From contig JBHGNT010000021.1 in assembly GCA_043228905.1 (NCBI GenBank), forward strand, positions 4,712,001 through 4,776,000: 64,000 bases of DNA. Direction: 5' to 3'. The position numbers and the translations under genes were made by a program. This stretch comes from Azolla caroliniana (taxonomy: Eukaryota; Plantae; Polypodiophyta). The notes under the pieces were generated by a model that was not told the origin of the DNA, made no database searches, and worked only from the letters and a program-made list of their open reading frames with translations. This document shows, one piece after another, positions 1-64,000 of the stretch (position 1 is the first letter of the stretch; each line of letters begins with the position of its first letter).

Positions 1-1117
1 AAGCTATAAGCAAGATAACTAGGCGGATAATCTCCACTTTGCCGAATTTGCGCATAATAACTCTGTCCACTCATTGATAAAGGTTACACCATTTTATGCT
101 TATACAGGCGGTCACCCCTGATGGTGTGTCTTTGAAACCCCAGAGTTACCCACAAATCCTTGCACAGAGGATCTTTTGGAGCGGTTACGCAAGATACAAG
201 CGAATTTATCTACTCATCTACAACAAGCTCAACAAACACACAAGGTTTATGCGGATCGTCATAGGCTCCCATCCAATTTAACATTGGAGATCGGGTTTGA
301 CTACTACGACGACACATCAAAACTACTCGCCCATGCGAGAAGTTGGATTATCGGCAATTAGGTCCTTCCCATATTATCGAAAAAATTAATGATGTCGCTT
401 TTCGTCGCGATCTACCTCCACAACATTGGATACATCCAGTGTTTCATAGTTCTCTCCTCGAACCCTATCAAGACAACACCATCCCAGATTGTATTAAACA
501 ACCTCCACCCCCGATCGGACTTGAAGATGGACCTGAGTATGAGGTTGTTGCCATCCTCGATTCCAAGATTGTTCACAACAAGCCCTACTATTTAGTCGAT
601 TGGCTAGGATATAGTCCCAGTGAGTGTACTTGGGAACCAATAGAGAATGTGACCATTGCTCGTGCTCTTCTTGAAGACTTCTATCGTCAATATCCAGACA
701 AACCGGGTCTGCAATCCAAAACTACTTGTGACACTCGTCAGTTTAAAGGGGAGACAGTGTCATGATATGGCAAGACTCGAACCCATAACCTTATGTTACA
801 TGGGTCGAGCTCTGGACCATTAGACTATATGTTGTAATATGAAGGATATTATTTTCATTTAAGTTTTTGTATAGAAAATTGATGTATATTCCAGATTTCT
901 CTAGAACATTCTAGAAACTTCAGGAGTACTCCTGAGAACACTATAAAAGGAGGCACAAGGCATTATTTCAAACCAAATCGGTTCAACGCCAGTATAAAGC
1001 CTCCTAGCTGCTATTGTATATTCTCTTAACATAATATATATCTTTTGTTATCATCATTCTCAATTTGGCCTTAGAAGACATTAATATTTCTTTCTTTCTT
1101 CTTCTTTCTTTCTCACA
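1..1117 (+). mobile_element. 3' end of a degenerate Tcn1-like Ty3/Gypsy chromovirus: integrase C-terminus with chromodomain, PPT, 3' LTR (~758-1117)
   Basis: ORF 343-765 has IHPVFHSSLLEPY and a chromodomain (EYEVVAILD...YLVDWLGY...TWEP), with frameshifts upstream. Purine tract at 745-757 is followed by TGTCATG at 758 and TATAAAA near 942. The LTR end (..TCTCACA 1117) is approximate. Confidence 0.85.
768..830 (-). promoter_or_regulatory. tRNA-like Pol III A/B-box module in U3, antisense to its element
   Basis: A box TAGTCTAATGG (827-817) and B box GGTTCGAGTC (783-774); starts are 44 nt apart. Confidence 0.7.
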
Positions 1118-1850
1118 CATGCATTGCGATATGAAACAGAGCGTTGGGGCACAAGTGATGAGAGTGGTAGGCTATGCACACTTTGCCCTAAACAACTTCA
1201 TGAGTTTGAGTATCACACTTTGATACAATGCTCTGCCTTTGATCATATTCGACCATGCTTTCCACATCTCTTCGACTGAGCCCAATCCTTGCATGAATTC
1301 CTCTCACAACCACAATGTGCACCCTCGATTGCAACATTCATTGGTAAAGTTCTTGAACATCGAGAGTCACTACTCACTTTCACACGTATCACGTGAAATG
1401 TAATATTTTTGGTCTCATAGGTCATATTTGACCTCCGAAGACAGTAATATAATCTATCTATCTATCTATCTATCTCACTCTTTCCTTCTCTCAAGAATTC
1501 TACACCTTCCTTAGTACAAATCCTCATCTTTTAGTACTAATTCCTTCTCTATCTTAGTATTGTTCCTGACACCAAGAGGGTGAGATAATTTTGACGACTC
1601 CAATTGATCGTCAAGCCAGCTCCGACCAAATTATCGATCGACGAGCAGTAATCCAGTTGAGGAATTTCCGACCGTGAGAGAAGATCGATGGAGTTCCGGT
1701 CAACAAGAGTTTTTTCGGCATCGGCTTGTGGGTCTGACGTGCAATGCACTATCCCACAAGCGTGCCAAAAATGAAAGAGAAAGAGCTATGGTGATCGTCT
1801 TCTTCTCCCTCTGCTCATCCTCCTCCATACAAAAGCCTTTTGATGAAGAT

Positions 1851-2316
1851 ATGGGAAGAAGGAGACGATTGCCAGAGCTCTTTCTTGTTGTATCTTTGCA
1901 GGCCTCCTCTCTTGACCCTCTTCCTTGCCCCCGTTCTTGCCGAAAACCCTACGATCTCATCATTTCTCCGCTGAGGCCTCCCCGCCTCTGATCTCCAACG
2001 ATGGATCCTCCACTGACGAATTCATTGGTAAAGGAAGCATCGAATCTATTGCTCAAGTCATCAGTGTTGTGGTTGATGTCAAGTTCGAGTCTGGCCTTCC
2101 ATCCTCACTGTTGTCGAGGTTCAAGACCATCGCATCAGAATTGTCCTTAAAGTCGATCAACATCTTGGAGAGAGTACTGTTCAAACCATAGCCATGGATT
2201 TTATCAATGGTCTCATTTGTGGACAGAAGGTTCTTAACATTGGTGCTCCAATCACGATTCCTGTGGGTAGGGCTACATTGGGGCGCATCATGAATGTGAT
2301 CAGAGAACCAATTGAG
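1851..2316 (+). pseudogene. ATP2: 5' fragment of nuclear-encoded mitochondrial F1-ATPase beta subunit, frameshifted and intronless
   Basis: Joined across a frameshift near 2100 it reads [33 protein letters not shown] / [71 protein letters not shown]. An R/S/P-rich transit-peptide-like segment precedes it. Confidence 0.9.
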
Positions 2317-2338
2317 GAGAGAGAGATTGAGAGTGGCT

Positions 2339-2670
2339 ATGGAGTCCTCTTCTCTACTTGAACTCTGGGACAAATCGGAGCTCGATCAATGCTTGCGAGA
2401 GAAAGGCGCATCGCTCATCCTTCACTTCTGGGCCTCGTGGTGCAAGGCCTCGACTCCCATGGACCTCATCTTCAACCGCCTCTGCTCAGAGAACTCCTCC
2501 TCTACCATTCGTTTCTACAGGGTTGAAGGTGAAGAGGCACCAGAAATTTCAAAGTATTTTAGTGTAGTTGTTGTCCCATTCTTTATAATTGTTAAGGATG
2601 GTGTTTTGGTATATAAGCTCGATTGTGCTAATCCAACAGATTTAGCACAAAAAGTAGCAAAATTGTGGGC
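2339..2670 (+). pseudogene. GRXS17: 5' fragment of monothiol glutaredoxin S17 (PICOT-type): thioredoxin-like domain only, Grx domains absent
   Basis: LILHFWASWCKASTPMDLIF...FYRVEGEEAPEISKYFSVVVVPFFIIVKDG...LDCANPTDLAQKVAK matches the WASWCxAS Trx-like N-domain of plant GRXS17. It is truncated right after that domain. Confidence 0.85.
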
Positions 2671-3522
2671 TCTTCTCTTCCTAAGAAGAGGTTGAGAAAG
2701 CAAGATATTAGAGATATGCCCTAATGTAAGCATATGATAAGGATAAAAAAATGATAGATAGAAAGGAGAGAGAGAAAGAAGGTTGCCAATCCACCTGACC
2801 ACCCCCAAGCGAAGGGATCGAGACGGACTCGAGCCTCGATCGGCATCCCATACCACCGTCGTGGCGTCAAGTCATACCTGGTGTTGGCGCGCTCGCTACA
2901 AGAGTTGACCCATCACAAGAATAGAGTTTCGACGTAGTCAAAAGATGATGAAATGAGGGTAGCTAGGCCTCTTATTTATAGAGATGATACCCAAGGCCCC
3001 CAGGCAAGTTCACACTTGGCCTAATGGGTTGTCTCAATCCCGAGGATTAAAAGTAATCATCCCCTTCTTTACACTCTTGTTTAACCCTCACACTTGTCCA
3101 CGTGTATAGAATACTACGGTAAATTCTCACCACGGGATATTATATGGTCATGACCGTAACATACTCCCCCTCTTTAAAACATTTCACTCTTGCAATGGAA
3201 AGTTAGGGAAGTTTGTTCTTAGAGTATTCTCGCGTTCCCATGTGGCATCTTTGATAGATTTGTCCATCCATTTAATTTTAAATTCTCGGATTTCTTTAGT
3301 ACGTAACTTTTTTGTTTTAACATCGAGAATTCTTTCTAGTACATGTGGTTTCGAAGATAATTCTTTAGAAGTAACCAGAGTTTCAGTTGTAACTGTACTG
3401 TCACCAGAACCGAGAATTTCTTTTAGACGACTCACATGAAAACTGGATGAATTTCAACACCATCGGGAAGATGCGAGACGATAAGTTGATGACCCAATAC
3501 GTTTGAGGATTGTAAAAGGTCC

Positions 3523-4606
3523 ACAAAACCGTGGGGCTAACTTAGCGCACTTACCCTTAGACAATGTCTTAGAATTGTGAGGTACACGTAAAAATACCTT
3601 CTGTCCAAGGTTGAATACACGAGGTTGCCTATTGTGAAGACTGGGGGAGAGAGAGAGAGAGATAGAGAGATAATTGAAAGAGAATTATTATATTGAAGAG
3701 TAAAATGGATTACAAAGAGTACGCTATAAAATGGCGTTGAACCAATTTAGGTTTGGGATGGGTGGTAGATCCCTATTTATAAGTAATAGACAAAACTGTG
3801 GGGCTAACTTAGCGCACTTACCCTTAGACAATGTCTTAGAATTGTGAGGTACACGTAAAAATACCTTCTGTCCAAGGTTGAATACACGAGGTTGCCTATT
3901 GTGAAGACTGGGAGAGAGAAAGAGAGATAGAGAGATAATTGAAAGAGAATTATTATATTGAAGAGTAAAATGGATTACAAAGAGTATGCTACAAAATGGC
4001 GTTGAACCAATTTAGGTTTGGGATGGGTGGTAGATCCCTATTTATAAGTAATAGACAAAACCGTGGGGCTAACTTAGCGCACTTACCCTTAGACAATATC
4101 TTAGAATTGTGAGGTACACGTAAAAATACCTTCTGTCCCAAGGTTGAATACACGAGGTTGCCTATTGTGAAGACTGGGAGAGAGAAAGAGAGAGAAAGAG
4201 AGATAGAGAGATAATTGAAAGAGAATTATTATATTGAAGAGTAAAATGGATTACAAAGAGTACGCTACAAAATGGCGTTGAACCAATTTAGGTTTGGGAT
4301 GGGTGGTAGATCCCTATTTATAAGTAATAGACAAAACCGTGGGGCTAACTTAGCGCACTTACCCTTAGACAATGTCTTAGAATTGTGAGGTACACGTAAA
4401 AATACCTTCTGTCCAAGGTTGAATACACAAGGTTGCCTATTGTGAAGACTGGGAGAGAGAAAGAGAGAGAAGGAGAGATAGAGAGATAATTGAAAGAGAA
4501 TTATTATATTGAAGAGTAAAATGGATTACAAAGAGTACGCTACAAAATGGCGTCGAACCAATTTAGGTTTGGGATGGGTGGTAGATCCCTATTTATAAGT
4601 AATAGA
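3523..4606. repeat. Four tandem copies (~265-276 bp) of the A/B insertion junction (~110 bp of A integrase plus ~160 bp of B LTR end)
   Basis: Units start at ACAAAAC(C/T)GTGGGG at 3523, 3790, 4055 and 4331. Each contains CCTAT|TGTGAAGACT. Only the last copy continues into a full LTR. Confidence 0.95.
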
Positions 4607-6398
4607 GAACACTCTAGAATATTCTAGGTTATCCTACTAGAATGTAGAGTAATCTAGAAGATCTCTAGAGTATTCTAGAAGGTTCTAGTACACTCTAGAA
4701 TATTCTAGGTCATTCTAGAATGTATAGAATATTCCTATGATATTAGATTTCATATTCTAAAAACTATACATATAAAAATATTAATATAATGGTTAAGGAT
4801 TTGACATGTGTATAACAAGGTCGTGGGGTCAAATCCTTTCGAATCATAATGTGAGTGTCATGATCCTTTCGATGCATGATGTGAGTGTTATCATGACACT
4901 ATCCCCCTTCTTCGACGACACGTCTCACGGGTCGTAGGGTTTGTATTAGGACCTGGTTTACAAGGATATTGGCGATGAAATGCATTGACGAGTTATGCAA
5001 CATTGGAAAGATTTGAAGCAGGTTCCCAAGTTCGATCATTGGGGGTATAGCCTAGCTAATATAGCTTGTTGCGCATGATTTTAGAATCGAGAACGGCAGC
5101 AACTTCAAATTCAGGCCCATCCAAGAACTCGATAGGTGGTGGGGGTGTCGTAAGACGGCCCGGAATTGAACTTGTAGTATAAGGTTCCAAAAGGGATACA
5201 TGAAACACCGGATGAAGATGCATGTGCGGAGGGAGGTCCAGACGAAATGCAACATCACTTATCTTACCAGTGATCATGTAAGGGCCAAAACGTTGGTAAT
5301 CCAATTTACTGCAAGGTCGAGTGGTCTTGATGTTGTGTTGGAGAAGCCATACATGATCCCCAATGTGGAACTTTTTTGAGGAGTCTAGACGATGACGATC
5401 GGCAAGCCTCTTGTGTGTAAATTGAGCATCGTGCAAATTGTGGAGGATGTTAGCTTGAATTTCTTGGAGGCGACTAAGACTATCCTCGGCAGCAGGGTTG
5501 GTAGGAACGTCTGGATGCGCATTCATCGTCCACCGAGGATGACAACCCGTATTTGCAAAATATGGGGAATATCCTCTAGAAGAATGGGTTGAGTTGTTGT
5601 AAGCGAATTCTGCCAAGTGCAAAAAATCAACCCAATCATCTTGTTGATAGTTGATGAAACAACGAAGATATTGTTCCAATGTCTGGTTGGTACGCTCAGT
5701 TTGGCCATTTGTTTCAGGATGATAGCCCGAAGAAAGCTTAATAGAAATGTGAAGAAGTTTGAACATGTGCTTCCAAAACTTTGAGATGAATTGTGGACCA
5801 CGATCACTAATAATATCATCCGGCTGACCATGATTCTTAAATACCTCCCGCATAACGAGATCAACCGCCTCTTGACTAGTAATCGACTTTGTACATGGCA
5901 AGAAATGTGCCATTTTGGTAAATCGATCAACCACTGTGAGAATTGCATCAAAACCTTTTGAAACTGGGAGATCAGTAATGAAGTCCAAGGATATAGACTT
6001 CCAAGGAGTTTCCGGAATGGGAAGTGGTTGTAGGGTGAAAGCATGTGAGTGGAAACAATTAGCTATGTCCTTGACATAGCTAATTAGCTATGCAAAAAGC
6101 TACCATTGATAAATACTCATTTTAGTAAAAAGCCATCATTAATAAATTAACTATGCAAAAAACTACCATTGAAAATACTAGAGTGTTTTAATTACATATG
6201 TAAATGAGTGCCATAAATGTGCAACATAAACATGCAACATAAATTGATATGTGCACCATAAATGTGTACCATAAATTATATATCGAATTCCTAGGTCCAT
6301 TATGCATGATCCTTTGCCACATCACGTAGGCCATCTCTAGTTGAGTATTGTGGGTTAGTTGCTACCACTGTTGCTAAACCCTATCGAGTCCACCTACC

Positions 6399-6640
6399 GC
6401 CACTCTACACTCAGGGGCCGCTACTATGCGTTCCAAGCATCATCAAAGAGTTGCTCAATCTGACGGGGTTCTCTTCTCTTTGCCACTCTACACTCAGGGG
6501 CCGCAACTTTGCGTTCCAAGCATCATCAAAGAGCTGTTCAATCTGATGGGGTTCTCTTCTCTGTGCCACTCTACACTCAGGGGCCACTACTATGCGTTCC
6601 AAGCATCATCAGTAACTGTTCAATCTGACAGGGTTCTCTC
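6399..6640. repeat. ~2.5 tandem copies of an ~83-bp unit upstream of the transposase
   Basis: GCCACTCTACACTCAGGGGCC...GCGTTCCAAGCATCATCA recurs at ~6399, ~6482 and ~6565. Confidence 0.85.
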
Positions 6641-8214
6641 CTCCATTGCCATCATTCCAGACTCAATTGCTGCTACTGTCCAATCCTGGATTGCTTCCAC
6701 ATTTCGATTTGACGGAGTTCAGTCATCCAACGACAACATTCTACACTCAGTTGTCGCCATTGGTCGGTCCTGGATCGCCTCCTCAACTGTTCGATCCAAC
6801 GGAGTGAACTCCTCTACTATTCGGTCTTGGATTGCAATAACTTTTCTGTCTATTGATTATCTTGTGTATTGTTGTGTCTAATCTTGTGTATTGTGGAATA
6901 TTTTTGTGTATTGTTGTTGCCCATAGCCATCTTAAATACTTGTTTTTTTTCTGGAAATTTAGGGTTTTAATATGTCCAGCCAAATGGAAGGGGAAGAAGG
7001 GTGTTTAGAATTACCCGTCAATGATCATAAGGATAGGGATGATGCTATCAGGACACAACAAGCCATACGAAACTATTGGGCAGAAAAAAAAAGGAAACAT
7101 CGTCAATTGTTGAAGGATACGAAAGCCACACTCAGTAAAGGTAAGGATAGTTTAGCTGAGAATGTAAGTAATGCGACTACCATCATAGAGAGAAAGGTTG
7201 TAGACTATTTCAATGTTCAAACCAAGCACATCAGCAATGAAGAAAAGAAGGTAGTACTTTATGGAATAGGTAATGATCCATCGATAAAGGACTTAGTTGA
7301 TTGTGATGGTCTTAATGCAAACATATCATCTTCGTAAATAATCTATTTTAGTAAATAATCTTCGTAATAGTTTCGTATCCATGAGCAGATCAGAAGATGA
7401 TCTTTTCTTAAAAAGGTCTAGTCTAATGATGTTACTTAATAGTGATGTTTTGGATATAAACATCAGTGAGTTATCTAAGGTAATTGGTGTTAGTAGAAAA
7501 ACAGTGTACAATACAATGAACCGTATAATTTCCTCAGGTGAAGGAACTAGTCTACTAAAGCTAACTACAAGATGTAAGCCAATGACACCCATAACATTTG
7601 AAATCAAGGATGTAATCACAATGTTTTGGACTAATGAGAGTAGGGTTTCACCCAATAAAAAGGATTTATGCAGGAAACGTTGTCGTGCCTTTCGGCTCCG
7701 GATCGTTGCGTGAGTCGGGTGGGAACCACAGAGGTCTTGGACTAGGAGAAAGAAGTTCGTGAGATAGAGATTAATTATGAGTAACTAGCAAAGAGAAAGA
7801 TAAGAAACTCGTGAATCACACGAGCATACTATATTAATTGGTACTTAGGGTGTTAAGAAAGAAGTAGATGTATAAATCGTGAATCCCACGAATAATTTTT
7901 GTATTGATTAATTCCTAATCCAAATAATCAACAACCCTTTACATATTTCTCTCCTCCTTATATAAGGAAGGAAGAGCTAAGCATGGCTTCATGCTTTTTT
8001 TTTACAAAAAGTGTTCATGTCCACTAAATGTGCATGTGATGCTTTTTTTATTTCCTAAGTATAGGGCTCATGCACGCTAGATGTGCATGAGTTATTTTTT
8101 AGTGTCTCGTGTTTTTTCTTTTTCATATATTAAAGAAATACACGATTTACCTTTTAATAAAGGTATGCATAAATAAAGGTCTTATACATATTAAATCTAT
8201 ATTTAAAACACTTA

Positions 8215-8290
8215 AGATAATTTAATGTAATGGTAAGGTTGGGGTTTGTCAACGTGGAGGTGCAGAGTTCGAATCACGCCCTGCGCAGTA
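8215..8290 (+). promoter_or_regulatory. tRNA-like Pol III A/B-box module in the C LTR (copies near 20087 and 21078; relative at 62585-62650, minus strand)
   Basis: TAATGTAATGGTAAG (8223) ... GGAGGTGCAGAGTTCGAATC (B box at 8266); 43-nt spacing. Confidence 0.65.
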
Positions 8291-8475
8291 GTGAGTATTT
8301 CCTTTCTTTTTACATTTATGTCTCTTTATCCGGCTCTTCCTTGCCGGTATGCCGTTTCTTCCTTGACGGTATGCCGTTTTCCTCCTTGCCGGTATGCCGT
8401 TTTCTTCCGGTTCTCACCGAGCACTCCATTCTCTATCCGGAGGGACAAAAATATAATTTTCACATAGTGTGCAAC

Positions 8476-11400
8476 CTACACTACGACACTCGCCCCCTCC
8501 AAACCCGCACATCCTCCGGTATGTGCCGAAGTTCTTGATTCTTCGTATCCGTCTTCATCCGAAGCTTCCTCCGATTCTCCCCTTATGTCGACTATGAGTT
8601 GTAATCCACTTTCTTCGCTTCCCGCATCATTGTGGTCTTCGTCCGATTGCTCCTCGTTGTCGGCCTCGACTTGGATCACATAAGGTTTGTCGTCGGTCCG
8701 CTTCTTGAAAATCTTCACCCGCTTCCCGGCTATAGGCACTCGTAGTATTGTTCCATCCAACTCGGACAGTCGGTACGTCCCGTTGTCGAAGACCTTCCGA
8801 ACCTCGTACGGCCCGAACCATCTTTTCGCGAATTTCCGCATCGTTGTATGTTGATGGTCCAAGCTACTATCATAGACGATCACCCAATCTCCTTCTTCAA
8901 TCCTCCTCGGTCGTAGTCGGTGCTTTGTGTCGAACCGGCTTTTGTTCCGGAACCGTGCTTCGTGTTGTCGGCGTGACGCTTCCGCTACATCTTTCGGTCT
9001 TCCCTCCAGTTGTCGTATCCGGACCGCTAGTAGTTCTTCCCGGCTCATCTCTTCCTTCCACGGTAGTATTGTCCATGTCGCGATTGCGGTTTCCGTTGGC
9101 ATTACCGGTGCTTGTCCGGTCATGAGTTCTGCCGGCATGTAACCGGTCACGGAGCTATGCGTCGTCCGATCCGCCCATAGTGCATACGGAAGCATTTGTG
9201 GCCAATCCTTCACCCTTCCGTCGCATGCCTTCGCAAGTGCTTTCACGATCGGACTATGTCCTCGTTCGATCTTCCTGTTGGCCTCCGGATTGTAGGCCGT
9301 TGTCAACGTTAACCGAACTCCATGTTTGGCGAAGAATCCCCTAGCTTTGTCCGAGTCGAGTTCTCCCCGGTCCGCAATCACTTGTCCTACGCAGCCGTAC
9401 CTACAAAACACTTCTTCCAAAAGAAATTGGCACACCGCGGCACACGTTTTCCTCCGAAGCGCTCGACCTTCAACTTGGTTTGTGAGATCTTCTCGAGCTA
9501 ACACCAAGTATTTCTTTTGTCCAATCCCGGTCGGCATAGCTACAATGTCGACCATCCACTTGAAGTTGATTGTCGGTGAGAATGTCGGATGCAGCTCATC
9601 TCGGTGTCGGACCCCGGAGTAGACTTGACATTTCTCGCAGCTTTCTGTGAACTCCGCGACATCTTTTTACATGTTCTTCCACCAATATCTTTGCTTGATT
9701 TTCACAAAAGTTGCCCATGTTCCTCGATGTCCAGCCCAATCGGATTCGTGGAACTCGGACATTATCCGGTTTCGTTGTTCTTTCGTCCCGACTACTCGAA
9801 GTGGTATCCCATCCGGTCTTTTCGGCGTCCTCCATATTAAACCGTTTTCCAAGAAGAACTTTTGGACTTGCCTCTTCTTCCTTCGGATCTCGGCTCTCCT
9901 TTCTTTATCATTGGTTGAATCCTCGACCTCTTGTAGCATCTTCCCGATCATCAAGGTTTCCCCCTCGTATTCTTCTTCCCGGAATTCTCGGATCACGTTC
10001 ACTCGGCATATGTGTTCTGACGTGAAGTAGTCTTCGGAAACTTCTTCATTATCTGATTCGGTTATGTCGTCTTCAAACCGCGCCCTCGATAACATGTCCG
10101 CTACCGCGTTGTCCTTCCCCGAGATGTGTCGAACCTCCGGATTAAGTGACTTGACATATGCAATCCACCTTAGCATAGCCACATCCGGTATCGTACAACA
10201 CCGCATCATCCCGAGTATCGGAAGACAATCCGTCTCGATCACCACTTCAGCTCCGATCAAATAATCCCGATCCGATTTTATCGCCGACACGACTCCCCAC
10301 AATTCTCTTTTGACTTGTGCATATCCGCGTTGCCTTTCGTTGAGGACCTTTGCTCCAAATCGGATCGGATACCGCGAACCATCCGAGTCGGCTTGATTGA
10401 TGACCCACCCGATACCGGTTGGACTTGTATCAACTGTTACTATGATTGGCCGCTCGTAGCTTGGCTTCTTAAGTGATTCCGCCCTCCATAGTGTCTTCTT
10501 GAGCTTCCTCATGGCTTTAGTGTGTTCCGGTTTCCATTCGAATTTCTTACCTTTCCGCAACAAGTGATAGAGCGGGTCTGCTATATGTGCATAGTGCGGA
10601 ATCCATATGTGATAGAATGCACACGCACCCAGAAACCTTCGGACTTCCGATGTTGACTCACATACTTCCTTCATAGCTTGAATCGCATCGATCTTTGTTG
10701 GTGACGGTCTTCGGCCGTAGGGTCCACATAGATGTCCGACCACCAATATTTCTTCTTGCCCGAATGCCGATTTCTCCCCGGAAAGTGTTAGGTGCACATC
10801 TTCTAGCTTTCGCAACACTTTCTCGCAATCATGAATATGGTCGACCACGAACTTTCGGCATCCCCGATCATCCATAGTCTCATCTTTTTCTTCCACCGCG
10901 CATCCTTTCATCGGAATGTCATCTAGAAACGGCATCGTTATCTCCGGGATGCAATCTCGAAGCACCTTGTTCATCGCGTTCATCATATGTGCAACCGAGT
11001 TTGTCGCTCCTTGTGGTAGTGTGCACATTCGAACTAGTCCTATCGGTGTCCGCATGGTAGTGATGTCTCGGCTCTCCACGGCTAGTTGGAATTGGTCATA
11101 CCCCGAGTATAGGTCCCCGATGGAGTATATCGCACGTCCGGCAAAAGCTTCCGCGAATTCGTCCACTATCGGACCGACTCCCGAGTTCCGGATCGTGACC
11201 TTGTTCACCGGTTGCAAGTCTTGGATAAATCGGAGTGACCCATTCTTCTTCGGAACCGTAAACCATCGATTTGAGTACGGAGCACTTGATGGCTCTAGAA
11301 TCCCCATCGCCACCTTCTCCTTGAGCAAGTCGATGACTTTCGGAATATGCGCCCGTGGCACCGGAATCGGCTTCAGGTTCCACGGTACATGATCCATCGT

Positions 11401-12087
11401 GAAAATCACCATCGGCTCCACTATCTTTGGATCAATGCATCCGATCTCCCTCGATGTGAACGCGAATGCTTTGCCATGTTGCTCCAACATCTCTCGAAAC
11501 CGTTTTTCTTCTTCTTGTAAGAGGAACCCACCTCCACCGATCCGAAGTTTCTTCCGGGTCTCATCTGTGAATGCATGTCCGATATCCACGGACTTCCGAA
11601 GTGTCGGATCTCCCGAGACTTCTTTCTTCTTTTGTTCGCTATCGGCGGGTAATGGTCCCGCGGCCGGTTTCACCTTCTTCTCCACGGTCTTGTATTTCGT
11701 ACTTACCATTGCTTCTTCTTTGCGGAGCGCATCCGGCCCCATTTTCGCAACGATCTCGTACATCTCGACCGATTCCACCGGGACTACCCGGTTCCCTTGG
11801 CTTTTATCTTCCGCAAGCTCTTCAAGCCGTTGTAGTGTATTCCCATAGAACACTTCCTCGATCACTCCCACGATTTCTTCGTCTTCTTTTATTATTGATG
11901 CCGACCGTAACTTATCCTCCACTTGTCGGTATTGTTTCTTCATTCCTCCGGTTACGGCCGTGTACGTAGATGCCCCATCCGGGCCGATTCGTACTTGTTT
12001 TGCTCCGAGAGTTTTCTTCCTGTGTGGGGTATCAGGGCTTCTCGGACTATCACTTCCCCACTCCGCAACAGTCCGCTTTAAAAATCC
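8476..12087 (-). pseudogene. pol: pol of element C (RT-RNaseH-integrase) with one in-frame stop at 9667-9669; reached by a -1 frameshift from gag-PR
   Basis: ORFs 9667-11943 (PFLDDI RT, TVDTSPTGIG RH) and 8476-9555 (ADRGE, YNPEAN..IER integrase) are in the same frame, separated by a single TAA (compare WWPSMYKDV in element I). No chromodomain. Confidence 0.92.
12024..12087 (-). promoter_or_regulatory. Predicted -1 programmed ribosomal frameshift signal (G_GAU_UUU plus H-type pseudoknot)
   Basis: The slippery heptamer sits immediately before the gag-PR stop. After a 5-nt spacer, stem CGGACTGTTGC pairs with GTGATAGTCCG, and loop GTGGGG can pair with downstream CCCCAC. The -1 frame is open into pol. 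Confidence 0.8.
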
Positions 12088-13863
12088 ATTCTCACTTGGG
12101 ACAAGAGTTCCCTCTTGTTCCTTTCGTGATTTGCCGGCACCGTTAGGAATTGGACGGATTTCCCTCCGTTTTGGCTCCGAATTCGCGCAAAAGCCGCACC
12201 ACTATCGAGCACCTTCGTCTCCATCCGTGAAGCCGTGATAAAGGGTTGGCCGAGGATGACAGAATGTGAAACCTCATCCTGCACAAAGAAATTTTGGTCA
12301 ATTTCGACATCCCCGATCTTTACCGTCACATCCGGACAAGCCGCAAATAGGTCTTCTGTCGTTTTCGTGGCTGCCCGAATCTTCCATCCATGGTTGGTGT
12401 TTATAGGCCACTTCCCCTTTCGGTAGAACTCCTTGGACATCAAGTTGATCTCCGATCCGTGATCAATCAATGCTAGCACGGGTTCTTTGATGCTGCCGAT
12501 TCGGACCGGAGTCTCCGTAGTCGCACGTGCCCAGTGTGGCCTTGTATAGTGGGAGTTCGGAATTTCGCCTTCCACTTCGGTGTCGTTCATTGAAACGGTA
12601 TTTGCATTCACCCTTGGAGCATTTTCCTCCGTACTTTGTCTCTTCCTTTTCACGAGATCCACGAGAAGATCGTGAAACTCCTTCTTCGCTATTCCGAGTA
12701 GTTCCCGCAGCGAAAAATCTACCCGGCTATCCAAGATTCTTTCCTCGAACACTCTTTTCAAGTCGGTTTGTTGTTCTATGTCCGAGGCGAGCTTGAATGC
12801 CGGAGTCGCCTTTTCTTTTCCCTTACCTCCGGAGTTCCAGCTTTCCGGTATCTTCGATGGTCCGGCCGCATCCTCCGTGCGCCGTCGTTTCTCGTCCACA
12901 TACACCTCATGTAATTGACACAGGGCGTATATGCTATTCTTGTCGACAGGGCACTCCCATCCCGTAGCTTCCCGGACGCCTTCCGCGGTGTTTCGGATAT
13001 CGTTGGAGTCGGTTTTCTCGGTGTTTCCTAGCACCTCCGGCCAGAAAGACGCCTTCGCTCCCGTTGACTCCCCGACACATATTCCCGCGGTTGTCGCATA
13101 GTTGCTTCTTGCCGCTAACTCCTCCTCGAGCACCTTCTTCATGCCGCCTTTCCGGAAGTTCGGTCGGAGTGGCTTCCGAGAGTCCATCGAATGAATCCGG
13201 TTTCCCTCGTAGTAGATGAGATCCCGTCGTAGCGCCTCCTTATGGTCGTCGCAATCCCTCCGATCGTGTTCGGCGCTATCGCACCATATGCACCGTCGAT
13301 CCGTATATTTGGAGCTTGTGGGACGGTCATCCGACTTCTTCACCATCGCGATCTTTAGATTCTCCATCTCCTTCAGCAGCTGCTCCACCGTAGACGCGTC
13401 GACTCCCTTCTCGGCCGTAATCTCCCGAGCCCTCGGTTGATGGTCTTCCAGTCCCGTTCTCGGTTTCGGAATCAGTTCCGAAACCCTCTTTTCTTCGTTG
13501 GCAAGCCATTGCCCCCTCTTCGTGTACCGCGCGACGATATCCCGCACGCTTTCCCATGTTTCGGTGAGGCCGCTTTCGGTGGTCGTGTCCTCAAGAAGCA
13601 CTCCGAGATCTTTCCGGTCCCGGACGTCCACAGCTCGCAAAAACATGATGACTTTGTCCGGTGCAAGAATAGTTTGATCTCTCGCGGACAACCTCCCGAA
13701 CCGACTTTCGAATGTCGAAAACACTTCGAGGACCTTCAGCCCCTTACCTGACGTTTCCACCCAATCCTCGAATCCCCTCCGCGTTGCCTTGGAGGAGTCC
13801 TCGATGGCAAACGTGGTCTTTAACGCCTCTTCAAATGCTTCCCACGTCGGATTTTGTTGTTGC

Positions 13864-14126
13864 TGATGAAAACAATGCTCGGACACAACCGAGGAATAGG
13901 ATCAACTCACAGAAAACAGGAAATACAAAATGCACAAAACAATAGAGAGAAAGGTACGCTGGATGTTTTGCGTGGAAAACCCTAAATGGGAAAAACCACG
14001 GGAGTCCTCAAACTCCAAACTATCACTATGAACAGGGATGTACACTGGTGAAGCTACAAGGCAACAACCTTGAGCTCACTGTCTTCGCCACAGGCGGCGG
14101 CAATACACAGAGGCAACGACCTCTTC

Positions 14127-14157
<31 letters not shown>

Positions 14158-17100
14158 CTGCTCTCACTTTGCATAAACTGAGCAACAACAGTTAAACTGT
14201 TTGCCCTAAGTCATATTTATACACATATGACTTTCGGGCTTTTTACAAATATAGCCGCAGGGGCTCTTGGAAAACATATTCACAGATATGTCCCCGCATC
14301 CGGATCTCTCTCCGGGTACATTCATCATCCGGCTCCGTAACCGGGGTCTTCATCATCATCCGGCTCCGTAACCGGAACCGGGCTTGCCGTCATCCGGATC
14401 TCTCTCCGGGTACATTCGTCATCCGGCTCCGTAACCGCAACCGGGCTTGCCGTCATTCATCTCCGGACATCCCATCCGGAGGGACCGAAAATCCCAACAA
14501 ACTCCCCCTTCACTTCGGCATGGGATGTCTCTCCAACCCGATCCTCTTCCGGCATGCTTCCAGTTTGTCGGGTGTGAGCACCTTGGTCAGCATATCCGAC
14601 CCGTTCTCGTCCGTGTGGATCTTCGTCAGCACGAACTCCTTGTCTTCTATCCTTTCCCGGATCCAGTGGTATCTACGCTGGATGTGTTTCGTCCGGGAAT
14701 GGTAGGCCGCGTTCCTTGCAAGGTGGATGGCACTCTGACTATCGCAGTAGAGCCGGTACTCCTCCTGCCGGATACCGAGCTCTCTAATGAAGTCCTTCAT
14801 CCAAATTATTTCCTTGCCGGCTTCAACAGCTGCCATGTACTCCGCCTCCGTGGTTGACAACGCAACCGTCTTCTGCAGCCTCGACTGCCACGAAACGGCT
14901 CCCCCTGCATAGGTCATCACATACCCTGATGTGGACCGGCTGGTATCTGCATCAGCCGACATATCCGAATCGGTGAAGCCGTCGAGTTCGGGCTTACCGG
15001 AGCCGAATCGGAGGCACACGTTTGCAGTGCCCTTCAGGTATCGGAGTATCCACTTGACCGCGTTCCAGTGTTCTTTGCCAGGGTTGCTCATGTACCGGCT
15101 AACCACTCCGACTGCATATCCTATGTCCGGTCTCGTACACACCATGGCGTACATCAAGCTCCCGACGGCTGAGGCATATGGCACTTTCATCATATCCTCC
15201 TTTTCAGCCTTTGTCTTGGGACTTTGCTTGCTGGACAACTTGCAGTTTGCCGGGAGAGTTGATCCGACCGGCCTTGCTTCCGACATGTTGAACCGTTGAA
15301 GCACCTTTGTCACGTACTTCTCTTGTGACAGCCACAACTGCTTCTTGCTCCGGTCCCGGATGATGTGCATCCCTAGTATTTGTCTCGCCGGACCCAAGTC
15401 CTTCATTGAGAAGGTTCGGTGAAGAGCCTTCTTCAGCATCCGTATCTTGACCTGGTCCCGTCCGACGATCAACATGTCGTCCACGTACAGGAGGAGTATT
15501 AGAGAGTCTCCTCCTTCGAACTTCTTCACAAACACGCAGTGATCGGACTGCGTTTTGTTGTACCCTTCGTCGGTCATGAAGGAGTCGAACTTCCGGTACC
15601 ATTGCCGGGGAGCCTGCTTCAGTCCGTAAAGGCTCTTCTTCAACCGGCATACCAGGTGCTCCTTCCCTTTCTTCTCGAATCCATCCGGTTGCTGCATGTA
15701 GATCTCTTCCTCGAGGTCACCGTGAAGGAATGCCGTCTTCACGTCCATCTGTTCTACCTCGAGGTCCATGCTTGCCGCTATGCTCAGCACCGTCCGGATG
15801 GAGGTCATCTTCACTACCGGGGCAAATATCTCGTCGAAGTCGACGCCCTTCTTCTGCTGGAACCCCTTCACCACGATCCTGGCTTTGTATCTCGGGGGGT
15901 TTCCGGCATCTCCCGGTTTCAGCTTGAACACCCACTTGTTTCGAAGTGCCCGCTTTCCTTTCGGCAACTCCACAAGTTCATATGTGTGGTTCTCATGCAG
16001 GGAATCCATCTCGTCCTGCATGGCACTCAACCACCTGCGGCTCTGGGTGTCATGCTTTGCTTCTTCAAAGCTCTCCGGCTCCCCTTCGTCGGTCAGCAGC
16101 ACGTGCTCTGGTTCCGGAAATCTCCGGGGGGCCCTTCTCTCTCTTAGAGGATATCTCCGTTCCGGAGCTTCGGTAACCGGTTCTTCCGATTCTTCTTCAT
16201 CCGAATCCATTTCGGGATCGGGGCCGGTTCCGGTATCATTTTCATCTTCTTCGGCCGGTTCTGTTTCTTCACCGTCTTCGGCCGGATCCTCGAGTGCTAA
16301 CCGGTCTCTTGCCGGTCGGAACTGCTCCTCGTAGAGTTGATCCTCACTGGTCGACTTGGAGCTCTTCATCTTCTTCTCCGACTCCCAGTCGGCAAGTGTC
16401 TTGTCCTCCATGAAGATGATGTCTCGACTCCTGAATATCTTCTTGTCGACCGGGTCCCATACTCGGTAGCCGAACTCGTCGTCGCCGTAACCGAGGAATA
16501 TGCATGGCCGGGTCTTTGGATCTAACTTTCCTCTCCGGTCCTTTGCCACATGCACGTATGTGAGACACCCGAACACCTTCAGATGCCGGTAGGACACTTC
16601 CTTACCGGTCCACACTTTCTGCGGCGTGTCTCCGTCCAAAGGTACTGAGGGTGATCTATTTATCACATACGTCGCCGTCGACACTGCCTCAGCCCAAAAT
16701 CCCTTGGGTAGTTTCGCATGCGCCAGCATACTCCGGACCCTCTCCATTATGGTCCGGTTCATCCTCTCGGCCAGCCCGTTCAGTTCCGGCGTCTTCGGCA
16801 CAGTAAACTCGAGCCGGATTCCCTTCGAGCGACAGTACTCCTGGAACTGCCCCCGGTATTCCCCTCCGTTATCCGCTCGTATCGCTTTCAGCTTCTTGCC
16901 GGATTCCCTTTCCACTCTCGCGTGGAGTTCTTTGAAGATGGACAACACTTGGTCCTTTGTCTTCAACGGCGCCGTCCACAGCTTCCGGCTGTGATCATCA
17001 ATGAAAGTCACGAAGTACTGGGCTCCGCCATGTGACTTCGTTTCTACCTGACACACATCAGTGTGCACCAACTCCAATGGTGCGCTACGTCTCGTCGGTG

Positions 17101-19247
17101 GCCTTGAGTGGAAGGAGGTTCGGTTCTGTTTACCGGCCAGGCAATCGGTGCACTTCTCCAGATGCACATGCTTCACTGGAATGAGGTTGTCTTCTGCAAG
17201 CCTCTTCATCCCCTTCTCGCTCATGTGGCACAGTCTCTTGTGCCACAGCTCACCGGCAGTGTCGGCTGCCACATTCAGCTCTTCCGGACATAATCGGGCA
17301 TTCATCAGGTATAGAGTGTTGACTTTCCGGGCCCGAGCCACTATCAGGCTCCCTTTGCTGAACTTCATGACACCGTTCCGGATGCTACCCGTGTAGCCTT
17401 CATCATCTAGCCTCCCGGCCGAGATCAGGTTCAATCGGACCTCCGGAACGTGTCGCACATCCTTCAACAGCATCTTGCATCCGGTTGATGTCAACAGCCA
17501 CACGTCTCCTATGCCGGCTATCCGGCACGTACCTTCATTTCCCATCCGGACACAGCCGTGCTCACCGGCTGTGTAGGATGAGAAGTATTTCTTCTCCGGG
17601 GTCAGGTGGAACGACGCTCCGGAATCGACCACCCAGGTCATCTCTTCACCGGCAAGGTTCAGCTCCCTCTCTTCGGTAATGAGCATTATCTCTTCTTCAC
17701 TTGCCGCGAGTGCCATCGTTCCTTTCCGGTCCTGCCCTCGCCGATCCTGACCTCTCCGGTCCGTGGCTCCCCGGTATGCACCGTTTATCTCCGGTGACTT
17801 CTTCGAATCGGTGTCGACGGCTCCGTTATCTTTTCGGTAATGCCGACAATTCTTCCGGAAGTGCCCCGGCTTCCCACAGTGGAAGCACGTTGGCCTTCCT
17901 CTTGACTGCGACCGGGTCCCCGACTTCTCCCGTCTTTGCGGACTCCGGTTCCAGTGTCTTCCCCGTTCCGATTCGGTAAGCAGCGCCTTCGAGTCGGAGG
18001 CCGGTTCTTTATCTCTCCGACGCGCTTCTTCGTTCAAAATACTTGTCTTTACCGTTTGTAGGGACAAGTTATCTTCCGTGCATGAGGTGCTGAGAGTCAC
18101 CACCAAGTTCTCCCAGCTGTCCGGCAATGTACACATCAGGATGATGGCTTGCATTGCATCCTCCAACGGGAACTTGATCGCCGCAAGCTGGTTCACGAAT
18201 CCCATGAACGTGCTTACGTGTTCTACCATACTCTCGCCGTCCCGGTACTTGAGATTCACAATCTTCCTCATCAGGGAGGTCCGGTTCAACGCATTCTTCC
18301 TCTCGTAGAGGCCCGACAGCTTCTTCCACATCTCATATGCGTTGGTGTCATTCGCCACATGTTGTAGGACGCTTACATCGACATATTGTCGGATCGTCGC
18401 TACGGCTTTCCGGTTCAGGAGCTTCCACTCCGACTCAAGTACTCCCTTCGGTATTTCCGACCTGTCAATCGGTTCGTACAGGTCCCGAACAATCAGAAGA
18501 TCCTCCATCTTGATCTTCCAGTCTGCGTAATTCTGTGCATTCAGCACCATCATTCCCGGCTGCCCGCTGCCGCCGCTTTCCATTTTCTGCAGCAGTTCGC
18601 TCTGATACCAGTTTGATGAAAACAATGCTCGGACACAACCGAGGAATAGGATCAACTCACAGAAAACAGGAAATACAAAATGCACAAAACAATAGAGAGA
18701 AAGGTACGCTGGATGTTTTGCGTGGAAAACCCTAAATGGGAAAAACCACGGGAGTCCTCAAACTCCAAACTATCACTATGAACAGGGATGTACACTGGTG
18801 AAGCTACAAGGCAACAACCTTGAGCTCACTGTCTTCGCCACAGGCGGCGGCAATACACAGAGGCAACGACCTCTTCGTCTCTCTCTCTCTCTCTCTCTCT
18901 CTCGGCTGCTCTCACTTTGCATAAACTGAGCAACAACAGTTAAACTGTTTGCCCTAAGTCATATTTATACACATATGACTTTCGGGCTTTTTACAAATAT
19001 AGCCGCAGGGGCTCTTGGAAAACATATTCACAGATATGTCCCCGCATCCGGATCTCTCTCCGGGTACATTCATCATCCGGCTCCGTAACCGGGGTCTTCA
19101 TCATCATCCGGCTCCGTAACCGGAACCGGGCTTGCCGTCATCCGGATCTCTCTCCGGGTACATTCGTCATCCGGCTCCGTAACCGCAACCGGGCTTGCCG
19201 TCATTCATCTCCGGACATCCCATCCGGAGGGACCGAAAATCCCAACA
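13864..19247 (-). mobile_element. Element D: intact, very recent Ty1/Copia retrotransposon
   Basis: LTRs 13864-14499 and 18614-19247 differ visibly only by one CT unit. TSD GTTGC at 13859-13863 and 19248-19252; tRNA-iMet PBS TGGTATCAGAGC at 18610-18599; PPT 14501-14510. Confidence 0.97.
14510..18583 (-). CDS. Copia gag-pol polyprotein, uninterrupted
   Basis: CFHCGKPGHFRKNC knuckle, WVVDSGAS protease, LWHKRLCH..VHTDV..RADNGGEY integrase, LLLYVDDML RT, GFTDSD RNase H. The likely start is MESGG at 18583, downstream of the PBS. Confidence 0.95.
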   Translation of the reverse strand: MESGGSGQPGMMVLNAQNYADWKIKMEDLLIVRDLYEPIDRSEIPKGVLESEWKLLNRKAVATIRQYVDVSVLQHVANDTNAYEMWKKLSGLYERKNALNRTSLMRKIVNLKYRDGESMVEHVSTFMGFVNQLAAIKFPLEDAMQAIILMCTLPDSWENLVVTLSTSCTEDNLSLQTVKTSILNEEARRRDKEPASDSKALLTESERGRHWNRSPQRREKSGTRSQSRGRPTCFHCGKPGHFRKNCRHYRKDNGAVDTDSKKSPEINGAYRGATDRRGQDRRGQDRKGTMALAASEEEIMLITEERELNLAGEEMTWVVDSGASFHLTPEKKYFSSYTAGEHGCVRMGNEGTCRIAGIGDVWLLTSTGCKMLLKDVRHVPEVRLNLISAGRLDDEGYTGSIRNGVMKFSKGSLIVARARKVNTLYLMNARLCPEELNVAADTAGELWHKRLCHMSEKGMKRLAEDNLIPVKHVHLEKCTDCLAGKQNRTSFHSRPPTRRSAPLELVHTDVCQVETKSHGGAQYFVTFIDDHSRKLWTAPLKTKDQVLSIFKELHARVERESGKKLKAIRADNGGEYRGQFQEYCRSKGIRLEFTVPKTPELNGLAERMNRTIMERVRSMLAHAKLPKGFWAEAVSTATYVINRSPSVPLDGDTPQKVWTGKEVSYRHLKVFGCLTYVHVAKDRRGKLDPKTRPCIFLGYGDDEFGYRVWDPVDKKIFRSRDIIFMEDKTLADWESEKKMKSSKSTSEDQLYEEQFRPARDRLALEDPAEDGEETEPAEEDENDTGTGPDPEMDSDEEESEEPVTEAPERRYPLRERRAPRRFPEPEHVLLTDEGEPESFEEAKHDTQSRRWLSAMQDEMDSLHENHTYELVELPKGKRALRNKWVFKLKPGDAGNPPRYKARIVVKGFQQKKGVDFDEIFAPVVKMTSIRTVLSIAASMDLEVEQMDVKTAFLHGDLEEEIYMQQPDGFEKKGKEHLVCRLKKSLYGLKQAPRQWYRKFDSFMTDEGYNKTQSDHCVFVKKFEGGDSLILLLYVDDMLIVGRDQVKIRMLKKALHRTFSMKDLGPARQILGMHIIRDRSKKQLWLSQEKYVTKVLQRFNMSEARPVGSTLPANCKLSSKQSPKTKAEKEDMMKVPYASAVGSLMYAMVCTRPDIGYAVGVVSRYMSNPGKEHWNAVKWILRYLKGTANVCLRFGSGKPELDGFTDSDMSADADTSRSTSGYVMTYAGGAVSWQSRLQKTVALSTTEAEYMAAVEAGKEIIWMKDFIRELGIRQEEYRLYCDSQSAIHLARNAAYHSRTKHIQRRYHWIRERIEDKEFVLTKIHTDENGSDMLTKVLTPDKLEACRKRIGLERHPMPK

Positions 19248-19523
19248 GTTGCAACCCGTGGATACTCCCTTGAAGCCCGTCGGTCGCCACCCGGTTAAAG
19301 GATGTCACTTGCAGTCCTTCCGAAGCCCGGCACCGGAGCATCTCCGCCTTGTAGTCCTGCAAATATTGCGACACATCCTTACCATTAAATTGCCCGTTGC
19401 GTTGCACGAGCCGCTCTACTGATGCCGAAATCTCCGACATCGTGCGTTGTTCTTGAAGCATCCGTTCGAACATCGCCATCATATTGTTAGCTTGTTGAGC
19501 CTCCATCTCCTTGCCACCCGTCT

Positions 19524-19540
19524 TCACGTCGGGTTCACCA
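19524..19540 (-). promoter_or_regulatory. tRNA-Trp primer binding site (also at 50795-50807, 55125-55141 and 60301-60317)
   Basis: TGGTGAACCCGACGTGA is complementary to the plant cytosolic tRNA-Trp 3' end (..TCACGTCGGGTTCACCA, recalled from memory). Confidence 0.85.
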
Positions 19541-21464
19541 ACTGTGTCGTGCCTTTCGGCTCCGGATCGTTGCGTGAGTCGGGTGGGAACCACAGAGGTC
19601 TTGGACTAGGAGAAAGAAGTTCGTGAGATAGAGATTAATTATGAGTAACTAGCAAAGAGAAAGATAAGAAACTCGTGAATCACACGAGCATACTATATTA
19701 ATTGGTACTTAGGGTGTTAAGAAAGAAGTAGATGTATAAATCGTGAATCCCACGAATAATTTTTGTATTGATTAATTCCTAATCCAAATAATCAACAACC
19801 CTTTACATATTTCTCTCCTCCTTATATAAGGAAGGAAGAGCTAAGCATGGCTTCATGCTTTTTTTTTACAAAAAGTGTTCATGTCCACTAAATGTGCATG
19901 TGATGCTTTTTTTATTTCCTAAGTATAGGGCTCATGCACGCTAGATGTGCATGATTTATTTTTTAGTGTCTCGTGTTTTTTCTTTTTCATATATTAAAGA
20001 AATACACGATTTACCTTTTAATAAAGGTATGCATAAATAAAGGTCTTATACATATTAAATCTATATTTAAAACACTTAAGATAATTTAATGTAATGGTAA
20101 GGTTGGGGTTTGTCAACGTGGAGGTGCAGAGTTCGAATCACGCCCTGCGCAGTAGTGAGTATTTCCTTTCTTTTTACATTTATGTCTCTTTATCCGGCTC
20201 TTCCTTGCCGGTATGCCGTTTCTTCCTTGACGGTATGCCGTTTTCCTCCTTGCCGGTATGCCGTTTTCTTCCGGTTCTCACCGAGCACTCCATTCTCTAT
20301 CCGGAGGGACAAAAATATAATTTTCACATAGTGTGCAACCTACACTACGACACTCGCCCCCTCCAAACCCGCACATCCTCCGGTATGTGCCGAAGTTCTT
20401 GATTCTTCGTATCCGTCTTCATCCGAAGCTTCCTCCGATTCTCCCCTTATGTCGACTATGAGTTGTAATCCACTTTCTTCGCTTCCCGCATCATTGTGGT
20501 CTTCGTCCGATAAAAAGGATTTATGCAGGAAACGTTGTCGTGCCTTTCGGCTCCGGATCGTTGCGTGAGTCGGGTGGGAACCACAGAGGTCTTGGACTAG
20601 GAGAAAGAAGTTCGTGAGATAGAGATTAATTATGAGTAACTAGCAAAGAGAAAGATAAGAAACTCGTGAATCACACGAGCATACTATATTAATTGGTACT
20701 TAGGGTGTTAAGAAAGAAGTAGATGTATAAATCGTGAATCCCACGAATAATTTTTGTATTGATTAATTCCTAATCCAAATAATCAACAACCCTTTACATA
20801 TTTCTCTCCTCCTTATATAAGGAAGGAAGAGCTAAGCATGGCTTCATGCTTTTTTTTTACAAAAAGTGTTCATGTCCACTAAATGTGCATGTGATGCTTT
20901 TTTTATTTCCTAAGTATAGGGCTCATGCACGCTAGATGTGCATGAGTTATTTTTTAGTGTCTCGTGTTTTTTCTTTTTCATATATTAAAGAAATACACGA
21001 TTTACCTTTTAATAAAGGTATGCATAAATAAAGGTCTTATACATATTAAATCTATATTTAAAACACTTAAGATAATTTAATGTAATGGTAAGGTTGGGGT
21101 TTGTCAACGTGGAGGTGCAGAGTTCGAATCACGCCCTGTGCAGTAGTGAGTATTTCTTTTCTTTTTACATTTATGTCTCTTTATCCGGCTCTTCCTTGCC
21201 GGTATGCCGTTTCTTCCTTGACGGTATGCCGTTTTCCTCCTTGCCGGTATGCCGTTTTCTTCCGGTTCTCACCGAGCACTCCATTCTCTATCCGGAGGGA
21301 CAAAAATATAATTTTCACATAGTGTGCAACCTACACTACGACAACGTGTTGGACGAAATCAATACGAGGAGCATCCCATTCATCTTCTTGATGTACCTCA
21401 GGTATTTACATTTATCTCAACATTTGTTTTGACTCTACACGGAAAGTTAATTAGCTCAGTTAGC

Positions 21465-22105
21465 AGAAAAGCTAATTAGCTTATCAGTTACATTTACCTC
21501 AGTTACCTACTAGGATAGCTACTACATAGGTAACTGGCTACTCTCAATAGCTACTACCATGATAGCTAATTAGCTATTCTCAATAGCTAATTTAGGTACT
21601 ACCAAATAATTAGGTGTCCTGGTAGCTAGTTAGCTATTTCGTTATTACCAGCTATTTAGCTACTATGAAAGCTAATTAGCTACCATGATAGCTAATTACC
21701 TTACTAGGACAGCTAATTAGCCACCATGATAGCCAATTAGCTACCATGATAGCTAATTAGTTACTAGGAAAGCTAATTAGCTACCATGATAGCTAATTAG
21801 CTACTAGGAAAGCTAATTAGCTAATTAGTTACTAGGAAAGCTAATTAGCTACCGTGATAGCTAATTAGCTACCAAGATAGCTAATTAGCCACCATGATAG
21901 CTAATTAGCTACCATGATAGCTAATTAGCTACTAGACCAGCTAATTAGCTACCATGATAGCTAATTAGTTACTAGGAAAGCTAATTAGCCACCATGATAG
22001 CTAATTAGCTACTAGAATAGCTAATTAGCTACTAGAATAGCTAATTAGCTACTAGAATAGCTAATTAGCTACTAGGATAGTTAGCTAGTTACGAGAATAA
22101 CTAAT
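21465..22105. repeat. Array of palindromic TAGCTAATTAGCTA units (~20-bp period) filling the transposase intron
   Basis: Dozens of AGCTAATTAGCT copies separated by ACCATGAT, ACTAGGAA or ACTAGAAT spacers. Confidence 0.95.
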
Positions 22106-25100
22106 TCCCCTTTATTACGCAGGTCGATTTATTTATTAGGTTCAAACGAATGCATCCAACTATCAAAGTTCAACTACGAACATTTGAGTCTCTTAAGCCA
22201 CACTTTGTGAGACGCTTAAAGGATCGATACACATGTTGTTGCATTTACCATGTACAGATGGGTTTTCTGAAGGACTCTGTTAATCTACTATGTCACCATA
22301 GTGCATCCCTAACTAATACAGTTTACACATGTGGGTGCCCAATCTGTCGATCAAGCCCGCAAGAGGAGTGTAAATCATCTGAGCACGTTATCTCTTCCAT
22401 GAGTTATTTATTAGATTCAATATTGTGTCCGAGAGAAACTGACGCTATCTTCCATATTCATAAATGTGTCATGGGTTTATGTCAAGATTGTGGCCCTACT
22501 AGATTTAGGTGGTGTCCAAATGAATTGAGTAGTGAAATATTGATCTCTGTGAAGTTCTTTGAGTCAGTGAACACCAATTTCGAAGGAAAGGTGTGTAAAA
22601 GAAAGGAACTAGTTCGGAAGATGCTTAAACCAAGGGATTTGGTGTCTCTGTTTGTAGTATCTCTAGGAAAGTTCATTAAACACAACTTCATTTATTCATG
22701 GCAGGCCCATCAGTTTAAGACTTCCATATCTGATTTCCCAAATGATGTAGTAATATCAGTAGTAGATTTCGCAGAGAATTATACTTTCAAGCAGCAGAAT
22801 GAAATTCAATCTATGCATTGGTGTTCAGTTCAGGTAACCATTTTTGTGCACATAACATATTTTCGAGTTTCAGGTGATGTTAAAAAAGTAATTCATTTCT
22901 TTATTTCTGATGATAAGAAGCATGATACCTTGTTCGTCCAACACTGTTTTAAGTTACATTGGCAGTGGTTATTAGCTCAACGTTTGGAGCTTACTCAACA
23001 TTGGGTCTAGTCTGACGGAGCTGCGTCACAATTCAAGGCTCGACGTCCATTTTATTTTGTGGGGAGGTATCCTACTATAACAGGTTTGGAGATGAGATGG
23101 AATTTTTTTGGGTCTGGCCATGGTAAAGGTGAACATGATGGTGCAAGGGCTGTTATAAAGCGGGCACTTACCCATGAACAACTAAAGACAGATGGTGTGC
23201 ACATGAATTGTGCATCACATGTAGTTGAATTTTTAAGAACAAATATGTCAACGAGTGCAACAGGTGTTTATTCTTCGCAAGTCCGAGATATCAAACGTGA
23301 ATTTTGGGAAGTGAAGATAGATGAAGTAAATAGGGAGAAGACCTCGGAGTGCCAAGGAATTCCCGAATTGCGATCTCTGCATGCTGTTCGCGGTTATTCC
23401 AGGTTGGATGATCATTGTATTGCGGTTAGAGAATTGACTTGTTTTTGCTTCCATTGTGTGCAGGGAAATTGGAGATATTGTCTAAACAAAGCATACATTC
23501 AGAATTGGGAGTATCACACTCTGAATGATAAGGAAGCAGTTGATGGAGAAACAGGGTAGAATGCTGACTTCACATATCAAGGACTTGGAGATACTTTGAG
23601 TGATGTCCTGAACGTTGGGGAAAACTTCGTTGTAAATGCTTAAGAAGGCGATTCAAAGGGTGTTGATTTCTATATATTGAAGTGCGCGGTTAGTAAACAG
23701 TGTGCAAGGCAGAATATTGTAGATGCATGGGGAAATTTTGTATCTGCCGGGACATTCCACATCAAAGGCATTTTTTATGCAAAACTAGAATGAGTACGAA
23801 TATGTGTACAGGCTGTTAGAAGACAAACCAGCGGCATACATGTACTCTCATTTGGTCAGGTGCATCAACGTCCCAATGTCAGAATACAATAGCTGCTCAG
23901 GTTTATACACTGTTGGTGCTAATGTGTATGAATGTATTTACAATAGTATGCCATGGAATTTGTAGCTACAAGTAGCAATTACCATGTTCTCTTGTAAAAC
24001 AAACATGTATTTCGCGAAAACAGTTAAATAAATTCGTTTGAGAATCAATTTCTTGTATACAGTCTGCTTTCTGTGCTTCTTTCTCAATAAAATCATGTCT
24101 TTTTTGTTAAGTTTTAAGTTATAAGTTATAGCGAAATAGTCATCAGTAGCTAATTAGCTGTACAAATGCAGCTAATTAGCTGTCAATAGCTAAATAGTCA
24201 TCAATAGCATGAAATCAACAATCTGCAACATATTCCTCAAATTACACAATAGATAAGTACAGTGGGAACAAGTAATTAAATTCTTCATTGAATAATTTCA
24301 TCTCTTTACATATTTATAAATTACCATTGGAAATGTCTACAAATCTCCTATAAACAGCTAAGTTCTTGCTAGTCAGTGGAACAAGTCTACATATATTATC
24401 CGCATATCGATCTCGGTATGGAGTCCACAACCATGCACCTACTTGGCAGCTCACTGTTTGCACCAGGTACTGTTCAGGCATTTCCTCGGGTAGAATGAGA
24501 CAGCATCTCCGAATATTGAAGTAGTGCTGAAAATGTTCTGTATCCAAAATCAATGTATTGTTGGCATTATATTCAGGCCAAGTAGCCCAAAAATCAGAAA
24601 GTCTCTTGAATCTTGCAGCTTCCATTTGCTCACAATTTTCTCGTGCCCATTGACCTTTAAAACGACTTCGCCATTTTGGGAAGAATCTTGCTAAACGCTT
24701 CCACACATCTGATTTTGGTTTTTCACTCCAAATAAACAAATCAAAGTATTGCACAGCCCACTCTAGAAACTGATTCGCGTCCCTCCTTGGCTACATATAT
24801 CTCACACTCATCAAGACTTTATCAAGCTCCAAGATCAAGGCTCTTCTTTCGACTTCTAGTGGTTTAGGTTTCCATTCCTGAAACTGAGCCGCTGTTACAC
24901 CATTTTTTGGTAGGACACGATCAATCTCAATCAGCTCAAGTTCGGCCGACACAATTGGCGTCCTTTTCCTTTTCAAACCCCTAGTCGACTGTGTTGGGCT
25001 TGGCTTCACATTCTGGTGCTCTTGTTTTGTCAACTAAGTTATCAATCCTTGGATTACCTCGGTGCATATAGCTACTGATCTGCTCGATATCAATCCACTG

Positions 25101-26129
25101 GTATCACATGTTGCATCTACCTGCAACACCAAGTCATCCGTGCAACGTGCTGCATCTACCTGCAACACCAAGTCATCTGTGCAACATGCTTGATCAACTT
25201 GTGTGACCAGATCACTTCTGTCAGTTGCTACATCTACTTTCAAGATGGGGCCCTTTAAACATGCCACAACATCAATAGTATCCACACTGCCATTCGCCTT
25301 GCGAGCAATAGAATCAAACCCTTTAGACTCTGCAACATCAAAAAACACCAACATATTCACACTCACAAAGTAACTAACAGTCTCACAAAACAACATCCTG
25401 AACATCAAAGAGTTTCAGTCATAGAACAACACTCTTCAAATTATCTTGGAAAAACATCATAGAGTTCCATTACATAATGTGGATCAAGTAACAACCAATC
25501 TGAGGTTTTACTTGTCCAACAGGATAGTAAAACTTCATAAAACCCTATAAAAATCCCTAAGCTAACAATCAAATCCAACTAAACAGTATTTCGCTCCACT
25601 ACGTCTGGGCCCCTTAACCGAGTAACTGGTCTTGTTCCCGATCGTGGCCCCTTCTTCAGCCTTTTTCTTGCCGGTTGCTCATTTAGCCTTGCTTCTTTCA
25701 CCCAATGCGCAAGAGTGTCCTCCTCCGACAACCTTCCCATCACCTCAACAGCTAATTGCACATCAGTCGTTTCTTGAACTAGCTTTTCAAGTACAGATGG
25801 ATCTGTTTGGACATTTTCAGTAGTTGGGCTCGGTGGGGTGGAATCAAGGTCTTGAGATTCCAAGAAATGTTGCATCAAGTGTTCATAAACACTGTTGTTG
25901 TGAACCTCAGTTTTACATGTTGTTTCCACTATTTCATGGCATTTCACATCTTTGCCTAATTCAGTACATTGTTCCAAAAGAATAGGGTGGAGCTGATCTG
26001 AAGGAGATGTGATAGCAGGACTCTTACTTTCAGCCACGTTGGCAGCAGTATCCTCATCAGTTGCAGCGTCATCAGCACCAGACACATCATGTGCCATCCT
26101 TAATCCACAAGATTCTACAATAACATGGC

Positions 26130-27720
26130 AGCTATTTAGGATAGCTAATTAGCTAGTACGATAGCTAATTAGCTAGTACGATAGCTAATTAGGATAGCTA
26201 ATTAGCTACTTTACTCAACTATGGTAGTAGCTAGGATACCTAATTAGCTACTATGGTAGCTAATTAGCTACTTTACTTAATTATGGTAGTAGCTAGGATA
26301 GCTAATTAGCTACTTTACTCAACTATGGTAGTAGCTAGGATAGCTAATTAGCTACTTTACTAACTATGGTAGCTAGGATAGCTAATTAGCTACTATGGTA
26401 GCTAATTAGCTACTTTACTCAACTATGGTAGTAACTAGGATAGCTAATTAGCTACTTTACTCAACTATGGTAGTAGCTAGGATGGCTAATTATCTACTAT
26501 GGTAGCTAATTAGCTACTTTACTCAACTATGGTAGTAGCTAGGATAGCTAATTAGCTACTTTACTAACTATGGTAGTAGCTAGGATAGCTAATTAGCTAC
26601 TATGGTAGTTAATTAGCTACTTTACTCAACTATGGTAGTAGCTAGGATAGCTAATTAGCTACTTTACTCAACTATGGTAGTAGCTAGGATAGCTAATCAG
26701 CTACTAGGATAGCTAATTAGCTAGTAGGATAGCTAATTAGCTACAATGATAGCTAATTATCTACTTTCTCAACTATGTAGTAGCTAGGATAGCTAATATT
26801 CTCAACTATGTAGTAGTTAGGATAGCTTATTAGCTACTAGGATAGCTAATTAGCTGCCAGTAGCTAATTAGCTGCCTGTAGCTAATTAGCTACTAGGATA
26901 GCTTATTAGCTACTAGGATAGCTAATTAGCTGCCAGTAGCTAATTAGCTGCCTGTAGCTAATTAGCTACTAGGATAGCTAATTAGTTGCTAGTAGCTAAT
27001 TAGCTGCCTGTAGCTAATTAGCTACTAGGATAGCTAATTAGTTGCTAGTAGCTAATTAGCTAGTAGGATAGCTAATTAGCTTTTTTACACAACTATGGTA
27101 CTAGCTAATTAGCTAGTACCATAGCTAATTAGCTACTAGGATAGCTAATTAGCTGCCAATAGCTAATTAGCTACTAGGATAGCTAATTAGCTACCAATAG
27201 CTAATTAGCTACTAGGATAGCTAATTAGTTGCCAATAGCTTATTAGCTACTTTACACAACTATGACAGTAGCTAATTAGCTAGTAGGATAGCTAATTAGC
27301 TACTATCCTAGCTAATTAGCTAGTAGGATAGCTAATTAGTTGCCAGTAGCTAATTAGCTAGTAGGATAGCTAATTAGTTGCCAGTAGCTAATTAGCTAGT
27401 AGGATAGCTAATTAGCTACTTTACACAACTATGGTGCTAGCTAATTAGCTATGAGTAGCTAATTAGCTAGTAGCTAACTAGCTGCCAGTAGCTAATTAGC
27501 TGCCAGTAGGATAGATAATTAGCTAGTAGCTAACTAGCTGCCACTTAGCTAATTAACTACTGTAGTAAACTATGGCAGTAGCTAATTAACTAATAGGATA
27601 GCTATTAGCTGCTTTAATCAACTATGGTAGTAGCTAATTAGCTACAACAATAGCAACAAAATAGTTTCCATACTTTTTACGGCTTAGCTAATTAGAAAAG
27701 ACTAAGCTTATTAGCTACAG
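26130..27720. repeat. ~1.6-kb array of palindromic TAGCTAATTAGCTA units in a probable intron of the second gene
   Basis: Same 14-mer as at 21465-22105, with higher-order spacers (CTTTACTCAACTATGGTAGTAGCTAGGA; GCCAGT). Confidence 0.95.
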
Positions 27721-29134
27721 TATGGTATACCTGTTAGTTTTCTCCACTCATTTGGTAGAGTTGTACTACAATCTCCCAAACAGAATGCAGCAATTCGATA
27801 GGCATGTTGAAAACAAAGCAGATGGTATGTGTGGTTGCATGGTTGTAGGTGAACCAACAAAGACGTAGTTTTGTCCTCCACACCTAACCCGCTTGAACTG
27901 TCAATAAATCATTTTCTGGTTCTCCTTCATTTGGTAAGGGAGCAAGAATGTTCAGGTCCAAATCCTGTCTGGTCCTTACCATTGCCTCCACAAAATGTAG
28001 CTGCTTCTTAAGGCAACTAACTACCTGTTCTTGATGAATGTATTGTTCCTTCAACGCAACAGAGAAATTTACCGATTAATTATTCCTGTTGTTGAAAGAT
28101 ACACCAACTTTGCTCAGGAATCGTTAACTTACTTGAAGCTTATCCAAATTGTAATCTGCAATAGTATTTACACCTAGAAGGTCCAGGTTCATTGAAAGAA
28201 CCTGGATCTCTATTTGCAGTTATATTTTACGTTGGGGATCCAGATACCCCTCTAATTCAAGCTCCTGTTGCGCAACCTATTCCAGATAATGCTTGATTAG
28301 CACATTTTACCCTTATAGTTATTTATAACACAATCACATACCGGCAAAACAATAGTTACCTGAATCTTATTTCTAATCGTTGTAACAGCGGAAGTAACTT
28401 TGGTCTCCATTGTAGAAGCCATTGTGGCTTTCTCTAAATCAGTCTTAAAAAATGCCAATGTCTCACAGGCTTCATGGACATTTTTTAGCATATAGCTAAC
28501 CAATGTCTCACCTGTATCTTCAACATTGGCTTTCCTTCGGTGTCGGTGTGGTGTATGCCCTTGGTCTTGCTGGGAGTCGACAATTGCATCAACAGCTGCC
28601 ATGCTCCAAAATCTATCTATTTTTTGTGCCAAGGTGCCCATCTTTTTATCGATGCCTCACCATAGACTGCCCAAGCTACCCTATACATTTCAAGGTCTCT
28701 GGATTCCTTCACTGTTTTGTAATACTCATATGCAAATGCTCTAACAAATGAAATTGACAACTCATTGTTGACTGGGATCTCCTGATGAACTTTCTGGTGC
28801 AACCTCATGCCGTCATCGTACAAGTCGGCTCGTACATGCTTCAGCTTGACCTTGCCTTTGACTCTAGGCATTGTATATACTGTCATCCAGTCTACATCAC
28901 TGATCAATTTATCACTTAGGACAGCAGGGTCAACACCCTCGAGTGACAGACCATAGTTGTTGTGGAAGTCCTCCTTTGTCTCGCAAAATTTTGCAAAGTT
29001 TAGCACTCTCGGATACGGAGGAACGAGCCATCTGAAATATCATTTCAAAAATCAGAAATAGTGCAAAATCAGAATATGTCAGAATCAAAAACCCCAATCA
29101 ACAACAACAGAAATAGTGCAAAATCTTTAACTTA

Positions 29135-29590
29135 GCAAATTAGAAACCCTAATCATAATTTGTATTCAGAAATTTGAAATCAGAAACCCTAATCAAAATC
29201 TGTAATCAGAAGTTTGAAATCAGAAACCCTAATCAAAATCTGTAATCAAAAGTTTGTAACCAGAAACCCTATTCAGAAATTCTAATCAGAAATTTATAAT
29301 CAAAAACCCTAATCAGAAATTTATAATCACAAACCCTAATCAGAAATCCTAAACAGAAATTTATAAACAAAAACCCTATTCAGAAATTCTAATCTATAAT
29401 CAAAATTTGTAACCAGAAACCCTATTCAAAAATTCTAATCAAAAATTTATAATCAAAAACCCTAATCAGAAATTTCAATCAAAAACCCTAATCAGAAATT
29501 TCAATCACAAACCCTGATCAGAAATTCTAATCAGAAATTTATAAACAAAAACCCTAATCAGAAATTTCAATCAAAAACCCCAATCATCAC
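29135..29590. repeat. Telo-box-containing minisatellite (AAACCCTAATCAGAAATTT..) in the probable first intron of the second gene
   Basis: More than 10 degenerate AAACCCTA(A/T)TCA(G/A)AA units. Confidence 0.85.
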
Positions 29591-32500
29591 TAAAGACAGG
29601 ATTAAACACAAAAAAAGTAATATAAACACACCTGCTGCTACTCCCCGATCTGCAAGACATCCTTGTATGGGACTCCAAGGACTTCGCCCTATTCGATTTT
29701 GGGGAAATATGAATCGGCACCAAAGTTCAGACAGTAATCAAAAAGAAAAAACAAATGTTTGGGGTTTCTGTAATTGAAACATACCTGGACGATGATCGAG
29801 CGGGTTCTGTGTTGTAGCTCTCAATCTGCAATGTCGATTTTATGTTGCTGCGGGAGCTACGTCTACGTTCGTGCTCTGAGTACTCCATCTGCGTTCAAAA
29901 TCAAACTTAGGCTAAACAGGAAATTGATGACATTGAAGTCGACCTTAGATGATGGTGCTATTCCCCAAGTTCCACTACGTCTGAAACAGAAGTTCAAATA
30001 TTTGAGTTTTTTCATAAATTAGTTTTTCAAATATTTGATTTTTCCACAAAAAAGACTAGCTAAACAAATAGCTAATTAGCTATGGCCATTTTAGTAGCTA
30101 ATTAGCTATAATAGTGTTTCCACTCGCATGTTTTTACCATGTAGTAAGCCATAGGATCGGTGACGAGGACTCTTTGATCGACAACATATATCACAGCTAC
30201 GAACATACTCCTCAACAAAATGACGAAGGCGAGGCCACCAATAGCGTCAAGAAATTAATTCTAGAGTCTTGCGAACTCCAAAATGACCAGCCATTGGTGA
30301 GTCATGGCAATGTTGTAAAACTTGTAGCCGTGAGGGACCATCAGGAACATACAATAGATTTTGTCGAAATAGAAAACCACCATGCCAATAGAACTGACAA
30401 TAGTCATTACGAGGATTTTTCGACCGTGAGCAAGAAGCACGATCCAGGATGATATGATCCAAAACATCCTTGGCGAAATCATCAGTGGCCATATGATCTC
30501 GAATGGAATCAAGAAGAGTGGAATTTTCAAGAGTTGTTATGGCGTTAACTACCATTAATCGTAATCGATTAGGACCCAAAAGGATTTGTTTTTTATGCTC
30601 AAATGCAGGTTCCCCTGGACGAAGTTCCATATGAGAGTGCCGAGAAAGAGCATATGTTTTGCCTTGCTGCATCCCAGGGCGATATATGATGATAAAGTCG
30701 AAGTGAGTCAAAAATTGCGCCCACCGGGCTTGATGCCGACTCAAGACTCGAGCATTTTGGAAATAAGTCAAGTTCTTATGATCATTGTAGACAATGATCT
30801 GCTGAGAAGAACCTTCTAGAAAATGTCGCCATTGTTGAAAGAATCCACGATTGCAAGAAGCTCTTTGTCATGGATCTCATAGTTGATCTCTACAGCTTCA
30901 AACTTTCGTGAATGAAAGGCGACAGGGTGTAGTTGTCCATCATCTCCAGTCTGCGAGAGGACACTCCCTAGTGCAAAATCGGATGCATCGGCTTCGAGGA
31001 TGAAGCGTTTTGTTGGGTCAACATGTGCTAAGATAGGTGTCGTTGTAAATGCTCGTTTTAAGCTTTCAAATGCATCGTCTACATCTGAACTCCATATAAA
31101 TGGTTGATCTTTATGTGTGAGCTGAGTAAGCGAAAGCACAACCTTGGAATAATCTTTAATAAATTTTCGATAAAAATTTGCAAACCTAAGAAAACATTGC
31201 ACATCACGCACTGAAAGGAGCGTTTGCCACTCTAAAATTGCTTGTACCTTCATGGGGTCCATAGCAATACCATCTGATGATACAACATACCCCAAAAATT
31301 CCACTTGATTCTGGCCAAAACTACACTTTTCTAATTTTGCGTAGAGACCATATTCTCAGAGTCGACGCAGTACCTGATGAACATGTTCGTCATGCTCCTC
31401 TTGGGTCTTCGAGTAGATTAAAATATCATCTAGGTAATTTATAGTGAAGATATCAAGAAAATCTCGAAAAATATCGTTTGCCATATGTTGGAAAACAACA
31501 GGTGCATTCGTGATACCGAATGGCATCATTGTATACTCAAAATGTCAATAGCGAGTGCATAAAGTTGTCTTCCATTCATCCCCCAGGCGAATCCGAACCA
31601 GATTATATGCTCCACAAAGGTCCAACTTCATGAAATATTTTGCACCACTGAGACATTCCAAAAGATTCGAGATTAATGGTAGAGCATATCTATTCCGGAT
31701 AGTTACTTTGTTTAGCCCTCTATAATCCATGACCAACCGAAGAGTCCCATTCTTCTTCTTAACGAAGAAGATAGGTGCACCAGCAGGGGATCTAGAATGC
31801 CAAATGAATCCATTTGCCAGATTCTCATCAATATATTCCTGCAAAGTCTCTAGCTCTACAGGGGAGAGATTATAAATTGGGCCCCATGGAGGTTCTTTCC
31901 CTGGTTGTAAGTCAATAGGGCAGTCGTATGGTTGATGCTCCGGCAATGTATTGGCCTTCACCTTATCAAAGACATCTGAAAACTCCTTGTATTTCTCTGG
32001 TAGTTTAATGTCCGCTTCACGTCAAGTGGATGATGGAGTTGCTACTATTGCGAAGACGAACATGGGCTCGTTGCCCCCTTCCTCCCGCAACTGTCGTAAA
32101 GAGATGGTCGATAACTCCGGGGATCTATTATCACATGTAGGAGAGAGGGATGCGGGGTTTGTGCTTTTTTCCCAGGTCTCCTCAATTGTTCTTTTCATCC
32201 AATCAATCTTTGGGTTATGGAGTTCAAACCAAGGGAGACCTAGAACTATTGGGTGTTCTGGACTACGAATAATGTTGAAAGAGATTATGCTTGCCAAATC
32301 GCCAAGAACTATCCTAATTGGCTCGGACTCCTCGACTATATCTCCTAATGCTATGGGATGTCCATCAATGACTCCTACGGCTACTGGGTTGGGAAGCTTA
32401 TTCAAGAGGATGTTTTGTGACAAGGCAAATTCACGATCCATGAAACAAGAGTTGGCTCCAGAATCTAGGAGGGCAGAGGCTAGGACTCGATGACATGTAG

Positions 32501-33803
32501 ATGTGGTAAGCTCGACTTGTGCTAAAAAAAATCGACTCACTTGATTTGATGAAATGGAACCACGACTAGGAACTAACTCTACATAGCTAGGATGGTCTAG
32601 CCAAATGGCTCCTATTTTGGCCAGACTTACTCGTTTAACACATCCTCTAATTGACTCAAGACATCGAATTTATTCTCATGGCATGGACTATGAGGCTTAT
32701 TTATGTTATTAGAAGTAACAATTGAACTCGATGTAGGGTTTTCATGGGCACTTGGTATACTTGACACCTAGGTTTATGTGGACAATTTACAGATATATGT
32801 CCTGGAACGCCACAATACAGGCAAAGGCGATGCGCTCGACGTCGTTGCTTCTTAGCATCTGATAACGGCCCACGACGTTGTGTTGACTCTATTTCCATCG
32901 GAGTTGGACCATCCCTTGTAATGGGTCTAGAAACTTGTGAAGGCGTTGCGACCACAGAAGCGTAAGTCTGCTCAGGTTGGCGGCGTAGCATTTGTTGGTG
33001 CTCAGAACGTCGCTCAAATAGGCGATTATCACATCACACGGCTCGACTAATGGCTTCTGTAAGGGACTTCAGATCTTCAGGGAAAGTAAGAAGAAGATCT
33101 TTGACATCATTTCTCAAACCTTGATGGAATTGATCCATTAAGGTCGCCTCATCCCAAGGGATATCACATGCCAAGAGACGGAAATCGGCTGCATAAGCTG
33201 ACGCGGGACGATCTCCTTGTCGGAGCCTTCGAATCTTGTTTATTGTTGTCTCCGAAACTAGCTTGAAACTCTTTAACAAATGCCTCGAAATCCTCCAACA
33301 ATGGTGATTTCTTCTCGAGAAGTGGTGCGAACCATGCTAACGCCGTACCACATAGCAAAGTTCCCACTAATCCCACACGAGCAGCATAAATTGGATACCG
33401 ATTGGGATGTAGCTGATTAACCAGACGAACTTGATTTAAAAAGCCTCGAAATAAAGTCCTTGTACCATCAAACTTAGCGAGGAGGCTGATCTTTGGCTCT
33501 CTAGGGGAGTTCTAAGCCCCCAACGCTAGCTCTCGTAATGACAATATAGTCGCCTCGAGTTGATGAATCCACTGTGATAACTCTTCATATTGTTGAGCTT
33601 TTTCGGCACTCACGTGTTGTAGATCTCCAAGTAGCCTTTGATTCTCATGCTCTAATGCCACAAATTTATTCGTGAGCATGTCGAGCTCAGAAATAACACG
33701 CATATATTCTTGTTTGCTCACGGACTCCATAGCTTACGAGGGGAGAGGAGAAGGGAGAAGAGAACTTGTTAGGGTTTGTGGAAGACGAAGAGATGAAAGG
33801 AAA

Positions 33804-33972
33804 AAATTGGTTCAAACTGTCAAGACTGAGAGAGAGAAAGAGAGATAGAGAGATAGAGAGATAATTGAAAGAGAATTATTATATTGAAGAGTAAAATGGA
33901 TTACAAAGAGTAGGCTACAAAATGGCGTTGAACCAATTTAGGTTTGGGATGGGTGGTAGATCCCTATTTATA
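33804..33972 (-). promoter_or_regulatory. Self-priming PBS of element B, with its LTR complement and TATA box
   Basis: On the element strand, TTGAACCAATTT (33815-33804) just after the 5' LTR is complementary to AAATTGGTTCAA (33939-33928). That complement starts 25 nt downstream of TATAAATA (33972-33965). No tRNA-type PBS is present. Confidence 0.8.
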
Positions 33973-34157
33973 AGTAATAGAGAACACTCTAGAATATTCT
34001 AGGTTATCCTAGAATGTAGAGTAATCTAGAAGATCTCTAGAGTATTCTAGAAGGTTCTAGTGGTATAGAACACTCTAGAATATTCTAGGTCATTCTAGAA
34101 TGTATAGAATATTCCTATGATATTAGATTTCATATTCTAAAAACTATACATATAAGA

Positions 34158-34225
34158 ATATTAATACAATAGTTAAGGATTTGACATGTTGTATAACAAG
34201 GTTGTGGGTTCAAATCCTTTCGAGT
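34158..34225 (+). promoter_or_regulatory. tRNA-like Pol III A/B-box module in the B LTR (other copy 4782-4836)
   Basis: TAATA(C/T)AAT(A/G)GTTAAG ... GG(T/G)TCAAATCC; 44-45 nt spacing. Confidence 0.6.
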
Positions 34226-35808
34226 CATAATGTGAGTGTCATGATCCTTTCAATGCATGATGTGAGTGTTATCGTGACACTTCCTTTCGATGCATGATGT
34301 GAGTGTTATCATGACACCTATGATGGTCGGCATGAAAACGCACTCTATCTTGAGCTGTTTTTATATTATCTTGTGCAATATGCAACATATCTTGCATCTC
34401 CCGAAGAAAGTTTTGCGTACTTCGCAACTCATCATGATGTATATTAACATGAATCAGGGCTCGTGGCTGAAAACCATACATCAACATAAAAGGACTATAT
34501 CCCGTTGACGTATGCTTGGAGTTGTTATAAGCAAACTCCAAATTTGGGAGATAACGTTCCCATTTTGTTGGTTCTGTACCAACGTATGCTCGAAGCATGT
34601 CCTCAATAATTTGATTTACTCGTTCTGTTTGTCCATCGGATTGAGGATGATCCGTGGAGCTCATGGTCAATGTAATTTCTAACTTTTTAAAGACTTGCGT
34701 CCAAAAGTCACTAGTAAATTTTGGATCTCGATCACTCACAATATCCATCGGTAACCCATAAAAATGAAATAACTCGTCAACGAATTGGTAAGCCAATTCA
34801 GGAGCTGTTACCGTGGTTTTAGTAGCAATAAATCTGGCCATTTTAGTTAGTCTATCAACCACAACCCATATGGCATCATGGCCTTTTTGGGTGCGAGGAA
34901 GGCTAACAATAAAATCCATGGATATACTTTCCCACTTATTATTGGGAATGTCCAAGGGATGTAAAAGTCTTGCGGCTTTAAGTCGCTCGGTTTTGTTAAC
35001 CTGACATTGGTGACATTTAGTCACATAGCTATGTATGTCAGGACACATCTTAGGCCAATAGAATTGAGTGGAAATGAGAACGAGTGTATGATGTATTCCA
35101 GGGTGCCGTACAAAGGGTGCATCATGGCATTCAAAAAGAATTCTCTTTTTGACCTCGGGCAAATCTGGAACACAAACCTTCCCATTACAGTAGAGCAGAC
35201 CGTTAGCAATGTGGAAGTATTCCTTCGAGGATGTGGTGGTGTCTGATCCAGACTCAACTCTTGCCCAGTATTTCGCAAAATAACTGTCATGAGTATACTT
35301 TCCTCGAAGCTGATCATAAAGATCTTATATTATTTCAGTGAAGCTAAGCATGTTAACTTCATGGATGCGACTTATCGCATCAACGACAATGTTCATGGAA
35401 CCTTTACGATATCATATGGAAAAATCAGAGTTCTGGATGAGATCAACCCATTGTGTCTTATGACCTTTCAGGTCTTGTTGGTCACAAAAATATTTCAAGG
35501 ACTTGTGGTTCGTAGTTACCACAAAACGATTTCCATAAAGATAATGGCGCCATGTTTTGAGCGCATGTATAACTGCAAATAATTCCTTTTCTTGAACGGT
35601 ATACCGACATTGAGTAGAATCAAGTTTCTTACTCTCGAATGTTATTGGTTTACCATCTTGATATAAGACAACACCTATAGCATAATCACTTGCATCGGTT
35701 TCAACCTCAAAAGGTTTTGAAGGATCGGGTAACAGAAGTGAAGGAGCCTTGCACACCAGGTCCTTGAGTTCCTTAAAGACGAGGTCTAGTGTAGCATTCC
35801 AGACAATA

Positions 35809-37296
35809 GCTGAATTGATCCTTGGCCAAAAGCCCATCATGCCAGTAGAAGAATCAATTATGTCATGGATATCTATTCCATGGAGAGAGGAGTTGAGCAG
35901 AGAAGAATTGCTTGCTTTGCGAATTCAACAATTAGAGCGTCGACCTGAAGATATAGAATTGGCAGCCCAACGATTGAAGGAGGCTCAACTAAAGAATAAA
36001 ATTCGTTTTGATAAAACTCACAGAATTTGGCCTAAGAAAATAGAAGAAGGGGATTGGGTACTCATGTATGGCAGCAGTTTAGATAATCAACATAGCATCG
36101 TCCACAAGTTTGTTGAAAGATGGTTTGGGCCTTACATAGTAAGAAAAGTATATGATAACTTTACTTATAAACTTAGTGAATTGGATGGGACACTAATCCT
36201 AAACGTGGTAGCTGGAAAGAGGATAAAAGTATTTAAGAAAAGGTTTGAGCTTGAACCTCCTCCAATAGATCAACATGAAGATGAAAGATAGTGGCACATG
36301 CCAGAGGATGTGCAGGTCTAGAGGGGGTGGATGTCGTGAAGTACGAAAGCTTCACATTAAAAGTCTACAAAAAGATAAATACGTAACTAAAATAAAATAT
36401 ATATTGATAATGTTTTATAAAGGTAATATTAAAAAAAACACTATGATAATATTATACATTATATGTAGAGGCAAATAAAAAATATATATATTATATTACA
36501 TGGACAACAGAGGATTTAAACCATATAGTGTACTAGATGTGCACCATATATTGTATTACATGGGTGAGAGAAGACTTAAACCAACAACCTCCACATTATG
36601 AACCTCAAAGGTTCCTACCATTTAGTATATACTCATTATATGTGTAAAAGAAAATGTGTTGTTTTATTTGAAGTAGCATTGTATAGTCTAAACCATGTAA
36701 TGTACTACATGTGCACCATATAGCACACATGTAAGAGCCCCTCTTTGCATGTGTGACATATGGTCCACATGCAAAACCATCCCCTTCCTATAAAAGGAGA
36801 AGGGAGTATAGTCTCAAGGATATGAAGGAATCAATCAATCATATTGAATAGAATTATTGTATGGAATTGAGCTAAATTATATTGTATGAGCTATCATAAT
36901 AGAGAAAGAGGGAGAGAAGGTAAAAGCTATATACAATCTTCAAAACACAAGAGAAGAACTAGCTTGGCGGCGGCTGTGCTCAACTCGCAACGAAAAGACG
37001 GAGGTTCGAGTCTTATGCTCATCAAAAGATAGAAGGGAAGATTGTGATCTACTGTCAAGAAAGAGAAGAGCGACTACCTTGTGAGACAAAGTTCGACGGT
37101 TCAATGACGCTTGCAACCATTTCTTACATTCCCTCAATTATCATTTTACATCCTATCTTGTCATATCTTGTTGATCACTATTTATCTATTTCCACTCTTT
37201 TGTCTCTTCCATCCAAATCCCAGTGATTCCTTCCTCACTTTCACGTTGTCTTTTATCTACACAACGCTACGCTTCTAGGCGAGCCATGCCACAACA
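35809..37296 (+). mobile_element. 3' fragment of a C-related non-chromovirus Gypsy (integrase end, PPT, LTR 36332-~37296), abutting A in opposite orientation
   Basis: AELILGQKPIMPVEE..ELSREELLALRIQQLERRPED..WFGPY; GAGGGGGTGGA then TGTCGTGAAG at 36332. The presumed end ..CACAACA is followed by GCGT. Confidence 0.82.
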
Positions 37297-37299
37297 GCG

Positions 37300-42235
<4,936 letters not shown>

Positions 42236-42239
42236 AATG

Positions 42240-44620
42240 TGAATACCTCATCGAGAAGAAAAGTGAAGTCTTTGACTGTTTCCAGAACCTTCAAAGCTTA
42301 GTTGAAAGGGAAACGGAGAGGAAGATAAAGTGCCTACGGTCAGATGGTGGAAAAGAATACTTTTCCAGCCAATTCAATAGTGTTATCTACAGCAGAAGGG
42401 AATTCGGAGAGAATTCAGCTGCAAGTACACACCAGAACAAAACGGTGTGGCTGAGGGAAAGAAACGGTTGATTGTCGACGCGACAAGGGCAATGCTAGAG
42501 GAGAAGAGCATGCCCAAATTCTACTAGGTTGAGGCAGTCCAGACAGCCATCTACATCCAAAACCGGATCGGTGACAAGGTGTCAACACATGAGTTGTATT
42601 TCAGGCGGAAGCCGAATTTGAGACACCTTCGGATCTTCGGTAGCATAGCATATGTGCATGTACCGGATGAGAAGCAGAAGAAGCTGGATCTGGAGTCAGA
42701 GAAGTGCATCCAAGTCGGTTACTCGCATGAACAGAAGGGGTATAAGTGTTATAACCTCCGGACTAAGCACGTTCGAGTAAGCTAAGATGTCGAGTTTGAT
42801 GAGTCGGCATCATGGTACTCTCTACCGACTCCAACCTCCGACTCTGACCTGATTCCGGAAGATGAGGCTAGTGAGCCCGGGGAGGTCTAGGTAGAAGATG
42901 AAGACTTCGACACTCGAGAAGAGAGTCTGATCTCATTCCAGCTAAGTGGGCTGAATGAGCGGCTGAGTTGGGATGACTAGTCGGGTGAAGAACCAACAAG
43001 TAGTGGAAACTCTGTCGTGCTATCCCCACGCAAGGAACCTAGGAGACGGTTCACGCGCAAAGAGAAAAGGAAGAAGAAGATGGCGGAATACGATACCGGC
43101 AGTGAAGGGTCGGATCAGAACGAATATGACCCCGGAAAGGAAGAAGGTGGATCTTCAGAAAGGAAGTCTGAACCGACCAAGAAGGGCATCAAACCAGGTA
43201 ACGAAAAGTTACGCCGGTCAACCCATCAAAAGAAAACCGTCATGAGGTATGGATACAATGAGTACATGGCACATCATTATATGTACATGACTAAGGAGGT
43301 GGAAGTGTGTGAGTCGGAGAGCTACGCAGAAGCAACAAAGGATGCAAATTGGCGTGCTGCTATGGAGGAAGAAATGTGGGCACTTGATGCCAACGACACA
43401 TGGGACTTGGTTGACCCTCCTCGACAATGTAAACTGATCGGTTGCAAATGGGTATATAAGGTGAAGTACAATGCCGATTGTTCGGTCAACCGGTACAAGG
43501 CCTGATTAGTGGCAAAGGGATACGCACAGACCCACGGAATCGACTACGATGAGACCTTCGCTCCGATAGCGAAGATGACGACGGTTCGTGTGGTACCAGT
43601 TGTTGTTGCGGCAAGGAAATGGCATCTTCAACAAATGGACATGAAGAATGCATTTCGTCAAGGTGATCTTGAAGAACGGGTCTATATGATCCAACCCCCC
43701 GGTTTCCAATCGGAGATGAACAAGTCAACAATGTGCAAGAAGTCGCTTTACGGTCTGAAACAAGCCGCTCGAGCTTGGAATGCGAAGATCACGTGCCAGT
43801 TGCGTAAGATGGGGTTTGTGGCCTCTAAGTTTGACTCTTCATTGTTCATCCGGAACGGTCCAGACGGTCCAGTTTGCATTTTGCTTTATGTAGATAATTT
43901 AGTCATCACCGGACCTGGACTCGATGAAATCGGCCGAGTGAAGTCCCTGTTGTTGGATGCATTTGAAATGAAGGACCTGGGGAACCTTCATTATTTTCTT
44001 GGGATCGAGGTGATCCGAACCCGTGACGGCATATTGCTCTCACAATGTCATTATGTGTTGAATATGTTGTACAAGTTCGGCATAACGGAATGTCGACCGA
44101 TCTCTACCCCCCTGGACTGGAACCTGATGCTACGTCCTGACTCCGGCCTAGCCTACGATGAGAAACGGTTCCGACAAATTGTCGGAAGCCTCATATACTT
44201 GACAATCACTCGACCCGACATCAGTTACCCAATCAGAGTGATCAGCATGTTCATGCAGAAGCCGACCGTTGAGCATCTTCAGTGTGCACACTGGATACTC
44301 CGATATGTTACTGGCACGAAGGACCGAGGATTGTTATACCGACACGGTATAGCTGAAGAGCTAGTCTGATACATCGGATCGTCGATCCACCTCCGGTTTT
44401 ATGTTTTCTCATGGTAGTGTGGTTGTTGCATGGAGCAGCAAAAAGCAGCCAACAATGGCTCTATCGAGCATTGAGGCTGAATAACGGGGCGCTACCATTG
44501 CCACATGTGAAGCCATCTAGCCTCGGTGACTACTGTGAGACCTCTGAATCGAGGTGTTGACCCCGATCCTGATCTACTACGACAACCTAAGCAGCTACAG
44601 CTCGCCAAGAATCCCATATT
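42240..44620 (+). mobile_element. Internal fragment of another degenerate Copia (INT-RT-RH)
   Basis: RSDGGKEY, LRIFGSIAYVHVP, GCKWVYKVK, ILLYVDNLVI, IVGSLIYLTITRPDI; many stop codons. Confidence 0.88.
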
Positions 44621-46014
44621 CGGCCACAACCGAGACGTCGGATCAATCACAGAAAAACAGGAATGTGGAGAGATGTATCTAAACACGAAACAGTAAAGAA
44701 GAGAGTGCACTGGATGTTAACGTTGTCGCGTTGTTATGCGCGTGCGTGGAGAAAGGCGGGACCACAGGGGTCTTGGACTAGGGAGCGACGGAGCGTAGGA
44801 AGTCGCACTTCACCGTTTCCGGGGCATCCCAGAAGCACGCCGGAAGCAACCGAAGGGAGAAAGAGAAAGAGAGGGAGCGCGCGCTTGACACCGACTCGCG
44901 CGCGCACACACACACGCACGCACACACACACACACAGCTCACGCCCTCATGTACAGGAGACACAGGAAAGGGGAAGCACTCGACACCATCAAAGACGCCA
45001 ATATACACAAACAGACGCAAACGTATATGTATATATATATAAGAAGAATACATTCCTGGCTTCGAGGCGGACTGAGGTAGGTTACAGTAGTCGTCTGCTA
45101 CCAAGCCGCCGTCAGGGAGCTCTCAGCTCGTCGCGCCGAGCGGGGTCTTGCACAGGAGGCCGAACCAAAGCAAACCCTAAGCGAACACGCAGAAGAAGAA
45201 GAAGAAGAACCTAACTCTAAACCTAACGGTATACCCTCTAATGCAAAATGGGCAACCCCTCCACAAAGGGCGATCCCTTCCTTTTATAGAACAAGGAGAG
45301 GGATGCGTTACAATGTGGGACAAATCCCGACTTTCATGGGATCGTCTGTCCCGACTTGACTACTCTTTGGCGCCATAAAGGCGCCCTCGATATTCACACT
45401 AAATGTACATGGGTGCGTACACACGCTGCACCCCGCCGATGTAGCCAATGTTTCCCAGTTTTCGCCTTTGGCCGAAATTCTTCACGACATCCGCCCCCAC
45501 CTAACTGCACGTCCACCGGTACGTGCCAATCTAGTTGAAGGGTGAGAGATTTCGGCCGGTGAGAAACCGGTCTCCCGTGATCCGCTGTCGTGAAGATCCG
45601 TCACTACGCGCGGATCATGAGGCGGAATCGTCGGGGTTCTGGACCAGAAGGATTTAGAGTCGATACAAGCTTTGGCGAGAAAGTATTTAAGATAGATTGG
45701 GAAAGAGAGAAGTTGAGATTAAACGATTGAGAAAGATCGATTGAACTTTTTATCTTTGGATTTAAGAAACAAGTTACACCATCAATTTGATAACGAATTT
45801 CTTCCTCTTAATTTTCATAAAAAAAAACCGTGTCTTTTCTCCTCCCCCTTCCCTCTTTTATAGATGCTCTCATGCATATGATGCATGTGAGGGTACAAGA
45901 CATGCATAAATTGCATGTTTGCCATTTGGCGCTTATGTATTACATGTGGTGCATGATAACCATGTCACTCATTTTAGCTCTCATGTATGAGAATTTACAT
46001 GTAAAAGTACAATG

Positions 46015-46356
46015 TGTTGGGATTTCGGTCCCTCCGGATGGGATGTCCCCGGAGATAAATGACGGCAAGCCCGGTTGCGGTTACGGAACCGGATGATGAA
46101 GAGTACCCGGCATGAAGCCGGATGAAGAGTACCCGGATACGGATCCGGATGATGAAGACCCCGGCTACGGAGCCGGATGACGAACGTACCCGGAGAGAGA
46201 GAGATCCGGATGCGGGGACATATTTGTGAATATGTTTGCCAAGGGCCCTTGAGGCTATAATTGTAAATAGCCCGAAAGTCATATGTGTATAAATATGACT
46301 TAGGGCAAACAGTTTTACTGTTGTTGCTCATTTTTCATGCGAAGTGAGAGCAGCCT

Positions 46357-46387
<31 letters not shown>

Positions 46388-46652
46388 CGAAGAGGTCGTT
46401 GCCTCTGTGTATTACCGCCGCCTGTGGCGAAGACAGTGAACTCAAGGTTGTTGCCTTGTAGCTTCACCATTGTACATCTCTGTTCATAGTGATAGTTGGA
46501 GTCTGAGGACTCCCGTGGTTTTTTCCCATTTAGGGTTTTCCACGTAAACACCCTGTGTACCCTCCTCTCTATTGTCTTCGTGCATTTTGTATTTCCTGTT
46601 TTCTGTGAGGTAATCCTATTCCTCGGTTGTGGCCGAGCACTGTTTTACAACA
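46015..46652 (+). mobile_element. Solo LTR of the Copia D family, inside the 3' LTR of I
   Basis: TGTTGGGATTTCGG...TTTACAACA is a reverse-complement relative of the D LTR. TSD CAATG at 46010-46014 and 46653-46657. It is absent from the sister LTR (empty site near 51240). Confidence 0.95.
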
Positions 46653-46677
46653 CAATGATAGAAATATAATTTCAACT

Positions 46678-46752
46678 AAATAGCATGGTTTAATGGTAAG
46701 CCAATTGACTCCTAACATGGAGGTGCAAGGTTCGAATCCTTACTTGCCCTCC
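46678..46752 (+). promoter_or_regulatory. tRNA-like Pol III A/B-box module in the I LTR (second copy ~51265-51340)
   Basis: TGGTTTAATGG (46686) and a perfect GGTTCGAATCC (46729) within a T-arm-like stem AAGG-TTCGAAT-CCTT; 43-nt spacing. Confidence 0.75.
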
Positions 46753-47443
46753 TTGTATATGTAAATATGTATATATATTTATATATTTATTTATCTAGTC
46801 GCCGGATACCGTCGCCAGATGCTGTCGGTTACCGGTGCCGTCGTCGGATGCCGGCGAATCACCGTCGCCGGATTGCCGTCGGATACCGGTGCTGCCGTCG
46901 GTTACCGGTGCCTCGCCGGATTGCCGTCGGATCACCGTCGCCGGATTGTCAGATGCCGCCGGATCACCGGCTCCATCGCCGGTCCGGTTTTGGTTGGACA
47001 AAACCCTTTACGAGTAGCTAGCCCACCTCCACTCTTAGTTCAAGTTACCTTGAACTCTCTATGCTCCACACATAGACACAAGGATAATATCTTTTGCTCC
47101 ACCTTATATATGATGAGAGCTGTATTTGTCGTGCCTATGTGGGATATCTCACAATTTTCTCTTTTCCTTTTACAAACTTGATACCCTCATATCTTGACAT
47201 TTAGTTGTTCGTTTCTCGTGTAATAAAGTGCATTCGAAACCTCCATCATTTTGTACTTAGATATTAAATCTATTTAAAATGTTATCTTCACAATTATTGT
47301 ACTATGTGATTCATACTCGATTTCGTACGTTTTATGGGATTTTCACACTATTGCCGAAAATCTTCACGACATCCACCCCCACCAAACCGCACGTCCTCCA
47401 GTACGTGCCAAGAAGAGAAGAAGTGAGATTTCGGCTACGATGA

Positions 47444-50400
47444 TCAATTAGATTCCTCCATGTCTTCATTTTCATCCGGCCTATTATGTTCATCGTCGAG
47501 GTAATCGAGGTCAGGATCCTTGTCTTGTCTTTTCTTGAAAAGCTTTACTCTTTTTCCCGCAATGGGTACGGCCAACCTTGATCCGTCTAGTTCCGCAAGG
47601 TGGTATGTGGCATTATTGTTGGCACTTGTCACCACATACGGCCCGAACCATCTTCTTGCGAACTTCCTTGTTGTACTGTGTTGATTGTTAAGGGTGCTGT
47701 CGTAAACCAAAACCCAATCCCCTTCTTCAATCTTCTTGGGACGAAGTCGATGCGTGTTGTCGAACTGAACTTTGTTCTTTACTCGGGCTGCCTTCATCAT
47801 CTTTCGCGCTTTTTCTAAATCTTCAGGTCTTCTTTCAAGTTGCCTTATCCGCGCCGCTAATAACTCTTCTCGGCTCATCTCGTTCTCCCACGGTATTGCT
47901 ACCCATGAGGCGATCGTTCTTTCGATGGGCATAATCGGCTTTTGTCCATACATAAGCTCCGTCGGCATATACCCTGTCACCGAGCTATGTGTCGTTCTAT
48001 CAGCCCACAAGGCATAGGGTAATAGTCGTGGCCAATTCCCAACTCGACCGTTGCATGCCCGTACGATGGCTTTAACGATAGGTCCATGCCCTCGCTTGAT
48101 CTTCCCATTTGCTTCCGGATTGTAGGCAGTCGTGAGGGAGAGCTTCACGCCTAGTCTTTCGAAGAGCTCCGTCGCTTCGTGCGCGTCCAACTCCCCTCGG
48201 TCGGCCACTATCTTCCCTACACATCCATATCGGCAAACAACATCTTCAAGTAGAAATTTGCAAACGGCTGAAGTCGTCTTATTTGTCAAGGCTCGTCCTT
48301 CCACTTGATTTGTCAAGTCTTCCCTGGCCAGTGCTAAATACTTCATTTGTCCCACTCCCATTGGCATCGAGACCAGATCCACCATCCATTTGAAGTGTAT
48401 GGTGAGTGGGTATGTCGGGTTTAACTCATCACGATGACGTATATTTGAATATACTTGGCAAGTTTCGCATGTGGACATGAAATGGAGTACATCTTTGTAC
48501 ATGCTTGGCCACCAGTACTTCTCCTTCAACTTTTCGAACGTCGCCCATGTTCCTCTATGACCTGCCCAAGCACTCTCGTGGAATTCGGTCATCAACGTCT
48601 CTTGCTCTTCTTTCTTTACCACCACTCGACGTGGTATTCCTGTCCTTCTTTTTGGATGTCGCCAAAGGAATCCTCCCTTCAAGAAGTATCGGTAAGCTTT
48701 CTTTCGGATTCGTAGGGCCTCCTCCTTTGTCAATGAAGCATCTGCCGTCAATGTTCTTAGGAATCTACCGATGAGTAACCACTCTCCTTTGTACTCGTTC
48801 TCGTTGAACGTGTGGAGGGTTTGCGTGTCCTGGTCTTCCGCCGACAATCGAGCCATCTTGAAGAAGTCGAGGGCGACATCTTCATCTTCCGAAACCATGT
48901 TACTTTCATTTGAAAATCTTGCCCTTGACAACATGTCAGCCATGGCGTTCTTCTTCCCTGCAATGTGACGGATCTCTAGGTTTAAAGACTTGATGTAGGC
49001 GATCCACCTTAGCATAGCAAGATCTGGGGTCGCACATCCCGAGACCATTCCGAGAATTGGGAGACAATCTGTCTCTATTATCACTTCTGACCCGATCAGG
49101 TAATCTTTGTCCGTCTTCACTGCCGACACAATACCCCAAAGTTCCCGCTTGACTTGGGCATATCTTTGTTGCTGTTCGCTGAGAACCTTTGCTCCGAACC
49201 GGACGGCATATCGCGCATTATCTTCACCTTCTTGGTTGATGACCCACCCGATTCCGGTTGGACTCGTATCTATGGTCACGTAAATTGGTTTCCCTTCGGC
49301 ATAGTCGGCCTTCCTTAGTGCTGGAGCTTCAAGAAGCAGTTTCTTTAATCTTCGCATTGCCTTTGTGTGCTCGTCTCGCCATTCGAACTTTATTCTTTTC
49401 TTTAGTAGTCCATATAACGGTTCGGCGACATGAGCGTAGTGAGGAATCCATGTATGATAAAATGTGCACGCTCCAAGGAACCTTCGAACCTCCGTTTGGT
49501 TTTCACATTCTTCTTTCATGTCTTGGATTGCGTTCACTTTGGATGGCGAGGGCTTCCGGCCGTATGCTCCACACAAGTGACCTACCACCAAGATCTCCGG
49601 TTTCCCGAATGCGGATTTTTCTCCCGAAAATGTCAAATTCGCATCTTCGAGCCTTTGAAGCACCTTCTCGCAATCTTTCATATGATCCGCAACGAACTTT
49701 CTACAACCTTCCTTATCTTTCGATTCATCTTTCTCCTCATCCGAACATCCTTTTATCGGAATATCATCCAAGAATGGCATCGTGATGTTCGGAATGCAAT
49801 CCTTCAAGACTTTATTCATGGCATTCACCATATGAGCCACCGAGTTCGTTGCGCCTTGGGGTAAGGTACACATCCGCAGAAGCCCGATCGGAGTCCTCAT
49901 GGTTGTAATGTCCCGACTGTCGATCGCCAATTGGAATTGGTCACATCCGGAGTAGAGATCGCCAATGGAGTAGATGGACCGGCCCGCAAACGCTTCGGCA
50001 AATTCGTCCACGCTCAGACCGATTCCGGCATTTCGAATTGTCACCTTGTTGACGGGTTGAAGATCTTGGATGAATTGGAATGATCCATTCTTATTCGGCA
50101 CCGTGAACCACCTATTGGAATAAGGAGCATTCGACGGTTCTAGAATTCCCATACTCACCTTCTCCTTTAAGAGCTCGATCAGCTTCGGAAGGTGTGCTCT
50201 CGGAACCGGTATCGGTTTCAAATTCCAAGGCACATGAGGCACCGTGAAGATCACCATCGGCTCGATAACCTTTGGGTAGGCGCATCCGATTTCTCGTGGG
50301 AAGAATGCGAAAGCCTTCCCATGTCTCTCAAGCATATCGCGAAACATTCGCTCCTCTTCAGGGAGAAGGAAATCCTCCTTTCCAACTCGTAGCTTCCCCT

Positions 50401-50758
50401 TCGTCTCTTTGGTGAAGTCATGACCTATCTTCTTCGGATCTCTTAAGCTTGGATCGTTAGCAACTTCCTTCATCTTTTGCCAGCTATCTTCCGGTAGCGG
50501 AACCGCAACTGGCTTGATCTTCTTATCCACCGTTTTATATTTCGTGTTGATGTCAGCTTCCTTCATCGAGATTCCACGACGGTATTCATCGATGATAGCA
50601 TACATGTTGACGGAGTTAACCGAAATCACGCGTTGGTTGTGAAGATAGCTCAAGTCCACGACGTCCTCGATTTCGCCGATGGTGTCGTTAAATGAGGCTT
50701 CTTCCATAATATGAGTCACGAACTCTCCTTCTTCTATTATATTCTCTTCTTTCAGCAT
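47444..50758 (-). CDS. pol: Uninterrupted RT-RNaseH-integrase ORF (1104 aa) of element I
   Basis: LEPSNAPYSNRWF, PFLDDI, TIDTSPTGIG, HESAWAGH..CETC, ADRGE, WFGPY; colinear with C pol. Confidence 0.92.
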   Translation of the reverse strand: MLKEENIIEEGEFVTHIMEEASFNDTIGEIEDVVDLSYLHNQRVISVNSVNMYAIIDEYRRGISMKEADINTKYKTVDKKIKPVAVPLPEDSWQKMKEVANDPSLRDPKKIGHDFTKETKGKLRVGKEDFLLPEEERMFRDMLERHGKAFAFFPREIGCAYPKVIEPMVIFTVPHVPWNLKPIPVPRAHLPKLIELLKEKVSMGILEPSNAPYSNRWFTVPNKNGSFQFIQDLQPVNKVTIRNAGIGLSVDEFAEAFAGRSIYSIGDLYSGCDQFQLAIDSRDITTMRTPIGLLRMCTLPQGATNSVAHMVNAMNKVLKDCIPNITMPFLDDIPIKGCSDEEKDESKDKEGCRKFVADHMKDCEKVLQRLEDANLTFSGEKSAFGKPEILVVGHLCGAYGRKPSPSKVNAIQDMKEECENQTEVRRFLGACTFYHTWIPHYAHVAEPLYGLLKKRIKFEWRDEHTKAMRRLKKLLLEAPALRKADYAEGKPIYVTIDTSPTGIGWVINQEGEDNARYAVRFGAKVLSEQQQRYAQVKRELWGIVSAVKTDKDYLIGSEVIIETDCLPILGMVSGCATPDLAMLRWIAYIKSLNLEIRHIAGKKNAMADMLSRARFSNESNMVSEDEDVALDFFKMARLSAEDQDTQTLHTFNENEYKGEWLLIGRFLRTLTADASLTKEEALRIRKKAYRYFLKGGFLWRHPKRRTGIPRRVVVKKEEQETLMTEFHESAWAGHRGTWATFEKLKEKYWWPSMYKDVLHFMSTCETCQVYSNIRHRDELNPTYPLTIHFKWMVDLVSMPMGVGQMKYLALAREDLTNQVEGRALTNKTTSAVCKFLLEDVVCRYGCVGKIVADRGELDAHEATELFERLGVKLSLTTAYNPEANGKIKRGHGPIVKAIVRACNGRVGNWPRLLPYALWADRTTHSSVTGYMPTELMYGQKPIMPIERTIASWVAIPWENEMSREELLAARIRQLERRPEDLEKARKMMKAARVKNKVQFDNTHRLRPKKIEEGDWVLVYDSTLNNQHSTTRKFARRWFGPYVVTSANNNATYHLAELDGSRLAVPIAGKRVKLFKKRQDKDPDLDYLDDEHNRPDENEDMEESN

Positions 50759-53159
50759 CTTCTCGAATTCTTGTATCCGGCGCTTGTGCTTCTTGTCGGG
50801 TTCACCACTTAATTATGTCGTGAAGATCCATCACTACGCGCGGATCATGAGGCGGAATCGCCGGGGTTCTGGACCAAAAGGATTTAGAGTCGATACAAGC
50901 TTTGGCGAGAAAGTACTTAAGATAGATTGGGAAAGAGAGAAGTTGAGATTAAACGATTGAGAAAGATCGATTGAACTTTTTATCTTTGGATTTAAGAAAC
51001 AAGTTACACCATCAATTTGATAACGAATTTCTTCCTCTTAATTTTCATAAAAAAAAACCGTGTCTTTTCTCCTCCCCCTTCCCTCTTTTATAGATGCTCT
51101 CATGCATATGATGCATGTGAGGGTACAAGACATGCATAAATTGCATGTTTGCCATTTGGCGCTTATGTATTACATGTGGTGCATGATAACCATGTCACTC
51201 ATTTTAGCTCTCATGTATGAGAATTTACATGTAAAAGTACAATGATAGAAATATAATTTCAACTAAATAGCATGGTTTAATGGTAAGCCAATTGACTCCT
51301 AACATGGAGGTGCAAGGTTCGAATCCTTACTTGCCCTCCTTGTATATGTAAATATGTATATATATTTATTTATTTATTTATCTAGTCGCCGAACGCCGGT
51401 TCGCCGGATACCGTCGCCAGATGCCGTCGGTTACCGGTGCCTCGCCGGATTGCCGTCGGATTGCCGGATTATTGCTGCCGGATCACCGGCTCCATCATCG
51501 GTCCGGCGCCGGATTGCCGTCGGATGCCGCCGGATACCGATGCCTCGTTGGATTGCCGCCGGATTATTGCCGCCGGATGCCGCCGGATCACCGGCTCCAT
51601 CGTCGGTCCGGTTTTGGTTGGCCAAAACCCTTTACGAGTAGTTAGCCCACCTCCACTCTTAGTTCAAGTTACCTTGAACTCTCTATGCTCCACACATAGA
51701 CACAAGGATAATATCTTTTGCTCCACCTTATATATGATGAGAGCTGTATTTGTCGTGCCTATGTGGGATATCTCACAATTTTCTCTTTTCCTTTTACAAA
51801 CTTGATACCCTCATATCTTGACATTTAGTTGTCTGTTTCTCGTGTAATAAAGTGCATTCGAAACCTCCATCATTTTGACCTTAGATATTAAATCTATTTA
51901 AAATGTTATCTTCACAATTATTGTACTATGTGATTCATACTCGATTTCGTACGTTTTATGGGATTTTCACATTATTGCCGCGATCTCCGTAGTACGCGTT
52001 CTTCCGTTGGCCCTTGTTCGGCTGTATGAAAGCCCCGCTTCCCGCCATATGCCCGATGTCCTCCGCTTGAGGCATGCCCGTGATGGCCCGCTTGGCCTCC
52101 GTTGTCCAATCGTGATGTCCCGATGGTGTTTCGCGTCGCCTTCGTCCTTCCGCCGCCACCTTCCTTCTCCATGGTCTTACATCGCCGCATCGGCTCGAAC
52201 CGCCATGGTCTCCAAAATGGTGTGGAGGATCCCTTTCCGATGTTCTCCGCGCTCGCCTTCCCGCTCCGGCACCCCCCGTGTGCCACATACCCTCGTCCGT
52301 TGTTTGGCACCGCCTGTGCCGCGCTCCGGTTCATTGCACGTCTTGTCGGCCCCTTTCTGGCCAGATCGTGCATCGCCGCTCACCCGTATACCGGTGTTCT
52401 TTGCATCTGAGGAACACCCCGTAGTAGCCCGCTTGGCCCTTCCCGTCTTCGTGCTGCTGCAATAGGTCCTGAGTCTTCCGCTTGCCGTCGTCCCCTTGCC
52501 CCCACCAGCTTCTCATCCCGGCTTGCTGTGTCAGTCTTCGTTACTTCGACGAAGCTGCCAGGATCTACGAAGTGAGTGTGGAGAATCCTCCTTCGGCCTC
52601 TCTTGCCATCCCCTGACTCCGACCCTGTGCAGTCCACTAGGCACTTGTCACGTCGTTCCCGGCACCTCCCTTGTGCCGTCTTCCGCTTCCTTTGTTCGGC
52701 ACCGCCCGTGCCGAACACCGTCCCGTAGTCACGCTTCGATCCGGCCCGCGATGGCCACTTGCGAGACTCTTGTCCTGTCCAAGGTGTGCCTTTCCGGCCT
52801 GACACACCTCTCCGTGTTTGCCCTTACCGGCTCCTTCTGAAACCTCGTGTCGTCGGGTCCCGTTCCCTACCGCCACCGTCCTTCTCCCTCGGTCTCACGT
52901 TGCCACGTTGGCCGAACTGTCAGAGACTCCGGATCGGTGTGAGGGTCCCATAGGACCGGACTCCGTTTCTATGCTTGCCGAAATTCGGGTGTCTTTTGTT
53001 TGAGTCCCTCCCGGACTCTCCTCGTGTCTTCCGCGTAGCCGGGTCCCGTTTCCCGCCGCCACCTTCCTTCTCCCTCGATCTTACGTTGCCACGATGGCAG
53101 AACAGCCGGAGTCTCCGGAACCGGTGTGGGGATCCGTAGGACCGAACTTCCTTACGCCC

Positions 53160-53510
53160 ATTGTCTTCGTCACCTCGTCGCCACCGTCAGTATCTTGGTC
53201 TTACGTCGACCGCGTTGCCGACTGCCGAAGTCTCTAGATCCGGTGTGAAGGATCCTCCGTAGACCGCCCATCCGTAGCCCTTGCCTTCGTCACCTCGCCG
53301 CCACCGTCAGTATCTTGGTCTTACGTCGACCGCATTGCCGACTGCCGAAGTCTCTATAACTGGTGTGAAGGATCCTCCGTAGACCGCCCATCCGTAGCCC
53401 CTTTGCCTTCGTCACCTCGCCGCCACCGTCAGTATCTTGGTCTTACGTCGACCGCGTTGCTGACTGCCGAAGTCTCTAGAACCCATGTGAAGGATCCTCC
53501 GTAGGCCTTC
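53160..53510. repeat. Three tandem ~123-bp units inside G
   Basis: CTTCGTCACCTCG(C/T)CGCCACCGTCAGTATCTTGGTCTTACGTCGACCGC..GAAGGATCCTCCGTAG at ~53165, ~53286 and ~53407. Confidence 0.9.
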
Positions 53511-54724
53511 AATCCGTCTTCCCGACCCTGTCCCGGGTCGTCCTTTTCCGCATGCCGAGAGGGCGTTTTGTTCCGCACCCTCTCCCGTGGTACCGACATA
53601 CCGTGTCCTCGGCCTCTTCGTAGGCCAGCTCTCTTCCTCCCTCCCAGAATGGTCATCCGGGAGTCCGCTCCGCCCGGTTCTCGTCCGGGTCCGTTTGTCC
53701 TTCTCCGGATTGTCGGGTCCCGTTCTCCTGTCGCCACCGATCTCTCGTATAGGACTTACGCCGGCACTCGGGCCGGCAGCCGGATCGGTGTATGGAAACC
53801 CATAGGACCGGCTTGCATTCTCTTTCCAACTCTTGACCTTCGCCCGGTCGGTCTTTCTCCTCATGTAAAAGAGGGTGGCTCGTCCCGCATCCTCTCCCGT
53901 ATTGGCACCTTCATGCCGAATCTGGCCCCAATCGAACGATCCACGACCAGATCACACTCCACCCATATCGGAATGCTGATCCCCTCGTGCCGTGTCCGTC
54001 CTCAGCCTCCTCGCAGGCCGTTTCCCATCCGTCTTCGCTGGCATCGTGCCAGGACTCCTCGGTACCGCCATCCATCTCCTCGGTCTTACATGGGCATACG
54101 GGCCAAATTGCTGAGTTCTCCGGAATCGGGTCCGTGGGCTTTCGTTCATTCCTTCCCCGTATCGTCTCGTCGGTGATTCTTGGTCTATCGCCATCGCCTT
54201 CCTCCGCTTGGGACTCACGTGGACACTCGGGCCCAACTGCCATCGTCTCGGGAGCAAGTGTGGGAAGACACAAGGAATCGCCCGTCCGTTCTTCGCCCTT
54301 GTCTGTAGCCACCGACTCTTCGTGGTCGGCGGTCGTCTTCTTACCGATCGCGCAAGCCCTGTCTGGGCTTACTTCTCCAATAACCAAGATCTCAGGCTGA
54401 CACGCCCGAAACCGCTGGTCCCAATGATCCGGTTCCGCGATCTGTATCTCGGCCTCATCCCTGGCCGTTCTATCTCCGCAAGTCGAGAGGGCGTTTCGTT
54501 CCGCACCCTCTCCCATGATACCGTCGTACCAATCTTCCTCCGTCGCGTGGGGCAAGTCCGTCTCCTCGGTCTCAACTTCTAGCCTCGATCCTCCCTCTTC
54601 CTCGAGCATCGCTTTGAGCGCTGCGTACGCCTCCGCAATCCTGGCCCCAACGCCGACCCTTGCCGACTCTCTTTACCGTTCAGTCTCTTCCCGCTATGAT
54701 GGCACGCCATCGCGTACCTTCCTC

Positions 54725-55108
54725 TTAGCCTTCTCGGCTCACTCGTTGTCTAGCCGTTGGCACACCCTTCCGACTTTCGCCCAGTCCTCCGTAAGCCTTC
54801 AGGAGCGCCTCTTCGAAGGCCTCCCACGAACTATGAGCCTCACAGAGCTCCTTTATTTTCGCATGCATCCGGACAGCCACAACCCGACAGAAGAACTCCA
54901 GCCTCAACGCCTCATCTACGCCACGCTCCTCCATTTCCGCGTTGTAGGCTTCCAAGTAAGATGGGACCTTGTCCCCGTTGAAACGGCCGACTCTTTCGAC
55001 CACTTGCTCAACCGCCTGTTGCGCCGCTTCTCGCCTCATCACCACTCGTGCCGACTCCAACACCACTTCGGCCACCATCTCCGCAAGGTCGTCGTCTTCC
55101 GACTCCAT
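54725..55108 (-). pseudogene. gag: Truncated gag of element G
   Basis: Homologous to the N-terminus of C gag (RFNGxxVxxYL, WEAFEEAL) and of H gag. Confidence 0.8.
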
Positions 55109-56564
55109 CCTCCCTTGCCGCCTTTCACGTCGGGTTCACCAAATATGTCGCGTTGTTACGCGCGTGCGTGGAGAAAGGCGAGACCACGGGGGTCTTGGAC
55201 TAGGGAGCGACGGAGCGTAGGAAGTCGCACTTCACCATTTCCAGGGCATCCCAGAAGCACGCCGGAAGAAACCGAAGGGAGAGAGAGAAAGAGAGGGAGC
55301 GCGCGCTTGACACCGACTCGTGCGCACACACGCACACACACAGCTCACGCCTTCATGTACAGGAAACACAGGAAAGGGGAAGCACTCGACACCATCAAAG
55401 ACGCCAATATACACAAACGGACGCAAACGTATATGTATATATATATAAGAAGAATACGTTCCCGGCTTCGAGCCGGACTGAGGTAGGTTACAGTAGTCGT
55501 CTGCTACCAAGCCGCCGTCGGGGAGCTCTCAGCTCGTCGCGCCGAGCGGGGTCTTGCACAGGAGGCCGAACCAAAGCGAACCCTAAGCGAACACGCAGAA
55601 GAAGAAGAAGAAGAAGAACCTAACCCTAAACCTAACGGTATACCCTCTAATGCAAAATGGGCAACCCCTCCACAAAGGGCGATCCCTTCCTTTTATAGAA
55701 CAAGGAGAGGGATGCGTTACAATGTGGGACAAATCCCGACTTTCATGGGATCGTCTGTCCCGACTTGACTACTCTTCGGCGCCATAAAGGCGCCCTCAAT
55801 ATTCACACTAAATGTACATGGGTGCGTACACACGCTGCACCTCGCCGATGTAGCCAATGTTTCTCGGTTTTCGCCTCTGGCCGAAATTCTTCACGACAAC
55901 GTGGAAAACCCTGGGAGGGAAAAACCACGGGAGTCCACAGACTCCAAACTATCACACTATAAAGTAATACAACAGGGAGCACAGAGGCAACGACCTCTTG
56001 TTCACAATCTTCGCCTAGCGGCGGTTACAACAGAGACATACTCTGTATCGCTCTCTCTGTCTCTCTCTCTATATACAGTCGTTACATGTAGCCTTTGCAT
56101 ATCTACTCTCATACGGGTAACACTTTTGTGTTCATCATCTCTCTGGTTGTTATCCGTATGAGAGGTACATGAATGGATGAGTAAGAGTCTTTGTATTAAA
56201 CATATTGTTGTAATTGTATGTGTAATGTGCACAAGCGTGAGTAAGAATGTTTGTATGTGTATAAACACATGCACATGTGTGTGCATGTGTGTAGATATGA
56301 AGAGTGTGAGTTGGATGTGTGAATGGATAGTTTTGTTGTTGTGTATGTGCAAATGTGCACGGGTGTGAGTATATGCATATTTGTATGAACCATGCACATG
56401 TGTGTGCATGTGGGTAGATATGAAAGAGTACGAGTGAATTGTGTGTGTGAATGGATAGAGGGGTATGCACCCCTATGTATCACCCTTGAGTATCTTATTG
56501 ATGTATACCCTCATTGTAATATTTAACCGGGCCACATGGCATGAAGGAACAAGAAAAAATTTCC

Positions 56565-56570
56565 TCTCTC

Positions 56571-56609
<39 letters not shown>

Positions 56610-59538
56610 CTCTATCTGCGTTTAGGGTTTAGGCTCTGTCTGTCTCTTCGTTCTGTGCAATGTGAATGTTTGTCTGCATTCTATGCAATGTCTGCCCTCT
56701 GTGTTTTCTGCAATGCCTGACCCTGTACATTTTCTACCAAATCTAATTCCCAGTATCTTCTGCCAAATTTGTTCCTCTATGCTTTCTGACCAATAGAAAT
56801 CTCTAGAATCTATATTGTTCTTTCTGCCCTCAACATCTCCTATACCTACTGTCCTAAGACACCATGGAGTCTGAATGGACCGAAAATGAAAAGATGGATC
56901 TTAACACGCATGACGAGGGTCCAGATCCATGGAAGACCCCAAGAAGATATCATAGACAAAAAGGATGGGATGGAAGCACCCCGAATAGCATTAGAAGGGT
57001 GCACAAGGCACCTAGAACGCAGGCCCCATCCGACATTCCATTTGATTTCAAAAATGGGAAACATGATTATTACGCCATTTGATTGTGCAAGAGATCAATC
57101 TTATTAGAGAAGATATAGAAATAGCACTGAAAGAAGAAATGAAAAAGGAGATAGAGAAACAGAAAACAGAATTGTATGCCTCTCTCAAGGCTGAGTTATT
57201 AGAAGAGATGCAGAAAGACATAATAAGCTATGTGGAGAAATCACACTTAGAACTCAAGGATGACATGACACAATACCTTAAGGATGAAATGTCCTCAAGT
57301 AAGGTTGAGTTAGGAGCTATAAAAGTGGATTCAGAAAAAGGACAAGAAGCAATGGAAAGATGCATCTCTACAATGAAGTGGCTATACAAAGAGGAGCTCC
57401 ATGGTAGACTGCATGTTGTCCATAAGGATGTAGATGCACGCTACATGTGGATACGAATAAAAAGAGGGGATCTTAGGGAGTTATATTTTGCAATTTGCTA
57501 CTTTCCACCTGCCTACTCAAGGTTTGCACCTCTAGGTGAATCACCATATCTACCACTATATGATGATATCATAAGATTTGCTACTATGGGGAACATAATA
57601 CTATTAGGAGACTTTAATGCACGAACCAAGGATGAACAAACAACTATGTTTAACACCAACGAGGTTGTTTATGGAGAAGTTATGGTGGAAGAGGTTGGTT
57701 TAAAGCGACAAGCTCAAGATATGAGTGTTATAACTGAATATGGAAAACACTTTCTAGCCTTGGGAAGCGCAGATGGATTTGTGATATATAATGGCTTGGA
57801 TCAGATGCTTTGACATGTTGGAACCCAAAAGGGGGTGCAAGCACAGTTGATTATCTAATGGGATCTCCATCTCTTATACCTGAAATAGAAGTGTTCACTA
57901 TATCAAGAAGACCTATTGGCTTGGCAGCTGATCATGCATATCTACATTTTGAGGTAAAGGATGGATGCACAAAGGATGTATATGCTAAGGAGAGTGGGTT
58001 GGCTAAGTATCTATTCACTTGCGAGACAATTGATGTGTATAGTTGTGGTGTATACAATGGCATGCTAGATTTGGATCCTTTTGCACCCCTTGAAGAACTT
58101 ACCCAAGGTTTATCCAAATCATTGCATAAAGCTGCCACAAATGCCTTCCCTCACACAACGGACAATCCCCCCAAACTCGGTAGAATAATACAAAATAGTT
58201 GGTATGATGAGGAATGTCATGATACGGGGAGATGCTTGCAACGTGATGTAACTCGGGGCATTTATACACACAACCATGCGAGAGCAACCTTCCAACACCT
58301 CGTGAGGAAGAAGAAGAGATTGTATTTGGCTAAATTTGAAGATCATTTGTATCGCTTGTTTCTAGGACAAGAGAGTAAAAGAGCATGGAAAATGTTTAAT
58401 GAGAGGCAACCCACCACACAACTGACCTCACCTCAGGTGTGTCAGGAATATGCAAAGGTTCTATATGATATCCCGGGGCAATAGGGGGGCAACCTCCTCT
58501 TCCCCACCCGAATGCCTCACGCCCACATGAATCAACCTTCTTTACACCACAAAATATAAGAAATGCCATTGATCGGCTACAATTTGGGAAGGCCCAAGAT
58601 CATGATGGATTGTTGGGTGAGCACTTTATCTATGCCTGTGACACCTTGCTCCCATTGCTAGCACACATCTTTAATAGAGCCATGTGTGAAGGTTTTCCTA
58701 CTAGATGGACTCAACACACCATTGTGCCAATCCTCAAGAGTGGAGACCCCATGATGCCAAGCATTTATAGGACAATCATGATTGGCCATTACTTGGCTAG
58801 ACTATATGGTTCGATTCTAGAATTAGAATTGACTATATGGGCAAAGCAAAATGGTTGTCATTCAATTGGACAAGCAAGCTTTCGGAAGGGGTTCACAACT
58901 TTGGATCACATATTCACCCTCTGGGCCCTTATTGCGGAGGGCAGAACCCACAATAAGAGGATTTATTTCTGCTTTGTGGATTTCCGAAAAGCCTTTGACA
59001 CTGTGCCACGTGCTCAACTTATGCAGCGGCTAGAAGCCCTTGGTGTTCCTATAGATATGCAATGGGGAATCTATGCACTCTATGAATCTGTGTCAAGAAA
59101 AGTGTGGTCTTCTAAGGGCTTGTCAGAGGCGGTGGCTAGCACAATTGGCGTGAAGCAAGGATGCCCACTCTACCCCACACTCTTCGGTCTCTATATAGAT
59201 GAGGTATCACAGTACATAGAGAGAGTTAGGGATTCCGGAGCACACCTAGCAAGTATAGCTATACAAATATTACTATATGTTGATGATATTGTGTTGATTT
59301 CTGACTCTCTAGAGGGACTACAAAGACATCTAAATGCCTTTAAACTATTTTGTACGGACAAAGGTTTGTCAATCAACATGAATAAAACTAAAGTGATTGT
59401 GTTTAACACCACCCAAGCATGGGTAACAAGATCAGAACCAAAATTCTTCTTGGGAGAGGAAAAGGTGGAATACACACGCTCCTACACATACCTAGGAGTA
59501 ACATTTACAGGACCTAGGTTCTCCTTACAGGAGGCCGT
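56565..59538 (+). mobile_element. Degenerate non-LTR retrotransposon (RTE/RTEX-like LINE): CT-rich leader, coiled-coil ORF1 remnant, APE endonuclease and RT; interrupted by H
   Basis: AICYFPP..IILLGDFNART..STVDYLM..ADHAYL (APE); FVDFRKAFDTV, GVKQGCPL.PTLF, LLYVDDIVL, YTYLG (RT). Frameshifts present. Clade assignment is tentative. Confidence 0.88.
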
Positions 59539-60333
59539 TGTCGTGAAGAATTTCATCTAGAGGCGAAAACCGGGAAATATTGGCTACATCGGCGGGGTGC
59601 ACCATGTGCACTCACCCTCATGTAATTGTGTGAATAATAAGAGTCAAGTCGGGACGAAGAATCCCATGTAAATCGGGATTTATCCCACATTGTAACGCAT
59701 CCCTCTCCTTGTTCTATAAAGGGAAGGGGTGGTCCCTTGTAGAGGGGTTGCCCATTTTGTGTTAGAGGGTATACCGTTAGATTTAGGGTTAGTTCCTCTA
59801 CTTCTTCTTCCTCTTCTTCGCGGTGTGGGTTGTTCGCGCTCGGTCTCCTGTGCAAGACCCCGCTCTGCGTGACGAGCCCAAGAGCTCCCCGGACGGTGGC
59901 TTGGCTGCAGACTACTGTTGTAACCTACCCTAGCTTGGTCCGGCTCGAAGCCGGGGTTGTATTCTTTCCCTTGTAATACATACTTTTGCGTCTGTCTGTG
60001 TATACTCGTGTCTCTGTTGGTGTCGGGTGCTTCCCCTTTCCTGCGTTCCTGCACATAAGGGCGTGAGTCGGGTCGGTGTGTGTGTGTGTGTATGTGTGTG
60101 TGTGTGCGCGTGAGTTGGTGTCAAGCGCGCGCTCCCTCTCTGTCTCCCTCTCTTTCTCTCTCTCGTTCGGTTGATTGCGGTGTGCTCCTGGGGTGCCCCG
60201 AAAAGGGTGAAGCACGACTTCCTGCGCTCCGTCACTCCCTAGTCCAGGACCCCCGTAGTCCCGCCTTTCTACACGCACGCGCGTAACAACGCAACATCTT
60301 TGGTCAACCCGACGTGAAAGGCGGCAAGGGAGC

Positions 60334-61059
60334 ATGGAGATGGAAGAAGACTTCGACTTCGAGGAGATGATGGCAAAGATCGTGATGGAAGCCGGACGAA
60401 AGATGGCAAAGCGAGATGCGGCTCAACAAGCCGTCGAAAGGGTGGTCGATCGAGTCGGCCGGTTCAACGGGGACAATGTCCCAAGATTCTTAGAAGCATA
60501 CGATGCCGAGATGACGAAGGAGGGCGTGGACGAAGCGACAAGGCTAGTGTATTTTCCGCGAGTGGTGGTCGTATCGGTGCACAAGGAGGTCAAGGAGCTA
60601 CGAGAAGCTCACAAGTCGTGGGTGTCCTTGGAGGGAGCCCTATTAGAAGCGTACGGGTATGCGAAACCGGAGGGGCGAGGTCGGCATGAGTTGGACCGAT
60701 GGGTGGCGTCGATGGAATGCCATTGGAGCACGATGGATGCATTCCGAGAGTTTGAGCACCGTTTCTCTCAACTCTCGGAGCGAGATCGGAGATCGGTGGG
60801 GGCGGACAAAGTCCTCCTATTTTTGAAGACGATCCATCAAGAGGAGAGGATGGACATCTTATTCGAGCTTCAAGATGATTATGGGACGCATGGTCTCACC
60901 GAGGAGTGGTCCGAGGTGGATGGGTGTGCCGGCAACATGATGCGAGGCCGCCGGCCACAACACAGCCCGCGAGCGGCGGAGAAGAGAGAGCGGCGAGTGA
61001 GTACGCACTACCGTCGGAAGAGAGCTCAACGCAAAACAGTTCGGAGGAGCTCGACCTAG
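60334..61059 (+). pseudogene. gag: gag N-terminal domain of H; homology ends near GLTEEWSEV
   Basis: VGRFNGDNVPRFL..FEHRFSQLSERD..DKVLLFLKT..GLTEEW aligns to C gag (FESRFGRLSARD..DKVIMFLRA..GLTETW). No Zn knuckle or protease. Confidence 0.82.
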
Positions 61060-62477
61060 AAGCGCTAATACGGGAGGCATGCGAGCTTGTGAAGGTGAAA
61101 ATCAAAGCCAAAGAAGGGCTTATTACGGAGTCGGGCCGGAGGCGATCGGAGGATGTGGAGGAAGAAGCCTCCCTAAGCGTAGAAGATGGGGCCTATACGG
61201 AGGCCGGGAGAGCGTGTGATGGCGACATGGGAGAAGGTGTGGAGCAAGCGACCCTCTTGTCTTGCGGTGAAGGGATGGCCATGGAGGCCGGTAACTACGG
61301 ATTCGGGACATGGCGGCCCGAAACATCGAGTGAGGAGGAGACAAGCGGCGGTGCCGCGACCTTACACACACCGGTCCTAGAGACTCCAGTATCCGGCCCG
61401 AGAGCCGGTGTGAGACCTAGAGTGACGGACCGTGGCGGAGGCAAGGCGGGCAACCGAGACAACGACATGGGAGAGGTCGGTGGCGACAGGAAAACGGGAC
61501 CCGGCAATCCGAAGAATGACGAACGGACCCAGACGAGAACCGGGTGGAGCGGACTCCCAGATAACCATTCTAGGAGGGAGGAAGAGAGCAGGCCTACGAA
61601 GAGGCCGAGAACACGGTACGTCGGTACCACGGGAGAGGGTGTGGAGCAAGCCACCCTCTCAGCTTGCGAAGGAAGGAAGACCCGGGAGAAGGGTCAAGGA
61701 TACGAGGAGCCCGAGGATCCTTCACACTAGATCTAGAGACTTCGGCAGTCGGTAGCGCGGTCGGCGTAAGACCAAGATACTGACGGTGGCGGCAGGGGGA
61801 CAAGGGCCGGAAAACCGGGGTCCCACGAAGATCCTCACACCGATCCGGCAGTCGGCCCGAGTGCCGGCGTGAGTCCTATAGGGGAGATCGGTGGCGGCAG
61901 GTGAATGTGATCGGACGACGGACGCAGAGAAAGAAGATATCAAGCCGGCAAGGCGGCTACAGACCATCTCAAACCTTCCGGCAAGGTGAGTGGGCGTAAG
62001 GAAGTCTGGTCCTACGGGATCCCCACACCGAACTAGAGACTCCGCCTGTTCGGCCAACGTGGCAACATGAGACCGAGAGAAGTTGGTGGCGGCGGGAAAC
62101 GGGACCCGACTACGCGGAAGACACGAGGAGAATCCGGGAGGGACTCAAACAAAGACACCCTGAATTTCGGCAAGCAAAGAAACGAAGACCGGTCCTATGG
62201 GACCTTCACACCGGTTCCGGAGACTCCGGCTGTTCGGCCAACATGGCAACGTGGCAACGTAAGACCGAGGGAGAAAGAAGGTGGCGGCAAGGAACGGGAC
62301 CCGACATCGACAAAGGTCGGTAAGATGGGGCAGACGAAGTGCGAAACCCCTACCGGCCGGTTACGGTTTCGGAAGGAGCCGGTAGGGGCAAACACGAGAA
62401 GGTGTGTCGAGCCGGAAAGCACACCTGGGGCAGAACAAGAGTCTCGCAAGTGACCATCGCGGGCCGGATCAAAGCGT

Positions 62478-63183
62478 TGTAGTAGTGTATTTCGTACACT
62501 ACGTGAAAACCATAAAATAATATATCCGATTTTAGATACATATAAATAAATAAATAATATATCAAAAGAATTTATCACGTGCATAGGGCAGGATTCAAAC
62601 CATGCACCTCCACGTAGATAAACCCCAACTTTACCATTGTAATAACTTATCTTTAGTGTTATAAATATAGATTTAATACGTATAAGACCTTTATTTAAAC
62701 ATACCTTTATTAAAAGGTAAAAATCATGTATTCTTTAGAGTGTGAATATTTTATTTACACGTGACATTAAAAGTGACTCATGCACATCTAGCGTGCATGA
62801 GCCCTATATTTAGGAAATGACAAAGCATCACATGCACATTTAGTGTGCATAGACATTTTAGGTGAAAAAGCATGAAGCCATGCTTAGCCTCTTCCATCTT
62901 TATATAAGGAGGAGAGAAATATGTATAAGGTTGTTGATTAATATACAAGGATTGATCAATCTAAGATATTCGTGGGATTCACGAATTTTGCCATCAAAAT
63001 TACTCTTATAATCTAAATATTGTTTTAAAATACACTAAACTCGTGGGATTCACAAGATTGCTATCTTACTTCTCTTCCTATTATTCATAACTAGCCTTAA
63101 GTTGTATTCCTCTTCCTCCTAGTCAAAAACCTCGGCAGTTCCCACCCGACTCACGCAACGATCCGGAGCCGAAGGGCACGACA
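62478..63183 (+). mobile_element. Solo LTR related to the C family, inside H
   Basis: TGTAGTAGTG...GATCCGGAGCCGAAGGGCACGACA is a reverse-complement relative of the C LTR. TSD GCGT at 62474-62477 and 63184-63187. Confidence 0.93.
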
Positions 63184-64000
63184 GCGTGACTACGGGACGG
63201 TGTTCGGCACGGGTGGCGCCGAACAAAGGAAGCGGAAGATGGCACACGGAGGTGCCGGACCGGAAAGGCGAGCGCGAAGAATGGGTCGCCCGGTTCGGAG
63301 GTCGTGCGTAGAAGACCGGAGAAGGAACCTCCACACCGTTCCGAAGGCCTTGGCAGTCCGAGCCGACGTGGCGATGTAAGACCAAGGAGAAGGAAGGTGG
63401 CAGCGAGGGGACGAAGGCGGCGGGGAACAACGTGGGACGACGATTAGGACCACACGAATGGTCGACGGAGGCCAGGCAAGCCACAACGGGCGTTCCTCAA
63501 TCAAATGACATCGGACGCACGGCGGAGAACGGAGCGTGCATACGGCCGAACAAGGGCCAGCGGAAGTACGCGTACTACGGAGATCGCGGCGAAGGACCCA
63601 TCGACGGGTCGAACAAGCCTACAAAGAGGTAAGCGCGAAGGGAGAACCGCAGCCGACGGTTCAAACCGGCACCGAGCCGGGATGCGGATTACAAAAGACC
63701 AGTTTCTCACCGGCTGAAATCTCTCACCCTTCATCGGATTTGGCACGTACCGGTGGACGTGCGGTTAGGTGGGGGCGGATGTCGTGAAGAATTTCGTCCA
63801 GAGGCGGAAACTGGGAAATATTGGCTACATCGGCGGGGTGCACCATGTGCACTCACCCTCATGTAATTGTGTGAATAATAAGAGTCAAGTCGGGACGAAG
63901 AATCCCATGTAAATCGGGATTTATCCCACATTGTAACGCATCCCTCTCCTTGTTCTATAAAGGGAAGGGGTGGTCCCTTGTAGAGGGGTTGCCCATTTTG

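Follow-up and report, generated by a model that had tools for sequence, protein, structure and literature searches.

The window, a 64,000-nt stretch of Azolla caroliniana DNA, contains a dead copy of a Sola2 transposon (positions 6033..30139, + strand; 10,440 bp once nested retrotransposons are removed). This identity and the anatomy of the element described below, taken jointly, are held with high confidence. The best explanation of the data overall, in which our confidence is roughly even, is that the copy comes from a young Sola2 family maintaining an accessory protein, which would dock on repeat arrays within the element and protect it from silencing.

Insertion site and ends of the element

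The element is flanked on both sides by the 4-bp target-site duplication (TSD) TGTA (6029..6032 and 30140..30143), as the first-pass annotation of this DNA had proposed. It interrupts a host Gypsy retrotransposon, with the part of the integrase beyond the insertion on one side (5056..6028, − strand) and the remainder of pol on the other (30144–32669). At the empty site with one TGTA kept, the integrase frame reads through, which confirms the annotated boundaries. The terminal inverted repeats (TIRs) are 25 bp long (6033..6057, + strand, and 30115..30139, − strand) and identical at 21 of 25 bases. Sola2 elements are generally described as having GRG termini. The GGG start described earlier for these repeats was found at the left TIR only; the right one reads TGG in the window copy. 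Since the ends of the family read GGG on both sides (TIR identity 24/25), TGG is a change private to this copy. A palindrome discussed below occurs once near the left TIR (at 6077) and twice near the right one (at 30069 and 30095).

An 83-bp tandem repeat in three copies (6399..6651, + strand) lies upstream of the transposase. Transposase exon 1 is interrupted by a nested Gypsy retrotransposon (7681..21347, − strand; 4-bp TSD ACGT) with three LTRs of 808 bp each (7681–8488, 19545–20352 and 20536–21343; 1–3 differences) and a Copia element inside it (13864–19247; TSD GTTGC). An Rfam search gave no match. The net length of the Sola2 element agrees with the initial estimate of ~10 kb. This size had been called atypical, which does not hold: most Sola elements are 2–9 kb long and some exceed 15 kb.

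Copies across the genome

The TIR search suggested with the first-pass annotation gave 383 left-end and 378 right-end matches genome-wide. Reversed controls gave none, so the matches are not due to chance. The family comprises ~380 copies with a median length of 11.7 kb, and 35 of 49 paired ends delimited members of 10.1–12.7 kb. All 30 young paired copies checked (10/10 and 20/20), as well as the window copy, had a 4-bp TSD; the flanks of one older, diverged copy had no matching TSD. The TSDs were richer in AT than the flanks (77% vs. 59%). Ten young copies differed from one another by 0.2–0.9%, and in five of them all six coding segments tested were free of stops; the copies analysed had been picked for intact ends or intact frames. 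The window copy was 97.6–97.9% identical to these ten in transposase exon 2. The family is thus a young group of Sola2 cut-and-paste transposons. It may already have been catalogued. When the genome was searched with proteins P0002, P0124, P0172 and P0167, the top-scored candidates were this Sola2 family and older subfamilies, and no separate family appeared among them.

Transposase gene

The 5′ part of transposase exon 1 (6972..7680, + strand) contains an HTH-like region scoring below the Pfam cut-off. In the window copy its frame is disrupted near 7340 and then split by the Gypsy insertion. The 3′ end of the exon (21348..21401, + strand) is followed by a predicted GT donor. Exon 2 (22123..23965, + strand) encodes a Cys-rich region, the DDD RNase H core and a BAH-like C-terminus, and carries several stops and one frameshift in the window copy.

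The four motifs named in the first-pass annotation were located at 22765–23142, all in exon 2: DFAENY (22765–22782), EIQSMHW (22801–22821), SDGAASQFK (23011–23037, with a stop codon directly before it) and GHGKGEHDG (23116–23142). By-eye comparison showed that they match the published Sola2 alignment (PMC3627910 Additional file 10), and motif counts were 95, 106 and 85 of 110 homologue cores. The element shares with Sola2 elements the motifs DF(A/S)ENY, EIQSxHW, SDGxxxQ(F/Y)K and HGKGxxDG, the upstream SP-x-KKD and Cys-rich motifs, the short TIRs and the 4-bp AT-rich TSD. It differs from them in the length of ~11.7 kb, two intron-containing genes, the BAH-like C-terminus, the palindrome arrays and membership of a plant-wide clade. 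The DDD triad corresponds to D221, D304 and D345, numbered in the 619-aa frame of intact copies; among the 117 homologues in the alignment, 109, 115 and 98 have the respective Asp, and gaps account for most of the rest. In the predicted model of the transposase (pLDDT 89.8), residues 197–399 aligned with integrase and mariner folds (Z 9–10, rmsd 3.0–3.5, ~150 aligned residues). Foldseek gave weak RNase H matches, and Pfam contained no family covering the core and yielded no MULE match. Motifs, TSDs and RNase H fold together uphold the assignment to Sola2.

The C-terminal part of the transposase (about 23578–23935, + strand) is predicted to be a BAH-like chromatin-reading domain. Within the larger model, residues 492–615 aligned with eight BAH entries, namely DNMT1, MTA1, DIM2, EBS, ZMET2, ORC1b, ORC1 and AIPP3 (Z 6.3–6.8, rmsd 2.8–3.8, 78–96 aligned residues). 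The tail had no BAH match in Pfam and no named cluster in the ESM Atlas.

Phylogenetic position

Homologues of the transposase were found in an alga (Klebsormidium), a liverwort (Calypogeia), a moss (Ceratodon) and two conifers (Cryptomeria and Taxus). In the main tree, which was built from 110 cores after exclusion of 7 short ones out of 117, the query grouped with all five taxa in an 83-row clade (support 100/98) containing no labelled animal, most rows of the tree being unlabelled as to organism. A further quick tree was calculated after 21 long-branch, gappy or near-identical rows had been dropped. The grouping of the plant homologues in one supported clade argues against recent transfer of a Sola2 element from an animal into a plant. 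We regard such a transfer as extremely improbable, although the family is young and proteins of Mytilus, Liolophura and Holothuria do match the transposase at 27–31% identity. An AU test on 27 chosen rows rejected the query being forced together with five labelled animals (p-AU 3.5e-10), and the BAH-like tail was common to all five plant taxa and occurred in none of the six labelled animal proteins. Plant-to-plant transfer or a very old transfer may have taken place.

The occurrence of Sola2 in a plant had initially been taken as a surprise, which it is not. A passage on abundance names Sola2 as the most abundant DNA-transposon superfamily in Cupressus sempervirens (10.64898/2026.07.23.736688), and another reports SOLA in Azolla (PMC6786969). 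Like the family described here, these are abundant elements of non-flowering plants; the two passages deal with neither structure nor a second gene. With these reports published and homologues spread across plants, plant Sola2 is ordinary. The novelty lies in the anatomy: the content of the second gene, the BAH-like tail and the arrays.

Structure and products of the second gene

A second gene convergent to the transposase (gene 2, − strand) was present, as had been noted. Exon 1a (29785..29888) is predicted only, with an ATG and a GT donor in phase with exon 2; exon 1b (29632..29660) also has an ATG. Exon 2 (28360..29031), frameshifted in the window copy, encodes a conserved N-terminal domain (N-domain) of no known family. 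Exon 3 (28133..28276) probably forms a helical or coiled-coil region, and exon 4 (27731..28048), disrupted in the window copy, encodes a RING-H2-like finger. There are two predicted alternative last exons. Exon 5 (25579..26114) would add an acidic tail, a basic motif and a stop; exon 6 (24314..25329) would add a 13-aa tandem unit, a basic motif and a NIF/UBLCP1-like domain. Gene 2 would thus give two isoforms with the N-domain and the RING-like finger in common, one terminating in the acidic exon and the other in the phosphatase-like exon.

The introns are of the GT-AG type and in phase. In one study of a related organism, whose runs are presumed to be RNA, contigs of two runs omit a predicted 78-nt GT-AG intron and connect exon 1b to exon 2, which gives two splice junctions in this relative. 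The spliced contig continues into unrelated sequence past 42 nt of exon 3. One further stretch showed no splice joint, and the junction of exon 4 to exon 6 (RING to NIF) was not found in RNA. The NIF exon was present in 10/10 full copies, and its 13-aa unit varied from 1 to 4 copies.

The N-domain had no Pfam match, and its structure prediction from three sequences reached a pLDDT of only 35; no DNA-binding domain was identified in gene 2. Matches of the N-domain to dynamin GED in the ESM Atlas had low recognition and were set aside as a helical artefact. The RING-like finger has the C-x2-C, C-x-H-x2-H-x2-C and C-x3-C groups and is similar to fingers in Adiantum proteins; three RING-type Pfam matches were all below the cut-off (E 0.09–0.24). 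The NIF domain matched PF03031 with 30.9 bits (cut-off 21.8). A widened profile gave the UBLCP1 structure PDB 3shq as the best hit (E 1.5e-24), and with a narrow profile built from five sequences no relative was detected in the PDB. The match to UBLCP1/SCP1/FCP1 phosphatases extends over the domain, but the catalytic DxDxT reads ELDKV in gene 2, in 5/5 close family sequences. Ceratopteris sister proteins likewise have Glu at the nucleophile position. The Ser of motif II, the Lys of motif III and the first of the Asp residues in motif IV have been retained. A change of the nucleophile Asp to Glu abolishes phosphatase activity, and because of this replacement the domain is likely inactive, as judged from its sequence.

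Selection on the second gene

The segments of gene 2 were compared, transposon copy against copy, with two older subfamilies. The dN/dS values were 0.22 and 0.26 for the N-domain, 0.24 and 0.18 for exon 3, 0.34 and 0.53 for the RING-like finger and 0.52 and 0.48 for the NIF domain, all with bootstrap intervals below 1; the transposase gave 0.36 and 0.32. In the comparison with one older copy, the intervals of the acidic exon and of the linker extended across 1. Gene 2 is under purifying selection (dN/dS 0.2–0.6) and very probably functional.

These values also bear on whether gene 2 is captured host cargo, made up of Pack-type fragments that do nothing for the element. The NIF domain has lost its catalytic motif and falls within a broader DxN group (50 of 91 domains), to which a conserved Sphagnum gene also belongs; both points would suit a captured fragment. 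However, dN/dS was below 1 over four segments between transposon copies, the GT-AG introns are in phase, splicing is seen in a relative, the NIF exon is retained throughout the full copies and Adiantum gene model P0168 has the identical order of N-domain, RING and NIF. We therefore consider cargo very unlikely.

The second gene had also been described as atypical. Partial accounts provide precedents for large Sola elements with an accessory gene: Sola2-Fanzor1 of amoebozoa carries Fanzor (PMC3627910), and Sola1-1_Ec32 of Ectocarpus carries on the opposite strand a ParB-methyltransferase proposed to modify its own element (PMC12477816). An additional gene as such has precedent, but its content is unusual: the fern gene combines an N-domain, a RING-like finger and a pseudo-phosphatase, and no nuclease or methylase of the kind described in those accounts. 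The listings and abstract openings of openly accessible literature that were covered describe no Sola element whose cargo includes a RING or a phosphatase.

Palindrome arrays and possible role of the second gene

An array of the palindrome TAGCTAATTAGCTA, mostly with a 20-bp period, occupies the transposase intron (21554..22080), and a second, larger one lies within gene 2, in intron 4 (26140..27654). Intron 1 of gene 2 contains an array of the telo-box-like repeat AAACCCTA (29138..29586). Young copies had 74–124 palindromes each; none occurs in the remaining 53.6 kb of the window. The dominant spacing was 20 bp (580 intervals; next commonest, 105). The palindrome also occurs ~20–45 bp from both TIRs, and most palindromes are deep in introns, 2–9 kb from the element ends.

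This arrangement resembles that of the Arabidopsis VANDAL MULEs. Their accessory protein VANC counters silencing, binding a short motif and removing DNA methylation. According to the part of the source considered, VANC is directed to motifs repeated in tandem within introns and terminal regions, and it has variable tandem peptides (PMC5735166). Both systems have an accessory gene, a short motif amplified into arrays that lie in introns and towards the ends and are subject to turnover among relatives, and an accessory protein with variable tandem peptides. They belong to different superfamilies, the fern transposase having Sola2 motifs and a 4-bp TSD and not being a MULE, and Pfam gave no VANC similarity for gene 2. 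By analogy with VANC, we tentatively propose that the gene 2 protein acts against silencing from the arrays. The DDD transposase of the family pairs the TIRs, excises the element and reinserts it with a 4-bp stagger; this part is established. The N-domain would bind the 20-bp-phased palindromes, the dead phosphatase domain would hold on to a phosphorylated protein, for example the Pol II tail or a silencing factor, which the RING would ubiquitinate, and the docked protein would shield the element from host silencing.

The transposase itself may be the palindrome binder, because it has an HTH-like region and palindromes adjoin both TIRs. It would then bind the arrays through a TAATTA core and activate itself or retain itself on its copies. 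Gene 2 would act away from the DNA, as an E3 ligase equipped with a phospho-binding module, either to eliminate a host restriction factor or to drive turnover of the transposase. The absence of an identified DNA-binding fold from gene 2 fits this alternative, as does a relative, L057 (59% identical), with a related TAATTAG array in the same transposase intron and no N-domain or NIF match in the 2.4 kb downstream of the transposase. The contig of this relative ends at that point, however, and the larger of the two arrays is located within gene 2; we consider this alternative fairly unlikely. A convergent open reading frame in L057 resembles gene 2 exon 5 by eye; this match was not counted.

Transposition cofactors are known from other transposons, e.g., TnpA of CACTA and the Myb protein of Harbinger. 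Gene 2 could be such a cofactor, binding palindromes near the ends and inside the element and helping the transposase to pair the TIRs. Palindromes lie within about 20–45 bp of both TIRs, gene 2 is retained under selection together with the transposase, and its likely alternative last exons are reminiscent of CACTA. Nevertheless, we find a cofactor role unlikely: the bulk of the palindromes is intronic and distant from the ends, the RING-like and phosphatase-like domains point to a signalling role more than to the bridging of DNA, and to our knowledge most Sola2 elements have been described with the transposase alone.

A more elaborate form of the proposed protection from silencing would be a VANC-independent, sequence-specific anti-silencing system built from captured chromatin-signalling parts, with the dead CTD-phosphatase of an array-docking protein serving as decoy or substrate clamp, the RING destroying or neutralising a host silencing factor and the BAH-like tail of the transposase reading chromatin, in mimicry of the host BAH-CPL2 repression module. 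The host BAH-PHD-CPL2 complex, in the part of the report considered, joins BAH and CTD-phosphatase in one module and is an active repressor (10.1101/2020.10.15.341198). The fern element also has BAH-like and CTD-phosphatase-like domains, and the AIPP3 BAH is among the fold matches (Z 6.3), but its phosphatase domain is most similar to UBLCP1 and probably inactive. The likeness is one of analogy only. We consider this mimicry quite improbable.

Significance

Active Sola elements are rare in surveyed plants: the part of a survey of 1007 genomes considered gives Ginger and Sola together 9 of 3203 recently active clusters (PMC12973397). The Azolla family, which is young and numerous and includes copies whose frames are open, would allow the direct assay of a plant Sola2. 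It also shows Sola2 to be an old lineage, spread across plants, whose transposase ends in a BAH-like tail. Should gene 2 act against silencing, a set of fern gene models annotated with an “FCP1 homology domain” would be explained as transposon genes, and the gene would represent a second solution, unrelated to VANC, which works via a pseudo-phosphatase and a RING.

Structure of the element and its insertion site

The Sola2 element occupies positions 6033–30139 of the window (contig C21, 4712001–4776000) on the plus strand and is flanked by two copies of TGTA, the 4-bp target site duplication (TSD) proposed in the first-pass annotation. GRG termini are the rule in Sola2. The 25-bp terminal inverted repeats (TIRs) share 21 of 25 bases; they had been described as starting with GGG, and this was borne out for their length and for the left end, the right end of this copy being TGG. 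The insertion host is a Gypsy pol gene, and its integrase frame is indeed uninterrupted across the reconstructed empty site, as the excision argument had held. Another Gypsy with a Copia inside (7681–21347) splits transposase exon 1. Net of these nested retrotransposons, the element is 10,440 bp long, in agreement with the initial estimate of about 10 kb. Both genes of this copy contain stops and frameshifts.

The nested Gypsy has a 4-bp TSD (ACGT, at 7677–7680 and 21344–21347) and the Copia within it a 5-bp TSD (GTTGC). This Gypsy has three near-identical LTRs, two of them within 19545–21343; 20353–20511 repeats an internal stretch adjoining LTR 1, and 20507–20535 repeats 29 bp of flanking transposase. 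The extra LTR and the repeated stretches suggest either that a template switch duplicated this part or that the assembly is at fault here. The host Gypsy is bordered on one side (3380–4904) by tandem units of ~270 bp that contain GA runs, and on the other (33818–34284) by a related copy; these are likely its LTR region. Non-LTR-type reverse transcriptase frames (RVT_1) lie at 57067–59560 (plus strand), among more nested LTR elements at 44700–64000.

Transposase and phylogenetic position

The transposase is encoded by two exons of about 250 and 613 codons, and its four motifs all lie within 22765–23142. A profile search matched no Pfam family to the core. The motifs align with the Sola2 alignment of PMC3627910 (Additional file 10); that paper also gives a 4-bp TSD for Sola2. 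In a structure search with the predicted model (pLDDT 89.8), residues 197–399 matched integrase and mariner RNase H folds (Z 9–10), and residues 492–615 matched eight BAH entries (Z 6.3–6.8). Motifs, TSD, and RNase H fold uphold the original Sola2 assignment. Given family membership and TSDs, the DDD transposase would move the element by 4-bp staggered insertion.

Named homologues came from Ceratodon, Calypogeia, Cryptomeria, Taxus, and Klebsormidium. In a tree of 110 of 117 rows, most of them unlabelled, the query and these five plant taxa fell in one 83-row clade (support 100/98) with the labelled animals outside. With a profile built from plant sequences, the BAH-like tail was detected in all five plant taxa and in none of six labelled animal proteins. 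Because of this clade and the distribution of the tail, the transposase is placed by sequence in an old plant lineage of Sola2. Recent transfer of the element from an animal is most improbable, since the plant clade excludes labelled animals and a tree-topology constraint test rejected grouping the query with five of them. Two animal-side Sola2-like proteins (P0091, P0093) showed a weak C-terminal match to OTU protease (E 0.007–0.04), another ubiquitin-related add-on.

The occurrence of Sola2 in a plant, at first taken as a surprise, was known beforehand: 10.64898/2026.07.23.736688 names Sola2 in a cypress, and PMC6786969 reports SOLA in Azolla. Sola entries were sought in the supplement of the latter, with only Solanum-type matches. 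For plant Sola, two reviews cite chiefly moss.

A young family in the genome

Transposase matches were 96–100% identical in all of the best 131 scored of 1189 candidates from the same genome. Collecting copies by their TIRs, as had been suggested, yielded 383 left and 378 right ends genome-wide with up to one mismatch (controls, 0). At least 49 of the 72 left ends listed on six contigs had a right end within 40 kb; among the matches listed, paired copies had a median length of 11,720 bp, and 35 of 49 measured 10.1–12.7 kb. The 4-bp TSD was present in 10/10 full copies, picked for an open exon 2, and in 20/20 further paired copies. The full copies diverged by 0.2–0.9% from each other and were 97.6–97.9% identical to the window copy; in five of the ten, all six tested segments were stop-free. 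Shorter paired-end copies (3.6–9.0 kb, on four contigs) with intact TIRs and TSDs are likely internal-deletion derivatives.

An older subfamily copy (L075/L076; contig C11, about 6352900–6361950), ~76% identical in transposase, was checked for a matching TSD, which was absent; its TIRs are identical to those of the young family. Its synonymous divergence is higher in exon 2 of the second gene (0.58–0.73) than in the transposase (0.26–0.33), hinting at mosaic subfamilies.

Structure and relatives of the second gene

The convergent gene noted in the first-pass annotation (gene 2) is confirmed on the minus strand as five exons with in-phase GT-AG joins, about 600 codons, and a stop in exon 5. Since the acceptor of exon 6, which carries a NIF domain, shares the phase of the RING exon donor, the transcript probably terminates in either exon 5 or exon 6. 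Contigs from two sequencing runs, X18 and X19 (one study of a related organism, presumed RNA), skip the 78-nt intron 2 exactly, joining exon 1b to exon 2; its donor is kept in 9/10 young genomic copies and in the window.

The nearest named relatives are all fern gene models: five Ceratopteris loci, spread over four chromosomes according to their locus tags, and models from two species of Adiantum. They point to a fern as the likely host of the element. Adiantum protein P0168 matches the N-domain (38% identity, E 1e-23) and the RING exon (31%, E 4e-10), and its C-terminal part is NIF; homologues P0197 and P0231 also combine RING and NIF-like parts. The N-domain matched no Pfam family, and the RING match scores under the Pfam cut-off. 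Among solved structures, UBLCP1 is closest to the NIF domain. The catalytic motif DxDxT is replaced by ELDKV; an Asp-to-Glu change abolishes activity in NIF-type phosphatases. DxD occurs in only 7 of 91 related NIF domains, 24 of the 91 being unread. In two Hibiscus gene models (P0204, P0211), a related DLNG-type NIF domain is fused to Ulp1 protease and HMG-box parts, possibly a separate capture by another transposon type.

Against two older subfamilies (76–82% identical in transposase), the gene 2 segments gave dN/dS values of 0.22/0.26 (N-domain), 0.24/0.18 (exon 3), 0.34/0.53 (RING exon), 0.52/0.48 (NIF), and 0.58/0.57 (acidic exon), compared with 0.36/0.32 for the transposase. In the comparison with one older copy, the intervals of the acidic exon and of the linker took in 1, as did those of most gene 2 segments in the comparison with a closer third copy. 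That gene 2 is inert cargo appears very improbable.

Repeat arrays and possible role of gene 2

The palindrome TAGCTAATTAGCTA occurs 74–124 times per young copy (one mismatch allowed), mostly at 20-bp spacing. It lies next to each TIR and within two introns, that of the transposase and intron 4 of gene 2, and is absent from the remaining 53.6 kb of the window. The two arrays contain 2 and 3 CG against 20 and 49 expected. A related TAATTAG array occupies the corresponding intron of a 59%-identical relative. Intron 1 of gene 2 (29138–29586) holds an array with 11 telo-box-like AAACCCTA motifs, also found in the young copy examined; telomere-repeat factors of the host might dock there.

Accessory second proteins act as transposition cofactors in CACTA and Harbinger; such a role for gene 2 is conceivable but unlikely. 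Binding of the arrays by the transposase itself, with gene 2 acting off DNA, also seems rather doubtful. Sola elements with a second gene have precedents in PMC3627910 and PMC12477816; a literature search at the level of article listings and abstract openings showed no Sola with RING or phosphatase cargo. VANC, the anti-silencing protein of Arabidopsis VANDAL elements, binds to short motifs that form arrays within introns and in the terminal regions (PMC5735166). Both systems carry short-motif arrays in introns and near the ends. Because of this matching anatomy, we tentatively favor a VANC-like role: the gene 2 protein may dock on the palindrome arrays and counter silencing, while its likely dead phosphatase domain would hold a phosphorylated partner on which the RING could act.
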